Origin: Candidatus Krumholzibacteriia bacterium
GTDB taxonomy: Bacteria > Krumholzibacteriota > Krumholzibacteriia > JAJRXK01
Assembly (NCBI GenBank): GCA_041484665.1
Contig: JBGPIA010000004.1
Span: forward strand, 128,001 to 192,000
Direction of reading: 5' to 3'
Length of the DNA: 64,000 bases
Positions 1-64,000 of this stretch are shown one piece after another. The first letter of the stretch is position 1; each line of letters opens with the position of its first letter. Under the pieces are notes generated by a model. It saw nothing but the letters and a program-made list of their open reading frames with translations. It was not told the DNA's origin and searched no databases. The position numbers and the translations under genes are program-made.

Positions 1-2111
1 CGCGCTGAGAAGTCGAGGAGCGTGACCGCCGGGACCAGGCAGTTCCCGACCGCCCGCTGAGCATCGAGCTTGCCGTAGCCCCACGCCACATTGGGCGTGG
101 CGCCGGTCTGCGCGTCGGTCTGCCCCCCGCACTCGAGGTACTGCTTCGCCAGCGCGGCGTTCATGTTGGGGAAGCGCTCGAGCATCAGCGCCACCGTGCC
201 GGCGACGTGGGGGCCGGCCTGGCTGGTCCCCTGCAGCAGCCAGTGTTGCCCGTCGGGCTCCACCAGCGGGTCGATCTGCGGCGAGCGCGTGACGGCCGAC
301 GAGAGGCTGGAGATGATCCCCTGCCCGGGGGCGGCGATCTCGGGCTTGAGGACGCCGTCCCGCCGCGGGCCATTGGAAGAGAAGGTCGACAGCGCTCCCA
401 GGGTGGGCAGCGGGTTGTACTGGTAGTTGTTCCCGTCGATGGACGACCACGTGCGCTTGGACACGTAGCTCGCGACGGCGATGACCTTGGACGCGGTCGC
501 GGGCGAGCCGACCACGCCCAGCGCGTCCCGTCCGGCCGTGAAGCTCGCCTCCCCGGAGCCAGCGATGGTGTCGAGGTAGATCCAGGCGTCCACCTGCTCG
601 GTGGCTCCGCCCGCGGTCGCGACGAACGTGAAGGTCCAGTTCCCGGCCCGCGGCGGCTGCGCCGCCACGGAATCGTAGATGCGGATCGTGATGCTGCGCA
701 TCCCGTTGGGCTGCACTCCACCCACGCCGTTGAGGATTTCGATCCGTCCGTCGGCCGTGAGATTGGCCGTCGAGGATGTACCCTTCACCACCGGTCCGAC
801 CGCGATGCTATTCGGGCTGAGCACGCTGACCCGCACGCTGGCCTGGTCGCGCGCCCAGGCGTTGATCTCCAGATCGTCGTTGCCTGCGCCGCCCTGTGGC
901 GTATACGCGGCGACGTTCGCGACGAGGCTGACGCCGCTGCCGGCCGCATTGCCCTTGGCGTGGATCGCGGCGGCGCCCTCATTGCCGGCCGATGCCACGA
1001 TCACGCGCCCCGGGCCCACCAGGGCGTCGAGAGCCACTTCCAGGCTGCCGGTGCCGTCGTGCGGCCCGAACTGGCTGCCGAGGCTGAGATTGACGACCGC
1101 GGGGAGAGCGAGCGAGGTAGCCTGTTGGAATACGTAGCGCACGCCATCGAGGATCCCCGTGTCGGACAGGTTGGTCTTCACGGCGACGATCGTCGCTTCC
1201 GGCGCAACCCCGATGAAGCGGTACGCGGGCCTCGAGTTGCCGGTTGCGCGGCCCGAGCCGGCGGCGATCCCCGTCACGTGGGTGCCGTGTCCGTCGGTGT
1301 CCATCAGGCGCGCCGTGCCCGCGGAAAGCTGCGCGGAGGTCCAGCCCGTTCCATAGGCAAAGCCAGACGGCGGCCCCGGGGACGCACCGAAGTCCATCTG
1401 GTCCCAGGCGGCGTAGAGGCGGTCGTTGCCCAGGCCGTCGCGGAAGTCCTGGTGGCCGGGGTCGACGCCGCTATCGACCACTCCGACCACGACACCCTGG
1501 CCGCTGAGTCCGGCGTACACGGGCGGAGTGCCGCTGGCGTTATGGACGAGGTCGGCCTTCAGCGCGGGCCCGCTGACGTCAAGATGCAGCACGTTGCGCC
1601 CGGCCCCCTCCAGGTGGCGGACGCCCGCGATAAAGAGCAGCGCGGGCACCCGCTCGAGGGGCAGGTGGATGGCGGTGATCCAGGGGCCGCGGCCGGGGGT
1701 GTCGGTGGCGACCCGCGCTCCGATCCGGGCGCCGAGGGCCTCGAGCGCCGCGGGGAGCACGTCGCCTTCCACCAGCAGGCCGGCGGTGTGGCCCCCGTCG
1801 AAGGTGGCCACACTCGCCACTGACGGCAGCGGCGCACCCTGCTGCACGCCTGCCTGCTGCGGCGCTTCGCGCGCGGCGGCCTGGAGGTAGCCCAGGATGG
1901 TAGCCACCCGATCGTCGTAGCTGCAGCCGCCGGCGCTCGAGACCGGTGCCGGCAGCGCGGCGATTGCGGCCAGGAACAGCCAGGCGCCCGTCAGCAGTCG
2001 CGCGGTCGCCAAGCTCGCCGCCCGCCTGCCTGGGGCTGCGGCGCCGGGCCAAAGGACGGCGGGCCGACCAGGCGTTGGTGTGCCGCGCTGGACGCGGGTG
2101 GAGCGGAACAT
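1..2111 (-). CDS. Secreted S8 (subtilisin, CspA-like) serine peptidase; runs off the left window edge
   Basis: Absent from the ORF track; translated by hand. ATG at 2111 after GAGGAG, hydrophobic signal-like segment, catalytic motifs VVDSG, HGTHV, SAGNE and GTSQAGPHVAG. Confidence 0.92.
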   Translation of the reverse strand, partial: MFRSTRVQRGTPTPGRPAVLWPGAAAPGRRAASLATARLLTGAWLFLAAIAALPAPVSSAGGCSYDDRVATILGYLQAAAREAPQQAGVQQGAPLPSVASVATFDGGHTAGLLVEGDVLPAALEALGARIGARVATDTPGRGPWITAIHLPLERVPALLFIAGVRHLEGAGRNVLHLDVSGPALKADLVHNASGTPPVYAGLSGQGVVVGVVDSGVDPGHQDFRDGLGNDRLYAAWDQMDFGASPGPPSGFAYGTGWTSAQLSAGTARLMDTDGHGTHVTGIAAGSGRATGNSRPAYRFIGVAPEATIVAVKTNLSDTGILDGVRYVFQQATSLALPAVVNLSLGSQFGPHDGTGSLEVALDALVGPGRVIVASAGNEGAAAIHAKGNAAGSGVSLVANVAAYTPQGGAGNDDLEINAWARDQASVRVSVLSPNSIAVGPVVKGTSSTANLTADGRIEILNGVGGVQPNGMRSITIRIYDSVAAQPPRAGNWTFTFVATAGGATEQVDAWIYLDTIAGSGEASFTAGRDALGVVGSPATASKVIAVASYVSKRTWSSIDGNNYQYNPLPTLGALSTFSSNGPRRDGVLKPEIAAPGQGIISSLSSAVTRSPQIDPLVEPDGQHWLLQGTSQAGPHVAGTVALMLERFPNMNAALAKQYLECGGQTDAQTGATPNVAWGYGKLDAQRAVGNCLVPAVTLLDFSA

Positions 2112-2171
2112 GGCGGTCTCCTCGCAGGGGGTGGGGCCGCCCGCGCGACCCGGTGGACCCGGCGACGGTGC

Positions 2172-2209
2172 AAGAAAAAAGCCGGACCCTCCCGCCTGGG
2201 GGGTCCGGC
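2172..2209 (-). terminator. Rho-independent terminator closing the Rieske/cytochrome b operon
   Basis: Stem GCCGGACCC (2181-2189) / GGGTCCGGC (2201-2209), followed on the minus strand by TTTTTTCTT. Confidence 0.8.
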
Positions 2210-2300
2210 AACTCTTCAACTGCGCGGCCTCGCGGTCAAGGCCGCCGCGCGCTGCGCAGCTGCCCGTGTCCGCCGGCCAGCCGGGGACCGCATGGGCCCG

Positions 2301-3047
2301 TCAGCCGCCCAAGGTCAGATCGAGCGCCGTGGGCTTGCCGGCGGTGATCGTGACCTTCTGCTCCTGCTCGCCGAACTTCTCATGCCAGATCTTGACCGTG
2401 TAGCTGCCCGGCGGGATATCGGCGATGGTGAACTTCCCGTCGGCGTCGGAGACCGCATAGTAAGGACTCTCGACGGCCATGATGAACCCGTTCATCCACG
2501 TGTGGCCAGCGTCGCACTTGATGTGCATGAGGCCGGACTTCTTGATCTTGACCGGCTGCTTCATGCCCTGCGTCGGCAGCGCCCGGTTGAAGACAGTCTG
2601 GTCGCCGACTGCATAGCCGTGGCTGTTGTGCAGGATCGGGTCGTCGTTGGTGACGGTGAGGTCGTTGCCGACCATCATCGCCTGGACGTGCGGATGGTAG
2701 CGGCACTCCTTGTTCTGCAGCACCGCCGGGGGCAGCGTCTTGGGGTCCTTGCCCGACGTGATCCCGACGAAGTAGACGATCACGTTGGCGAGGCCGCCGT
2801 CCTTGCCCGCGACCACGCTTTCGTCGGGGACAAAGGCGTGGCAGACGCTCTGGTCCTTGGTCGTGGGGATGGTGCCGGCCTTCGGAGCGACGCCCTTGAC
2901 CTTCATCGTTCCTGTGAGGCTGCCGCCGCCCGAGACAGACGTCACGGTGTACTTGGGAGCTGCTGGAGCCGCGGCCTCCTGCGCGTAAGCGGCTGCCACC
3001 GCCAACAGCAGCAGGATCGCGAGCATTGCCAGGGCCTTGGTTCTCAT
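2301..3047 (-). CDS. Periplasmic protein with a cupredoxin-like domain and a carboxypeptidase-regulatory-like domain
   Basis: Signal peptide; HNSH...KCDAGHTWM resembles type-1 Cu ligands; C-terminal DGKFTIADIPPGSYTVKIWHE; RBS GAAGGAG. Confidence 0.75.
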   Translation of the reverse strand: MRTKALAMLAILLLLAVAAAYAQEAAAPAAPKYTVTSVSGGGSLTGTMKVKGVAPKAGTIPTTKDQSVCHAFVPDESVVAGKDGGLANVIVYFVGITSGKDPKTLPPAVLQNKECRYHPHVQAMMVGNDLTVTNDDPILHNSHGYAVGDQTVFNRALPTQGMKQPVKIKKSGLMHIKCDAGHTWMNGFIMAVESPYYAVSDADGKFTIADIPPGSYTVKIWHEKFGEQEQKVTITAGKPTALDLTLGG

Positions 3048-3169
3048 CGCGTCGATACTCCTTCTGGTTCGCTGGGCTGAAGCGGTGCTGCGCGCCCCGC
3101 GGTTCTACACCCGCTCCGGTCGATTGGTTCCGCCGTCCCCCTGGGGACCGCGGAGCCGCACTCACGCCA

Positions 3170-3274
3170 GGCAGAGCCTCCGTGGCCCGAGACAACGCCT
3201 CCACGGCCCGAGGCAGAGCCTCACTTGCCCTTGGCAGAGCCTCTCTGGCTCGAGCTGGAGGCTACCTGGCTCGA
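3170..3274. repeat. Five degenerate 21-bp tandem units spanning the octaheme stop codon
   Basis: ggcagagcctccgtggcccga / gacaacgcctccacggcccga / ggcagagcctcacttgccctt / ggcagagcctctctggctcga / gctggaggctacctggctcga. Confidence 0.75.
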
Positions 3275-6082
3275 AAAGGTCATCAAGTAGTCACGCAACG
3301 CCTCGATGTGCTGCGGAGCTTCGGGGAAGAAGTACTCACCGTCGGCGTAGAAGAACGTCGGCATGTTGGTGCCCGGCATCTGGGTCTGCGGATCCGTGAG
3401 CCACGCGACGACCCAGTCCGGCCGCAGGCGCTTGCTGGCCATGGCCAGATTGGGGGCCAGCTGGCTGCGGTCCGCCGCGCTCGCTGCGGTGACCTTCGCC
3501 GGATGGCACTGCTGGCACTTGTAGATCGCGAAGAACTGCGCCCCGTCCTTGGCGTGCGGAAAGGACTGCAGCGCCGGCAGGGGATACGGGTCGTCGTTCT
3601 TCTTGGCCAGGGCCATGAAGTAATTGGCCGCCGTGCCCGCCTCCTCCGGGGTGAAGCCGAAGGTCGGCATGCGCACCTGCACCCACGGGCGGATGGGGAA
3701 TGGCCCGTGGAGGAACTCGACCAACCAGTCCGGTTGGACCTTTGCCCCCTCGTTGGCCAGGTTGGGCGGCCGCATGGCCGGCTCGGGGATGACGTCATAG
3801 ATCGCGCCACCCTCCCCCTCGATCACGTGACAGCCGCGGCAGTTGCGGAACGCGATCAGCCGCTCGCCCTTGGCGATGAGCTCGCCGCGACTGTCCACGC
3901 GCTTGGTCCGATCCAGGGGCACGGTGTTCTTGCTCCAGGCGAGGATGTTTCCCACGATGGCCTGGGCCTGCGGCTCGCTGAAGCCGAACTCCGGCATGCG
4001 CGCCTTCTCCCCCGGCAGCATGTGCATGCCTTCGTCGAAGTTGCGCGGGTGGAGCATCTTGTGCGTGAGCCATGCCTCCAGCGAGGGCTCGAGCCGGACG
4101 TTGTTGAACGCCAGGCGCGCCACGGGCTTGCTCCCCTCCTCGGTGAGCTCGGTGCCGATGGGCAGCGTCTTCTCGAAACCCGCGATTTCGTGACAGCCGA
4201 AGCAGCCCTGGCGCGCGATGATCTTCTCCCCCAGCAGCACCGCGCGCTGGTGCGCGGCGAGCTTGGTGAGCTGCTCGCGCGCGACCGCGACCGGCTGGGT
4301 GTTGGTGAGGTAGTCCATGATCACCGCCTCGACCATCGCCGAGTCGGGCGCGCTGCGCCGGTACGGAGTGTCGTCGCTGCCGCGCAGTGTCGTGAGGTAC
4401 GCAGTGACGTCGAGGGCCTCCTGCTCGGTGAGCCGCAGGTTGGGCATGGCAGTCTTGCTGTCGTACTGTCTGGGGTCGCGGATCCAGTTGAAAATCCACT
4501 CCGGGCTGGTCTTGGTGGCAACGGCCTCCAGGTTCGGCCCGCGCTCGCGGGGCGTGACCGCCCAGTCCTGCTTGGCGTCCTGCTCGGGCCCGATCATGTG
4601 GCAGGCCCGGCATCCGATCGACTCGAACAGCTCCTTGCCCCGGGCGGCGTTGCCGCGCTGGCCGGCGGGCATGGCGTAGGCCCCCCTTGCGGACTTGTCG
4701 AACAGGTAGGCCACGATGCCGTTGACCTCGGCCGCGCTGCGTTTGCTCCAGTAGTCGGCGTCGCCGCGGTACTCGCCCACGACGTTCTCGAGGTTGAAGA
4801 CCCGGGGCATCTTGCTGTGCGCGCGCACCAGCTTGGGGTCGTTGATCCAGCGGTAGGCGAAGGCGGGCGTGAGCTTGCGGGCAACCTGCAGCAGGCTGGG
4901 TCCGATCTTGGGCAGCCCCTCGTAGCCAGCGATCTTGTGGCACCCGTAGCAGCCCGAGCGCTCCACCAGATCCCGGCCGCGGTCGTACTGCGGCGCGCCC
5001 CCGATGTGCCGCGTGCCCTGGTGGCACTTCAGGCACCCGGACTCGTAGTTGTGCGCGGCGAACATCGGCCATTCCCAGTAGTGCATCGGCTTCCAGCCGT
5101 ACTGCTTCCGCCAGCGCGCCGCCTCCTCCTCGTCGTTGGGCGTATGTGCCGTGCGGTTGAAGTCGAGCCCGTTGGGGCGGCCTCCGTGGCACTCGGTGCA
5201 GCCGAAGTCGGCCAGGGAGTGCTTGCTGTTGGAACCGACGAACAGGTCGAGCTTGGGGTGGGTGCGGAAGGGTTGCGGGGCATCCTCCCAGCCCGCCTTG
5301 TCGATCGCCAGATGGCAGGTCTGGCAGCGGTCGATCCTGGCGGTCACGCCGAAATTCACTGTGTAGGTGAGGTTGGGCGGCAGGACCTGTTGGATGCGGA
5401 TCGACGGCGCGATGAAGTCGAGCATGGCGAAGTTGAGCAACCGGTTGCTGAACGTGGGCGCGATCTTCAGCAGGCGCTTCTCCATGGTCCGCACGCTCTT
5501 GGTCAGCTCGTCGAGCTTGGCCGCGGCGTCGTCGTGCTGGCGCGTGATGTCGGCCAGCTGGGCGCTGACGGAGTCGCGCCGGGCTGCCGCCGCTTCGGAG
5601 GCGAGCCGGCGCCGCGACAGCTCGTCCTCCATTCCCTCGATCTTCGAGCGGAGCTTCATGGCCGCGTCGGCGTCATGGCGCTCCTGCGCGGCACCGAACT
5701 CATACTTGACGACGTCGTACGCTGCCTTCAGGAAGCGGGAGGACTGGTCGCGCACATACCAGTCACCGCTGGTCTGGTGCAGGCGCGCCTGCGCGGCGGC
5801 CAGGCGGTCCTGGTGCCCCTGGAGCTCGGCCTGGGCCTGGGTGACCGCTTGCCGGGCAGCGTCGAGCTGCTGCGGCCCGATCTTCTCCAGCTCCTGCGCC
5901 TCGGCCTTCTGCAGGCGCTCGCGCTCCAAACGGTAGTAGTCGCGCTGGTACCGTTTCCAGTCGCGGTTGTAGTCGTCGACGACCATGCCGATCACGCAGA
6001 CGACCATCAGCACGGACAACGCGGCGAACCACCCATTCAGCCGCGGGATGTTGTATTCGTGCAGCGTCTGGGAACGCGCCAT
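3221..6082 (-). CDS. Membrane-anchored octaheme cytochrome c subunit of a Rieske/cytochrome b complex
   Basis: N-terminal TM helix, long coiled coil, 8 CxxCH motifs (CQTCH, CTECH, CLKCH, CYGCH, CRACH, CFGCH, CRGCH, CQQCH). Confidence 0.92.
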   Translation of the reverse strand: MARSQTLHEYNIPRLNGWFAALSVLMVVCVIGMVVDDYNRDWKRYQRDYYRLERERLQKAEAQELEKIGPQQLDAARQAVTQAQAELQGHQDRLAAAQARLHQTSGDWYVRDQSSRFLKAAYDVVKYEFGAAQERHDADAAMKLRSKIEGMEDELSRRRLASEAAAARRDSVSAQLADITRQHDDAAAKLDELTKSVRTMEKRLLKIAPTFSNRLLNFAMLDFIAPSIRIQQVLPPNLTYTVNFGVTARIDRCQTCHLAIDKAGWEDAPQPFRTHPKLDLFVGSNSKHSLADFGCTECHGGRPNGLDFNRTAHTPNDEEEAARWRKQYGWKPMHYWEWPMFAAHNYESGCLKCHQGTRHIGGAPQYDRGRDLVERSGCYGCHKIAGYEGLPKIGPSLLQVARKLTPAFAYRWINDPKLVRAHSKMPRVFNLENVVGEYRGDADYWSKRSAAEVNGIVAYLFDKSARGAYAMPAGQRGNAARGKELFESIGCRACHMIGPEQDAKQDWAVTPRERGPNLEAVATKTSPEWIFNWIRDPRQYDSKTAMPNLRLTEQEALDVTAYLTTLRGSDDTPYRRSAPDSAMVEAVIMDYLTNTQPVAVAREQLTKLAAHQRAVLLGEKIIARQGCFGCHEIAGFEKTLPIGTELTEEGSKPVARLAFNNVRLEPSLEAWLTHKMLHPRNFDEGMHMLPGEKARMPEFGFSEPQAQAIVGNILAWSKNTVPLDRTKRVDSRGELIAKGERLIAFRNCRGCHVIEGEGGAIYDVIPEPAMRPPNLANEGAKVQPDWLVEFLHGPFPIRPWVQVRMPTFGFTPEEAGTAANYFMALAKKNDDPYPLPALQSFPHAKDGAQFFAIYKCQQCHPAKVTAASAADRSQLAPNLAMASKRLRPDWVVAWLTDPQTQMPGTNMPTFFYADGEYFFPEAPQHIEALRDYLMTFSSQVASSSSQRGSAKGK

Positions 6083-6112
6083 GGGCAACCCCCCGCCGGA
6101 CCGCGGCGGCTT

Positions 6113-7189
6113 CTAGATGTTGAAGAAGTATTCGGGGATCGCGATCAGGTACTTCAGGTTGAAGAGCCAGCGCAGCACCATCTTGATGGGCAGCGCCATC
6201 ATCGCCAGGAACAGCAGCATCAGGATCGCGAAGCGCAGCCGGGACATCTGCCGGTGCATCGGCCGCAAGTAGGTGCGCGACAGTACCCAGCCAGCCACGG
6301 AGAAGTAGGCTCCGACCGCCACGAATCCGGGCAGCTCGCGCACCAGCCAGAAACTCGGCAGCGGCTGCCCGAGCAGGCGGATCCAGAAGTACTCCGAGAG
6401 ATTGACGTTGACCAGCGCCTCGAGCTTGTGGATATCCCACACTTCGTAGGGACCGAAGAAGTTCCAGTTGGGACCGCGCAGGAACGTGCCCAGGAAGATC
6501 AGCACGCACCACAGCACCACGAATCCGAACAGGAACCACGTCACCGCGAACCGGCGCTGCCGGAACGTGTAATAGCCGTTGCCCAGCGGGTTGGGGTCGA
6601 TGTAGGGGACCGCCATCAGCCCCAGGATGATCAAGCTGGGGAAGACGACCCCGGCCAGCCATGGGTCGAAGTAGACGAGCATCTCCTGCAGGCCCAGGAA
6701 GTACCAGGGCGCCTTGCTGGGATTGGGGGCCAGCACCGGGTTGGCCGGCTCCTCCAGCGGGGCCTTCAGGACAACCGACCAGACCACCAGCAGCGCCCCG
6801 ACCAGCAGCATGGAGAGCAGCTCGATGTACACCAGATCGGGCCAGCACCAGACCTTCTTGCCTCCCTCTTGCGCCTCGTCGCTGGGCAGCCCCATCGCCA
6901 TGCGGTCGTCGTTGGCCACGCCCTGGCTGAGCGCACCCCAGAGCGCCAACCAGACCAGGTAGACCATGATGATGATGGGGATGTTGTCCGCTTTGCTGAT
7001 GATGATATGGAAGTTGGGGTCGAGCGCGCTCAGGGAGAAGAACAGCGTGAGCGCGAGCGTGCCCGCCAAGAGGCCCGCTTTGTTCCAGGCCACGCGCGTG
7101 TAGACCAGTCCGAGCAGACCTGCCATGGACAGCAGGATGTAGTACTGGGGCTGCGACAGGAAGTTGACGACGTCCTTGAACCACTGCAT
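6113..7189 (-). CDS. Cytochrome b subunit IV (PetD-like) with extra TM helices
   Basis: WPDLVY, PLEEPANP...PNPSKAPWYF (PEWY-equivalent), VPYID motifs; directly follows cytochrome b6. Confidence 0.88.
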   Translation of the reverse strand: MQWFKDVVNFLSQPQYYILLSMAGLLGLVYTRVAWNKAGLLAGTLALTLFFSLSALDPNFHIIISKADNIPIIIMVYLVWLALWGALSQGVANDDRMAMGLPSDEAQEGGKKVWCWPDLVYIELLSMLLVGALLVVWSVVLKAPLEEPANPVLAPNPSKAPWYFLGLQEMLVYFDPWLAGVVFPSLIILGLMAVPYIDPNPLGNGYYTFRQRRFAVTWFLFGFVVLWCVLIFLGTFLRGPNWNFFGPYEVWDIHKLEALVNVNLSEYFWIRLLGQPLPSFWLVRELPGFVAVGAYFSVAGWVLSRTYLRPMHRQMSRLRFAILMLLFLAMMALPIKMVLRWLFNLKYLIAIPEYFFNI

Positions 7190-7218
7190 GGGCGTGCCTC
7201 CGGCGGCGGCTGAGCGGC

Positions 7219-8007
7219 TTAGAGGGGACCCGAGATCCCGCCGTCCTTGCGGACGCGCCAGAAATGCACGGCCATGCCCGTGCCCGCCACCAGCGGGAAG
7301 GCTACGCAGTGGAAGACGTAGAAGCGCAGCAGCGCCCCGGCGCCCACGAACCGCCCGCCGAGCAGGGCGAAGCGAACGTCGTCACCCACGTGTACCAGAC
7401 TGATGTCGCCGATCTTCAGGAACGCCGATCCGGGGCCCTCGTGGCCCAGGAGCGGCGTCGCGCGGGCCATGTTGCTGCCGACGGTGATGGCCCAGATGGC
7501 GAGCTGGTCCCAGGGAAGCAGGTACCCGGTAAACGACAAGAGCAGCGTCAAGACCAGCAGGATCACGCCGACGTTCCAGTTGAATTCCCGGGGCGGCTTG
7601 TAGCTGCCGGTCATGAAGACGCGGAACATATGGATCCAGACCGCAATCACCATGGCGTGCGCGCCCCAGCGGTGCAGCTCGCGCATGACGCCCAGGGGAA
7701 CCTGCTCCCGCAGGTCGATCATGTCGGAGTACGCGTACTCGATGGTGGGCCGGTAGTAGAACATGAGCAGGAGCCCGGTGATCGTCTCCACCAGGAACAG
7801 GAAGAACGAGAGCCCGCCGGCGCACCATGTGTACTTCAGCTTGACGCCCGACTTGCGCACCTTCACCGGGTGCAGGTGGAGGATCACGTTGCTCATGATC
7901 ACGAGCACACGGTTGCGATCGGTGCCCGGGTAGCCGTGGCGGAAGAACGAGGTCCACAGCTGCGAACGCGCCACCGATCGCTTGATCTTCTCCCAGCTCG
8001 ACGTCAT
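7219..8007 (-). CDS. petB: Cytochrome b6-type subunit (N-terminal cytochrome b domain)
   Basis: WCAGG heme-ci Cys; His pairs with 13 and 14 residues between; [10 protein letters not shown]; ends GISGPL. ATG 8007 after GGAAAGG. Confidence 0.93.
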
Positions 8008-8092
8008 GTCACCTTTCCAGAGCTCGATCGTCTCCACACGCGCGCGGTGCGCCGCCGTGACCCGGCGTCGCAAGCGCGCAGGGCTGCCCCCG

Positions 8093-8698
8093 TCACACCT
8101 TCACGAAGGCGTCGGGGTTGGTCCACTGGCCTTTCTCGTACTGGAATTTCTGGTTCTTGTCGATGACCAGCTGGCCGTCGTCGCCGACCAGGATCTTGTA
8201 GCGCTCCAGCGGGCGCGGCGCCGGTCCCTCGAAGTTGATCCCGGTGATGTAGAAGCCGCTGCCGTGGCACGGGCACTTGAACTTGCGCTCCGCCACCAGC
8301 CAGTTGGGCGGGCAGCCCAGGTGCGTGCAGGTGGAGTTGAGCGCGTAGATCGAGTGCTCGTCGCGGACGATCCAGACGCCGAATTTCGCCTTGAAGCGCT
8401 CGTCGACCTGCCCCACCTCGTACTCGGAGGGGAAGCCCGCCTTGAACGTGCTGGGTGGCTCGAACAGCACATTGGGGAAGAAGAAACGGCCGATCGTGGT
8501 GCCGATGAGAGCGGCACCGGCGGTGAACACCAGCCACGCCGCGCCGAGCAGCGGGAAGAAGCCGCGGCGGGTCGTCTTGGCCGTGAGCGGCGGCAGCGCC
8601 GCGCCGGCGAGCAGCGCCTCCGCCCGGCGCGTCGGCGCGGAGGCAACCATGCTGTCGGGCTGGGCCGGCGGGGACGCGCTCTTTTCCGTGTCGGTCAT
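8093..8698 (-). CDS. petC: Rieske 2Fe-2S protein
   Basis: TRRGFF Tat-like motif plus TM helix; CTHLGC and CPCHGS boxes; GPAPRPL. ATG 8698 after GAGGT. Confidence 0.95.
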
Positions 8699-8804
8699 CG
8701 ACCTCACCTGGACGTCGCGATGGAGCGGAGCGCGGTTCGGGCGCAGCGCAAGGGGCGCAGGCCCACATTGCACGTGGCGGGGGACTGCCGCCAGGGGGTG
8801 TGAG

Positions 8805-8834
8805 ACTATATAGAGAGCCCGGCCGCAGCGTCAA
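8805..8834 (-). promoter_or_regulatory. Putative sigma70 promoter of the Rieske/cytochrome b operon
   Basis: TTGACG (8834-8829), 18-nt spacer, TATAGT (8810-8805). Confidence 0.6.
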
Positions 8835-8888
8835 ATCGAATCCTGGCCGGCGAGGGCAGGACCGCGCGTCCGTCCGCGGCGCGCCCGC

Positions 8889-9821
8889 TCACGGGCCGTG
8901 CAGCGCGCGCAACTCGGCGCGGGCCGCCTCCTGCACCAAAAGGAAGGGAGCCTGCTGCGCCAGGGCCTGCAGCAACGCCAGCCGCTGCGGCGTGGGCGCG
9001 CGCGCCTGCAGCTGGCCCAGACCCGCCACCGCCATGCGCATGAGCTCCTGCGCCCCGGCCTGGGTCACCCCTGGCTGGCCCGTCAAGTAGGCGGGCTCGA
9101 GCAGGCGGTCGAGCACGCCCTCGCCGGCATCGCTGCCCAGCCGCGCGAGCGCGATGGCCGCGTGCCACGTGACATCCGCCGCAGGGTCCTCCAGACGCGC
9201 GGCGAGCGGGGGGATCGCCGCCGGGTCGCCGAGGTTTGCCAGGCTCGCCACCGCCACCAGCCGGATCCCCTTGTCCGGGTCGCCGCAGAGCTCCAGCAGG
9301 CGCGGGAGCGCCGCGATGGCGCGGGCATTGCCCAGGGCCACCACCGCATAGACCCGAGTCTGCGGGTCGGGGTCGCCGGTTGCGCCAAGCAGTGCCGCAA
9401 CCGCCTCGGGACTGTCCGACAGGTCCTTCACCTTCGAGAGGCAGACGGTCAGGTAGCGGCGCAGCTCCGCGTTGCCGCTGCTGCGCTGGTAGAGAGCCAG
9501 CAGCTGTCCGCGAAAGCCGGCGTCGTCCAACAGCGCCGGATTGGCCACGATACGCTTGGAGAGCTCGAAGGCGGCCTGGCCGCGCCGGCGGCTGTCGCCG
9601 GTCGCCACTGCCTGCAGGATCTCCGCAGGGCGCTTTTGCGAGCCCACCAGGAAGTTCATGGCCAGGAAGATCCCCACCGCAACCGCCACGATCACCGCCG
9701 GGATCAGGAACAGCTGCGCGATGGCGCGCAGCGACCCCTGCGGAGCATGCGGCTCCTGGAACGGTGGGATCTCCGGCTCTGCGCCTGTGGAAGCCGGGGG
9801 CTGCGGGGGCCTGTCGCTCAT
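8889..9821 (-). CDS. Membrane-anchored HEAT/PBS-lyase repeat protein
   Basis: One TM helix, then repeats such as DPDPQTRVYAVVALG, DPDKGIRLVAVASLA, DPAADVTWHAAIALA. Confidence 0.85.
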   Translation of the reverse strand: MSDRPPQPPASTGAEPEIPPFQEPHAPQGSLRAIAQLFLIPAVIVAVAVGIFLAMNFLVGSQKRPAEILQAVATGDSRRRGQAAFELSKRIVANPALLDDAGFRGQLLALYQRSSGNAELRRYLTVCLSKVKDLSDSPEAVAALLGATGDPDPQTRVYAVVALGNARAIAALPRLLELCGDPDKGIRLVAVASLANLGDPAAIPPLAARLEDPAADVTWHAAIALARLGSDAGEGVLDRLLEPAYLTGQPGVTQAGAQELMRMAVAGLGQLQARAPTPQRLALLQALAQQAPFLLVQEAARAELRALHGP

Positions 9822-9863
9822 GGAACGGGGCGGCGTGACGTGGGGCGGCGTGGAGTTGCAGGC

Positions 9864-10343
9864 TCAGGTGGACTTGTAGCCCTGCTCCAGCCAGAAGCGG
9901 TGTTCGATACGCGGGCCGCCGATGTATTCCGGGACCCAGATCGCCTGCTTGATGCAGACCTCCTCGCACAGGCGGCAGCCGACGCACTCCTTCTCGTCGA
10001 CGACGGCGATCCACTGGGGGATCCCGCTGGCCTCCTGCTCGGGCGCCTCCACCAGTGAGATGCAATCGAACGGGCAGATCGTCACACAGTAGTCACAGCC
10101 GGTACAGGCGTCGATGTCGACGACGGCCTTGGGCATCTCCTTGGCCCTGTACTGGTGCACCAGCTCGCCGCGGTCGTTGTAGATGCACTCTACGGGGCAG
10201 TACTTGCCACAAACGCTGCAGTCGATGCAGAGCTCCGGAATGATGACATGGAGCTCCTTCTTGCCGCCGACGATCGCCTCCGTCGGGCACTTGATGGCGC
10301 ACACCTGGCAGCCGATGCAGGATTCGGTGATGACGTGCGGCAT
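9864..10343 (-). CDS. Ferredoxin with four [4Fe-4S] motifs
   Basis: CIGCQVCAIKCP, CIDCSVCGKYCP, CTGCDYCVTICP, CVGCRLCEEVC; start MPHVITES. Confidence 0.92.
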   Translation of the reverse strand: MPHVITESCIGCQVCAIKCPTEAIVGGKKELHVIIPELCIDCSVCGKYCPVECIYNDRGELVHQYRAKEMPKAVVDIDACTGCDYCVTICPFDCISLVEAPEQEASGIPQWIAVVDEKECVGCRLCEEVCIKQAIWVPEYIGGPRIEHRFWLEQGYKST

Positions 10344-10429
10344 GGGTGCTTTCTCGTAACGACGCGCGCGGGCGCGCGCGGCCGATCTGCGCACTATACA
10401 CGATGGCGCGCGAGGCGAAAAGAGCGCCG

Positions 10430-11035
10430 TTACACTCCGTTGTAGCGCTGCTCGCTCCAGGGGTCGGCATCGTTGTGGTAACCGTACCGCTCCCAGAAGC
10501 CCGGCTGGTCGTCGGCCAAAAGCTCCAGCCCGCTCACCCACTTGGCACTCTTCCACGCGTAGCGCTTGGGAATGACCAGGCGCAGCGGGCCGCCGTGCTC
10601 TGGCGGAAGCGGCTCTCCGTCGTGCGCCCACGCGAAGAGCACGTCGTCGTCGCGCAGCGCCGCCAGCGGGAGGTTGGTGGTGTACCCGCCGAAGGCGTGC
10701 ACCATCACGAACTCCACCCCACGGCGAGGGACGATGTGGGAGAGCAGATCGCGGGTCCGGATCCCGGTCCACCGGTTGTTGAGTTTGCTCCAGTGCGTGA
10801 CGCAGTGGAAGTCACTCACCACCTCCACGACCGCCGCCAGCGCCTGGAACTGATCCCAGGTCCACTCCCTCGGCTGCTCCACCTGGCCGAACACGCGGAA
10901 CTGCCAGCTGAGAGTGTCGATCCTGGGGACGTTGCCGAACGTGAGCACCGGCCACTTGTGCGTGAGGTGCTGTCCGGGCGGCAGCCGCCGCATCTCCTCG
11001 GGGGTGAGGTTGGACTTCAGCGGGGTCGACGCCAT
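10430..11035 (-). CDS. Sulfite-oxidase-family molybdopterin oxidoreductase (YuiH/MsrP-like, no Tat signal)
   Basis: RLPPGQ, DFHCVTHWS, EHGGPLRL, YAWKSAKWV, GFWERYGYH; RBS GGAGG. Confidence 0.9.
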   Translation of the reverse strand: MASTPLKSNLTPEEMRRLPPGQHLTHKWPVLTFGNVPRIDTLSWQFRVFGQVEQPREWTWDQFQALAAVVEVVSDFHCVTHWSKLNNRWTGIRTRDLLSHIVPRRGVEFVMVHAFGGYTTNLPLAALRDDDVLFAWAHDGEPLPPEHGGPLRLVIPKRYAWKSAKWVSGLELLADDQPGFWERYGYHNDADPWSEQRYNGV

Positions 11036-11141
11036 GGGACCTCCTGGCAGCGGGAGCCTCCAGTGCGGCGCTGGATGGCCCCGGGAGCGCATTGGGTTGC
11101 AGGATAGCGACAACCGGGCCAGTGCGGTAGGCTGCGGCGTC

Positions 11142-12095
11142 ATGCGACCGCATCTGGAAGTGTCTCGGGCCGCGGGGGACTTCCCACCCCCGGGTCTGCG
11201 GCGGCCGGAGCGGGCCCCACTGCAGCGCGTTGCAACCGGGGTGCTGGCGGTCTGCTGTGTGCTGGCGTGCCTGGCGCCCGCCGCGCCGACCGCGCCCGCC
11301 GCGCCCACCGCTGCGGGCGCGATTTCGACCGCATCGGCGGGACCCCAGTCGCCCGGGCGCCCGCCGAGCCCGCCGACCTCGGTCGCGATCGCACCGATCG
11401 CAGCCGCCGGGACGCGTCCCGTGCCTTTCTCGTTCCGCCAGCTCAAAGGCCTGCCCCATGAGCTCGGGCGTGGCGATCTGCTGCTCACCACGGCAGCCAT
11501 GGGCGCCGCGGCGCTGGCCGTCTCCCCGATCGACCGCAAGGGCGTGGACTGGACGGCGCGGCACGCGCCGCTCGGCCGCGGCGCGGTCGACATCGGCTAC
11601 CAGATCGGGCACCGCCGCACCCAGGCGGTTGCCATGGCCGCACTGGCGTTGGGTGGGCTCGCGCTGGGCGAGGAGCGCGTGCGCGATACGGGGCTACTCC
11701 TGCTGGAGGCGCAGTTGTTGAGCGCGGGCGCCGGACAAGGGCTCAAGGCGCTCGTCGGCCGCGTGCGGCCCGATGGGAGCGATGACCAGTCGTTCCCTTC
11801 GGGGCACGCGATCGCCGTCTGGACGGCGGCCGAGGTCCTCCAGCGACGCCACGGCTGGTGGATCGGAGCGCCTGCGTTCGCCGCCGCGGCCTACACCGGA
11901 CTCAGCCGCGTGCAGGGGGAACGCCACTTCCCCAGCGACGTGCTGGCGGGCTTCGCGCTGGCGCACTGGATTGCCGCGGCGACGACTCGGTCCGCGGAGC
12001 CTGCCGAGCCCGCACCGCCCCACGCCGCGTTGCGATGGCTGCCGGCTCCCTGCCCGGGCGAGCCCGGCCTCGCGCTGGTGCGGGCGCGCTTCTGA
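11142..12095 (+). CDS. PAP2-family phosphatase (start approximate)
   Basis: KALVGRVRP, SFPSGH and SRVQGERHFPSD are the three PAP2 motifs. Confidence 0.85.
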   Translation: MRPHLEVSRAAGDFPPPGLRRPERAPLQRVATGVLAVCCVLACLAPAAPTAPAAPTAAGAISTASAGPQSPGRPPSPPTSVAIAPIAAAGTRPVPFSFRQLKGLPHELGRGDLLLTTAAMGAAALAVSPIDRKGVDWTARHAPLGRGAVDIGYQIGHRRTQAVAMAALALGGLALGEERVRDTGLLLLEAQLLSAGAGQGLKALVGRVRPDGSDDQSFPSGHAIAVWTAAEVLQRRHGWWIGAPAFAAAAYTGLSRVQGERHFPSDVLAGFALAHWIAAATTRSAEPAEPAPPHAALRWLPAPCPGEPGLALVRARF

Positions 12096-12259
12096 GCGGG
12101 AACATCCGACGCGCGCCGCGCCCCCCGACCCGGCGCGGGCCCCCCAGACCGCTCGCCGGCCCTTCCCCGGGCGCCCTGGCACAGCCCCTGCAGCTTCAGC
12201 CCCACCCCCGCGGATCCGCCGCACGGGGCAGCAGGGAAGCGCCCGCCATCATCGGTCCT

Positions 12260-13726
12260 TTGCAGAACGCACGACGCAGGGAGCGCCTCGCCCGGGGTGC
12301 GCGCTGGCGCTGGATCGCGCTGCCGTGCGCGCTCTTGGTGCTCGTGCTGGCCAGTGTCGGCGGGCCCGCCCGCAAGCTGATCGGCAACGGCGCCTACGTC
12401 GCGGCCTACGACGTCGTGGTGTCCGATCCCGCGCGCGGCGTGCTGGAGATCACCCTGCGCATCCGCGACTTCGACGGCCCGCAGCTTCTGCTCGGCCGCG
12501 CGACGGGCGCCAGCGATGCGGGCACGGCACCGACGGCAAGCTTCCGCCTACGCGATGCCTGCGACGCGCGCGGCCGGATGCTGCCCGTGGCTGATGAGGG
12601 GAGGACCTGGCGCATCGCGCCGGAGCGGGGCCCGCTGACGGTACACTACCAGGTGGCGCTACAGGCCCGCCGCCCCACCGGCGACTTCGACGACGAGCTG
12701 TTCAGCCGCTGCGACGAGCAGGGGGCGCGGCTCCTGGGTGCCGATGTGTTCCTCTTCCCGATGGTGGGCGAGCCGGGAGCGTTGCAGGTGCGTTACCAGC
12801 TCCCGCCAACGTGGCGCCTGGTGCACCCCTTCCAGACTGGCGAGCTGACCGCCAGCTACCCGAATTTGCGCGCCCTCTACCACTCGGTGGTCGCTGCCGG
12901 ACCCTACCGGGTGCTGACCCGGGACGTGGGTGGGTGCGCGCTGGTCCTGGCGGTGCTGGGCGAGTTTCGGTTCAGCGACGACGTGCTGCTGGACGTGCTC
13001 TCGCGGCTGGCGCGCTACGAGCTCTCCTTCCTCGGTCCGGCGCCGCGGCCGCGCTACGTGTTCGTGGTCAACCCGCATCCCAAGACCGGCGATCCGCAGC
13101 GACTCCACTACTTCGGCCTCAATTTCGACGGCAGCATGCTCCTGCTCATCGACGGCGATACCGACCGCGAGCGTCTCAACGCAGAGCCGGCGTCGCTGTG
13201 CGCCCACGAGTTCTTCCACAACTGGCTCGGGGAGACGGTGCGCCAGAGCGACTACGCCATGAATTGGTTCATCGAGGGCGTCACGACCTTCTACGCATAC
13301 CAGGTCCGCATGGACGCGCAGATGCTCCCGTTCGACGACTACACGCGAGACCTGGCCGGCCGCTATCGGGAGGAGTACATCTCCTCCAGCCTGCGCGATC
13401 GTGAGAGCGTGGCCATGGCCGGGCAGACGGTGCTGGAGGACGAGGCACACACCCGCTATCTGTACGCGGGCGGGTTGCTGCTGGCGGTCGCTCTCGACCA
13501 GGAGATCGACCAGGCCACCGGTCAGCGCGCGTCGCTCGACGATCTCGTGCGGGGCCTGGTGAAGCGCGCGCGCCACGACGACGGCTTCCTGCTCACGCGC
13601 GACACGCTGGAATCGCAGCTGCGAGAGCTCACCGGCCGCGAGTTCGGTCCATGGCTCGCCCGGTACGTGTACGGCACCCAGGTCCCCCAACTGCCGGCGT
13701 ACGTAACCACAGCACCGCGCTCCTGA
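12260..13726 (+). CDS. Secreted M61-like zinc metallopeptidase (start approximate)
   Basis: Signal-like segment; AHEFFHNW, WFIEGVTTFY, YAGGLL motifs. Confidence 0.8.
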   Translation: MQNARRRERLARGARWRWIALPCALLVLVLASVGGPARKLIGNGAYVAAYDVVVSDPARGVLEITLRIRDFDGPQLLLGRATGASDAGTAPTASFRLRDACDARGRMLPVADEGRTWRIAPERGPLTVHYQVALQARRPTGDFDDELFSRCDEQGARLLGADVFLFPMVGEPGALQVRYQLPPTWRLVHPFQTGELTASYPNLRALYHSVVAAGPYRVLTRDVGGCALVLAVLGEFRFSDDVLLDVLSRLARYELSFLGPAPRPRYVFVVNPHPKTGDPQRLHYFGLNFDGSMLLLIDGDTDRERLNAEPASLCAHEFFHNWLGETVRQSDYAMNWFIEGVTTFYAYQVRMDAQMLPFDDYTRDLAGRYREEYISSSLRDRESVAMAGQTVLEDEAHTRYLYAGGLLLAVALDQEIDQATGQRASLDDLVRGLVKRARHDDGFLLTRDTLESQLRELTGREFGPWLARYVYGTQVPQLPAYVTTAPRS

Positions 13727-13821
13727 CGCGCCGCAGGGGGGGGCCGCCGTCTGCGGCGCCGGCGTCGCCGCCGCCCCGAGCCGCGCCGCGGCCGCCGAAG
13801 CGGCCGGCCCACGGCCCGCCG

Positions 13822-14112
13822 CTAATTGCGCATCTTCTCACTGCCCGTGGAGAAGATCGTCTCCAGGTCGAACTTCGAGAAGACCTTGAAGGCGAGCAGC
13901 GTCTCGCTGCGCTCGATCCCCTCGACCAGCAGGATGCGTTGCGTCACCAGGTCGGCGAGCGCCTCATTGTCCTTCACGCGGATCATGGCGATGAGGTCGT
14001 ACTTTCCCGCCACGGAGAAGACCTCGGTGACCCCCGTGAGCTCCACCAGCGACTCGGCCACCTGATTGATGGCGTCGCGCTGCGTGTTGATCATCACCAG
14101 AGCGGTGACCAT
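13822..14112 (-). CDS. Stand-alone Lrp/AsnC ligand-binding domain protein
   Basis: 96 aa; GVTEVFSVAGKYDLIA...GIERSETLLAF; RBS GGAGG. Confidence 0.88.
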   Translation of the reverse strand: MVTALVMINTQRDAINQVAESLVELTGVTEVFSVAGKYDLIAMIRVKDNEALADLVTQRILLVEGIERSETLLAFKVFSKFDLETIFSTGSEKMRN

Positions 14113-14205
14113 ATGAGTGCCTCCTTGGGCCGGCGGGCCCCGCGCCGGAGGTGGCCGCGCCAGCGCGGGCGCGCTGGCGGATCCTGGGGCGAGGGGGCGG
14201 GGTGA

Positions 14206-15234
14206 TTAGTCGAGATCCTTGATTCGCCGCAGGTTCACCCCCGCCTGCATGAACTCCAGGTACGTTTCAGGGGGATCGGTGAGCTCGTCCAGCGCGTCGA
14301 GCACCTCGTCGTCCAGCTCGAGGTCGAGGGCGGCCCAGTTGCCGCGCAGCTGCTCCGGGCTGCGCGGGCCGATGATCGCACTGGTCACGGCCGGCTGCTC
14401 CAGCAGCCAGCGCACGGCGAGCGCGACGGGCGTCGTGCCCAGCGAGCGCGCCTTGCCGACCACCGCGTCCACCAGATCGAAATTGCGGTCGTGGAACATG
14501 CGCTTCCTCCACGGGGCCATGATGTCGTCCTGCCCCGGGTCGGTGAGGCGCGAGCCCGCCGGACCGCGGCCGCTGCGGTCATACTTGCCGGCCAGCATGC
14601 CGAAGGCGAGCGGGCTCCACGCCAGCACGCCCACGCCGTACTCCTGCGCCGCCGGGAGTAGCTCGTGCTCGATGTCCCGGCACAGCAGGCTGTATTGCGG
14701 CTGCGTCGTGACGAACCGCTCGTAGCCGCGCGCGTCGGCCCGCTCCAGGGCCATCGCCATCTGCCAGCCCGTAAAATTGCAGCAGCCGACGTAGCGCACC
14801 TTTCCCGCGCGCACCAGGTCGGTCAGGGCGGCAAGGGTCTCCTCGATCGGAGTGAGCACGTCCCAGATATGGAGCTGGTAGAGGTCGATGGCATCGATGT
14901 GCAGGCGGCGCAGGCTCGCCTCGGCCTGGTCGACGATGTTCTTGCGGGTGCTGCCCATCCGGTTGGGCCCCTCGCCCTCCGGGAAGAAGCACTTGGTGGC
15001 GACGACCACGTCCTCACGCCGTCCCTGGATCGCCTTGCCCACGATCTCCTCGCTGCGGCCACCTCCGTAGCGATTGGCCGTGTCCACGAAATTGCCGCCG
15101 CGCTCGAAGTAGGCATCGAGGATGGCAAGGCTGGTCGGCTCGTCGCAGCCCCAGCCTGCGTTGCCGAAGTTCATGGTGCCCAGGCAGAGGGGCGAGACCT
15201 TCAGGCCGCTGCTTCCGAGCATGCGGTAGGGCAT
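14206..15234 (-). CDS. Aldo/keto reductase
   Basis: LGSSGLKVSPLCLGTM, DTANRY, ATK, IDLYQLH, WSPLA motifs. Confidence 0.95.
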   Translation of the reverse strand: MPYRMLGSSGLKVSPLCLGTMNFGNAGWGCDEPTSLAILDAYFERGGNFVDTANRYGGGRSEEIVGKAIQGRREDVVVATKCFFPEGEGPNRMGSTRKNIVDQAEASLRRLHIDAIDLYQLHIWDVLTPIEETLAALTDLVRAGKVRYVGCCNFTGWQMAMALERADARGYERFVTTQPQYSLLCRDIEHELLPAAQEYGVGVLAWSPLAFGMLAGKYDRSGRGPAGSRLTDPGQDDIMAPWRKRMFHDRNFDLVDAVVGKARSLGTTPVALAVRWLLEQPAVTSAIIGPRSPEQLRGNWAALDLELDDEVLDALDELTDPPETYLEFMQAGVNLRRIKDLD

Positions 15235-15522
15235 GATCGTGAGCTCCTTTCCCGAGGTCGTGGCGGCGAAGATCGGGTGGGCACAGGCGGGCCGTCCGGC
15301 GCGATTGTAGCGCGGTGCGCAGCAGCTGTCTTGGGGAGAGTGGCAACCGCCCGCGCGGGCGCCGGGCCAACCGATGCGCCCTGGGTGGCCGGCGCGGCAC
15401 GCCAGCCCGAGCCGATCCCGGTCAGAGGAAGAGCGCAGCCACCGCCGCGCCCCTTCCCGATCCACGCGCTGTCCGCCGCCGGTCGAACGCGCCACAGCCT
15501 GCGGCTGCGGCGCAGCGGCGCG

Positions 15523-16212
15523 TCAGGAGGTCGACTTCGCGGTCTTGCTCTCCTTGGTTGCCGCGGCGGTGTACTTCACCGAGCAGCCGTACGACCTGGG
15601 CGCCGCCACCTCGATGGGCGTGCCGGCCAGCAGGCTGGTGAGCGCCGCAGCGACGTAATTCTTCGGCGCCTGGGCGTCGCCGCGCGGGTCGTCGTCGATC
15701 GCGCCCGCGAACGCCAACATGCCATCCTTGTCGATGACGTACATGTGCGGCGTCGTCTTGGCACCATACAGGTGACCGACCTCGCCGCTGGGATCCAGCA
15801 GCGTCAGGTACGGCAGACCTTGCTCCTTGGTCCACTTCTCGGTGTCGGCCGGCTTGTTGTAGTGCGTGCTGTTGATGGCCAGCCACACCACGCCCTTGTC
15901 GGTGAACTTCTGCGCCAGCCCGATCATGGTCTTCGCCTTGTAATGGCGCTGGACGAACGGACAGTCGGGGTTGGTCCACTCCAGCACCACGATCTTGCCG
16001 GCGTAGTCCTTCAGGGAATGCGACTTGCCCTGCGCGTCCACCAGCGTGAACTGCGGAGCCGGGGCGCCGATCGTCGGGCCGGAACTGTCGGGCGACAGCT
16101 CCACGGCCCAGACCGGCGCGGCGGCCGCCAGCAGCGCGACCAAGAGCGCCGTGATCCAGCCCGTCGTGCGCACCCGCGACGACGGGCCGCGCGTGTTCCA
16201 TTGCATGCTCAT
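15523..16212 (-). CDS. Periplasmic AhpC/TSA (redoxin) family protein
   Basis: Signal peptide; APQFTL, EWTNPDCPFV, YGAKTTPHMYV, GAIDD, YGCSVKY. Confidence 0.88.
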   Translation of the reverse strand: MSMQWNTRGPSSRVRTTGWITALLVALLAAAAPVWAVELSPDSSGPTIGAPAPQFTLVDAQGKSHSLKDYAGKIVVLEWTNPDCPFVQRHYKAKTMIGLAQKFTDKGVVWLAINSTHYNKPADTEKWTKEQGLPYLTLLDPSGEVGHLYGAKTTPHMYVIDKDGMLAFAGAIDDDPRGDAQAPKNYVAAALTSLLAGTPIEVAAPRSYGCSVKYTAAATKESKTAKSTS

Positions 16213-16257
16213 CAGGTGTCCTCCTCGAGGGTTACAGGGGTCTGTGGAATGAAGCGG

Positions 16258-18732
16258 TCAGCCGGATACGGGCTGCATAGCCCAGCCCTGCGCGGTGCGG
16301 CTCGGGCCGGCCTTCTCCAGAGCGTCCAGCACGATGTCCTTCGTGATGAGCTCGGGGAGCACGATTGGCTCCTCGAGCCGTCCCGCGGGAAAAACCGCGT
16401 AGAACGGCACGCCGCCGCGGCCGAAGCGGCGCAGCACCTGGGTGATGACCGGGTCGCGGTTGGTCCAGTCGCCCTTCATGGTCAGCACCTGCAGGTCCTT
16501 CAGGCGCGTGCCCACGGCGGCGTCGGCCAGGACCGTGCGCTCGTTGACCTTGCAGGTCCAGCACCACTGGGCCGTGAAGTCGATGAACACGGTGCGGCCC
16601 CCGCGCACGGACTGCTCCAGCATCGCCAGGTCGAACGGGACCCAGGTCAGGCCGTTCTTGCCCTGCTGCGGGCTGGATGGCGCTGGCGACGAACCGGCGT
16701 TCGCAGCCACCGCCTCGGCGCGCAGCGGCTCGCGCAGAAACGCCCACCACGCGCCGGCCACGATGACGATCATGGCGCCCCACACCACCAGCCGCCGGCC
16801 GCTGCCGCTGCTGAGGGTGAGCAGGCTGCCGTACAGCCACAGGGCCAGCCCGACCGCCAGCAGGAACGCCAACGTCCAGACCACCGCGTTCAACCCGCGC
16901 TGGTTCCCCAGCACCCACAGCAGCCACACCAAAGTCGCCATCAGCAGGAAGCCCATGGCCTGCTTGAACCGGTCCATCCACGGACCCGGCTTGGGCACTA
17001 CGCGCAGCCAGGCGGGGTTGAGCGACAGCACCACGTAGGGCAGGGCCAACCCGGCGCCGATCGCGAGGAAGATGGCCAGGATCGCCCAGGCTGGCTGGGT
17101 GAAGGCGAAGCCGAGCGCTGTGCCCAGGAACGGCGCCGTGCACGGCGTGGCCAGCGCGGTGGCGAGCAACCCGCTTACGAACGACTCGGCACCGGCGCTG
17201 CCCTTGCCGGCCGCGCCGATCTGGACCGGAAGGATGACCTCGTACACGCCGAACAGACTGAGGCCGAAGGCGAACACCACCGCCGCCATCACCACGACGA
17301 AGACCGGGTTCTGGAACTGGAAGCCCCACCCCAGTTGCTCGCCCGCCGCCTGCAGCGCGATCACGGCGATCGCCAGCGCCGCGAAGGACGCCAGCACCCC
17401 GGCGCTGAAGAAGAGCGAGAGGCGCAGCACCGTGCGTCGGTCCTCGCCCGCGTGCTGCACGAAGCCCAGCACCTTCAGCGACAGCACCGGCAGGACGCAG
17501 GGCATGACGTTGAGGATCAGCCCGCCCACGAGGGCGAGCAGCACGTAGTAGGCGAGCGGCCGATGCGTCGACGTGCGCGCGGGTTGCCCTGCGGGCGGCG
17601 GCCCGAGCAGGCCGCCGGCAGCGGCGGGCGCCGCGGGTGCGCCCCCTGCCGCGCCGTCCCCAGCAAGGGCCGAAGCCTCGCCGACCAGCACACGACCGAA
17701 CAGATCGGTCGCCACCGCGCGCACCGCCTCCTGGGGGCCCGCCACGGGGATGGGCACATCGATGTCGGCGAACACGGGATCCGCCTGCGGTATCTCGAGC
17801 TGCAGCACCCCGCGCAGGTGCACCGTCTCGCCCGCGGGCGCGTTCTGCGCCACTTGCAGCGGGACCACGACTACGAGCTCGGGGCCGGTCGCGCCCGCCC
17901 CCGCCAACACGCGATGGACCGCCGCGCCGACCTGCAGCACCTCCAGATACTCGGGAAACCACGTGATCCGCGCGGAGTCCGCCGTGGCCAGCCCCCGCAC
18001 GCGCAGGGCAGCGTGGGCCGACTGGCCCGGCGGCACCGCGCTCAGGCTGAGCACCTGCTCCGCCGAGAGCCCCGGCCACTGGTCGGCCGGCCGGGGCAGG
18101 CGCGCGCGCGCCTGGGCCAGCAGCAGAGCGTCGCGCTGCGGCGTGGCGGCGGGCTTGGCTGTGACCGGCAGCTGCAAGGAGATCTCTGCGTTGCCCGGGA
18201 TGCAAAGGTCCTTGCACATGAGCCAGGAGACCTTCGCGCGCACCGTCAGGCGGTCTCCCTCGCGCAGGCCCGGCGGCGGCGCGAAGGACGCCAGCAGAAC
18301 CACATCGTCGGTGTAGCCGTAGGTGACGAGGTCGCCGGCCTCTTCGTAGCGGTGCGGCGCGGGCCAGCGCAGCTCGCCCGCGCTCGCGCCGGCGGGGAGC
18401 TCCCACGTCACCTGCGTGGGCAGCCCTGCGTCGCCTCCGTTCTTCCAGTAGGTGTGCCACGCGGGGTCCATGTGCAGATGGACGCCAAGCGTGACCGCCT
18501 GCCCGGCGCCCGAACTCGGCGCACCCGGGGCGACTGGGCCCGTGGGAAAGAGCGATGGCGGGTCGGCGAGCAGGCGCGCCGTGACCGGGCTGGGCTTGGC
18601 GGACGGGCGGACCGGCGGATCCGCTGCGGCGGCGACGGACCCGCGCAATGCCAGCAGTACCGCCAATGACCAGGCCGGCGGCCCGGCGGCCGGCGCCAGC
18701 CATGGAAACCGGTTGCGGGGGTGTCGCTTCAT
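16258..18732 (-). CDS. dsbD: DsbD-like thiol:disulfide interchange protein
   Basis: WHTYWKNGGDAG and CKDLC N-domain; LNVMPCVLPV and ATPCTAPF TM domain; DFTAQWCWTC thioredoxin domain. Confidence 0.9.
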   Translation of the reverse strand: MKRHPRNRFPWLAPAAGPPAWSLAVLLALRGSVAAAADPPVRPSAKPSPVTARLLADPPSLFPTGPVAPGAPSSGAGQAVTLGVHLHMDPAWHTYWKNGGDAGLPTQVTWELPAGASAGELRWPAPHRYEEAGDLVTYGYTDDVVLLASFAPPPGLREGDRLTVRAKVSWLMCKDLCIPGNAEISLQLPVTAKPAATPQRDALLLAQARARLPRPADQWPGLSAEQVLSLSAVPPGQSAHAALRVRGLATADSARITWFPEYLEVLQVGAAVHRVLAGAGATGPELVVVVPLQVAQNAPAGETVHLRGVLQLEIPQADPVFADIDVPIPVAGPQEAVRAVATDLFGRVLVGEASALAGDGAAGGAPAAPAAAGGLLGPPPAGQPARTSTHRPLAYYVLLALVGGLILNVMPCVLPVLSLKVLGFVQHAGEDRRTVLRLSLFFSAGVLASFAALAIAVIALQAAGEQLGWGFQFQNPVFVVVMAAVVFAFGLSLFGVYEVILPVQIGAAGKGSAGAESFVSGLLATALATPCTAPFLGTALGFAFTQPAWAILAIFLAIGAGLALPYVVLSLNPAWLRVVPKPGPWMDRFKQAMGFLLMATLVWLLWVLGNQRGLNAVVWTLAFLLAVGLALWLYGSLLTLSSGSGRRLVVWGAMIVIVAGAWWAFLREPLRAEAVAANAGSSPAPSSPQQGKNGLTWVPFDLAMLEQSVRGGRTVFIDFTAQWCWTCKVNERTVLADAAVGTRLKDLQVLTMKGDWTNRDPVITQVLRRFGRGGVPFYAVFPAGRLEEPIVLPELITKDIVLDALEKAGPSRTAQGWAMQPVSG

Positions 18733-18866
18733 GCTGAGGGCCGCGCGCGGGGGGGATCAGGGAACAGTATCCTGCGGGGAGCCTGCCGTTGCCAGTGCGG
18801 TCGGGTCAAGTTGTTGTCAATCACGGGTCTGGGACGGCACCGGGGTCGCGGCCGCGGCGGCGCGCG

Positions 18867-19667
18867 CTACTTCTTGCGCCGGCGCCCACTGTCGTCGTGC
18901 AACTCGGCGACGACGTACGTCCCGCTGCGCTGGTCCTCGCGCAGGGTGATGAACCCGTTCTCCTCCGCGTCCTCCAGCAGATCGCTGAAGCTGCGGTAGC
19001 CGTAGGCACCCTCGTTGAACGACGAGCGCTTGCGCTTCATCGTGTCCTTGACCATCGAGGAGTAGAGCACCTCGTAGTTCTCGCGCTGGAGCGCGCGGAT
19101 GGCGCCGATCAGCAGCTGGAACGCCTCGCGCTTCTCCTTGGGGACATCCTTGCCCGTGCCGGCGGGAGCCTCCTGCTCCTGGGTGCGTCCCAGGTCCTCG
19201 TAGTAGATGAACTCGTCGCAGTTGTCGGCCAAGAGCGGCGAGGTGGAATCCTTCATCCCCAGCCCGATCACGTGCTTGCCGTTCTCCTTGAGCTTGGAGA
19301 CCAGCGGGCTGAAGTCGCTGTCGCCCGAGATGATCACGAACGTGTCGACGTGCTCCTTGCTGAAACACAGGTCCATGGCGTCGACGCACAGGCGGATGTC
19401 CGCGGAGTTCTTCCCGGTCATCGTGCGCTTGGGGATCTCGATCAGCTCGATGCCGGACTCGTGCAGAGCCTGCGTGAACTTGCGGAAGCGACTCCAATCG
19501 GCATAGGCGACCTTGGCGATCACTTTGCCCTTCTCCAACAGGCGATCCAGGATCCGCCGGATGTCGAACTCATCGCCCTTGCGGTTGCCGAAGCCCAGCG
19601 CCAGGTTCTCGAAGTCGATGAAGACCGCAAGATTGCGCTGGACGGTCGCGGCGGCTTCCCTGGGCAT
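18867..19667 (-). CDS. NYN (LabA/DUF88) PIN-like nuclease with C-terminal OST-HTH/LOTUS domain
   Basis: VFIDFEN, GKNSADI, SGDSDF, CDEFIYY, FNEGAYGYRSFSDLL; RBS AGGAG. Confidence 0.92.
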   Translation of the reverse strand: MPREAAATVQRNLAVFIDFENLALGFGNRKGDEFDIRRILDRLLEKGKVIAKVAYADWSRFRKFTQALHESGIELIEIPKRTMTGKNSADIRLCVDAMDLCFSKEHVDTFVIISGDSDFSPLVSKLKENGKHVIGLGMKDSTSPLLADNCDEFIYYEDLGRTQEQEAPAGTGKDVPKEKREAFQLLIGAIRALQRENYEVLYSSMVKDTMKRKRSSFNEGAYGYRSFSDLLEDAEENGFITLREDQRSGTYVVAELHDDSGRRRKK

Positions 19668-19735
19668 GGGTCGGCTCCTGACGCAGAGTATTCGTGACGC
19701 CGGCGGGCGGGGTCCCCGCCGCGCGTACCAGCACT

Positions 19736-20734
19736 CTAGCGCGGGGGCTCCTCGCTGGCCAGCACGGCGCGCGGCGGATCCGCGGCGGCAGTCGCCGGCG
19801 CTGACGGGCGCGGCGGACGGGGCGGATGCGGCGGGCGGGCCGGACGGGCCGCGAGGGCGACGCCTCCGACCACCAGCAGCGTGCCCAGCAACATGCGCAG
19901 GGTCGTGCGCTCGTGCAGCACGAGCGCGCCCACGCCCACCGCGATCAGCGGGGTCAGGTACGCGATCAGCGACAGGCGGGTGGCGGTGACGTAGCGCAGC
20001 AGCCAATAGTAGAGGCTGAAGGTCACCGCCGAGCCGAACAGGGCCAGGTAGAGCACGATCCCCACGGACACGCGGTCGAGGGAGATCGAGCGGTGTCGCT
20101 CCAGCGCCCAGGCCAGGGCCGCCATGACTCCGGCTGCCATGCCCATGGGCACCGCCGAGAGCGACAGCGGGTGGACGTCCTTCCCCCAGCGCTTCACCGA
20201 CACCAGCGATACGGCCGACGCCAGCGGAGAGAGCAGCATCACCCCCGAGGCCCGCGCGACATGCGGACCGCCCAGCAGCGCGAAGTCCTCCGAGAAGATC
20301 ACGGCCACTCCGGTGAACCCAGCAAGCGCACCCGCGATCTGCCACCGCGCCAGGCGCTCCTCCTTGAGGGTGAAGTGGGCGAAGATGGCCACGAACAGCG
20401 GAAAGGTCGCGAAGAGCACTGCGGCGAGTCCCGACGGGACCCACTGCTCGCACCAGTAGACGATCGCGTAGGAGATCCCGAACGAGAAGAAGGCCAGCAC
20501 CAGCCAGAGCATCCGCTCCTGGCGTGTGCGGCCCAGGCGCACGCCCAGCACCCGGCCCGACACCAGCAGGATGGCCGACGCCAGCACGAAGCGCATGGCC
20601 AGCGCGGTGAACGGCGGGATCCCCAACAGCCCGACGCGAACGGCGGCGAACGTCGTTCCCCAGATGAGCACCAGCAGCGCGAAGGTGGCCAGGATCACCA
20701 GGCGCCCCGGAGCGTGCTGCGGCTGGGCGGACAT
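19736..20734 (-). CDS. EamA/DMT family transporter
   Basis: IWGTTF start, about 10 TM helices, duplicated EamA pattern. Confidence 0.92.
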   Translation of the reverse strand: MSAQPQHAPGRLVILATFALLVLIWGTTFAAVRVGLLGIPPFTALAMRFVLASAILLVSGRVLGVRLGRTRQERMLWLVLAFFSFGISYAIVYWCEQWVPSGLAAVLFATFPLFVAIFAHFTLKEERLARWQIAGALAGFTGVAVIFSEDFALLGGPHVARASGVMLLSPLASAVSLVSVKRWGKDVHPLSLSAVPMGMAAGVMAALAWALERHRSISLDRVSVGIVLYLALFGSAVTFSLYYWLLRYVTATRLSLIAYLTPLIAVGVGALVLHERTTLRMLLGTLLVVGGVALAARPARPPHPPRPPRPSAPATAAADPPRAVLASEEPPR

Positions 20735-20836
20735 GCGCGCCAATATAGGGCAGCGCGGCGCGGGGGCCAGGGGCGCGCGGCGCAACTCGCGGCGCCGACA
20801 ACTCGCGGCGCGGACCTTTCGGCCTCCCGACGAGCG

Positions 20837-20845
20837 TGGTACACT
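20837..20845 (+). promoter_or_regulatory. Putative extended -10 element for the M1 peptidase gene
   Basis: TGGTACACT (TGn-TACACT). Confidence 0.45.
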
Positions 20846-20921
20846 TGAAGTGCGATCTCTGCCACACTCGGCCTCCCTCGCGATCGCCCCTCTCCCCTTG
20901 GACACGACCCCTGGAGCCGAC

Positions 20922-23732
20922 ATGTCCGCTCAGCTCGAGCTTCTGCCCGGGACGTCGCGGGCGCTTGCCCTCGCTCGGCGCGCGCGCCACGCAGTCCGCA
21001 CGGCCATGCGGCTGCTCTGCGCGCTGAGCGCGCTGCTGCCGGCCGTGGCCGCGGCGCAGTCCGTCGCGGACGTGGACGACAACCCCGTCCCGCTGCACCG
21101 GCGCGAGGAGGCCGCGCTCAAGGGCGCCGCACTGAGCCGCATGCGCGCCCTGCGCAAGGACGGCGGGCGGTCGGGCGTAATGCCCGCCGCCGTCAGCCCC
21201 AACCAGGCGAGCTACGACGTCACCTGGTACAAACTGGTCCTCGATCTGGATCCCAGCACCCAGATCGTCGCGGGAACGGTCACGATGAGGGCGCGGGTGG
21301 TCAGCGGCCCGCTCAGCGCGGTCGAGCTGGACCTCGACTTGACCATGGCGGTCTCGGCAGCACGAGCGGCCGGCTTGCCCGCCGTCTTCAGCCATCCCGG
21401 CGCGGTGCTCACCGTCAACCTCGACCGCGCCTACGCCACCGGCGAGGCGTTCACGATCGATGTGGACTACGCCGGTACGCCCAATCCGGTCTACGGGTCG
21501 TTCGGCTTCGACACACGCCTCAGCCAGCCTCTGATCTGGAGCTTGAGCGAGCCGTTCGGGGCGCGCGCGTGGTGGCCGTGCAAGGACGATCCATCCGACA
21601 AAGCCGACTCGGTCCGCGTGGTGGCGACCGTCCCGAGCAACCTGATCGTCGCCAGCAACGGCGTGCTGACCGGCACCACGCTGGCCGGCGTCAAGAAGAC
21701 CTACAGCTGGAACCACCGCTACCCGATCGCGGCCTACCTGGTCTCGGTGACGGCCCACCCCTTCACCGTACAGACGGTCAACTACGCGCCGCTGGCGGGG
21801 GGCTCCATGCCGGTGACGGTCTGGAGCTACCCGGACCAGGCCGCCTCGGCCTTCGCGCTGGCGAATACAACCGTGCAGATCCTCGGCGTCTACGCCGCGC
21901 GCTTCGGCGAGTACCCTTTCACCACGGAGAAATACGGCCAGGCCCAATTTCCGTGGGGCGGCGGTATGGAGCACCAGACCTGCACGAGCCTCTGCTGCTG
22001 GGATGCGAACCTGATCTCCCACGAGCTGGGGCACCAGTGGTTCGGCGACGCCGTCACCTGCCGCAGCTTCTCCGACATCTGGCTCAACGAGGGGTTCGCC
22101 ACCTACTGCGAGGCGCTGTGGGACGAGTCCCAGGGCGGCACCGCAGCCTACTGGGCCAATATCCTCGCCGACCGCTACTACGGTAGCGGCACCATCTGGG
22201 TGCCCCCCGCGGATCTGGGGAACTTCAACCGCATCTTCGACGGCAATCTCAGCTACAACAAGGGTGCGTGGGTCCTGCACATGCTGCGCGGCATCGTCGG
22301 TGACACGACGTTCTTCAACATCCTGCGGACCTACGAAGCCAGTCCGACGCTGCGGTACGGCACGGCAACCACGGCCGATCTCCAGGCCGTGGCCGAAACG
22401 GTGAGCGGCCTCGACCTCAGCGACTTTTTCCACGACTGGATCTACGTCCCGTACTGCCCCACGTATTCGCACACGTGGTCGGCGACGCCCAACGGCGGGA
22501 GCTGGAACCTCACGCTGACCATCGAGCAGCTCCAGAGCCAGGAGCTCTACACCATGCCCATCCGGGTGCGGGTCACGACGTTGGCCGGCATCGAGGAGTT
22601 CGTGGTGCAGAACAGCCTCGCATCACAGACCTACGCGCTGACGACGGCAGCGCAGCCGCTTATCGTGGATCTGGACCCCGACCAGTGGATCCTACGCACG
22701 ATCGAGAATCCGATCGGCACTCCGACCTTCCACCGCGGCGTGCTGGTGGTGAACGGCGTGAGCTGGAGCAGCTACGGGGCCGAGATCACCACCGCCTTTC
22801 AGGACAGCGCGTTCAGCGGGCGTTCCCCGTTCAGCTTCTGGGACTGCTTCCCGCCGCCCGCGGGAGGCTACGTGGCGCAAGTGCCCGCACCGCTGGGCAA
22901 CGGCGCGCTGCCGGCCAGCGTGCTGGGGCAGTTCTCCACGGTGATCTGGGTGGGCAACAACTTCGGGGTCGACCTGGACGTGTGGACCAACGCGGCGATC
23001 CTGTCGTACCTGAAGGTGGGCGGAAACGTGCTGCTGTTGGGGCGGCAGGGTCAGGACTTCCTCACGCCGGCTCGCGCGAGCTACCCCGGGATCCGGTGGG
23101 CCGAAAGTCCGACCAACACGATCCAGTCGGCCACGGCGGCCCACCCGGCAATGGTGACCATGTCCCCGCTCGGCCCTCAGACCCTGGTGGCCGTGTTCGA
23201 GACCGGATTCGACCGCAGCGAGAGCACGCTGCTGTTCAGCGAGACGCAGAGCTTCGCCACCACGCGAGCCCTGGGCGTCTGGCGCCATCCGCTGGGTGGG
23301 GGGACGCAGCGGCACAGCGGCGGTCACTTCGCCCACATCGCCGGACGTCCGTACCGCTGGACGCACGCCAGCCTGCGCACGAACATCCAGGCAATCTTGC
23401 AGCAGCTCTTCCACGAGCCGGCCACGCCGACCGCTGCGCCGCCGGCGCTGGTGGGCGTGACGCGCTTGCAGCCGCCCGCGCCCAACCCGTTCAACCCGCG
23501 CGTGGAGGTGCGATTCAGCCTGGCGCGCGCGGGGCGGATGCGGCTTGCGGTCTACGATCTGCGCGGGCGCCTGGTGCGCACGCTGGTGGACGCCGTGCAG
23601 CCCGCCGGCGAGGACGCAGCGGTGTGGGATGGGCTGGATGACGGCGGCGCCGCAGTGGCCTCTGGCGTGTACACGCTGCGGATGGACGCCGCCGGCCAGA
23701 TGCTGCAGCAGAAGGCGACGCTCATCCGCTGA
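20922..23732 (+). CDS. Secreted M1 aminopeptidase with C-terminal FlgD-Ig-like tail
   Basis: GGMEH, HELGHQW, WLNEGFATY, YNKGAWVLHMLR; tail PNPFNP...YDLRGRLVRTL...WDG...SGVY. Alternative start 21007. Confidence 0.92.
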   Translation: MSAQLELLPGTSRALALARRARHAVRTAMRLLCALSALLPAVAAAQSVADVDDNPVPLHRREEAALKGAALSRMRALRKDGGRSGVMPAAVSPNQASYDVTWYKLVLDLDPSTQIVAGTVTMRARVVSGPLSAVELDLDLTMAVSAARAAGLPAVFSHPGAVLTVNLDRAYATGEAFTIDVDYAGTPNPVYGSFGFDTRLSQPLIWSLSEPFGARAWWPCKDDPSDKADSVRVVATVPSNLIVASNGVLTGTTLAGVKKTYSWNHRYPIAAYLVSVTAHPFTVQTVNYAPLAGGSMPVTVWSYPDQAASAFALANTTVQILGVYAARFGEYPFTTEKYGQAQFPWGGGMEHQTCTSLCCWDANLISHELGHQWFGDAVTCRSFSDIWLNEGFATYCEALWDESQGGTAAYWANILADRYYGSGTIWVPPADLGNFNRIFDGNLSYNKGAWVLHMLRGIVGDTTFFNILRTYEASPTLRYGTATTADLQAVAETVSGLDLSDFFHDWIYVPYCPTYSHTWSATPNGGSWNLTLTIEQLQSQELYTMPIRVRVTTLAGIEEFVVQNSLASQTYALTTAAQPLIVDLDPDQWILRTIENPIGTPTFHRGVLVVNGVSWSSYGAEITTAFQDSAFSGRSPFSFWDCFPPPAGGYVAQVPAPLGNGALPASVLGQFSTVIWVGNNFGVDLDVWTNAAILSYLKVGGNVLLLGRQGQDFLTPARASYPGIRWAESPTNTIQSATAAHPAMVTMSPLGPQTLVAVFETGFDRSESTLLFSETQSFATTRALGVWRHPLGGGTQRHSGGHFAHIAGRPYRWTHASLRTNIQAILQQLFHEPATPTAAPPALVGVTRLQPPAPNPFNPRVEVRFSLARAGRMRLAVYDLRGRLVRTLVDAVQPAGEDAAVWDGLDDGGAAVASGVYTLRMDAAGQMLQQKATLIR

Positions 23733-23820
23733 TCCGCCGGAGAGAGAGGCCTGCGAGCCGCTCCGCCCGCCCCGGCGCCCGCCGGCCAGGGCCGCGGGCG
23801 GAAGAGCGTGTCCGCATACG

Positions 23821-25137
23821 CTACGTCCGCGCTTCCTCCGGGGGCTTGACGCGGCGAAACGCTGCGTACAGCAGCACGTCGTAGGTTACCTTCATCCCCG
23901 CGCCGAGCATCAGAGGCGCTCCCAGCGACAGTCCCTGCATGAGCGAGCCCGCGAACGCGGGCGCCACGGCCCACGCGCCCATGCGCACCAGGTGCGTGAC
24001 GCCCGAAGCAAGCACGCGCTCCTGCGGTCGCACGACGGCCATCACGTAGGATTGGCGGGTGGGGACGTCCATCTCGACCAGCCCCTCGCGCAGCAGGAAC
24101 AGCCCTGCCGCCACCGGGAAGCTCGGCGCGATCGCCACGGTGAGCAAGAGGATGCTGGATGGGATGTGCGTGAAGACCATCGTGTTCACCAACCCGATGC
24201 GCCGCGCCAGCCAGGCCGCGCCCAGGTGCGACAGGGCATTCAGAACGCGGGCGCCGAAGAACAGTACGCCGATGCGTGCCTCGCTCACGCCGAAGCGCTG
24301 GTAGAAGTAGTACGACAGCAGTGCCGCCGTGAGGAAGCCCCCGCCCAGGCTGTCGAGCGCGAACAGCGCGCTGATGCGCACGAGGATCCGGCGTGAGGCG
24401 GGCGCCAGCGGCTCGCGCCGCGCGCCCGTTCTGCGGTCCTGCGCGGGGTTATCCTCCACGGAGTCGTCGCCCCCACCATCCTCCCCACCACCCCCCGCGT
24501 TGGCGTGCTCCAAGAGGTCCAGCGAGCCGCCGCGGCGTGCGGGCGCGGTGGGCTCGACCGCCGTAGAGAGCCTCGCGTACAGCGGCACGGGCAGCAGCAA
24601 GAGCAGCGCGTAGACGGCCACGCTGGCGCGGAAACCAGCCAGCTCGCTAAGGCCAGCGGCCCGCTGGAGCAACAGCGGCAGCCCGGCGCCCAGGCTGCCC
24701 AGCGCGTGGCCGGCGTCCTGCACCACGTTGTACCAGGCGAAAGTGCGCGTGCGGTGGGCGTCGTCGGTCGTGGCCGGCAGCACGGCCTGCTCCAGCACGA
24801 GCGCCGCGCCACGGTCGCGCCCCATGCCGTTGACCATCCCGGCGAAGGCCGCCAGGGCGAGCGCCATGGGCTGCGACAGCACTGCGCACGCTGCCCCGCC
24901 GGCCGCGCCCAGCACCGCGAGACCGCTCAGGAACCGGCGGCGGCCCATGCGGTCGGCGCGCAGCATCGCCAGCAGGCTCGCGGACGCGGCGCCAGCCAAC
25001 CCCGCCGTGACGACCCACCCGATTTGCGCGGCCGGCAACCGCAGCTTCGCCAGATACACGCCCAGCAGGACGCCCACCATGGCGGTGGCCAGCGCACGCA
25101 GGAAGGCGCACGTGTACAACCTCCCGCGGTCATCCAC
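23821..25137 (-). CDS. MFS transporter
   Basis: About 12 TM helices; ADRMGRRR motif A; EMDVPTRQSY. Confidence 0.9.
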   Translation of the reverse strand: MDDRGRLYTCAFLRALATAMVGVLLGVYLAKLRLPAAQIGWVVTAGLAGAASASLLAMLRADRMGRRRFLSGLAVLGAAGGAACAVLSQPMALALAAFAGMVNGMGRDRGAALVLEQAVLPATTDDAHRTRTFAWYNVVQDAGHALGSLGAGLPLLLQRAAGLSELAGFRASVAVYALLLLLPVPLYARLSTAVEPTAPARRGGSLDLLEHANAGGGGEDGGGDDSVEDNPAQDRRTGARREPLAPASRRILVRISALFALDSLGGGFLTAALLSYYFYQRFGVSEARIGVLFFGARVLNALSHLGAAWLARRIGLVNTMVFTHIPSSILLLTVAIAPSFPVAAGLFLLREGLVEMDVPTRQSYVMAVVRPQERVLASGVTHLVRMGAWAVAPAFAGSLMQGLSLGAPLMLGAGMKVTYDVLLYAAFRRVKPPEEART

Positions 25138-25224
25138 GGGGACCGGCCCTGCGGTCGAGATCGTCGAGCCGCACGCGTAAGGAGGATGGTGTAGGGTGCG
25201 CTTCGCACCCTCGCACGCCCATCG

Positions 25225-26139
25225 TCAGTGCATCCCGCTCTGCGCGCGCCCCGTCTGGTCGAGGGCCGCGCGAAGCCCCTTGGCCAGCGCATCAGTCGGC
25301 CCCACTCCCCAATAGTGGAGAAAGAGCACGCGCGGCTCCTCGCCGGTCATGTGCTGGTGGATGGCCACCACGTCGATCCCGGCCCCGCGCAACGCCCGCA
25401 GCACCCCTTGCAGCTCGGTTTCGAGCATGGCCACATCGCCGTCGACCACCGCGCGGTCGTCGGTGCCGGCGAATGCTGCCCAGGTGTTCACGCCCATGGC
25501 GCCGCCGATCGGGTGACCGTGCATCCGGGCCAGGCGCCCGAGAACGACCTTGAGCACGCCGTCCTTGAAGGTCCCCTTGGCGCCGAGGATGGCTGCGATG
25601 CGGCCGGGGTCGAGGGTGGACTGCGCGGGATCGACGTCCGCCCGTGGTACCTCGCCCCTGCCGCCGCTGGTTTCTTTGATCTTCGCGAACACCTGGCCAA
25701 CCGCGCCAGCAAGCTGCGCTTGGTCCCCCATGCCGGCGATGTGCATGAACATGACCCTGGGCGTATCCCACAAGAAATGGTTGTGGAGCGCCGTCACGTC
25801 CAGGCCGTTGTCGAGCGCAGCGCTCATGACCGGGTTGACCTGATCCTCGAGCAGCACCAGGTCGCCCATGACCATGGTCTGCTCACCCGCCCGCTGGAAC
25901 GCGGCCCAGCACGTGAGGCCCATCGGTGGAGTCATGCGCACGCCGGCTACGCTCACCGCCAGATCGCCGCGCGGGAGCGAGACCTTGAACACGCCCTCGC
26001 TCTCGTCGAGCTGGCCCTTGGCGGCGGTGAGCTGCTCGATTCGCGCCGCGTCGAGTCCTGCAGCCGAGCCGGTGGACGGGACCTGCGCGTGCGCCGCTGG
26101 CGCCAGCACGCAACACAAAACGATGATCGCGCTCCTCAT
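25225..26139 (-). CDS. Secreted tandem DUF1259/LppY-like protein
   Basis: Signal peptide; two repeats with WAAF...GD...ALHNH/AIHQH...FMH/FLHYW; RBS GAGGAG. Confidence 0.82.
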   Translation of the reverse strand: MRSAIIVLCCVLAPAAHAQVPSTGSAAGLDAARIEQLTAAKGQLDESEGVFKVSLPRGDLAVSVAGVRMTPPMGLTCWAAFQRAGEQTMVMGDLVLLEDQVNPVMSAALDNGLDVTALHNHFLWDTPRVMFMHIAGMGDQAQLAGAVGQVFAKIKETSGGRGEVPRADVDPAQSTLDPGRIAAILGAKGTFKDGVLKVVLGRLARMHGHPIGGAMGVNTWAAFAGTDDRAVVDGDVAMLETELQGVLRALRGAGIDVVAIHQHMTGEEPRVLFLHYWGVGPTDALAKGLRAALDQTGRAQSGMH

Positions 26140-26237
26140 CAGGACTCCTCGTGTGGGGTATGCTGCATTGCACTGCCCGGCATGCCACATCCGCGGCACG
26201 CGGGCGGAGCCGCGTGGCCGCGCCGTCTGCAGCGACC

Positions 26238-27161
26238 TTACAGCGCCACCTCGCGGCCCAGGAAGAAGCCCTCCTCGCCCTGTGCCTGATACAGGGGCAA
26301 GAGCAGCACCCCATCCAGAGGTGCGCGCACCTCGCCGGTGCGATCGTGCGCCAGGAGCTGGCCGCGGCGGACGCGCTCGATGTTGGAGAACCCCGGCTCC
26401 ATGCGGAACGCGTCCTGCGGAGCGATGGCGTAGCGGGCGTGGACCTCGATCAGGCGCGGCCGCCCGGCGCGGGCTTGCTCGAGCAGGGCCTGATGGCGAG
26501 GCAGGTCCTCTACCAGCTGCGGCTCGAGCAGGCCAGCGACCGTGGCGGCGGCCCACAGCACGGCCTCGTGCCGATCCACGGAATCCGGGCTCTCGTTCTG
26601 CCCCGCCTCCACTCCCAGGCACGTGCAGCCCCGGCGGCGCATGGACTCCAGCAGCACACCGTGCACCTGCTCCAGCAGGCCGACGATCACCGTCAGCGGC
26701 AGGCGCAGGGCGAGGTCGTCCGGACGCGCCGCCCGGGCGATCATCGAGAACGGGATCCCATCGGCAGAGGTGGTGTGCAGGTCGAGGAAGGTCACCGGTC
26801 CGCGGGCCCCCTCCAGAGCCACGTCGAGCTCGGTGAGCAGCTCGGCCTGCTCGTGCTCCTCCGGCACAGCGTCCGCGGCCAGGGACCGCGCTCGCAGCCG
26901 GTGCAGCTGGGCGTCGGTCCAGCGGCGGTTGAGGTCCTCGTGGAGGTAGCGGCGCCCCTGCGCCAGCGCGCGCACGTTGCCGCGCAACGCCAGGAAGTCG
27001 CCCTGCATACGGCCAGCCAGCTCCGCCAGGCGGGGCTGCACGCGCTCGGCCGCGCGCACGCCCGCGGGCTCGTTGCCGTGGATGCCGGCGACCACCAGGA
27101 GCAGCGGGCCGGGCTGCGCGCCGCGCACGCGGCCGATCACGCGGGCAGGCTCCCCTGCCAC
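26238..27161 (-). CDS. Succinylglutamate desuccinylase/aspartoacylase (M14-like) hydrolase
   Basis: GIHGNE, DLNR, LDLHT, VEAG motifs; GTG start 1 nt after the upstream stop. Confidence 0.9.
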   Translation of the reverse strand: MAGEPARVIGRVRGAQPGPLLLVVAGIHGNEPAGVRAAERVQPRLAELAGRMQGDFLALRGNVRALAQGRRYLHEDLNRRWTDAQLHRLRARSLAADAVPEEHEQAELLTELDVALEGARGPVTFLDLHTTSADGIPFSMIARAARPDDLALRLPLTVIVGLLEQVHGVLLESMRRRGCTCLGVEAGQNESPDSVDRHEAVLWAAATVAGLLEPQLVEDLPRHQALLEQARAGRPRLIEVHARYAIAPQDAFRMEPGFSNIERVRRGQLLAHDRTGEVRAPLDGVLLLPLYQAQGEEGFFLGREVAL

Positions 27162-27162
27162 G

Positions 27163-29082
27163 TCAGTCCTGCTCCCGCAGCTTCTGCTCGAGGAGCTCGC
27201 GGGCGATGTCCATGAAGTCGTCCTCGGTGACGATCCCCACCAGGCGCCCGTCGTGCACCACCGGCAAGCAGCCGATGCGGTGTTTGCGCAACAACGCGAT
27301 CGCCTCCAGGGTCGGCGTGTCGGGAGTGACCGTGATGAGGTCGCGCTTCATGACCTCGGCCACCGCAAGCGATGTGCCGTCCGCTGCGTGGCGGTCGTGC
27401 GCCAGGACGCGCAGCACGTGGCGGTACGACATCAGACCCACCAGCCGGTGCTCATGGTCCTCCACGGGGATGTGGCGGATGCGTTCCCACTCCATCAGGT
27501 TCGCCGCCAGGTCGATGGGCTCGTCCTCGCGCACGGTGTACAGATCGGTGGTCATGAACTGCTCGACGGTACAGTAGTTGTGCTGCCAGCCGCCTGCCTC
27601 CTCCAGACGCGCCGGCTCCCACTCGGCCACCGACTGCCCCGCCTTCTGCCGCGCGATCGTGGCGGCGGTCAAGGCGTTCAGGCGCTCGCCGAGCGTGCCT
27701 TGGTCTTTCATGGTGGCCAGCGAGTGCATGAGCCAGCGCGAGCCCGACTTGCCCCGGCGGACGCGTCGCTCGATCACCTCCAGGTAGCGTCGGACATCCT
27801 CGCCGTCGATCCCGCGGCGTTCCAGCGCCTCCTCGCACTGGGGTAGCAAGTGGTCGAGGATCAGGTGGCTGACCGGCAGCTCCTTGCCCTCCAGCCAGGT
27901 CATCTGCGCGCTGAGGCCCTGGCGCGCCGCGGCCACGAAGTTCATCTGGGCGTGCTCGAACTCCATCACTGCGGTGATGTCCGGGTAGCGGTCCGAGAGG
28001 GCGCTCATCATGCCGTACCAGAAAGTGGCGTTGGCCAGCTCGTCCACGACGCTGGGGCCGGCGGGCATCACCCGATTCTCGATGCGCAGGTGCGGCTTGC
28101 CGTCCAGGATGCCGTAGCACGGACGGTTCCAGCGATAGACCGTTCCGTTGTGCAGCCGCAGCGCTTTCAGCTCCGGCGCGATGCCCCGGTTCAGCTTGAT
28201 GAAGGGATCCTCATCCGGCTCGGTGCCGATCAGCGTGCGGAAGCGCGCAACGTCCTCGCGGTAGAGCTCCAGCACCGACTCGCGCACCCAGCGGCTGCCG
28301 AACGTCACGCGCGGGCTGCTCTCGCGCATGTGGAGGCTGGTGGTGCGCGTGTCCACGGCCTGTTGGAACAATGCGATGCGCGTCTCGGCCCACAGCCGCT
28401 TGCCGAACAGGAGCGGCGAGTTGGTCGCCACGGCCAAGACCGGCGCGGTCGCCACCTGGGCGACGTTGTACAGGTTTGCGAACTCGTGGGCGGCCACCTG
28501 GAAGTGGAGCTGGAAACTGGTGTTGGCCGCCTCGACCATTGCGGAGTCGTGGCGCAGCAATAACTCGTCGATTCCCTTGATGTGGAACTCGTAGTTGCTA
28601 CCGCGCAGCTTGGTGAGGGCGTCGTTGATGGCCTGGTAGCGCGGCTTGGGGGTCATGTTGTCCAGCGTGAGGTCCGACTTGCGGATCGTGGGCAGGATGC
28701 CCGTCAGGGCGATCTCCAGGCCGATCGCCTGGGCGGCCGCGCGCGCCTTGGCGATGAACCCGTCCAGCTGGCGCTCCATGCGGCGGAGGCAGTCGCCGCC
28801 GAACACGCTGGGATCAATGTTGACCTCCAGGTTGAAGAGCCCGAACTCGGTGACGAAGTGCGGGTCGTCGAGCTGCTCGAGCATCTGGAGGGCGGCCGGT
28901 GCAGGTCGCCAGCCGCGGTCGACCAGGAACATCTCCTGCTCGGCGCCGATGCGCCGCACCCCCGACTCGATCATGCCGTCGCGGATCATCTGCTCCAGCG
29001 CGCGCAGCTCGTTGAGCAGGCGGCGCATGAATTGGCGCCGGCCCTCGCCCTCGAACCGGGTGTCGACCTCTTGGGGTTTCAT
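27163..29082 (-). CDS. Glutamate-cysteine-ligase (GCS2)-like carboxylate-amine ligase fused to a CBS pair
   Basis: IGAEQE, TEFGLFNLE, SFQLHFQ, NSP, ETRI, YRWNRPCY, LRIENR; C-terminal CBS motifs IRHIPV and IGCLPVV. Confidence 0.88.
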   Translation of the reverse strand: MKPQEVDTRFEGEGRRQFMRRLLNELRALEQMIRDGMIESGVRRIGAEQEMFLVDRGWRPAPAALQMLEQLDDPHFVTEFGLFNLEVNIDPSVFGGDCLRRMERQLDGFIAKARAAAQAIGLEIALTGILPTIRKSDLTLDNMTPKPRYQAINDALTKLRGSNYEFHIKGIDELLLRHDSAMVEAANTSFQLHFQVAAHEFANLYNVAQVATAPVLAVATNSPLLFGKRLWAETRIALFQQAVDTRTTSLHMRESSPRVTFGSRWVRESVLELYREDVARFRTLIGTEPDEDPFIKLNRGIAPELKALRLHNGTVYRWNRPCYGILDGKPHLRIENRVMPAGPSVVDELANATFWYGMMSALSDRYPDITAVMEFEHAQMNFVAAARQGLSAQMTWLEGKELPVSHLILDHLLPQCEEALERRGIDGEDVRRYLEVIERRVRRGKSGSRWLMHSLATMKDQGTLGERLNALTAATIARQKAGQSVAEWEPARLEEAGGWQHNYCTVEQFMTTDLYTVREDEPIDLAANLMEWERIRHIPVEDHEHRLVGLMSYRHVLRVLAHDRHAADGTSLAVAEVMKRDLITVTPDTPTLEAIALLRKHRIGCLPVVHDGRLVGIVTEDDFMDIARELLEQKLREQD

Positions 29083-29116
29083 GCGGGGGACTCGCGTGGG
29101 GGGGACGCGGCATCCT

Positions 29117-29156
29117 ATTGAAAATCAATCGTATACGCCGGGCGCGGAAGGTTCAA
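29117..29156 (-). promoter_or_regulatory. Sigma70 promoter of the GCS2-CBS/M14 pair with an overlapping palindrome
   Basis: TTGAAC (29156-29151), 17 nt, TACGAT (29133-29128); ATTGA-AAA-TCAAT at 29117-29129. Confidence 0.6.
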
Positions 29157-29220
29157 GAGCGGAGAGTCGCAGAGCGTGCCAGGCCCTGCACGCAAGCTCT
29201 GCGCGCCGGCGCAGGCCAGC

Positions 29221-29288
29221 GCCGGTGCGGGCAGGTGCGGACAGGTGCGGGCCGACGCGCGCCGAGCCGGCCGGTGCGGGCAGGTGGG
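29221..29288. repeat. Short intergenic 10-bp tandem repeats
   Basis: gccggtgcgg gcaggtgcgg acaggtgcgg at 29221-29250, partly re-copied near 29270. Confidence 0.55.
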
Positions 29289-29301
29289 CCGCGCCGCGCG
29301 T

Positions 29302-30036
29302 TCAGGCGGGCGCGAGCTCCTCCAGGTATTGCGGCAGCATCCGTCGCCAGGTGGGCCAGTCGTGGTGCCACTCGTCGCCCCAGGGGTCGACCCGGTTGGG
29401 GATGCCCTTGCGCCCGAGCTCGTTCGCCACGCGCCAGCTCTCCCCGATGTCCTCGGCGCGCCCCTGCCCCGACGCCAGCAGCACGAAGCGCGTGCGCAAT
29501 CTCTCCAGGTGGGCGCCGTCCACGTCCCTGAGGAAATGCAGCGGCGAAGCCTCGTAGTAGTCCTCGTTGTAGTCCTTCTGGAGCAGGAAGCGCTGCAGGT
29601 CGTAGGTGCCGCTCATGCAGAGCGCCTTGCTGAACACGTCGGGGAAGCGGCAAAGCACGGCCAGCGCATTGTAGGCGCCGATCGACGCCCCGGCCGCAAC
29701 CACCTCGATGCCCGCAGTGGCGCAGTCCATGCGGATGGCCGGCACCACCTCGTTGTAGATGAAGGAGTGGAACTGATTCTGAACCCAGGAGCGATGGCGG
29801 TCGCTGCCCTGACCCTCGATCCACGCCCGGCCGGCGACGCTGTCGCAGGAGTAGATCTTGACCCGGCCAGCCTCCAGCAGCGGCTGGCAGGCGTCGATCA
29901 TGTGGAAGCGCTCGATCTCCTCGGCGTCGCCGCCCGCGGTGGGGAAGAGCAGCACCGGCACGCCGAAGGTCCCCCAGCGTGCAACGGTGATCTCCTCTCC
30001 CAGGCGCTCCGAGCGCCAGCGCTCCACCTGTTTCAT
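29302..30036 (-). CDS. Alpha/beta-hydrolase (esterase family)
   Basis: LLFPTAGG, GASIG nucleophile elbow, HHDWPTW; ATGA overlap with the upstream ATP-grasp stop. Confidence 0.88.
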   Translation of the reverse strand: MKQVERWRSERLGEEITVARWGTFGVPVLLFPTAGGDAEEIERFHMIDACQPLLEAGRVKIYSCDSVAGRAWIEGQGSDRHRSWVQNQFHSFIYNEVVPAIRMDCATAGIEVVAAGASIGAYNALAVLCRFPDVFSKALCMSGTYDLQRFLLQKDYNEDYYEASPLHFLRDVDGAHLERLRTRFVLLASGQGRAEDIGESWRVANELGRKGIPNRVDPWGDEWHHDWPTWRRMLPQYLEELAPA

Positions 30037-31409
30037 GCCGGCGCACCGCCCTGCGCGGCGCGCCCACCCGAGCCGCCCGGGCTGCGTCCCGGCCCGCGCG
30101 CCCCGCCGCCCCCCGCTGTCGCGCGGGCCGCCAGCGCCTGGGGTGACAGATCGGGCGCCGCGGTCGGCTCCGGCCCGGCGCTCGCGTCCTGGCGCCATTG
30201 CTGGATGCGGGCAAAGAACAGCTCGGTGAACCGCTCGACCTCGTGCGGCGGGAACAACGCCTCGACCTTCTGGCGCACCGCGTCCTTCGCGCGCTCGCTG
30301 CCGAAGAACTCCCACGCGACCTCGTCGAGGTGGCGCAGGTGCGTGGCGCAGAACTCCACGAACTGATCCTCCGTGTAACGCTCGCGGGCGATGGCCGCAT
30401 AGGCGCGCAGCCGCTCGCGCAGCGACAGCTCCTGCCGCGCGACGGCGTAGAACGGCTCCCAGTCGAGCGTCTTGCGCATGGGACGCTGGGTGGCGGCCGC
30501 GAACACCGACCAGCGGATGTAGGCGAGCACCAACCATGGGAAATGATAGTGCAGCGACGTCACCTGCGAGTCGGGACAGGCGTTGGCGAAGTCGATGGGA
30601 TGGAGGACGCCGTCGCGGCGCAAGGCCTCGCAGGAGTTGAAGTCCCAGCCGAAGAACGCGTTGATCGTAAGCGTCATGTCCCGCATCACGCCCAGGTCCT
30701 CGGCGGACATGAAGTCCCGGTCGATGGTGTAGCGGTCGTGGAGCGGGGCCGCTGCGTCGTAGCGGATCACCTTGGTCAATGGGCCCATGCCGATGCAGCG
30801 CACGAACAGGTCGAACGGCGTGACGGCCTGCTGCAGGTGCATCACGTACCTGCCGCTCTGCTCGTAGGCCGCGCGCAGGGCCAGCTCGTTGTCGATGCGG
30901 CTGACGCCCACCCAGCCCCCGCCGTCGTAGGGCTTCATGAACAGGGGGTACCCCAGCTGCGCGCCCAACTCGCCCAGGTCGAACAGCTTGGCGTAGCGGT
31001 GCAGCGTCGGGCCCAGGTCGTCCTTGGGCTCGTACTCCTTGGGCGGCACCATGGCCGTCTCGGGCACGGGCAGCCCCAGGGCCATCATGGCGCAGTAGGT
31101 GGAGTGCTTCTCCATGGCCTGGACGCTCCACGGATTGTTGAGCACGTAGAGCCCGTCCATGAGCACAGCCTTCTTGATCCATTCGCGGCTGGTATGGAAC
31201 CAGTGCGTGAGCCGGTCGATCACCAGGTCATACTTGCAGGGCTGCCGCAAGTTGAACGGCTCGATGGTGACGCGCTCGACGGCGAAGCGCACCGTATCGC
31301 CGCCCTGCGGCAGCGCCAGGTCCAGCCGCCGCATGATCTCCTCGTAGCAGAGGGGCCAGCAGATGTCGGCTCCCAGGGAGAGCCCGATCTGGCGGGTCAC
31401 CGTCGGCAT
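30033..31409 (-). CDS. ATP-grasp domain protein (RimK/glutathione-synthetase-like branch)
   Basis: GYPLFMKPYDGGGW, LQQAV, FNSCE, IDFANACPD; RBS AAAGGA. Confidence 0.85.
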   Translation of the reverse strand: MPTVTRQIGLSLGADICWPLCYEEIMRRLDLALPQGGDTVRFAVERVTIEPFNLRQPCKYDLVIDRLTHWFHTSREWIKKAVLMDGLYVLNNPWSVQAMEKHSTYCAMMALGLPVPETAMVPPKEYEPKDDLGPTLHRYAKLFDLGELGAQLGYPLFMKPYDGGGWVGVSRIDNELALRAAYEQSGRYVMHLQQAVTPFDLFVRCIGMGPLTKVIRYDAAAPLHDRYTIDRDFMSAEDLGVMRDMTLTINAFFGWDFNSCEALRRDGVLHPIDFANACPDSQVTSLHYHFPWLVLAYIRWSVFAAATQRPMRKTLDWEPFYAVARQELSLRERLRAYAAIARERYTEDQFVEFCATHLRHLDEVAWEFFGSERAKDAVRQKVEALFPPHEVERFTELFFARIQQWRQDASAGPEPTAAPDLSPQALAARATAGGGGARGPGRSPGGSGGRAAQGGAPA

Positions 31410-31484
31410 ACGGTCCTTTCGCTGCAACGCTGGCAGCGGCGCTTGGAGCGCGCGGTGCGCGGTCCGGCCGCGCGGCGTGGCCCT

Positions 31485-32708
31485 CTATTCATACACCATC
31501 CACAGCGGGCCCGGGAATAGCCACGAGAGGCCCTCGCGGAGCCGATCGCGCCAATTCTCCCAGTTGTGGCCGTCGCGCGCCTCGACGTAACGCACCTGCA
31601 TACCGGTGGCCTGCAGGAGCGGAACCAGCGACCGGTTTTCGTAGATGAGTGACTCGTAGATGCCGCAGCTGACGAACAGGCGGTCCGCCACGTGTACCGG
31701 CTGGCTGCGGAACGCGTTCATGAACGAGACGATGGGGTCGAACAGCGGCCCACGCTGGTTGTGGCGGCCGATGTCCGTGAATGCGAACGACCCGGACTGC
31801 AGCAGCAGCCGCCCGTAGAAGCCGGGCGCGCCCCAGGCCGCATGCAGCGATGAGACGGCGCCAAAGCTCGCGCCCATCAGCCCGCGCCCCTCGGGCCGCG
31901 CCAGGAGCGGGAACCGCTTCTCCAGCTGCGGCACGAGCTCCTCGGTGAGGAAACGCGTGTGCCCAAGGTCGCCCACGTACTCGTTGAGGCGCTCGCGCGG
32001 ATGCATGAGCGCCACGACCAGGGGCGGGATCTCCAGGCGGTGGATCAGATTGTCCAGCACGGTCTGTAGGTTTGCGTACCTGAGGTAATCGCCGCCGTCG
32101 TGCACCAGCAGCAGCGGATAGCGTCGCGTCCGCCGCAGGCGCGCGGGCAGATAGAGCGTGACCGCGCGGTCCTCGCCCAGTGCGCGGCTGCGCACCACCA
32201 GCTCCTCGAGCGTGCCGGGGCGCGACTCGGGGTCCGGCCGCGTCCACTCGGGCGTCTCGTACCCGAGGGTGTGGACGACCGAGTTGGCACCGAAGGGATC
32301 ACGTGCGCGCCGCGAGTTCAGCGGATCCTCGATCCACTGGGACTGGCCGTTGGCGAGGACCTCGAGCTTGTACTCCACGCGCGAGTTCTCGGGCAGCTCC
32401 AGCACCAGCGCCCACAGGTCCGTGTCAGCGACGCGCTCGAAGGGCTGCGACGAGGGCAGACCGAAGACCCAGTGTCGCAGGTTCACCGCGTCGGCCTGAC
32501 CACGGTAGGCGAACGTGCAGCGCGGCCCCTCGACCAACGGAAAACTGTGGCTGCGCAGGAACGCGTCGATCGCCGCGCCGTCGAGCGGGAGGCGCTCCTT
32601 CAGCTCATCGATGGCCAGCCGGGGGACGGCGGCCACGGTGCCGGCGAGTCCGGCCCGCTGTCGGTAGATGGCCCACGGCACGTACCCGGGCCCGGCGTCC
32701 AACCTCAC
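31485..32708 (-). CDS. Fes-like esterase with N-terminal CBM48/AMPK-beta-like module (start approximate)
   Basis: N-domain LWALVLELP..SRVEYKL...DPLN...DPFGANSV; HDGGDY, GASFG, GHNWENW; GTGA overlap with the S51 stop. Confidence 0.85.
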   Translation of the reverse strand: MRLDAGPGYVPWAIYRQRAGLAGTVAAVPRLAIDELKERLPLDGAAIDAFLRSHSFPLVEGPRCTFAYRGQADAVNLRHWVFGLPSSQPFERVADTDLWALVLELPENSRVEYKLEVLANGQSQWIEDPLNSRRARDPFGANSVVHTLGYETPEWTRPDPESRPGTLEELVVRSRALGEDRAVTLYLPARLRRTRRYPLLLVHDGGDYLRYANLQTVLDNLIHRLEIPPLVVALMHPRERLNEYVGDLGHTRFLTEELVPQLEKRFPLLARPEGRGLMGASFGAVSSLHAAWGAPGFYGRLLLQSGSFAFTDIGRHNQRGPLFDPIVSFMNAFRSQPVHVADRLFVSCGIYESLIYENRSLVPLLQATGMQVRYVEARDGHNWENWRDRLREGLSWLFPGPLWMVYE

Positions 32709-33685
32709 CCAGCGCACGCCGCCTCCATCTGGGCCAGGGCGCCCTGGGGCGTCAGCCGCTGGATCCCGGGTCCGCCCGTCCACTCACCGGCGCGCCACGT
32801 CAGGCGCGCGCCGTCCTCCATGGCCACGCAACAGAGCGGCGCGAACCGGCGCGCAAAGCGCGCCACGCGCGCCGGGTCGTCCAGACGCAGCCGGCGCCGC
32901 GCGTGCGGCAGGGGCACCACGCCGCGGCACAGTGCCAGGCCGAAGTCGAACACCTCGGCGTTGCCCGGTCCCTGCGGCGGGTTGTCATGGAACAGCACGA
33001 TGCGCTCGCTGATCGCCATGGCGCCGGCGGACCAGGCGAAGACCGGCCGCGCCTGCCCGCCCGAGCGCGCGTGTCCCTGGTCCTGCTCGTCGAGCAGCTC
33101 CGCGACGCCCAACAGGCGCAGTCGGTTGAGCAGCAGCGCAATGTGGCCCCCGGCGATGGCCAGCGCCGCGCAGCCGTCAAGCTGGCGCGCGATCTCCGTC
33201 CGCTCGCTGGCAACCGCGTTGCGCTCGCGCGGGCGCAGGCGCGCATCGAACTCGGCCTGGACCGCCACCACACGCTGCAGATAGGAGTCATCGAGGGCGT
33301 GGAGCGCGTCGAGGGACGCGTCGCGCTCCGGCTCGAGCAGAACCGGATCACCCTTGTGGCGCAGCAGGTCCATCACGGCATCCATGGCGTGCGCGAGCCG
33401 GACGTTGTACAGCTCGCGCAGCTCGCGCAGGCGCTGCTGGCGCTCCCGGTGCGCGGTGGCAAGCTCGCGGTCGCGGGCGAAGATGCGCTCGGCGCGTTCG
33501 TAGAGGCGCAGGTTGATGCCGCGCCCGCCCAGGTGCTCGTGGAGCTCCTGGTCCTCGGCCTCGCGGTCCTGCCAGCCGGCCGTGATCGTGGCGATCGGGC
33601 CGTCGACGCCCAGCGCGTCGACGGCCTGGATCAAGGTCGGCGTGAGGCGCTGCGGACCAAGCAGCACGATGGCGCGTTGCGTCAC
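32705..33685 (-). CDS. Peptidase S51 family (cyanophycinase/peptidase E-like)
   Basis: ITAGWQ, IAGGH, WSAGAM nucleophile, PLPH; GTG start inferred. Confidence 0.78.
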   Translation of the reverse strand: MTQRAIVLLGPQRLTPTLIQAVDALGVDGPIATITAGWQDREAEDQELHEHLGGRGINLRLYERAERIFARDRELATAHRERQQRLRELRELYNVRLAHAMDAVMDLLRHKGDPVLLEPERDASLDALHALDDSYLQRVVAVQAEFDARLRPRERNAVASERTEIARQLDGCAALAIAGGHIALLLNRLRLLGVAELLDEQDQGHARSGGQARPVFAWSAGAMAISERIVLFHDNPPQGPGNAEVFDFGLALCRGVVPLPHARRRLRLDDPARVARFARRFAPLCCVAMEDGARLTWRAGEWTGGPGIQRLTPQGALAQMEAACAG

Positions 33686-33807
33686 GACCGCAGCGTCGTG
33701 ACTCGCGCCCCCGTCGTGGTTGGTGCCCAGGTCGCGGCCCGTGCGCTGGCCGCGGTTCTCGCCGTCACCGCCACCGGCGCGCCGCCGCGACCCGCGTGCC
33801 GGCCCGC

Positions 33808-35031
33808 TCACTGCGCTCGCACCTTCACGGTCCGGCCGGCGGAATCGAGCATTCCGCGCAATGTGTCGTAGTCGGGATGGCGCATGCGGATCCAGGCATT
33901 GGCCATGTACCCCGCCTCGATCGGCTGGGTGGCGGTGCCCGCCGGCGGGAGGTGCGCATCCACGATCCATTCACCGTGGGCGCGCTGGATCGCCTCAAGG
34001 CCCTCGTAGCCCGTGATGCAGCCGTCGCGGTCGGGGCGCAGGGCGATCATGCCCGCCGCGAAGCGCCGCGTAGGACGCTGGCTCGGCCGGCCGTGCGCGA
34101 TGCACATCGCCCATTCCCGGTAGAGGTCCATCTCGTTGGCCGCACAGTATAGGTCCCAGGCGCGCACACCTGGCGGCCGGCAGCCGATCTCGCTGAACTT
34201 CAGCCCCTTGGGCCCGTAGAACCACTCCATGTGCGTGGCCGAGGTCCCGATGCCCAGCGCGTGGATGACCCGCCGGCCCAGCTCCTTCACCTCGGCGTAG
34301 GCCGGGGCGGTGTCGATGCGGTTGGTGGTGATGAACTGCGGCGAGATCCAGCGCGTGCGCATCGCCTCGAGCACGTTGGGGTAGTAATGCGTGGCGAACT
34401 CGTGCACGACCTCGCCGTCGATCGCCAGCGTGTCGTAGAACGCCTCGTGCCCCTCGATGAACTCCTCGACGGCCACCGAGCGGCCGTGGTCGACGCCGGC
34501 CAGGTGGATCACCTCGCGCAGGTCGTTGTCGTTCTCCACGCGATACGTGCCCGAGGCCCCGGCGGCATCGCGCGGCTTGACGATGAGCGGGTAGCCCACC
34601 TGGCGGGCGAAGGACCAGACGAGGTCGGCGCGGTCGGCGCCCGTGGACTGCGCGCACGGGATGCCCGCCTCCCGCAACACCTGCTTCATGGCAGGCTTGT
34701 CGCGGCAGAGGAATGCCGTACGCACGCTGGTGCCCGCGATGCCGCACGCCTCGCGCACGCGGGCGATGGGCATGATGTGGGCTTCGACGCTGGCCTCGAG
34801 GCGGTCAACCGGCGTGCGCTCCTGGATCCAGCGGACCTTCTCGGTCATCGCGCCCTCGTCCACGACCGAGCCCACCCGCTCGTAATGGACCATCCAGCGC
34901 CTCAGGTCGTCGCCGAGTGCCTCCGGCGGCCGCTCGCCGATGCCGGTGACCCGGACGCCGGCCTCGAACAGGCCGCGCACGAACTCCCGCTGGTTGGCGG
35001 GGAAGACGGGCTCGACGAAGACGACGTGCAT
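33808..35031 (-). CDS. ATP-grasp ligase (L-amino-acid-ligase-like), paralog A
   Basis: RDKPAMK, GYPLIVKPRDAAG, VEEFIEGHE, HMEWF, EIGCRPPG. Confidence 0.9.
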   Translation of the reverse strand: MHVVFVEPVFPANQREFVRGLFEAGVRVTGIGERPPEALGDDLRRWMVHYERVGSVVDEGAMTEKVRWIQERTPVDRLEASVEAHIMPIARVREACGIAGTSVRTAFLCRDKPAMKQVLREAGIPCAQSTGADRADLVWSFARQVGYPLIVKPRDAAGASGTYRVENDNDLREVIHLAGVDHGRSVAVEEFIEGHEAFYDTLAIDGEVVHEFATHYYPNVLEAMRTRWISPQFITTNRIDTAPAYAEVKELGRRVIHALGIGTSATHMEWFYGPKGLKFSEIGCRPPGVRAWDLYCAANEMDLYREWAMCIAHGRPSQRPTRRFAAGMIALRPDRDGCITGYEGLEAIQRAHGEWIVDAHLPPAGTATQPIEAGYMANAWIRMRHPDYDTLRGMLDSAGRTVKVRAQ

Positions 35032-35168
35032 GGCGCATCTCTCGGTTGAAGGGCCGGCCACGCCTTGGTGGACCGCCGCAAGCCTGAGTCTAGCGCCCAG
35101 GACACGCCAGGCAAAGCGCAGCCGGTCCAGCCGCGGAAAGCGCCGCGGCGGAGTGCCTGTTCGAGCTC

Positions 35169-35195
35169 GACATATTGATGTCATATTGATATGCT
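35169..35195 (+). promoter_or_regulatory. vapBC promoter/operator
   Basis: Inverted repeat GACAT-ATTG-ATGTC (35169-35182); direct repeat CATATTGAT x2; extended -10 TGATATGCT 7 nt before the ATG. Confidence 0.65.
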
Positions 35196-35202
35196 TCAGT
35201 GC

Positions 35203-35454
35203 ATGCGCACGACGATCCGGATGGACGACGCCCTTTACGCGCGGGTGAAGGAGCTGGCCGCGCGCACCGGCCGCACGGTCACCTCGGTCATCGAGGACGC
35301 CCTTCGCGAATCGCTCGCCCGTCGGACGGTTGCGCGCCAGCGAGAGCGGATCGAGCTGCCCACCTTCACGGGCAGCGGCGTGCAGCCGGGCGTGGACCTG
35401 GACAGCTACGCCTCCCTCCTGGATCTGATGGAGGGCAGCGGTGGTCCTCGTTGA
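35203..35454 (+). CDS. vapB: RHH antitoxin
   Basis: MRTTIRMDDALY..VKELAARTGRTVTSVIEDALR; overlaps a PIN toxin gene. Confidence 0.9.
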   Translation: MRTTIRMDDALYARVKELAARTGRTVTSVIEDALRESLARRTVARQRERIELPTFTGSGVQPGVDLDSYASLLDLMEGSGGPR

Positions 35455-35869
35455 CGCCAACGTGCTGGTCTACGCCCATCGCGGCGAGTGCGCCCGCCAC
35501 GCCGAGTTCCGCGGCTGGCTGGAGAACCTCATCAATGGCGCCGAGGCGTTCGGGATCGCGCCCGATCTGCTCGCCAGCTTCGTGCGGATCGTGACCCATC
35601 CGCGGATCTTCAGCCCACCGACACCCCTGGACTCGGCGCTGGCGTTCTGTGCTGCAGTCCTGCGCTCGGACTCCTGCGTGGTCGTCCGGCCCGGCGCGCG
35701 TCACTGGCAGATCTTCACGGACCTGTGCCGGTCCGCCGATGTGAAAGGCAACCTGGTCGCCGATGCCTACCTCGCCGCCCTGGCTGTCGAGTCGGGCAGC
35801 GATCTGGTCACGACCGATCGCGATCTCAGCCGTTTTCCCGGCCTGCGCTGGCACCCTCCGCTGCGGTGA
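35441..35869 (+). CDS. vapC: PIN-domain toxin
   Basis: LVDANVLVYA, GNLVADAYLAALA, TTDRD. Confidence 0.93.
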   Translation: MVLVDANVLVYAHRGECARHAEFRGWLENLINGAEAFGIAPDLLASFVRIVTHPRIFSPPTPLDSALAFCAAVLRSDSCVVVRPGARHWQIFTDLCRSADVKGNLVADAYLAALAVESGSDLVTTDRDLSRFPGLRWHPPLR

Positions 35870-35931
35870 GCCGCGGCGGTCCCGTCCGGGTGCCTCGCAC
35901 GCGTTCGCCGGCGAAGCGCGGCTGCCCCCGC

Positions 35932-37635
35932 TCAGCGCAAGCCGGCCAGACTCCGGTACAACTCGACATACGCCTGCGCGCGCCGCTGCCACGAGAAGTC
36001 CTGCGCCATGCCGTTGAGCATCAGCGTGCGCCAGGCCCCCTGGCCGGCCGCGGCGTGCGGCATGCCGCCGGGCAGGACGCGGGGGGCGGCGGCGTGGGCG
36101 GCGTCCCCTGCGTCAGGCGGCTGCGCGCCGGTGGCGGCGGCCGCAGCGCCGGACGAGTCGGCGTAGAGGTCCAGTGCCGCCTCCAGCGCCCAGCGCGCCG
36201 CCTTTGGAGTGTAGTGTTCGAAGACGACGCCCGTTCCCCGCCCGCTCTCTGGATCCCACAGCGTCACCGTGTCGGCCAACCCCCCGGTCCGGCGCACGAT
36301 CGGCACGGTGCCGTACATCTGGCTGTACATCTGATTGAGACCACACGGCTCGTACTGGCTGGGCATCAGGAACATGTCGGCGCCGGCCTCGATCCAGTGC
36401 GCCAGCTCGTCGTGGAAACCCCGGTAGAAGCTGAGCTTCTTCGGAAAGCTGCGCTGCAGCGCGCTGAAGAACTCCTCGTAGCGCACCTCGCCGCTGCCCA
36501 GCACCGCCACGCGCAGATCGCGCTCCGCGAGCACTCCGGGTAGCACGTCGTGCAGCAGGTCGAAGCCCTTCTGCCCCGCCAGGCGCGAAACGATACCCAG
36601 GAGCGGCACGCCCTTCACGTAGCGCAGGCCGAGCCGGTTGAGCAGCAGCTCCTTGTTCTTCTCCTTGCGCCACAGGCTCTTCTCGCTGAAGCGGAACGGG
36701 ATGAGCTTGTCGGTGCGCGGGTTCCACTCCCGGGTGTCCACTCCGTTGAGGATGCCGACGAGGGCATCGCGCCGACTCTGCAGCAGCTCGTGCAGGCCGT
36801 ACCCGTAGGCCGGCGTCTGGATCTCCCGCGCGTAGGTCGGGCTGACGGTCGTCAGGGCGTCGGCGTGCAGCAGACCCGTCTTGAGGAAGTTGATCTTGTG
36901 CGCGTTGAGGTCCGCACCGTCGAGCACACGCTCGGCCCATTGGTAGAGCCCCGTGTCGGGCAGGATCGACGCCGCGAACGTGCCCTGATAGCCGAGATTG
37001 TGCAGTGTCAGCACCGTGCGCGCCTGGCTGAACAGCGTGTCCCAGGCGTACAGCGTCTTCAGGTAGACCGGCAGCAGCGCCGTCTGCCAGTCGTTGCAGT
37101 GGACGACGTGCGGCGCGAAGCGCATGCGCTGGCAGCTCTGCAGCGCGGCGTGGCACAGCAGCAAGAAACGCAGGTGCTCGTCCTGGTCGTTCGTATAGAT
37201 GCCTGGACGGGCGTACAAGTGCGGACAGCGGACGAAAAAAACGGTCGGAGCGGGTGCGCGCTCGGCCGCTGCCTCGATCGCGCCAGCGGCGGGGCTGCCG
37301 GCCTCGCTCGCCGCGGCGGCCGCGGCCGATCGCAGTGGGCGCCGGCTGGCTGGCAGCGGCATCATGAACAGCGAGAAGACGAGCGTCCTGCCGCCGAGCT
37401 GGACCGGGACGTCCTGGACGTTGTCCACCGGCTGCAGCAGCATCTGGCCGGCAGCGGCGCGCCCGGGCTTTCCCCATTCGTTCTCGATGCGGGCGTAGAG
37501 CGGCAGGAAGATCCGGACGTCGTGCCCCAGCGCGTGGAGCGCCCGCGGCAACGCAGCGGCAACGTCTCCCAGCCCGCCGGTTTTGGCGAAGGGGGCGACC
37601 TCGGAGGCCACGAAGCAGATGCGCAGGGGATCCAT
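35932..37635 (-). CDS. glgA: Glycogen synthase (GT5)
   Basis: EVAPFAKTGGLGD, HCNDWQ, SRLAGQKG, MPSQYEPCGL, RRTGGLAD; two Ala-rich insertions. Confidence 0.95.
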   Translation of the reverse strand: MDPLRICFVASEVAPFAKTGGLGDVAAALPRALHALGHDVRIFLPLYARIENEWGKPGRAAAGQMLLQPVDNVQDVPVQLGGRTLVFSLFMMPLPASRRPLRSAAAAAASEAGSPAAGAIEAAAERAPAPTVFFVRCPHLYARPGIYTNDQDEHLRFLLLCHAALQSCQRMRFAPHVVHCNDWQTALLPVYLKTLYAWDTLFSQARTVLTLHNLGYQGTFAASILPDTGLYQWAERVLDGADLNAHKINFLKTGLLHADALTTVSPTYAREIQTPAYGYGLHELLQSRRDALVGILNGVDTREWNPRTDKLIPFRFSEKSLWRKEKNKELLLNRLGLRYVKGVPLLGIVSRLAGQKGFDLLHDVLPGVLAERDLRVAVLGSGEVRYEEFFSALQRSFPKKLSFYRGFHDELAHWIEAGADMFLMPSQYEPCGLNQMYSQMYGTVPIVRRTGGLADTVTLWDPESGRGTGVVFEHYTPKAARWALEAALDLYADSSGAAAAATGAQPPDAGDAAHAAAPRVLPGGMPHAAAGQGAWRTLMLNGMAQDFSWQRRAQAYVELYRSLAGLR

Positions 37636-37686
37636 GCGTCGATCGACGGTCCACGCCGGCGCGGCAGCCGTGCCGCGAGCTCGACG

Positions 37687-37695
37687 ATCGTACCA
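37687..37695 (-). promoter_or_regulatory. Putative extended -10 element for glgA
   Basis: TGGTACGAT on the minus strand. Confidence 0.45.
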
Positions 37696-37703
37696 TTGCC
37701 CCG

Positions 37704-40700
37704 CTACGCGTGCACCTGCTCGCGGTAGGCGGCGAGCACCGGACGCAACCGGTCCAGCTCGCCCTGGAGAGTGAGCAGCGCTGCGGGCGCCTCCTCCAAC
37801 TGCCCTTGCCGACCCATCGTCTCCAGCCGCCGCGCCGCCTCGGTTGCCGCCCGCGCGGCGAAGTTGCTGACCGCACCCTTCAGCTGGTGGGCCGCCGCGT
37901 GGAGCGCGATCGGGTCGCCGCGCTCGACCGCGGTCCGCACCGCCGACAGACGCTCGTCGACGCCGTCGAGGAAGGCCGTCGCCAACTCGGCCAGCAGCGC
38001 GCGATCGCCGTCTAGGCGAGCGAGTAACTCCGCGGCGTCGACCGCCGGTGGCGCGACGGCCGTTGCTTCGGCGTTCGTGGCAGTGGCGTTCTCGTCCATG
38101 GCGTTCGTCCCTTCGGGGTGGGTTGCCGCGGTGTCTGTCGCGTCGGCGGTCGTTGTGGTGACGCTGGCTGCCGTGGCGCTGATTGCTGCGTGGTTTGTTG
38201 GCGCGGCGTGCTGGGACGACGCAAGCACTTCATCGATCACCGCGAAGAGCGCCCGCGAGCGGACCGGCTTGGCGATGTACGAGTCCATGCCGGCGTCCAG
38301 GCACGCCTCGCGATCGCCGTGCATCGCGTTCGCCGTCAGAGCAATGATCGGAAGGTGGCCCCCCGTGGCAGCCTCGCGCTCGCGGATCCGGCGGGCTGCC
38401 TCGGTGCCGCTCATGACGGGCATCTGCATATCCATCAGGACGACGTCGTAGGTCGCGCGCTCGAGCGCCTCGAGAGCGCGCTGGCCGTTCTCGACGACCT
38501 CCACCCGGTGGCCCGCTTTCTCCAGCAGACGCGCCGCCACCACCTGGTTGACCGGATTGTCCTCGGCCAGCAGGACGCGCAGCGGCTCCCGTGCGCTGCC
38601 CCGCTCGGGCGCGGGAGCGGCCCGCTCGTCGGGCCAGCGCTGCGGCTGTTCGAGGGCCTGCAGCACGGCATCGAGCAGGTTCGATGCACGGTAGGGCTTC
38701 GGCAGCCACGACACCCCCAGCTCGCGCGTCTGACGAGCGGCGCGCATGTCGCCCGCGGGGATCAGCAGCAGGAAGTTGTCCGGCGGCAACGCACACTGTT
38801 CTGCGATGGCACGGGTCGCCGCCAGGCCCTCCCGCCCGGGGAGATTCACGTCGACGAGCACCAGTCCGAATGGGCGATCCTCCCGCCGTGCCAGCTCGAT
38901 CGCGGCGCACCCCGCGGCGGCGTCGGCCACGAACGTCGCGTCGATCCGCCAGCCACCCATGAGCTCCTGCAGCACGGCGCAGTGCGACGGATGGTCCTCC
39001 ACCACCAGGATGGGCGTTCCGGCGAGGGCGGCCTGCGAGCGCGACGCATCCAGCGTCGCGGATTCGCCGGGCGTGGGTTCCTCCTGAGCAGGGGCAGGGG
39101 CGGCCGGTCCGAAGCGCGCGGTGAAGTGGAACGTGCTGCCCCTGCCCAGCTCGCTCTCGACCCAGATCGCCCCACCCATCAGCTGCGTGAGACGCCGCGA
39201 GATGGCCAGGCCCAATCCGCTACCGCCGTAGCGGCGCGTGATCGAGGCGTCCCCCTGGGAAAAGACCTCGAAAACGCGGTCGCGCAGCTCGGCGGCGATT
39301 CCGATCCCAGTATCGCGCACGGAGAAGCGAAGGGTTGTCGCCCCGCTCGCCTCCTCGCCCCCCGCAGCAGCGTCCCGTGGGCCGCGCCCCGCTGGATCGG
39401 CATCCGGATCGGAACCCCCCTTTAGACCGGGCGTGGATTGCGCCGGCGGCTCGAGCCGTGTGTCGACGAACACCTCGCCCTGCTCGGTGAACTTGATGGC
39501 GTTGCCGATCAGGTTCACCAGGATCTGGCGCAGGCGCCCGGGATCGCCCACCACCCTGGCGGGCACGTCGGACCGCACGCGCGCCCCGATCTCCAGCCCC
39601 TTGCCGTGCGCCCGCACGCCCAGGATGCGCAGGGACTCCGCTACGGTCTCGCGCACGTCGAACTCCACCGCCTCCAGCTCCAGCCGGCCCGCCTCCACCT
39701 TGGAGATGTCGAGGATGTCGTTGATGAGCGTGAGCAGCCCGTCGGCCGAAGACTCCACCAGCTGGAGGTACTCGCGCTGCTCGTCGCTGAGAGCCGTGCC
39801 CAGCACGAGCTCGGTCATGCCCACGATGCCGTTCATCGGGGTGCGGATCTCGTGGCTCATATTGGCCAGGAACTCGGACTTTGCCCGGGCGGCGGCCTCG
39901 GCCTTCTCCTTGGCGGTACTGAGGTTGGAGTTGAGGGCGCGCAGCTCGCCCGTGCGTTGCGCCACCTGCTCCTCGAGGCTCGCCCGGTGGCGCTGGAGCT
40001 CCCTGTCACGCGCCTGGACGATGGCGAGCATCTCGTTGAACCCTGCCACCAGCAGGCCCAACTCGTCGCGGCTCTCACCCCGCACGCGCACCGAGTAGTC
40101 CTTCTTCGTCGACACGCGCTTCATGGTCTGCGACAGGCTGACCAGCGGGCCAGTGATCCGGGAGACCAGGCGCCGTGCGCCCACGAAGGCAGAGACGGAA
40201 AGCACCAACAGGAGCGCCAGGGACATCGACGCAACACGGCGGACCCACGCCGTCTCGTCACTGAGATTGCTGCGGATGAACACCGTTCCGATGGGCTCGC
40301 CCTGGAAAACGACGGTGCGGAAGACCTCGATGCGCCCGAGCACACGCCGGTGGCCGTTGGGCTGAGGCGGCGGGGGCGCCCAGGCAGCCTCGCCGGCCGT
40401 TCGCACGTAGGTTCCCAGCGGGGACGTGTCGATCCGGTAGACGCAGGCCGCGTCCACGCTCTCCTTCACCTGCAGGGCGGAGAGCGTCTCGATTGCCGCC
40501 CTGCGGTCGTCGAATTCGAGGGCGGCGGCGCAGTTGCGCCCGATCACGTCGGCCAGCGTGGTCAGGTCCCGCACGAGCGTGCGGTGCAGCATGACCCGCT
40601 CGCTGGCGACGAAGGCCGTGAACGCCAGCAGCAGGACGGCGCTACTGATCCCAGCGGTCAGGAACGTGAGCTTGTGGGTGATCGATGACTCGCGTAGCCC

Positions 40701-40721
40701 GCGCATCTCAGTCCTGTCCAA
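37704..40721 (-). CDS. Hybrid sensor histidine kinase (YfiN-like periplasmic sensor, HAMP, HisKA, HATPase, 2xREC, Hpt)
   Basis: AALEFDD sensor; [52 protein letters not shown]. Start 40721 or 40706. Confidence 0.93.
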
Positions 40722-41415
40722 GCGCTTCCCGGCCCCGCCGCACGCGGGCCAGGCGCAAGAGCTGGGAGCTGATTCCCAGCTTCGCGCGTTCGGCGTTCTC
40801 CACGTCGATCTCGAAGCGGAGCTTGTTGTCCTGGAAGAAGAAGCCGAGCACCCCCCCCGATTCCGTGAACTCCTCGGCCTCGCCCACGGTCAGCACGGGG
40901 AGCCCGGCGAGCCCCGCGAGCAGGGGTTTCATCCAGTCCTGAGGCGCGCCGCCGATGAAGAGGACGTCGCACGGCTGCGTGACCTGGGGGCCGGCAAAGC
41001 GTTGGACGTGCAGCGTCCGCCCATTGCTCTGTTTGCCCTCGATCGACGCGAGCGTTGCGTAGAGGGAATCGTCGGCCACCACGCCGATGGTGATGGCGCG
41101 CGAGCTGTCGCCGGCCGCCCCGGCAGGCCATTCCACGAACCTCGTGAAGTTGAACAGGTACGCCGCCATCAGCTGGGATTTCGAGGTGACCCTCGCCGTG
41201 GCCGGCGGCGCGGGCTCCGCGGACGCGCACGGCGCGAGCCCTGCCAACGCGGCCAGCAGCAGCACCACCTCGCCCACCACCGTCGCCGCCGCCTTGAGGG
41301 GCATCCCGCGCAAGGGCGCAGCGTGGCCCAGCATGACCGAGGGCGAGAGCGGCGCCGGCCGTGGTGGGCGAGCCGGGCATCCCGGCGGCTGGGCGCTGAT
41401 GCGGCGTGCGCTCAT
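40708..41415 (-). CDS. YfiR/HmsC (DUF4154) family periplasmic protein
   Basis: [29 protein letters not shown]. Confidence 0.9.
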
Positions 41416-43490
41416 CAGAATTGCAGGGTCGCCTGTCCGAAGACGGTGCGCGGGATCTCGGTCGGGTACTGCAGCAGATCGGTGCCGGCCTCACGATGGC
41501 GGCCCTGCAGCGCATTCGTCACGCCGGCGGAGAGCGAAATCCCCGGCACGAGAGCGAATCCAAGCCGGCTGTCGAGCCGGACGTAGTCGTCCACCTGCCA
41601 CGCGGAGACCTTTCCGACGTAGTAGGTCGCCAGGTCGAGTTGGAGACGGTCGGTGACATCGAGGTAGGAGCGCAGGTTGAGCTGGAAGCGTGGCGCCGCG
41701 GAGGACGTCTGTACGCTCCGCTGGTCCGCCGATGACGGGTCGAGCACGAAGTGCATCTGCAGCCAGGTTGCTGCCCCGGCGAGCCGCCAGGTGCGCAGAG
41801 CGTGCCACTCGAAGGCGGCCTCGGCGCCGTACGTGTCGCCCCGCAGCTTGTTCTCCACGTAGATGGGGAACACCGTGTGCGCCGGTGATGGCGTGCCCTC
41901 CTGGAACGGAGCCCCCGGTTCTGTCGTCTGCAGGTTGTCGTAGCGATTGAAGAATGCCGTCAGGTCGAGCGAGATGTCGGAAGCGGGCGACGTGCGATAG
42001 CCCACCTCGTAGGCCGTCAGCGCCTCCTGCTTCACATCGGGGTTGCCGAAGAAACCGGACACCCCAGTACCGCCTCCGGGGAGCGGGAAGGCCGGGAGAT
42101 TGATGCGCGCGTGGCGTTCCATCTGCGACGGAGTCCGGACTGCGTGCGAAAGCGCGGTCCACGCGCTCGCGTGGGTCCCGATGGCCCAGAGCAAGCGGAC
42201 ATTGGGCTGCACCGCGGAGCCGGTCTCCTGCTCGTACTCGAACTTCGAGCCCAGGGTGAGCCTCAGCTTGTCGTGCAGCAGCGGGAGCATCGCCTGCCCG
42301 AAGACGTTGAACAGATCGTCATCCTGCGCAGCTCCGTCGGTGCTGATCGTCCAGGTGTCGCCGATCCCGAACCACTCGTGTCGATAGCCGAGGCCCCACA
42401 GCAGCTCGTTCCCCGCGCCCAGTCGGAGACGGTGCTGGAAATCGAAGTTGAGGATGTCCATCGACTGGCGCGCGAGCACCTCGTCGCGCTCGAGCCCCTC
42501 GTAGGAACCGACGAGACTCAGCTCGGACGTGGGTGAGATCGTGTGATCCCAGCGCCCCAACGTCGACCAGCCCCACACGTTCGCGCGGTCCAGGATGGGC
42601 TGCTGGTAGGGCGGGTCCAACAGTGAGAGCGACTGCATGCTGTTGATCCTGCCCCGATAGCCCTCACCCGTGAATTCCACGGCGTCGCGCCGCGTCGGCT
42701 GCCAGTCAATGCGGGCCCGCCCACGTCCCATCCGCCAGGTGTCGGGCGTGTCGACGCCGGCGGCGTCGACCAGGCCATCCTGCTCGAAGTACTTCGCGTA
42801 GACGCGATAGGCCGCCGCGCGTCCCATGGTGCCGCCCGCGTGCGCCACGCCAAACGCCGGGTCGTCCGGCCCACCACCCCCCTCGACGCTGTACTCGCGG
42901 GCCGGGGTGGCCTTCTTCGTGATGACGTTGATCACACCATTCACCGCGTTGGCGCCCCACAACGTGCCACCCGGGCCGCGGACGACCTCGATGCGCTCGA
43001 TCTCGGAGACCGGCAGGTCCTGCATCTCCCAGTACACGCCCGAGAAGAGCCGCGTGTACACCGAACGGCTGTCGATCAGCACGAGCATCTTGTTCGCCCA
43101 GCGCCAATTGAATCCGCGCGCGCTGATCGCCCACTTGCTGGCGTCGATACGAGCCACTTCCAGCCCCGGCGCCAGTCGCAGCACGTCGGGCAGGCTGCGC
43201 GCCCCGCTGCGCCGGATGTCCTCCTGCGTGATGACGTAGACGGCCGCGGGAGCGTCGGAGATCTTCTGCCGCTTCTTCGACACGGAGGTGACCTCGATGT
43301 TCATGAGGTCCTCCAGCGGGAGATCGCTGAGTGCCTGGACTCCGGCGGAGTCGGCTCCCGCGCCCGATTGCACGGATGTCTGCTCCGCGGCCGCGGTGCC
43401 CCCCGGCGCAACGGACGCGCCTGCCAGGATGGAAGAGACGAGCAGCCCGCTGACCGTGCGGGCGCATGCCGTGATTCGGATCTGCCGCAT
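41415..43490 (-). CDS. TonB-dependent receptor
   Basis: LEDLMNIEVTSVSK, plug IERIEVVRGPGGTLWGANAVNGVINVIT, C-terminal Phe. Confidence 0.93.
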   Translation of the reverse strand: MRQIRITACARTVSGLLVSSILAGASVAPGGTAAAEQTSVQSGAGADSAGVQALSDLPLEDLMNIEVTSVSKKRQKISDAPAAVYVITQEDIRRSGARSLPDVLRLAPGLEVARIDASKWAISARGFNWRWANKMLVLIDSRSVYTRLFSGVYWEMQDLPVSEIERIEVVRGPGGTLWGANAVNGVINVITKKATPAREYSVEGGGGPDDPAFGVAHAGGTMGRAAAYRVYAKYFEQDGLVDAAGVDTPDTWRMGRGRARIDWQPTRRDAVEFTGEGYRGRINSMQSLSLLDPPYQQPILDRANVWGWSTLGRWDHTISPTSELSLVGSYEGLERDEVLARQSMDILNFDFQHRLRLGAGNELLWGLGYRHEWFGIGDTWTISTDGAAQDDDLFNVFGQAMLPLLHDKLRLTLGSKFEYEQETGSAVQPNVRLLWAIGTHASAWTALSHAVRTPSQMERHARINLPAFPLPGGGTGVSGFFGNPDVKQEALTAYEVGYRTSPASDISLDLTAFFNRYDNLQTTEPGAPFQEGTPSPAHTVFPIYVENKLRGDTYGAEAAFEWHALRTWRLAGAATWLQMHFVLDPSSADQRSVQTSSAAPRFQLNLRSYLDVTDRLQLDLATYYVGKVSAWQVDDYVRLDSRLGFALVPGISLSAGVTNALQGRHREAGTDLLQYPTEIPRTVFGQATLQF

Positions 43491-43689
43491 GGCGTTCTCC
43501 CGGTTCGGGACGGATCGGGCCCTCTTCCGGTTTCGGCAGCCATGGAACGGGATTGAGCTGTTTCCCAGGGAGGTCCGTGACCGTACCTCGTTGGTGCGGG
43601 CCGACTTCGGCAGATCTTGCAGCCAGGGGAAGGCACGCGGGCGCCGGCGGGTGGTGGAATCCCTGCGCAGCCCCGGCTAGAATGGCGCC

Positions 43690-44919
43690 ATGCGGACGTC
43701 GCTGAATGTGATTTTCACCGCGCCCTTCTTCGCGCCGACCACGCTGCGCTTCATCGAGTCGGTGGCCGATCTGCCCGGCGTGCGCCTGCGGCTGGTCAGC
43801 CAGGACCCCCTCGACCGACTCCCCCACGGCCTGGCCGTCAAACTGGCTGCCCACCATCGGGTCGAGGACGGGCTGAACGCCGATCAGATCGGCGTCGCCG
43901 TCGTCAAGCTCTCGCAGCGGCTGGGTGCCGTCCACCGCCTGCTGGGCACCCTCGAGGAGCTGCAGATTCCCCTGGCCGAGATCCGCCAACAGCTGCGCAT
44001 CGACGGGATGGGCGTCGACGCCGCGCGCAACTTCCGGGACAAGTCGCAGATGAAGGACGTGCTGCGCGCGGCCGGCATTCCGTGCGCCCGCCACCAGCTC
44101 GCGACCAGCTCCCCGCAGGCCCTGGAGTTCGTGCAGCAGATCGGGCTGCCGGTGATCGCCAAGCCGCCCGCCGGGGCGGGCGCGCGCAACACGTTCCGTG
44201 TGGAGCAATTCACGCAGCTGCAGGAGCTGCTGGCGGCCATGCCGCCGTCACCGGAGCGGCCCCTGCTCGTCGAGGAGTTCATCGTCGGCGACGAGCACTC
44301 CTTCGACAGCGTGATGCTGGCGGGCAAGCCGGTGTGGCACGCTGTCAGCCACTACTTCCCGGGCCCCCTGACCGTGCTCGAGAACCCGTGGATCCAGTGG
44401 GTCGTGGTCTACCCGCGCGAGGCCGAGCACGCGCGCTACTCGGACATCCGTGCGATCGCCTTCAAGTCGCTGCAGGCGCTGGGGATGGTGACGGGACTCT
44501 CGCACATGGAGTGGTTCCGCCGCCGCGACGGGAGCGTGGCCGTCTCCGAGGTGGGGGCGCGCCCGCCAGGGGCCCAGTTCACCACGCTGATGTCCTACGC
44601 CAACGACTTCGACCTGTACGCGGCGTGGGCGCGGCTGATGGTCAAAGACGAGTTCGTCCCACCGCTGCGCAAGTACGCCGCAGGCGCCGCCTTCCTGCGT
44701 GGCCAGGGCGAGGGCCGCGTCGTGGCGATCCACGGCTTGGACGAGGCGCAGCGCGACGTGAGCGGCCTGGTCGTCGAGGTGAAGCTGCCGCGCGCGGGGC
44801 AGGCTGCATCGAGCACCTACGAGGGCGACGGATACGTGATCGTGCGGCACCCCGATACCGAGGTGGTCGAGATGGCGCTGCGGCGCCTCGTCAGCAAAGT
44901 GCGCGTCGAGCTGGGCTAG
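43690..44919 (+). CDS. ATP-grasp ligase, paralog B
   Basis: FRDKSQMK, PVIAKPPAGAG, VEEFIVGDE, HMEWF, EVGARPPG. Confidence 0.9.
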   Translation: MRTSLNVIFTAPFFAPTTLRFIESVADLPGVRLRLVSQDPLDRLPHGLAVKLAAHHRVEDGLNADQIGVAVVKLSQRLGAVHRLLGTLEELQIPLAEIRQQLRIDGMGVDAARNFRDKSQMKDVLRAAGIPCARHQLATSSPQALEFVQQIGLPVIAKPPAGAGARNTFRVEQFTQLQELLAAMPPSPERPLLVEEFIVGDEHSFDSVMLAGKPVWHAVSHYFPGPLTVLENPWIQWVVVYPREAEHARYSDIRAIAFKSLQALGMVTGLSHMEWFRRRDGSVAVSEVGARPPGAQFTTLMSYANDFDLYAAWARLMVKDEFVPPLRKYAAGAAFLRGQGEGRVVAIHGLDEAQRDVSGLVVEVKLPRAGQAASSTYEGDGYVIVRHPDTEVVEMALRRLVSKVRVELG

Positions 44920-44946
44920 CGGTCAACGCAGTCCGGCGGAGGCACG

Positions 44947-46170
44947 ATGAGCCGTAATGTGTTGATGCTCTCCCCGGGGTTCCCCCCGGAGATGCCTTTC
45001 TTCACGCGCGGGCTTTCCCGCGTGGGCGCGCGGGTGATCGGTTTGGGGGACCAGCCGGTGGGGTCGCTGGCGCCCGTGGCGCGCGAGCACCTCGCCGACT
45101 ACATCCAGGCTCCCATCGCCGACGAGCGGGCCGTGCTGGCGCAGGTGCGCCAGTACCACACGACGCGCGCCCGCTTCGATCGCGTGGAGTGCAACTGGGA
45201 GCCGCTCATGGTGTTGGCGGCCCGGCTGCGCGAGTCGCTCGGCGTGCCCGGGATGGGCGTCGAGCAGACGATCCTCTTCCGGGACAAGGAGCAGATGAAG
45301 CAGGTGCTCGACGCGGCCGGCATCCGCACGCCGCGCCACGCCAGCGCGAAGAGCGTGGGCGCGGTGCTGGAGGCCGCCGCCTACGTCGGGTATCCGCTGA
45401 TCCTCAAGCCGATCGCCGGCGCCGGCTCGAAGGACACCTACCGGGTCGAGAGCCGCCACGAGCTCGACTTGACCCTGCGCCGCATGGGCCACGTGGAGGA
45501 GGTTAGCGTCGAGGAGTTCATCGAGGGCGAGGACTGGACCTTCGACACGGTGTGCGCCGGCGGCCGCATCGAGTTCTTCAACCTGTGCTTCTATCGGCCG
45601 CGGGCGCTGTTGGCGCGCCAGCACCAGTGGATCAGCCCGCAGACCATCGCGATCCGCAACGTCGACCAGCCCGACCTGGAGCCCGGCCGCACGATGGGCC
45701 GCGCGGTGCTGAAAGCGCTGGGCTTCCAGACCGGATTCACCCATATGGAGTGGTATCGCAAGCCCGATGGCGAGGCCGTCTTCGGCGAGATTGCCGCGCG
45801 GCCGCCCGGCGCGCACACCGTGGACCTGATGAACTTCGCGTGCGACATCGATCTCTACCAGGGCTGGGCCGAGGCCGTCTGCAACGGGAGCTTTACGCAG
45901 CGCGTCGAGCGCAAGTACAACTCGGCGTGGATCTTCAAGCGGGCGCAAGGCTCGGGGCGCATCCAGCGCGTCGAGGGGTTGGGGCCACTGATGGCCGAGT
46001 TCGGCGAGTGGATCGTGTGGGTGGATCTGCTGCCCGTGGGCGCACCGCGCCGCGACTGGATCCAGACTCTCATCAGCGACGGGATGCTGATCGTCCGCCA
46101 CCCGGACCTGAGCCGCTGCATGGAGATCGCCGATGCGGTGGGGACCAGGCTGCAGATCTGGGCGGGATGA
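44947..46170 (+). CDS. ATP-grasp ligase, paralog C
   Basis: FRDKEQMK, GYPLILKPIAGAG, VEEFIEGED, HMEWY, EIAARPPG; RBS GGAGG. Confidence 0.9.
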   Translation: MSRNVLMLSPGFPPEMPFFTRGLSRVGARVIGLGDQPVGSLAPVAREHLADYIQAPIADERAVLAQVRQYHTTRARFDRVECNWEPLMVLAARLRESLGVPGMGVEQTILFRDKEQMKQVLDAAGIRTPRHASAKSVGAVLEAAAYVGYPLILKPIAGAGSKDTYRVESRHELDLTLRRMGHVEEVSVEEFIEGEDWTFDTVCAGGRIEFFNLCFYRPRALLARQHQWISPQTIAIRNVDQPDLEPGRTMGRAVLKALGFQTGFTHMEWYRKPDGEAVFGEIAARPPGAHTVDLMNFACDIDLYQGWAEAVCNGSFTQRVERKYNSAWIFKRAQGSGRIQRVEGLGPLMAEFGEWIVWVDLLPVGAPRRDWIQTLISDGMLIVRHPDLSRCMEIADAVGTRLQIWAG

Positions 46171-46256
46171 GACGCGGGACTTTAGACCGCGCCCGGATCG
46201 CGGTCTCGACCGAGAGTCGCGACGACCCCCCGGGCGTCGCTCCCTGGAACCGGACG

Positions 46257-48386
46257 TCATCGCCCATGTGACCGCCCCGGTGTCGCCTTCGAGGCGATGA
46301 TGTCCCCCAACACGTCCGCTGTGCCCTCCACCCGCTTGAGCCGTGCGTACCTCTCCCCCCCCGAATACTCCAGCTTGCAGGTCTTGTAGAACTCCGCATT
46401 CTCCACCAGCAGCTCGAGCGGCCGCCCGCGCGTCTTCGTCTCGCGGATCGCCTCGCGCAGGACCTTCCTGCTCCACTTGCGTCCATTCACGGCCACCAGC
46501 TTCGTCCCCGGCACCATACCTGCCCGCGCCGCGGGCAGATCGGGGATCACGTCGAGGATCGTGCCGTCCTCCTTCACGGTGATCCCGATGGAGAAGCGCA
46601 GATCGGTATTCTTGGCGGCCTCCTCCACCGACTTGAGCCACGGTGGGATGCTGTCGGTGTAGGCCAGAGCCCAACCGGCCTTCTCGAGGCCGCCCAGCGG
46701 CGCGTGCGCCTGCAGCTGGTCGAGGCGAGCATGCAGGAATCCGCGCCAATCGTAGTGCGCCACGCGGTCGAGCGCCGCCACGACGTCGTCGAGGATGTAC
46801 GGCATGACCTTGGGCAGGCCGCTCTCTCCGCCGAAGAACAACCGGCAGAAATCGTCCAGGCTGCGCGCGCCGCCGGACTGCTCGCGGATGATCGTGTCGG
46901 TCTCCAGCCAGATGAGCGATCCTTCGGGATAGAAGTCGGTATCGCGCCGCCAGGACGTGCCGTCGTCGCGCGCTTCGTACAAGAGCTGCGCAGCCACCGC
47001 CGTGTCCAGGAGCGGCCGCCACTGGCGGCCCTTCTGGTACTCCATCGCGGCGGCCGTCGTCGCGAGCGCGTCGCGGTACTCCTGCGCCGTCAGCAGCCCG
47101 CTGCGGGCGGTCAGGATGTTCCCCAGATACGTCGTGAGTCCCTCGTACACCCAGAGCAGATCGCCGTGCATCGGCACATCGAAGCTGTCGACACCGAGGT
47201 CGGCCGGGCGGCGGTACTTGCCGTTCCACGAGTGGGTCATCTCGTGCGGCAGCAGCCCCGCCATGCGGCGGCGCAGATCGTCGTCGATGAGAGAGCGCTC
47301 GGCAACGCGGTCGTCGCTGGACTCGTGGTGCTCCAGGCCGAAGTGGGCGGTGTGGTCCGACAGTGTCAGCAGGAAGGTGTAGCTGCGGAAGTGGTGCGCG
47401 CCGAACAGCGTCTGCTCCTCCGTCACCAGTTTCTTCCACCCTGCGATCTGTGCGGGCGTCGCCTCGAGCGCCGCGTCACTGTCGGCGGCGATGCAGATGC
47501 GCACCGGTGGGTCCGTGCTCAGCTCGATCGTGCGGAAGTGGTCGCCGGCCAGCACCGGCGAGTCCACCAGCGTCGTGAGCGACGCGGGCTCGAAATGCAC
47601 CGGCCCCGCGCCGGCCGCCATCATCTTATCGCCCAGCGCCGCGGGCGGTAGTGCCGTCCCGTGCTTCCAGCCTTCAGGCAGCGTCACGGAGGCCGCGTAC
47701 GTCAGGTCGTCGGTCTTGGCGCCCTTGGGGTACAGCAGCACCTGGTTCCAGCTCAACAACGCCAGGTGCTCGGTGATGGAGGCGCCCGACGAGTACCCCG
47801 GCGCGTCCGGTGGCGAGAGGAAATCCAACTCGGCCTCCACTCGGTCGGCGCCTGGCGGCACGTCGAGGTGCAGGGCGTACATGTCCTCGTCGTCGCGCCG
47901 CCACGGCAGGGTCGTGCCCGCCGCGGTGAACCGCAGGCCGGCGAGGTCGGTGATGGGACCGTTGGGCGCATGCTCGCCGGGCAACCACTTCGGATAGGCC
48001 AGCGTCATCGGCCCGGGCCTGGCCGGCAGCGTCAGCTTCGCGTGCAGGATGCGGCGGGGCGCCTCGCGGGCGTCCAGTTCCAGGGTCGCGGGAGGCGTAG
48101 CCTGCGCCGCCGCGGCCGTCGCAGGGGTGGCGGGCGCGACCGCCGGGATTGCCTTCGGGGTTGCCGCCTCTGCAGCCGCCTGGGCCCTTGGCGGGGATGC
48201 CGGTGGGGATTCGGCGGGGAAATCCGCTACGGCCCCCGCAGCCCAGGCGCACCCGCGTGGCCCGCCGACGCGGGCCGGACCGACGAAACACCAGGGCCCT
48301 GCAGGGATCGAACCGAGAGTGGACAGGACGACGAAAAGTGCGGAAGCGCGCCGCGCCTGCCGACGAGGTTGAGACGAGGAATCCAT
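46257..48386 (-). CDS. M61 glycyl aminopeptidase with C-terminal PDZ domain (start approximate)
   Basis: PKWLPGEH, GLEHHESS, PHEMTHSWNG, WVYEGLTTY; PDZ PAARAGM..G..LVAVNG. Confidence 0.92.
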   Translation of the reverse strand: MDSSSQPRRQARRASALFVVLSTLGSIPAGPWCFVGPARVGGPRGCAWAAGAVADFPAESPPASPPRAQAAAEAATPKAIPAVAPATPATAAAAQATPPATLELDAREAPRRILHAKLTLPARPGPMTLAYPKWLPGEHAPNGPITDLAGLRFTAAGTTLPWRRDDEDMYALHLDVPPGADRVEAELDFLSPPDAPGYSSGASITEHLALLSWNQVLLYPKGAKTDDLTYAASVTLPEGWKHGTALPPAALGDKMMAAGAGPVHFEPASLTTLVDSPVLAGDHFRTIELSTDPPVRICIAADSDAALEATPAQIAGWKKLVTEEQTLFGAHHFRSYTFLLTLSDHTAHFGLEHHESSDDRVAERSLIDDDLRRRMAGLLPHEMTHSWNGKYRRPADLGVDSFDVPMHGDLLWVYEGLTTYLGNILTARSGLLTAQEYRDALATTAAAMEYQKGRQWRPLLDTAVAAQLLYEARDDGTSWRRDTDFYPEGSLIWLETDTIIREQSGGARSLDDFCRLFFGGESGLPKVMPYILDDVVAALDRVAHYDWRGFLHARLDQLQAHAPLGGLEKAGWALAYTDSIPPWLKSVEEAAKNTDLRFSIGITVKEDGTILDVIPDLPAARAGMVPGTKLVAVNGRKWSRKVLREAIRETKTRGRPLELLVENAEFYKTCKLEYSGGERYARLKRVEGTADVLGDIIASKATPGRSHGR

Positions 48387-48807
48387 GACCAACTCCGGGG
48401 GAAGAGCGGGAGGGGGAGGCGGGCGGAGCGACGAGGTCGCGGGGCTCCGCTGCCGCGCCCAAAGCGAGCGGGCGGCGCGGCGAGCGCCTGGGACTCTACG
48501 CATGCCGGGGGGTCCGATCAACCGGCAGGTCGCAGGCCCGGCCGCGCGCGGCCGGCGCTTGGTTGGCGTCCGGCCGGTGTTCTGGTGGTGTCCGGCCGAG
48601 CTGCGGGTGGCGATCGGAGCACGAGAAGCCGGCGCCGCGGCTTGCCGTGACCCTCGCGCCCGCGGACGAGTTGGCTACCTTCCAGGGTGCAAACCTGGGG
48701 ACCGCCTGGAGCCTTGAGCACCACGCCCCCCTTGCGCACCGACGCCCGCCGTCCCGTCCGGGCGGCGGCGTGGAGCGTCGCGCTGTGACCGGGAGGAGAA
48801 ACGAGCC

Positions 48808-49902
48808 ATGACCGCAGGCCGCACGCCGCCCGACCCGCAACTGCGCCGCAAGCTGACGCCGCTGCAGTTCGAGGTCACCCAGCACGAAGCCACCGAGCCG
48901 CCCTTTCGCAACGAGTTCTGGAACCACACGCAGCACGGCATCTACGTGGACGTGGTCTCGGGCGAGCCCCTGTTCTCGTCGCTGGACAAGTTCGACTCGA
49001 AGACGGGGTGGCCGAGCTTCACGCGCCCGCTCGTGCTCGAAAATGTCGTGCAGCGCGAGGACCGCCGGCTCTGGATGAGCCGCACCGAAGCGCGCAGCAA
49101 GCGTGCGGACTCGCACCTGGGGCATGTCTTCGACGACGGCCCGCAGCCCACGGGGCAGCGCTATTGCATCAACTCCGCGGCGCTGCGCTTCGTCTCCGCC
49201 GAGCAACTGGAGGAGGAGGGTTTCGGTCAGTTCCGCGCCGCGTTCGAGGCGGCGGGAGTCCTGCCCTTGCGCGGGCAGTCCGGCGCGCCTTCTGGGGGGG
49301 GATCCGCTGCGAAGCCGTCCGAGCCGTCCAGCCAGATGTCCAGCCAGACGCCAGCCCCGACGTCCGCCCCGACGTCCGCCCCGACGCCCACCCAGACGTC
49401 CCGCACGGCATCGGCCCAGCGTGCGACGGCGACGCTTGCCGGCGGCTGCTTCTGGGGGGTGGAGCAGCTCTTCCGGGAGCTGCCCGGGGTACTCGACACG
49501 CAGGTGGGCTACACCGGCGGCCACACGCAGAACCCGACCTACGAGCAGGTGTGCCGCGGCGACACCGGCCACGCCGAGGCCCTCCAGATCGTGTTCGATC
49601 CGGCGCGGGTCTCGTTCGCGGAGATCGTGCAGTACTTCTTCCGCCTGCACGATCCGACCACGCTCAACCGGCAGCACAACGACGTGGGTCCTCAGTACCG
49701 GTCAGCGATTTTCTTCCACGACGACGAGCAGCGGAAGATCGCCGAGGGCGTGCGCACGGAGGTGGACCGCTCGGGCGCGTGGAAGCGTCCGGTCGTTACA
49801 CAGATCGCGCCCGCCAGCCGATTCTGGGTGGCCGAGGCCTACCACCAGGACTACCTGGTCAAGAATCCCAACGGCTACAACTGCCACTTCCTGCGCGATT
49901 GA
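48808..49902 (+). CDS. msrAB: Methionine sulfoxide reductase MsrB-MsrA fusion
   Basis: GWPSF, HLGHVF, RYCINS (MsrB); [14 protein letters not shown] (MsrA); RBS GGAGGAG. Confidence 0.95.
49325..49400 (+). repeat. Degenerate 12-bp tandem repeat encoding the MsrB-MsrA linker
   Basis: ccgacgtccgcc-type units give [24 protein letters not shown]. Confidence 0.65.
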
Positions 49903-49924
49903 GCAGCGGCTGGCCCGTGCGGGT

Positions 49925-50341
49925 CTACCTCGCCTTGAGAGCGCGCGCGGCCCGCACGTAATCCTTCGACTTGACCCAGAGCATCATGCCGTAGCGGCCA
50001 CCGCCGGCCGAGACGGCCTGCGCCGCGGTGATGCTGATCTTGCGGCCGGCGAGCTTCTGCACGTGGCGATCCACTGCGCCAACCACGTCGGTCCCCTGCA
50101 CCAGGAAGCCCTTCTTCGGCCGGCTCACGCGCCAGCCCTCACGGCGGGCCAGCCGGCGGATTGCGCTCTGATCCTCGGCCAGCAGGTCGAGCTGGGCGGC
50201 GCCCGTGCGGGCCGGGAATCCCGAAAAGCCGAGCAGGTTCACCCCGGCCTGCTTCACGGCGGCGAGCACCTTCGCGCCCTGTCCGGCGCGGCTGGGTATG
50301 GTCACGTAGCAGTAACGCACCTTGCGGACTCGGTCTGCCAT
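49925..50341 (-). CDS. Small protein with probable tandem ACT-like domains
   Basis: YVTIPSRAGQGAKVL...GVNLL and GTDVVGAV...LA..KISI patterns; RBS GAGGAGG. Confidence 0.7.
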   Translation of the reverse strand: MADRVRKVRYCYVTIPSRAGQGAKVLAAVKQAGVNLLGFSGFPARTGAAQLDLLAEDQSAIRRLARREGWRVSRPKKGFLVQGTDVVGAVDRHVQKLAGRKISITAAQAVSAGGGRYGMMLWVKSKDYVRAARALKAR

Positions 50342-50747
50342 AGACGGCCTCCTCGTGTTGCTGGGCATCGGCCAAAGCACGGCGCAGGCTGGGCTGGATT
50401 CAGATCGTGGGCGGCGCGACGATGGAGCCAACACTCGATGCGGCCTGGTCCCCACGAGTTGGAATCTGGAGCGAGACGACAACCCGCGCTGGCAAGTGCC
50501 TGCGGCCGGCTGCAGTAGAGCAGACTCCCGTGCAATTGTCCATCGAGCGCCTGTCGCCCTGGAGCCACCATGGCGCACCGGCACGATCATCACACTTCCC
50601 ACGTGGCCGCCCGCGCGCGCGTCTGCCATGTTACACGCGAGCGGCCAGTCCGTCGCTGCTGGGGTCTCCCCAAACGAAATGGATGCGCGGGCGCGGGTGG
50701 ACTCGAGCGACGATTGACCCGGGCCGTGTGTGGAGGAGCGCTGGCGC

Positions 50748-53700
50748 CTAGGCCCCGGCCTTGCGCGGCCCGTACGGAGGAGCGCTCTGCCATCCGGGGT
50801 CGCTCCCACCGCCGGCGCCTCCCGCCGCACCAGCGGCGGTGAGCCCCGTGCCCAAGGCGTAGGCGGCCAGTCCCGCGGCGACGCCAGCGGGGATCGGCTC
50901 GCTGGCAGTCCGGGGCGCGTGCGCACGGATCTGCGTGAAGCGCGCCAGCAGCGAGTAGACCACGGGCACCAGCACCAGCGTCAGGAACGTCGAGAAGATC
51001 ATCCCGCCCACCACGGCGATCCCCAGCGGCTGGCGCGCCTCGCCGCCCGCGCCCAGACCCAGGGCGATGGGCAGCACGCCGAACACAGTCGCGAACGACG
51101 TCATCAGGATGGGCCGCAGCCGGATGATCCCCGCCTGGGCGATGGCCTCCAGCGTGGGCAGCCCGCGCCCGCGCAGCTGGTTGGCGTACTCCACGAGCAG
51201 GATTGCGTTCTTGGTGACGAGGCCGACCAGCATGATCAGCCCGATCTGCGAGTAGATGTTCAGGGTCTGGTGGAACAGCCAGAGTGATACCAGCGCTCCG
51301 ACCACGGCCAGCGGCACGGACAGCAGAATAGTGAATGGATGCACGAAGCTCTCGAATTGCGCCGCCAGCACCAGGAAGATAAACACCACGGCCAGCACGA
51401 ACATCAGGTACAGCTTGCCGCTGGAGTCGCGGTACTCGCGCGACTGCCCCGCGAGATCGTGGCGTACGCCCTGCGGCAGATCGCTGTGGGCGATCGCGTC
51501 GAGGTCGACCAGCGCCTTGCCCAGCGGCGCCCCCGGCGCCAGGTTCGCGGTGATCTTCGCGGAGCGGACGCGGTTGTAGTGGTTGAGCTCCTTGGGCGCC
51601 ACGCTCTCGTTCACCTTCACAACGTTGGCGAGCTGGACCAGCCCGCCGGTCCCCCGCAGGTAGATCCCCTCGATCACGTCGGGCGTCGCACGGTTGGAGG
51701 ACGTGACCTGGCCGATCACGTCATACTGCTTGGTGCCGCGCTTGAAGTCGCTCATGACGCGGCCGCCCAGCAGCGTCTCCAGCGTGGTGCCGATGTCGGT
51801 CACGGACACTCCCAGCTGCGCCGCGCGCTCGCGGTCGATTCCGATGTCCAGCTGCGGCTTGTTGAGGCGCAGGTCGCTATCGAGATTGATCAGGTAGCCG
51901 AGCTGGCTGGCCTTGGCCATCATTGCGCCGACGGCCTGGTTGAGGGTCTCGTAGCTATCGGCCTGCAGCACGTACTCCACCTGGCTCGACGAGAAGCTCC
52001 CTCCCAGGCTGGGCGGGTTGATCACGAACGCGAGCACGCCCGGAATCGAGATCAACTGCGGGAACAGGCTGGCAACGATCTCCTGCTGCGTCCGGTGCCG
52101 CTCGCTGCGCGGCTTGAGGCTCACGAACATGATGCCGTTGGTCACGCTGCCAGGGCCCCCGAAGCCGAGGCCGATCGCCGTAAACAGACCATTGCGCTCG
52201 GGCAAGGGCAGGATGCGCGACTCCACGGCGCGCATGTAGCGGTCGGTGTACTCCAGGGTCGCGCCTTCTGGCGCGAGCACGACCCCGAACGCCGTCCCGC
52301 GGTCCTCCACGGGCACCAGCTCGCGCGGCAGGCTCCGGAAAACCACAACGCTGATCGCGACCAGCACCAGCGCCGCCACGATGACCAGCGGGCGCATGCG
52401 CAGGGCGGAGCGCACCGTGGCCGCGTAGACGCGATCCAGCCGCGCGAAGAACGCATCGAACGAGCGCGCGGCCCAGCCCGTCCCTGCGCCGTGGAGCGGC
52501 CGCAGGAATCGCGAGCACATCATGGGTGACAGCGTCAGTGCCACGAAACCGGAGATGAGCACGGCAACGGCCACCATGATGCCGAACTCACCGAACAGCC
52601 GCCCTACGTTACCGGTGAGGAACGCCACGGGGATGAACACCGCGACCAGCGAGATCGTGGTGGCCACTACCGCGAAGCCGATCTCCTTGGCGCCATCGTA
52701 GGCGGCCTGCAGGCGCGGCTTGCCCATCTCCATGTGGCGGTAGATGTTCTCGAGCATCACGATGGCGTCGTCGACCACCAGGCCGATCGCCAGCACCAAC
52801 GCCAGCAAGGTGAGGATGTTGATGGTGTAGCCCAGGAAGTATCCCACCGCGAACGCCCCGAGCACGGACACCGGGATCGCGACGGCGGGGATGAGCGTGG
52901 CGCGGAGACTCTTCAGGAACGCCAGGATCACCAGCAGCACGAGCGCCACGGCAATGAGCAGCGTCTCGCGCACCTCCTTGATCGATTCCACGATGTAGCT
53001 CGAGGAATCGTACGCGACGTCCAGCTTCATACCCGGCGCCAGGGTCTCGCGCAGCTCGGGCAGGATCTTCTTCACCGCGCCGGCGACGTCCACCGTGCTG
53101 GCCTTGGCCTGCTTCACGATGCCCAGCCCCAATGCGGGCTGGCCGTTGTAGCGCGCGACGGTGCGCTCGTCCTCGGCTCCCACGCGTACGTCGGCCACGT
53201 CCTTGAGCTGGACGCGGTCGTTCGCCGACGCCGACACGATGATCGCCCCGAACTCCTCGGGGGTGGCGAGCTGGCCGCGCGTGCGCACGGAGAACTCGCG
53301 CTCGGTCCCCTCGACGCGCCCGCCGGGGATCTCGGCGTTGGCGGAGCGGATCGCCCGCTCGATGTCCTGCGTCGTGAGACCGTGGGAGGCCATGCGCAGC
53401 GGGTCCAGCCAGACGCGCATGGCGTAGCGGCGTTCGGCGCCGATGATCACCGAGCCGACCCCGGGCAGGCGCTGGATGCGCTCCTTGAGCACCTGCTCGG
53501 CGAGGTCGGTCAGCTCGAGGGGGCTATGCTGACTGCTGGAGAGCGCCAGCCAGAGGATGGCCTGTGCATTGGCGTCCACCTTGGACACCACCGGATCGTC
53601 GGACTCGCGCGGGAGCTGCCCGCGCACGCGCGATACGCGGTCGCGCACGTCGTTGGACGCCTCGTCCACCGCGCGGGAGAGCTCGAACTCGATGGTGATG

Positions 53701-53969
53701 ACCGAGCCCTGCTCGCGGCTGGAGGAAGTCATGGTCTTGACGCCCTCCAGCGTGGCAAACTGCTCTTCGAGCACGTCGGTGATCTCGGTCTCGACCACGC
53801 TGGCGCTGGCACCGCGGTAGAAGGTCGTCACCGAGACGATGGGCGGATCGATGTCTGGGTATTCGCGCACGGGCAGACGTCCCAGCGCGATCACTCCGAA
53901 CAGGATGATCACCAGGCTCATCACCGTGGCGAGTACGGGGCGCTGGATGCTCAGCTCGCTGAGCTTCAT
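50748..53969 (-). CDS. RND efflux permease (AcrB/D/F family)
   Basis: IQRPVLA, LPVREYP, GLVVDDAIVMLEN, KNAILLVE, RLRPILMT. Confidence 0.96.
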   Translation of the reverse strand: MKLSELSIQRPVLATVMSLVIILFGVIALGRLPVREYPDIDPPIVSVTTFYRGASASVVETEITDVLEEQFATLEGVKTMTSSSREQGSVITIEFELSRAVDEASNDVRDRVSRVRGQLPRESDDPVVSKVDANAQAILWLALSSSQHSPLELTDLAEQVLKERIQRLPGVGSVIIGAERRYAMRVWLDPLRMASHGLTTQDIERAIRSANAEIPGGRVEGTEREFSVRTRGQLATPEEFGAIIVSASANDRVQLKDVADVRVGAEDERTVARYNGQPALGLGIVKQAKASTVDVAGAVKKILPELRETLAPGMKLDVAYDSSSYIVESIKEVRETLLIAVALVLLVILAFLKSLRATLIPAVAIPVSVLGAFAVGYFLGYTINILTLLALVLAIGLVVDDAIVMLENIYRHMEMGKPRLQAAYDGAKEIGFAVVATTISLVAVFIPVAFLTGNVGRLFGEFGIMVAVAVLISGFVALTLSPMMCSRFLRPLHGAGTGWAARSFDAFFARLDRVYAATVRSALRMRPLVIVAALVLVAISVVVFRSLPRELVPVEDRGTAFGVVLAPEGATLEYTDRYMRAVESRILPLPERNGLFTAIGLGFGGPGSVTNGIMFVSLKPRSERHRTQQEIVASLFPQLISIPGVLAFVINPPSLGGSFSSSQVEYVLQADSYETLNQAVGAMMAKASQLGYLINLDSDLRLNKPQLDIGIDRERAAQLGVSVTDIGTTLETLLGGRVMSDFKRGTKQYDVIGQVTSSNRATPDVIEGIYLRGTGGLVQLANVVKVNESVAPKELNHYNRVRSAKITANLAPGAPLGKALVDLDAIAHSDLPQGVRHDLAGQSREYRDSSGKLYLMFVLAVVFIFLVLAAQFESFVHPFTILLSVPLAVVGALVSLWLFHQTLNIYSQIGLIMLVGLVTKNAILLVEYANQLRGRGLPTLEAIAQAGIIRLRPILMTSFATVFGVLPIALGLGAGGEARQPLGIAVVGGMIFSTFLTLVLVPVVYSLLARFTQIRAHAPRTASEPIPAGVAAGLAAYALGTGLTAAGAAGGAGGGSDPGWQSAPPYGPRKAGA

Positions 53970-55168
53970 CGGGCCGCCTCCCCGCTGTGGGGCTGGCCCT
54001 TTCCGTCGGCCGCCACCGTGCTGTCTTTGGCCGCCGCGCCCCCGGCGCCGGACGGCGCGCCGCCCGCCGGCTGGCTGGTCACCGGGATCACGTGGGCTCC
54101 CTCGAACAGCTTCTGGTGGCCGGCCCGCACCACGCGCATACCAGGTTGCAGCCCGCGCACGACCTCGACCGTGTCCGGCTGGCGCGTGCCGAGCGTGAGC
54201 GGTACGCGCATCACCGTGCTGTCGGGCTTCACGGCGAACACGAACGACTGGTCGCCCTGCACGAACACCGACTCGCTGGGAATGGTCAAGGCGGAGGCCC
54301 GCTCGCTCAGCACGGCCGCCACGTTCGCCGACATCCCGGGCCGCAGCACCTCACCCGGATTCTCCGCGCGCGCCATCACGCGCGCGCTACGCGTCGAGGC
54401 GTCCAGCACCGGCTCGACCACATCGATGCGCCCCTGGAGCTCGACCCCGGGGAAGGCCGTGGTCGTGACGGTCACCAGCGCGCCGCGCTTGAGCTTGGAC
54501 AGGAGCCGCTCGGGGGCGGAGAAGTTCACACGCAGCGTGCGGATCTGGGCCAGATCGGTGATGGCGGTTCCCGAGCGCACGAAGGCGCCGATGCTCACGT
54601 GCCGCGCGCCCAGAATGCCGTCGAACGGCGCCACGATGCGTGTCTTGGAGAGGCGCGCCCGCGCCAGATCCAGGTCGGCCTGCGCCACCTTGAGCGCGGC
54701 CGCCGCGTCGTCGAGATCCTGCGCCGCGCCGGCACCCTGCGCCACGATCGTCTTGGTGCGGTCGTAGGTGACCTGTCGCTGCGCCAGCAGCGCCTCGCTA
54801 CGGTCGACCTCCGCGCGCAGCTGCACGTCGTCCAGCTGCGCAAGCAACCCGCCGCGCTCGACGCGGCCTCCCTCTTGGAACGGCAGACCGACGATCGTTC
54901 CGTCGATCTCCGCGACCACCGTGATGGCCTCGCTGGCGTCGATCGTGCCGACCGCCTCGAAGCGATCGGCGACACGACCCTGCGTGACCTCGGCGATCTC
55001 CACCGGCATGGGAGGCATGGAGAAGCCACCCTTCTGCTGCTGCTTGGCACAGGCGCCTGCTGTGAGCGCCACCGCGAGCACCGCGGCCAGCGCCGCCCGC
55101 CTGCCGCAAAACGGCCGGCACGCGGCGGCTATGCGCGGGGTCTGGATCAGGGCTCGCGCGATCATCAC
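53966..55168 (-). CDS. RND membrane fusion protein
   Basis: Lipobox-like LTAGAC; IVAPFDG; LRPGM; ATGA overlap with the permease. Confidence 0.93.
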   Translation of the reverse strand: MMIARALIQTPRIAAACRPFCGRRAALAAVLAVALTAGACAKQQQKGGFSMPPMPVEIAEVTQGRVADRFEAVGTIDASEAITVVAEIDGTIVGLPFQEGGRVERGGLLAQLDDVQLRAEVDRSEALLAQRQVTYDRTKTIVAQGAGAAQDLDDAAAALKVAQADLDLARARLSKTRIVAPFDGILGARHVSIGAFVRSGTAITDLAQIRTLRVNFSAPERLLSKLKRGALVTVTTTAFPGVELQGRIDVVEPVLDASTRSARVMARAENPGEVLRPGMSANVAAVLSERASALTIPSESVFVQGDQSFVFAVKPDSTVMRVPLTLGTRQPDTVEVVRGLQPGMRVVRAGHQKLFEGAHVIPVTSQPAGGAPSGAGGAAAKDSTVAADGKGQPHSGEAAR

Positions 55169-56793
55169 TGGGCTGCCTCCCCGGGATAGGCGTTGTCGGT
55201 CAACTGGCGCAGGCGCGCCGCGGCCTTGGCCGACCGCACGAGGGCCTGGGAATAACGCTGCTGCGCGGCGGCCGCGTCGGCGCCCAGCCGCACCAGCTCG
55301 AACGCCGTCGTACGACCATTACGGTACTCGATGACGCCGATGCGCGCCCGTTCCAGCGCTGCGTCCGCCCCGTCGTGAGCGGCGGTGAGACGCTGGGTGC
55401 CGTGGAGGAGCTGGCGCTGGACGTCCCGGACGCGATCCTCCAGAGAACGGGCTGCAGCAGTGTAGTGTTGCTCGGCCCGCGCCACCTCCGCGCGCAGGCG
55501 GTCGCGCTCGCCGCCCCGGGCGCGCCGACTCAGCGGTACGGTCAGACTCAAGCCCGCGGTCCAGTTGGGGAAGTCGCGGCCGACGGCCTGGCGGAGGGCG
55601 TCGCCCAGACCGCCGGAGCGGGTGGATGTGAAGCTCTGGTTGCCGAAGGTGACCGTTTGCGGGTCGCCCACGAGCCCCGTCCCCCCCAACGAGCCGAAGA
55701 GATCCAGGTCGGGCCGCGCGTCCCAGGCCGCCGCCCGCTCCCGGGCCCTCGCCGCTGCCACCTCCCGATCCTTCGACTTGAGATCCTGGTTGCGGCGCTG
55801 CGCCCACGCCACCAGCGAATCGGGCGGGGCCACGGGGAACTCCCGTGGTGGGTCGTTGGTGGGGCGGAAGCGCAGGTGCCCGCTCCCCGGACGCTGCCCC
55901 AGGAGCGTGGCGAGGCGGTCGGAAGCGGCGTCCATCTGCTCCTCGCGGTCGAGCATGGCCTGCTCCTGCTCGGCCAGGAACACGCGCGCGCTGGCCACGT
56001 CGCCCGGCCCGACGAGCCCGGCCTGCGCGCGCAGCTGGACTGCCTGCAAGAACGCCTGCGCCTGGTCGCGCACCAGCTGCTGGACTGCGTAATCGCGCTC
56101 GGCCGCGTAGAGGTCCCAGTAGGCCCCCTCCACGTCGGCGGCCACGATCAGCACGGCATCCTGGTAGAGCGCCCGCGACGACTCGTAGCTGCGCTCGGCC
56201 GCGGTCAGCGGGCCGCGCGCCGACGGGCCGAAACCGGCCAAAAGCGGCTGTCGGATGTCCAGACGGGCCGCGCTGTCGTACTCGGGCACCAGCAGCGCGA
56301 AGGAGGAGTTCGTCACCGTGCGCACCGCCTCCAACGAGGCGGAGAGCTGCGTGCCGGTGCGCAGCCGGATCCGCGTCCCACCCGAAGCCATCCGCCCCTT
56401 GGTGGTCAGCACGTCCGCTCCGCCGAAGGGTGACGCCGTGGGCTGGTCGGTACTGCTGGTCTGCGCCTGGCCGAAGAGCTCCGGATCGAAGGTGCCACGT
56501 TCGGTGCGCAGGGTTCCCAGCGCAGAGGCCAGGTCGGCCTGCGCCTCGCGCGCCGCCGTGGATCCGCGCAGCGCCTGCTCCAAGGCCTGCTGCAGCGACA
56601 GTGGCGTACCCTGGATCTGGCCCAGCGCCTGCGCGAGCAGACTGTCCGGATTTGCTGCGCCCAGCAGGGGGGTGGCGTCCGCCCACGCGTCGACGTCGGG
56701 CGCCAGGAGCATGATTCCAGACAGAAAGACGCCGATGGCGCGGGCAAGCCGCGCCTGGCAGCGAAGCCGCAAGTGCGGTCCACGAACGAACAT
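55165..56793 (-). CDS. TolC-family outer membrane factor
   Basis: LSLQQALEQAL, VEGAYWDL, YRNGRTTAFEL; in operon with MFP and RND. Confidence 0.88.
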   Translation of the reverse strand: MFVRGPHLRLRCQARLARAIGVFLSGIMLLAPDVDAWADATPLLGAANPDSLLAQALGQIQGTPLSLQQALEQALRGSTAAREAQADLASALGTLRTERGTFDPELFGQAQTSSTDQPTASPFGGADVLTTKGRMASGGTRIRLRTGTQLSASLEAVRTVTNSSFALLVPEYDSAARLDIRQPLLAGFGPSARGPLTAAERSYESSRALYQDAVLIVAADVEGAYWDLYAAERDYAVQQLVRDQAQAFLQAVQLRAQAGLVGPGDVASARVFLAEQEQAMLDREEQMDAASDRLATLLGQRPGSGHLRFRPTNDPPREFPVAPPDSLVAWAQRRNQDLKSKDREVAAARARERAAAWDARPDLDLFGSLGGTGLVGDPQTVTFGNQSFTSTRSGGLGDALRQAVGRDFPNWTAGLSLTVPLSRRARGGERDRLRAEVARAEQHYTAAARSLEDRVRDVQRQLLHGTQRLTAAHDGADAALERARIGVIEYRNGRTTAFELVRLGADAAAAQQRYSQALVRSAKAAARLRQLTDNAYPGEAAQ

Positions 56794-57167
56794 CCGTCCA
56801 CCCTCCGGGTCGACATCAGGGAAGGAGAAAGATAACACGATCGCCCCCACATCACATCTGGGGATCTTGACGGCTCGGGGCCATCTGGCGCATCGGTTGA
56901 AGGACACCGGATGGAACGACCTCGTCGGCCGGCGCGTGCGCACGCTGCTGAACCAGGCACTGTCTGCGTGGCGTGGCGCTGGGTGGCGAAACGGGCGCGA
57001 TGACGCGGGCAGGCCGGTGGGGTCTGGCCGGCCCCCGTTGTGCTGCGGGCAGGGACCTCCCCCCTCGTGGGGAGGGTCGCCCTCCCGCGGCGGGCGGGGG
57101 AAGGCCGCTGGGGCGGCCGGTTCGCTGGCAGTCGCAACGTGGGGGCGGTCCCCCCCGCACGCGGCGG

Positions 57168-59552
57168 TTAGCTGCGGACCGGCTGCTCCACAAAGCGAAG
57201 GATCGCCCGGTACTGACTGCGCCCGTCGAGACCCGCCTCTTCCAGGACCATCTGCGCTTGGCCGCTGCCGAGGAAGTGCCCTTTCTGGAAGGGGTGCAAC
57301 GTTGCGGCACGACCGCGCTCGCCGGTGACCCAGCGCAGCATGGTCGGCAGGGTGAAGCCCGTGATTCCCATCGCGGCGCACGCTCGCTGTGGCGAATAGA
57401 TGCGCTCCTGCTCACGAGCCGGCAGTGCGTCGAACAGCTCCGCGCTGGCGACGTAGTAGACATCGAGATCCACACCGTCGGCCAGCAGCAGGGGCAGCGC
57501 CCGCTGCACGAACGCGTAGGCGACCTCGCTGCCCTGCAGCACGACGGTCCCGTCGGCGCGGCCGCGCACGGCGCGCAGTCGATACAGGCCCTGGGCCGCC
57601 GCCGGCGGCGGCGCCAGGCCCAGCTGCTCGCGGTCGAGCACGGGCTCGTTGGGCCGCGTCACGAACAGCGCGATGACGGCGGGGCGCTTCACCAGAGCCG
57701 CGCACAACAGCGGCCAGAGCTCCTGGGGATCCCACGGCGTGAGCGTGATGCACACGCCGGGCGGGAAGTTCTCCTGCAGGAGCTGCAGCGGCTGCGGATC
57801 GGCGTGGGTCGGTCCGTCCTCGCCTGTCTTCAGCCCGGCGTGCGCGCAAGCCAGGATCAGCGGCCGGAAGGGCTGCGGCGAGATCGCCAGGCGCGCCTGG
57901 CTGCCGATGCCGTGCAGGCGCGCCGCGATATGCGCCAGCGGCGCGAGGAACGCCGCGTACGACGACGCCAGTCCGATGTGGTGGCCGTAGCTCGACAACC
58001 CCGCCAGGAGGCCCGCCATGGCGTCCTCGCAGATTCCGCCCACGGAGAGCAAGCGCCCGCCCGGGTTGCCCGCCGCGTTCCAGTAGCCCTGCGGGAAGCC
58101 CTCGGCGCCGACGTTGACGCTCGTGGAACCGAGCAGGTCGGCGGATGCGATGAGGAATGCGCCGCCGCTTTCGCGATTGAGCCGCGCGATGGCGCGGCCG
58201 AGCTCCTGGCGCAGCGTGGTGGAGGCGCCGGGTTTCAGCGCCAGATCCGCGGGGATGCTGCTGCCTTCCGTGCGCGCCATGGCGTAGACTGCATCCACGT
58301 GGGGCGCCTGCGCGCGCGGGGCGCGCGCGTGGCGCGTGAGGCGTGTGCGGGCCTGCTCGAGGCGGTCCGCGAAGTAGTCGACCATTGGCCGGCGCGCTGC
58401 GAGCTCGTCGCGGATCACCTGCAACGCGTCCCAGAAGCACAGCTCCATCACCGTCGCGCCGCCCTCACCCTCGCATCGCTTGTGGTTCGGATCGCAGCAG
58501 GTGGGCAGCGTAGCCTGACGGCTCTCCACCAACGGTTGCAACGCCTCGTGGAACTCCGTCGAGCAGAGCTTGTGTCCCGCTCCGTGCGAGGCCTTTCCCT
58601 CGATGCCGTAGCGCCAGCCCTTCACGGTGCGGTACACGATGGCCGTCGGCTGGCCCGTCTCCAGAGCCAGCGCCCGGCGCTGCGCCGCGAGGATCTGCTG
58701 GAAGCTCATCCCCTGCTCCACGAGGATCACGTTCCAGTCGTGCAGATAGGCGAGCTCCGCGGGGTTCCACTGCACGTAGTCACCGGGCTTGCGGTCCTCG
58801 CGGCACACGCGATTGCTGTCGATGGAGGCCTGGTTCCAGTCGACGTGCAGCAGCGCGTTCGACAGGCTCGCGGTCCCGGCGGCAGCGAGCGCCTCGCTGA
58901 CGCGGCCCGGCGTGAGCCCACCCTCGCCCTCCACGATGTGCACACGTGGCGCGCCCTCGCCGTAGAAATCGCTTGCGCCCAAGGCCAGCCCCAACGAGGA
59001 CGCGACGCCCACGCCCGAGGCGCCGGTGGCGAGCTTCACGAACGGCGTGGCCGGCGTGGGGTGACCGTCGAGGGCCTTGGCGCGCAGCTGTGTGAACAAC
59101 GGCGTGCGCGCGACCGGATTGCGGCGGAAGCCCAGCAGGTCCTCCAGGCGTAGCTGCAGGCGCTCGTCCTCGGGCAACCGGTAGGGGGCGGCGATGCGCA
59201 CGATCTCGTTGCGGAGCGCCCACATGGCGTACAGCCCCATCGCCTTGTGCCCCGCCGCGTACGAGATCAGGTCGGCGTCAGCACGGTCCGGATCGCTGAA
59301 GTCGTAGTCGAGGACGTCGAAGAGGATGCCGGCGACGAAGCGGCCCGACGAGATGGAGCCGCCGGGATGCCCCGACATGGGAACGTAGTTGTAGAGCATC
59401 GTGCACAGCGACCGGTAGACGAGGTCGAGCTCCTCGTAGCAGGCGACCTCGTGCGCGCTGAGCGGACTCTGTGCGCCCAGCGGTCCCCCGTCGCCGATCT
59501 CACGCGCGATGTCGATGTATACGCCGCGCCGCGGCGCAAGCTGCAACGCCAT
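57168..59552 (-). CDS. Transketolase-like ThDP enzyme with atypical motifs
   Basis: SGHPGG, GHK, GHPT, GEGG..WN, SADL, GICE, GEDGPTH; RBS GGAGG. Confidence 0.85.
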   Translation of the reverse strand: MALQLAPRRGVYIDIAREIGDGGPLGAQSPLSAHEVACYEELDLVYRSLCTMLYNYVPMSGHPGGSISSGRFVAGILFDVLDYDFSDPDRADADLISYAAGHKAMGLYAMWALRNEIVRIAAPYRLPEDERLQLRLEDLLGFRRNPVARTPLFTQLRAKALDGHPTPATPFVKLATGASGVGVASSLGLALGASDFYGEGAPRVHIVEGEGGLTPGRVSEALAAAGTASLSNALLHVDWNQASIDSNRVCREDRKPGDYVQWNPAELAYLHDWNVILVEQGMSFQQILAAQRRALALETGQPTAIVYRTVKGWRYGIEGKASHGAGHKLCSTEFHEALQPLVESRQATLPTCCDPNHKRCEGEGGATVMELCFWDALQVIRDELAARRPMVDYFADRLEQARTRLTRHARAPRAQAPHVDAVYAMARTEGSSIPADLALKPGASTTLRQELGRAIARLNRESGGAFLIASADLLGSTSVNVGAEGFPQGYWNAAGNPGGRLLSVGGICEDAMAGLLAGLSSYGHHIGLASSYAAFLAPLAHIAARLHGIGSQARLAISPQPFRPLILACAHAGLKTGEDGPTHADPQPLQLLQENFPPGVCITLTPWDPQELWPLLCAALVKRPAVIALFVTRPNEPVLDREQLGLAPPPAAAQGLYRLRAVRGRADGTVVLQGSEVAYAFVQRALPLLLADGVDLDVYYVASAELFDALPAREQERIYSPQRACAAMGITGFTLPTMLRWVTGERGRAATLHPFQKGHFLGSGQAQMVLEEAGLDGRSQYRAILRFVEQPVRS

Positions 59553-59772
59553 GGCCTCCCCTTTCCCCCCGGGTTGGGCGGCGCCATCGGCCGGCCCAGA
59601 CGCTGCCGGAGCCTGGTTGCGATACCGCGAGCCCCGGCACCTCCTGCGCGACGAACGATAGGAAGCCAGCCGGGGGAGCCCAAGGCCGCAGTGGAGCGCG
59701 CGTTGGTGATCCAGAGAACGCGCCAGGGCACCTCCGAGAACGCCCGGGGGCGAACCCGAGAACGCGCGCGCG

Positions 59773-61284
59773 TCATGCCGGGAGTGTGATGGGGCGGCCG
59801 GCGGGCAACGGACGGTGGGCGGCGGGCAACGCGTCGGCTGTGGCAGGGGCAATGAGGCGGCGGCCGGGAGACGACCCTCCACCGAACGGGCTGGCTAGTA
59901 CCGCCGTCGCCGTGGCGGCGGGCCCACCCGCCTGTGCGTACGCCGTCATCCGCTGCGCCAACAGCTCACGCGCGCTCTCGCGGTCGATGGGCTGCGCGTA
60001 CTCCTTGAACTGCGCCGAGGCCGCCAGGCGCTGGGCAAGCTCCGGCCCGGTGAGCGGGCCCATGCGCGTGGCCGGAGGGATCAGGCGCGTCGCGAACGGC
60101 GGGGTGGGGACGCCGTTGGGCGAGAGCACCGTCACCAGCGCTTCTCCAATGCCCAACGTGGTGAGCGTCTGCTCGATGTCGTAGAAATCGGTCCTGGGGA
60201 AGGTGCGGGCCGCGGCCTTGAGCGCCTTTTCATCGTCGGGCGTGAACGCGCGCAGCGCGTGCTGAACGCGGTGGCCCAGCTGCCCAAGCACCGTGGCCGG
60301 GATGTCCTTGGGGCTCTGCGTCACGAAGAAGATGCCGACGCCTTTGCTGCGGATCAGGCGCACGACCTGCTCCACCTGCGTCAGGAATGCCTCGCTCGCG
60401 CCGTTGAACAGCAGATGCGCCTCGTCGAGGAAGAACACCAGCCTGGGCTTGTCCACGTCGCCCACCTCGGGCAGCTCGTGGTAGAGGCGCGCCAGCATCC
60501 ACATCATGAACGTGGAGAACAGCGCGGGCTTGTCCTGCATGTCCGTCAGCTCGAGTACGCTCACGACGCCGCGCCCGTCACGCTCGGTCTGGAGCAGGTC
60601 GGCCAGGTTGAACTCCGGCTCGCCGAAGAAGGCCTGCGCGCCCTGCTGCTCCAACTCCACCATCTCGCGCAGCAGCATGCCGACGGTGGCCTTGGACATG
60701 CCGCCGTAATCCTTCAGGTCGGACGCCCCGTCCCCCGTGAGGTATTGCAGCACCGCCAGCAGGTCGGAGAAGTCCAGGAGCGCCAGCTTGCGATCGTCGC
60801 AGTACTTGAACACCAGGGTCAGGACGCTGGGCTGCGTCGCGTTGAGACCGCGCACCTTGGACAAGAGCAGCGGCCCGAACGACGAGACCGTTGCGCGCAG
60901 CTGGGCGCCGCGCTCGCCGGTGAGGCTGAGGAACTCCACGGGACACGGCATCCCATTCTTGGCGAAGCCGGTCTCCTTCGCGCGCTGGGTGACGCGTTCG
61001 CTCGCCTCACCCGCTGCGCCGATCCCCGAGACATCGCCCTTGACGTCAGCCAGGAACACCGGCACGCCGGCCGCGGAGAGCTGCTCGGCAATGAGCTGCA
61101 GCGATTTCGTCTTGCCCGTACCCGTCGCGCCCGCGATCAGGCCGTGGCGATTGAGCATCGACAGAGGCACGCGCACCAATGGCTCGGGGTGGCACTCGCC
61201 GGCGCGCACGGGAGCACCCAGCACGATCGACGGCGGGCCGGCGGGGAACGCCGCGCGCGCGGCGTCGAGGAACTTGAGATCCAT
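59773..61284 (-). CDS. DUF853 (YjgR) HerA-like ATPase
   Basis: NRHGLIAGATGTGKT, DVKGD, FFLDEAHLLF, LIRSKGVG, QHALRAFTP. Confidence 0.92.
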   Translation of the reverse strand: MDLKFLDAARAAFPAGPPSIVLGAPVRAGECHPEPLVRVPLSMLNRHGLIAGATGTGKTKSLQLIAEQLSAAGVPVFLADVKGDVSGIGAAGEASERVTQRAKETGFAKNGMPCPVEFLSLTGERGAQLRATVSSFGPLLLSKVRGLNATQPSVLTLVFKYCDDRKLALLDFSDLLAVLQYLTGDGASDLKDYGGMSKATVGMLLREMVELEQQGAQAFFGEPEFNLADLLQTERDGRGVVSVLELTDMQDKPALFSTFMMWMLARLYHELPEVGDVDKPRLVFFLDEAHLLFNGASEAFLTQVEQVVRLIRSKGVGIFFVTQSPKDIPATVLGQLGHRVQHALRAFTPDDEKALKAAARTFPRTDFYDIEQTLTTLGIGEALVTVLSPNGVPTPPFATRLIPPATRMGPLTGPELAQRLAASAQFKEYAQPIDRESARELLAQRMTAYAQAGGPAATATAVLASPFGGGSSPGRRLIAPATADALPAAHRPLPAGRPITLPA

Positions 61285-61333
61285 AGGGGCGGTGACCTCC
61301 GTCGGATCAGTGCGATGGCGGCCCGCTTCGGAC

Positions 61334-61363
61334 TCTGGGGGCGTCTGGGGGCGTCTGGGGGCG
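61334..61363. repeat. Three perfect 10-bp tandem units upstream of the DUF853 gene
   Basis: tctgggggcg x3. Confidence 0.7.
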
Positions 61364-61602
61364 CTGCGGGCAAAGCCGGCGCGATGGGCAGGCAGGCGAT
61401 GCCGCCATCTGCCATCGCGCCCGGCAACGCGGGCGCTTCCGCAGTCCAGCAGCCGTCAGCCCCCTGCCCAATCTCGACGGCAAATCGCGTCGGACAGGAC
61501 CTCGCAGCCAAGACTACGCTCCTCCCTACACCGGCGCCACCGCCGTGGCCAGCAAGCCCGGGCAGGGCCGTCGCCCTTCCAGGCACGGCCGCAGGCTCGC
61601 GC

Positions 61603-63957
61603 TCAATCTGCCGTGCGTTGCAGGAACACGATCGACAGGGATGGCAGCACCAGCGAGATCGCGAAGGGCTGCCCCTGTGCGGGCTCGGGCCGCGCAGGCA
61701 ATGGCTGCGGGTTGCCCGCGCCGGATCCCCCGTAGTCCACGCGATCGCTGTTGAAGGCCTCCGCCCAGGAGCCCGCCTGCGGAACGCCGACCACGAAGCT
61801 GTCGTGGCGGCGCGTCTGGAAGTTGGCGATGGCCACCAGCTGCGAGCGCGGGTCCTTGCCACGGCGCACGAAGGAGAGAACGCTGCGCGCCGCATCGTCG
61901 GCTTCGATCCACTGGAAGCCCTTCCAGTCGCCGTCGTTCTCCCACAGCGCGGGCTGCGACTGGTAGAACTGGTTGAGCTCGCGGACGTAGAGCTGCATCG
62001 CCCGATGCAGCGGGAAGTCCAGCAGCAGCCAGTCGAGCTGGCGGTCGTGGCTCCACTCGATGAACTGGCCGAGCTCGCCGCCCATGAACAGCAGCTTCTT
62101 GCCCGGATGCGCCGCCATCCAGCCGTAGAGCAGCCGCAGGTTGGCGAACTTCTCCTCGTAGCTGCCGGGCATCTTGGACAAGAGCGAGCGCTTGCCGTGC
62201 ACGACCTCGTCGTGGGAGAGGGACAGCACGAACCGCTCGCTGAAGGCGTACATCATCGAAAACGTGAGGCGGTCGTGCAGCTGCGGGCGCTGGGGAGGCG
62301 GCGTGCGCATCACGCGCAGCACATCGTTCATCCAGCCCATGTTCCACTTGTAGTCGAAACCCAGTCCACCCTCGGAGACTGGGTGCGACACCTTCGGCCA
62401 GGCCGTCGACTCCTCGGCGAAGGTCAGCACGCCCGGACACTCGCGATGGACCAGGGCGTTGAACTCCTGCAGGAACGCCATCGCTTCCAGGTTCTCGCGA
62501 CCGCCCAGCTTGTTGGGAATCCACTCCCCCGGCTTGCGCGAGTAGTCGAGGTAGAGCATCGAGGCCACCGCGTCCACGCGTAGCCCGTCGATGTGGAAGC
62601 GCGAAAGCCAATACAGGGCGTTGCTCAGCAGGAACGAGCAGACCGTGTGGCGCCCGAAGTTGAAGATGAACGTGCCCCAGTCCTGGTGCAGTCCTTGGCG
62701 CGGATCGGCGTGCTCGTAGAGGTGCGTGCCGTCGAAGAACGCCAGCCCATGGCCGTCGCGGGGAAAATGCGCTGGGACCCAGTCGAGGATGACGCCCAGG
62801 CCCGCCTGGTGCGCTGCGTCCACGAACCAGCGGAAGTCGTCCGGCGGCCCGAAGCGCGAGGTCGGTGCGTAGTATCCCACCGTCTGGTAGCCCCACGAGC
62901 CGTCGAAGGGATGCTCGGTGATGGGCAGCAGCTCCAGGTGGGTGTAGCCCATCTCCTTCGCGTAGGGCACGAGCTGCTCGGCCAGCTCGCGGTAGGTGAG
63001 CCAGCTGCCGCTCGCGGGGTCAATGGGCGAAGCCGCGCGCGTGGGTGGAGTGCTGGCCTCTGAAGCGCTGGCCGAAACGCCGGGCCCGAAGCCCACCGCC
63101 GCCGGGGCGGCCGCAGCCGGCGCGCCCGACGCCTGCGGGAGGCGTCGCCACGATCCCAGATGCACCTCGTAGATCAGGAGCGGCCTGTCGGACGACTGCC
63201 GCCGGGCGCGTTCCTGCATCCACGCCGCGTCGCCCCAGGTGTAGTCGTAGCTGTCCCAGACGATCGAAGCCGTGTTGGGGCGCCGCTCCATGAAGAACCC
63301 ACACGGATCGGCCTTGTCCGACTGGGGATGGCCCGGCAGCTTCGTGCGCAGTGCGTACTTGTAGAGCGCCCCGCGCTCTACGGCGGGGATGAAGATCTCC
63401 CAGACTCCGCTGTGGCCGCGCGGCTGCATCATGTGCCGGCGCGCGTCCCAGCGGTTGAAGCTCCCGATCACGCTGACGCGCTCGGCGTTGGGGGCCCAGA
63501 CGGCGAAGTCGACGCCGCTGACCCCCTCGTGCACGAGCTCGTGCGCGCCGAGTCTCTCGTAGAGCCGGACGTCGCTCTTCTCCAGGAAATCGCGCAGGTC
63601 GTTCTCGGAGAGCCGCGGTGGGAAACGGTAGGGGTCGTCTTCGACGGTCACCGTGCCGTCGGCGGCGGTGATGCGCAGGCGATAGGCAAACGAGGTCGAC
63701 TCCCCAGGGAAAACCGCCTCGAACACGCCGCCGGCGTGGAGGAGATCCATGGGGTGCGGCACCCCGCCGTGAGCGCTGCCGTCGCCCGGCGTGCGCTCCC
63801 GCAGCACCTCGACCGCGCGCGCACCGGGCACGAGCGCGCGAATGGCGATGGCGGCAGTGCCATCCACCTCCACTTTCTGCAAACCAAGGACGTCGAACGG
63901 AAGTGAGACGCTGGCGTCCGCGAGAGCACTCAACACCTGTGGGTGCAGTGTTGCCAC
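61603..63957 (-). CDS. glgB: 1,4-alpha-glucan branching enzyme (GH13)
   Basis: FAVWAPNA, IYEVHLGSW, SWGYQ, DWVPAHF, GLRVDAVASM, AEES, SHDEVVHGK. Confidence 0.97.
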   Translation of the reverse strand: MATLHPQVLSALADASVSLPFDVLGLQKVEVDGTAAIAIRALVPGARAVEVLRERTPGDGSAHGGVPHPMDLLHAGGVFEAVFPGESTSFAYRLRITAADGTVTVEDDPYRFPPRLSENDLRDFLEKSDVRLYERLGAHELVHEGVSGVDFAVWAPNAERVSVIGSFNRWDARRHMMQPRGHSGVWEIFIPAVERGALYKYALRTKLPGHPQSDKADPCGFFMERRPNTASIVWDSYDYTWGDAAWMQERARRQSSDRPLLIYEVHLGSWRRLPQASGAPAAAAPAAVGFGPGVSASASEASTPPTRAASPIDPASGSWLTYRELAEQLVPYAKEMGYTHLELLPITEHPFDGSWGYQTVGYYAPTSRFGPPDDFRWFVDAAHQAGLGVILDWVPAHFPRDGHGLAFFDGTHLYEHADPRQGLHQDWGTFIFNFGRHTVCSFLLSNALYWLSRFHIDGLRVDAVASMLYLDYSRKPGEWIPNKLGGRENLEAMAFLQEFNALVHRECPGVLTFAEESTAWPKVSHPVSEGGLGFDYKWNMGWMNDVLRVMRTPPPQRPQLHDRLTFSMMYAFSERFVLSLSHDEVVHGKRSLLSKMPGSYEEKFANLRLLYGWMAAHPGKKLLFMGGELGQFIEWSHDRQLDWLLLDFPLHRAMQLYVRELNQFYQSQPALWENDGDWKGFQWIEADDAARSVLSFVRRGKDPRSQLVAIANFQTRRHDSFVVGVPQAGSWAEAFNSDRVDYGGSGAGNPQPLPARPEPAQGQPFAISLVLPSLSIVFLQRTAD

Positions 63958-64000
63958 GCCGACCGAGACCTCCCCTTCGCGCAGCGGAACTCGAGCGTCG

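Follow-up and report, generated by a model that had tools for sequence, protein, structure and literature searches.

The usual view of bacterial glycogen is that of an unmodified glucose polymer made by GlgC, GlgA and GlgB, and the literature searched describes no ligase or esterase partners of this pathway. Several other systems share parts with the locus described here. In the cyanophycin system (CphA, CphB and CphZ), ATP-grasp ligation goes together with an S51-fold protein and an M14 hydrolase of the AstE fold, the synthetase CphA1 being a fusion of ATP-grasp and Mur-ligase domains of about 870 residues. Mycobacterial polysaccharide acylation (methylglucose lipopolysaccharide, lipoarabinomannan succinylation, antigen-85) has in common the idea of a dedicated glucan synthase with ester tailoring, but relies on membrane acyltransferases with acyl-CoA or lipids as donors, and not on ATP-grasp ligases. 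Our analysis suggests that the present module joins an amino-acid-based group to a storage glucan, or makes such a compound alongside it. Searching by title and start of abstract, we found no description of the module, although a 2009 survey of amidoligases (Iyer and colleagues) may mention the neighbourhood.

The window, meaning the whole stretch analysed, is 64,000 nt from a Candidatus Krumholzibacteriia bacterium (GCA_041484665.1, contig JBGPIA010000004.1, positions 128,001–192,000 of the forward strand). The module genes are all present with unbroken reading frames, and GC3 is 0.86–0.94 in the coding frames. Genes overlap by ATGA at 30036/30033 and by GTGA at 33811 and at 32708, and a single base separates the stop of the GCS2 gene from the start of the M14 gene. 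The original prediction had listed these ATGA/GTGA couplings together with four ATP-grasps, a GCS2-like ligase, two hydrolases, an S51 and an M14 protein, glgA and glgB; the couplings are confirmed, and profile matches bear out the list. Its gene starts, taken from the longest open reading frames, were too long: the likely starts are 35031 (AG_A1), 31409 (AG_B), 30036 (small esterase) and 32708 or 32717 (large esterase). The S51-fold protein starts at 33811 or 33685.

A vapBC toxin–antitoxin pair (35203..35869, plus strand), overlooked earlier, lies between glgA and the operon. VapC (35441–35869) scores 137.7 bits against TIGR00028 (cut-off 73.6), and the 83-residue upstream frame (35203–35454) is a VapB candidate with the look, judged by eye, of a CopG-like antitoxin. 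No VapC was found in the nearest 80 module loci. The pair was rejected as a module member, as was the 5.8-kb histidine kinase/YfiR/TonB-receptor block between glgA and the last two ligases. An assembly artefact is ruled out, contigs of three other sequencing runs spanning approximately 34350–36390 with identical letters.

Three of the ATP-grasp proteins are of the L-amino-acid-ligase (LAL) type: AG_A1 (33808..35031, minus strand) and its paralogs AG_A2 (43690..44919, plus strand, 31%) and AG_A3 (44947..46170, plus strand, 36%), the latter two assigned by profile match and residue conservation. They resemble the known ligases (RizA 4WD3, BacD 3VMM, BL00235 3VOT; RhiM/RhiC) in fold, length and Glu/Glu/Arg/Gly catalytic set, but the similarity is distant, the best PDB match of AG_A1 in a profile search being RizA 4wd3 at E 2e-21. 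Residues E269/E281/R285 of AG_A1, E274/E287/R291 of AG_A2 and E268/E281/R285 of AG_A3 are 100% conserved, and those of AG_A1 are spaced as E268/E281/R285 of RhiM, which are its Mg-binding Glu pair and substrate-binding Arg (PMC13579937). A further difference is that the three paralogs sit here with esterases and a glycogen synthase, and the recurring neighbours include no exporter or antibiotic-type tailoring genes.

The fourth protein, AG_B (30033..31409, minus strand), is weakly RimK/D-Ala-D-Ala-ligase-like (NCBIfam Ddl E 5e-6, RimK E 1e-3, every match far under its cut-off), with E100, K101, K159, D273 and N276 invariant in 45 sequences. In sequence and models, the three LAL-type ligases and the RimK/Ddl-like one retain the residues for acyl-phosphate formation. 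AG_A1 is the most frequent glgA neighbour among the module genes; AG_B, AG_A2 and AG_A3 occur in 46/80, 34/80 and 35/80 of the nearest loci respectively. The ESM Atlas yielded only unnamed ATP-grasp clusters, and database relatives of AG_A1 are mislabelled as carbamoyl-phosphate synthase or PurT. Apparent AG_A1 fusions in G469, G454 and G522 (long open frames) were rejected, the loci there showing separate genes, and a search of plasmids for AG_B gave no match.

The weak RimK/LysX similarity of AG_B raises the question of protein tagging, in which RimK-like and GCS2 ligases would add amino acids reversibly to the module's glycogen synthase (GlgA-X, below) or to granule proteins and hydrolases would remove them, so controlling glycogen turnover. 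This would also fit the seven loci in which AG_A1 and glgA remain adjacent though the other genes are elsewhere (L002, L006, L009, L035, L046, L066, L068), as well as the lack of a small carrier or precursor gene as substrate: across 115 loci, 2292 open reading frames of 25–200 residues lie close to core genes, and none of their clusters occurs in more than six loci. However, three of the four ATP-grasps are of a small-molecule ligase type, 23 of 36 Myxococcota genomes with AG_A1 have the module without GlgA-X, and esterases are unexpected for amide tagging, so that we consider tagging unlikely. The same small-frame survey upholds the original prediction that no RiPP precursor or carrier is present, and a RiPP/graspetide or LysW-type carrier system was rejected on this basis.

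The small α/β serine hydrolase, abH (29302..30036, minus strand; PF00756), has S118, E195 and H225 conserved in 100% of 43 near and 60 distant sequences. It is found in 39/80 near loci and in 59/75 distant ligase loci, and so is a core partner of the ligase even in distant bacteria. That the ligase's most constant partner is a serine esterase suggests a step through an ester or a thioester. Two abH genes lie on plasmids without a ligase.

The large esterase (31485..32708, minus strand; PF00756 and structure model), present in 59/80 nearest loci, has an Ig-like domain (Enterochelin_N/CBM48-like) followed by a Fes/CE1-type hydrolase. Its model (pLDDT 91.5) matches Fes 2b20 (TM 0.70) and CBM48-CE1 6rzn (TM 0.57) in Foldseek. 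It shares this architecture with Fes and the CBM48-CE1 feruloyl/acetyl esterases, but at only 17–23% identity and in no siderophore or xylan context; a siderophore-esterase setting was rejected. Its Ser (GASFG), Glu (CGxYE) and His (DGHNW) are invariant in 58 sequences, and both esterases retain Ser-Glu-His triads.

In the N-terminal domain of the large esterase, the strand R-x-E-Y and the loop P-F-G-x-N-S are invariant. This domain had been called a glycogen-binding-type module, which is unproven: Enterochelin_N is the best family in 53/54 homologs and passes in the window protein, while CBM_20 (23/54) and CBM_48 (11/54) match weakly, with best E values of 0.001 and 0.0035 and below family cut-offs (14.5 bits against 23.3 for CBM_20 in the window protein). 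The best PDB match of the domain profile is the glucoamylase starch-binding domain 1ac0 (E 0.0015). The domain comes closest to those of Fes and of the CBM48-CE1 esterases, and the CBM48 domains of the latter reportedly do not bind starch (PMC8040265).

The S51/cyanophycinase-fold protein (32705..33811, minus strand; PF03575 E 3e-5 and structure model) has a long helical-hairpin insert and occurs in 62/80 nearest loci. Its model (pLDDT 92.7) resembles pseudo-CphB 7uqv (Z 17.1, rmsd 3.1, 212 aligned) and CphB 3en0 (Z 16.8, rmsd 3.5, 215 aligned). The cyanophycinase fold is thus present. A conserved Ser-His-Glu triad is absent in 63 sequences: the nucleophile is Ser in 83% and Cys in 13%, and the LP-H motif position, which we take from the motif and the alignment to be that of the catalytic His, holds His in 39% and Asp in 25%. 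The protein is possibly a non-canonical or pseudo-enzyme, and with the His so seldom kept the proposal that it recycles the product like cyanophycinase is doubtful.

The GCS2-family carboxylate–amine ligase with a C-terminal CBS pair (27163..29082, minus strand; PF04107 E 1e-7, 32 bits against a cut-off of 21, and PF00571) is an accessory, in 24/80 nearest loci. E48, E50, E78, E85, H194, E334 and R336 are conserved in 23 sequences, and we presume them to be metal-binding Glu/His and a substrate Arg; GCS matches also occur on plasmids. The AstE/aspartoacylase-type M14 metallo-amidohydrolase (26238..27161, minus strand; PF24827 E 7e-16) is also an accessory, in 11/80 and there always after GCS2-CBS; its HGNE, H129 and E185 are conserved in 13 sequences, and the zinc ligands are present. 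In L229/L230, a YbdK-like ligase and a class I GATase (assigned by eye from motifs) replace this pair.

In the main rival reading, the module both forms and degrades a free peptide or iso-peptide, soluble or granular, as a nitrogen reserve or osmolyte. It would work in the manner of cyanophycin metabolism and lie with glycogen genes only through co-regulation in a shared storage or stress state. The S51-fold and AstE/AspA-fold hydrolases would mirror the CphB and CphZ pair (PMC9974463), and the swap in L229/L230 fits γ-glutamyl peptide chemistry. A whole subtype, moreover, carries a seven-gene set without glg neighbours, and the ligase–esterase pair is mostly found so too. Against this, co-regulation alone hardly accounts for the retention of a second synthase clade in addition to the housekeeping synthase, two serine esterases are odd in a purely amide pathway, and the genome has no cyanophycin synthetase. 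We regard a free peptide as a serious possibility, a little less probable than glucan tailoring. Cyanophycin metabolism itself was rejected, CphA being absent (best TIGR02068 score in the whole genome 55 bits, cut-off 850; the module ligases have about 407 residues). It also differs in that the S51 His is unconserved and the S51-fold protein has its helical insert, in that the M14 protein is an accessory whose PDB matches were AstE (1yw6 best) and not CphZ, and in that nothing there corresponds to the two esterases or to GlgA.

The module-type glycogen synthase, GlgA-X (35932..37635, minus strand), scores 508 bits against TIGR02095 (cut-off 328). As in the GlgC-GlgA-GlgB/GlgX/GlgP pathway, its donor and catalytic motifs (KTGG, R, K, EPCG) are kept, with K18, G20, G21, R351, K356 and E429 invariant in 40 sequences, and in several genomes it is the only GT5 synthase found. 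It differs in being usually a second paralog, with a clade-specific D-E for D-N at 152–153 and W198. The housekeeping glgA of this genome shares 35% identity with it and is found together with glgC and GH57 genes at G000:C5:14220-24808. FastTree (local supports) places GlgA-X in a clade of 49 sequences separate from housekeeping paralogs (0.875), the edge of which is soft, a second tree without the L119 sequence giving 0.93 for 60 sequences and 0.41 for 63. A complex prediction for GlgA-X with AG_A1 (score 0.01, mark 0.32) was counted neither way. The GH13 branching enzyme glgB (61603..63957, minus strand; profile and tblastn) has no second tblastn match in the genome; it is 15 kb off here, and within 10 kb of AG_A1 in 10/80 relatives.

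A database scan confirmed at least 585 module loci. Since the gene set recurs in at least seven phyla, going by record titles, the arrangement is well beyond chance. Counting glgA, glgB, glgC, glgP, glgX or GH57 within 10 kb, 60 of the nearest 80 loci have a glycogen gene (glgA 51, glgB 10, glgP 6, glgX 5, GH57 3, glgC 1), which is the enrichment that the original prediction had proposed to look for. The module-type glgA is within 400 nt of AG_A1 in 33/47 loci and both orientations occur (28 same-strand, 19 opposite), and therefore the link survives rearrangement. Where the module is split (L095, L253-L257), either half stays near glg genes.

The GlgA-X clade also tracks the module, in 13/14 clade-bearing genomes of a Myxococcota draw and 9/12 of an Acidobacteriota draw, both of them even samples of the phylum. 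In the former, AG_A1 at 64% or above is accompanied by GlgA-X in 13/13 genomes, beside a ligase in 12/13, and some GT5 synthase is present in 36/36 genomes with AG_A1 against 75/115 others; in the latter, GlgA-X is found in 9/9 AG_A1 genomes, each with a ligase no more than 10 kb from a glg gene. Kinship and MAG completeness inflate both the Fisher tests (p 5e-6, 1e-8) and the distance correlation of GlgA-X with AG_A1 (r 0.82, 40 pairs), and we read neither as proof of co-evolution. Gemmatimonad copies adjoin a glgA of another lineage, inside the main GH57-glgA-glgB-glgP locus, and this placement is an independent recruitment.

The glycogen link holds, and it is not obligatory. The seven-gene second Myxococcota subtype has no glg neighbour in 18/20 loci examined, the other two adjoining unrelated glgA lineages. 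No glg gene was found in three Actinomycetota regions examined (G042 having no GT5 synthase), near 74/75 distant ligase loci (43 of these at least 10 kb) or on two plasmid copies. Four genomes, two of them single-contig, have GlgA-X-clade synthases without a ligase, and in three same-family genomes a sister lineage sits in plain glgB-glgA operons. Presence is patchy (2/30 class relatives; 36/151 in the Myxococcota draw, 9/201 and 4/301 in two other phylum draws). Patchiness and ligase-free GlgA-X would be expected if an ancestral mobile block had merely taken up glgA/glgB, the ligase–esterase chemistry being unrelated, such as a detoxification of thiol (glutathione-like) or acyl type. Such hitch-hiking seems very unlikely to us, given that several different glg genes are adjoined in both orientations, and unrelated glgA lineages in Gemmatimonadota and the two second-subtype loci.

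We return to glucan tailoring. That a cytoplasmic, NRPS-free module reversibly esterifies a short peptide or acyl unit onto α-glucan is a tentative reading, to which we give somewhat less than an even chance. The ligases would assemble the unit, a short peptide or an amino-acyl group, step by step, optionally γ-glutamylated by GCS2 under adenylate control through CBS. As the glucan offers hydroxyls only, the small serine hydrolase would move the unit, as an acyl-enzyme, to glycogen or malto-oligosaccharide chains from GlgA-X/GlgB. The Ig-domain esterase would take it off ahead of mobilisation by GlgP/GlgX, while M14 (or a GATase) would trim amide bonds. The result would be a reserve of carbon together with nitrogen, decorated through esters. 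In favour we count the varied glg genes near the loci, the split modules, both draws, the Gemmatimonad copies, the serine esterase as the ligase's steadiest partner, and a large esterase built like those carbohydrate esterases to which a CBM48-like domain is appended, with the starch-binding-domain match of its N-terminal profile. Against it we count the glg-free subtypes, Actinomycetota, distant and plasmid loci, the ligase-free GlgA-X genomes, the plain glgB-glgA operons, and the Enterochelin_N assignment together with the CBM48 report above. Also counted against it is that LAL-type ligases form amides from free amino acids. Literature searched by title and start of abstract held no precedent for acylated bacterial glycogen.

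The wider proposal, that in several phyla an ATP-grasp and serine-transacylase relay reversibly places amino-acyl or peptidyl esters on the glycogen chains of a dedicated synthase, is more speculative. If true, it would mean a covalent glycogen modification so far undescribed and a polymer storing carbon and nitrogen jointly, and the textbook pathway would miss a chemistry comparable to the phosphorylation of plant and animal glucans. If the product is free, it would probably be a new non-ribosomal reserve or osmolyte, and four orphan ATP-grasp families would gain functions. About a quarter of the sampled Myxococcota carry this uncharacterised ligase–esterase set, in many cases accompanied by a synthase clade of its own.

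All ten genes of the original prediction are present in the window, as shown by the listed ORFs, their codon bias and scans against protein families. On the minus strand, the transcription order is glgA (37635-35932), the ATP-grasp AG_A1 (35031-33808), an S51-like gene with two possible starts (33811 or 33685-32705), the large esterase (32708-31485), the ATP-grasp AG_B (31409-30033), the small esterase abH (30036-29302), the GCS2-CBS ligase (29082-27163) and M14 (27161-26238). The ATP-grasps AG_A2 (43690-44919) and AG_A3 (44947-46170) are on the plus strand. The ATGA/GTGA overlaps noted between module genes are seen at three junctions. AG_A1, AG_A2 and AG_A3 are paralogues (31-36% identity in pairwise comparison), and AG_B is almost unrelated to them in sequence.

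Ligase genes do lie on both sides of glgA, but a vapBC toxin-antitoxin pair (35203-35869, plus strand), previously overlooked, is inserted between glgA and AG_A1. This junction is bridged by contigs of three other sequencing runs with zero differences, and VapC has no match across the best 80 of at least 585 AG_A1 loci. Between glgA and AG_A2/AG_A3 is a minus-strand block (37704-43490) encoding a TonB-dependent receptor, a YfiR/DUF4154 protein and a CHASE8 hybrid histidine kinase with an Hpt domain. It forms one operon running on into glgA, interrupts the module in the window, and could drive glgA transcription. Window GlgA (35932-37635, minus strand) carries two Ala/Gly/Pro-rich insertions, together about 80 aa, which its relatives lack; similar low-complexity ends occur on several other window genes. 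The window also has three M1/M61 aminopeptidase-type genes, at 11858-13726 (+), 20526-23732 (+) and 46257-48521 (-), one of which carries a FlgD Ig domain; the last adjoins the end of AG_A3 and is not recurrent at related loci. For the long ORFs at 207-8800, such as 3026-7213 (+, 1395 aa), no scanned frame matched Pfam, and GC there falls to 0.64-0.68.

AG_A1-A3 are closest to the L-amino-acid ligases RizA and BacD, and keep the Glu, Glu, Arg and Gly which RhiM/RhiC are reported to use for Mg and the acyl-donor carboxyl (PMC13579937). AG_B has a weak Ddl/RimK likeness and an invariant IDFAN motif. Ser-Glu-His is invariant in both esterases in alignments of homologues. The model of the large esterase (pLDDT 91.5) matches Fes with a TM score of 0.70, against 0.57 for CBM48-CE1 esterases. 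Its N-terminal domain had been described as a glycogen-binding-type module; CBM20/CBM48 scores are present but weak, and the domain is assigned to Enterochelin_N in 53/54 homologues. Its best PDB match is a glucoamylase starch-binding domain (E 0.0015). Since CBM48 domains appended to CE1 are reported not to bind starch (PMC8040265), the domain is only a putative glycogen binder. The S51 model (pLDDT 92.7), which includes a long helical hairpin, matches pseudo-CphB and CphB with Z about 17, so that the cyanophycinase-like fold stands, but the catalytic His is not conserved. Metal ligands are kept in GCS2-CBS and M14, whose genes travel paired. At two Myxococcota loci (L229:1-1699 and L230:2391-4326) a YbdK-like GCS2 ligase and a class I GATase-like gene near AG_A3, both identified by eye, apparently replace this pair, and the swap suggests optional gamma-glutamyl-type capping and cap removal. 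At the level of sequence, the analysis establishes ligases predicted to be competent for activation, esterases and a synthase predicted to be competent, and genes that are genetically coupled.

With AG_A1 as query, at least 585 loci were confirmed in GTDB, and the matches listed span Myxococcota, Gemmatimonadota, Acidobacteriota, Planctomycetota, Eisenbacteria, Actinomycetota and Gammaproteobacteria by record title. Myxobacteria of Archangium or Sorangium type are among the carriers. The neighbourhood sample was the best 80 of these (64-72% identity), many of which end at contig edges, affecting the partner counts: S51 62, large esterase 59, glgA 51, AG_B 46, abH 39, AG_A3 35, AG_A2 34, GCS2-CBS 24, M14 11 and glgB 10. 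When queries for glgC, glgP, glgX and GH57 were added, some glycogen gene was found in 60/80, in line with the expected linkage of homologous loci. AG_A1 is within 400 nt of the module-type glgA in 33/47 loci; of the 47, 28 have both genes on the same strand and 19 on opposite strands. The module is patchy, with AG_A1 in 2/30 class relatives. Five Acidobacteriota loci (L095, L100, L102, L253, L255) have a divergent glgC immediately upstream of the module-type synthase (GlgA-X), 33-36% identical to this genome's glgC and sometimes between GlgA-X and AG_A2/A3. Some Gemmatimonad loci (L027:18402-20198, minus strand; also L020, L025, L113, L116) have an additional, fifth ligase, which is of the IQCH/PGM1/BesA type (PF24923, PF18105; NF042917 score under cut-off). 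In L113 and L116 it is accompanied by another copy of AG_A1 and by a glgA of the housekeeping type.

Because the best 80 loci are nearest matches, co-occurrence was retested on evenly drawn genomes, where kinship inflates statistical tests on the counts. AG_A1 was found in 36/151 Myxococcota genomes and GlgA-X in 14, 13 of which have AG_A1. GlgA-X was called at 673 bits or more, the next complete gene scoring 535; one gene, broken across two contigs, was scored on a partial match. GlgA-X is present in all 13 genomes with AG_A1 of at least 64% identity and in 0/23 with AG_A1 of 51-62%, all 23 having another GT5. In Acidobacteriota, 9/201 genomes have AG_A1 and 12 have GlgA-X, which is present in 9/9 carriers and directly adjacent in 5. 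AG_A1 occurs in 4/301 Actinomycetota genomes.

The genome has a housekeeping glycogen locus elsewhere (G000:C5:14220-24808; three GH57 genes, glgC and a glgA 35% identical to window glgA, with donor motif STGG rather than KTGG). A GT5 tree was made of 94 sequences, among them 48 non-adjacent GT5 genes taken from 50 carrier genomes. Window glgA falls within a clade of 49 members, with a local support of 0.875 and a stem of 0.37; 43 of the members are near a ligase and the remaining 6 come from carrier genomes. Six ligase-linked Gemmatimonad glgA genes belong to another lineage, in or beside the main glycogen locus. Donor and catalytic motifs are intact in the GlgA-X clade, which also has a few residues of its own. 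Four genomes (two of them single contigs) have GlgA-X with no ligase, and a sister lineage lies within glgB-glgA operons in three same-family genomes; GlgA-X therefore most likely makes ordinary alpha-1,4-glucan.

The glycogen link is not obligate. In the second subtype, Myxococcota loci with a more distant AG_A1, the ligase-hydrolase set has no nearby glg gene in 18 of the 20 loci fetched, which cover 19 of the 23 genomes. The three Actinomycetota regions fetched lack glg genes, and one such genome has no GT5. A distant ligase family, first met on a Peptoclostridium plasmid and only about 29% identical, is paired with abH in 59/75 metagenome loci, with glg genes in only one; 24/75 have a second esterase-like gene, identified by eye and with no NCBIfam match. 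These three sets of loci indicate that the ligase-esterase core is older and wider than its glycogen association. Cassettes of two or three genes with an ATP-grasp and an esterase and no glycogen genes (L149:10779-12744, L150:8807-10735, L154-L228) occur on plasmids of Peptoclostridium and Pararhizobium and on many metagenome contigs of low GC, and are themselves uncharacterised. A free peptide reserve or osmolyte as the product is a possibility that we take seriously, if doubtfully; protein tagging seems unlikely, and so does mere hitch-hiking of the module with glycogen genes.

Cyanophycin metabolism has a similar logic, but the module does not belong to it: CphA is absent from the whole genome. 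A RiPP system was also rejected, and the earlier failure to find a precursor or carrier holds more widely, none being conserved across 115 loci. The module was not found described in the literature searched, which did not include the 2009 amidoligase survey.

We infer all the substrate steps of the mechanism. The constant pairing of ligase and esterase points to a step that passes through an ester or an acyl-enzyme, and the module's recruitment next to various kinds of glycogen gene, repeatedly and independently, suggests that alpha-glucan would be the acceptor in the window's subtype. Attachment of the product to glucan is the reading that we tentatively favour. The module is real, uncharacterised and, in this subtype, glycogen-linked, and decoration of glycogen by it is a plausible hypothesis.
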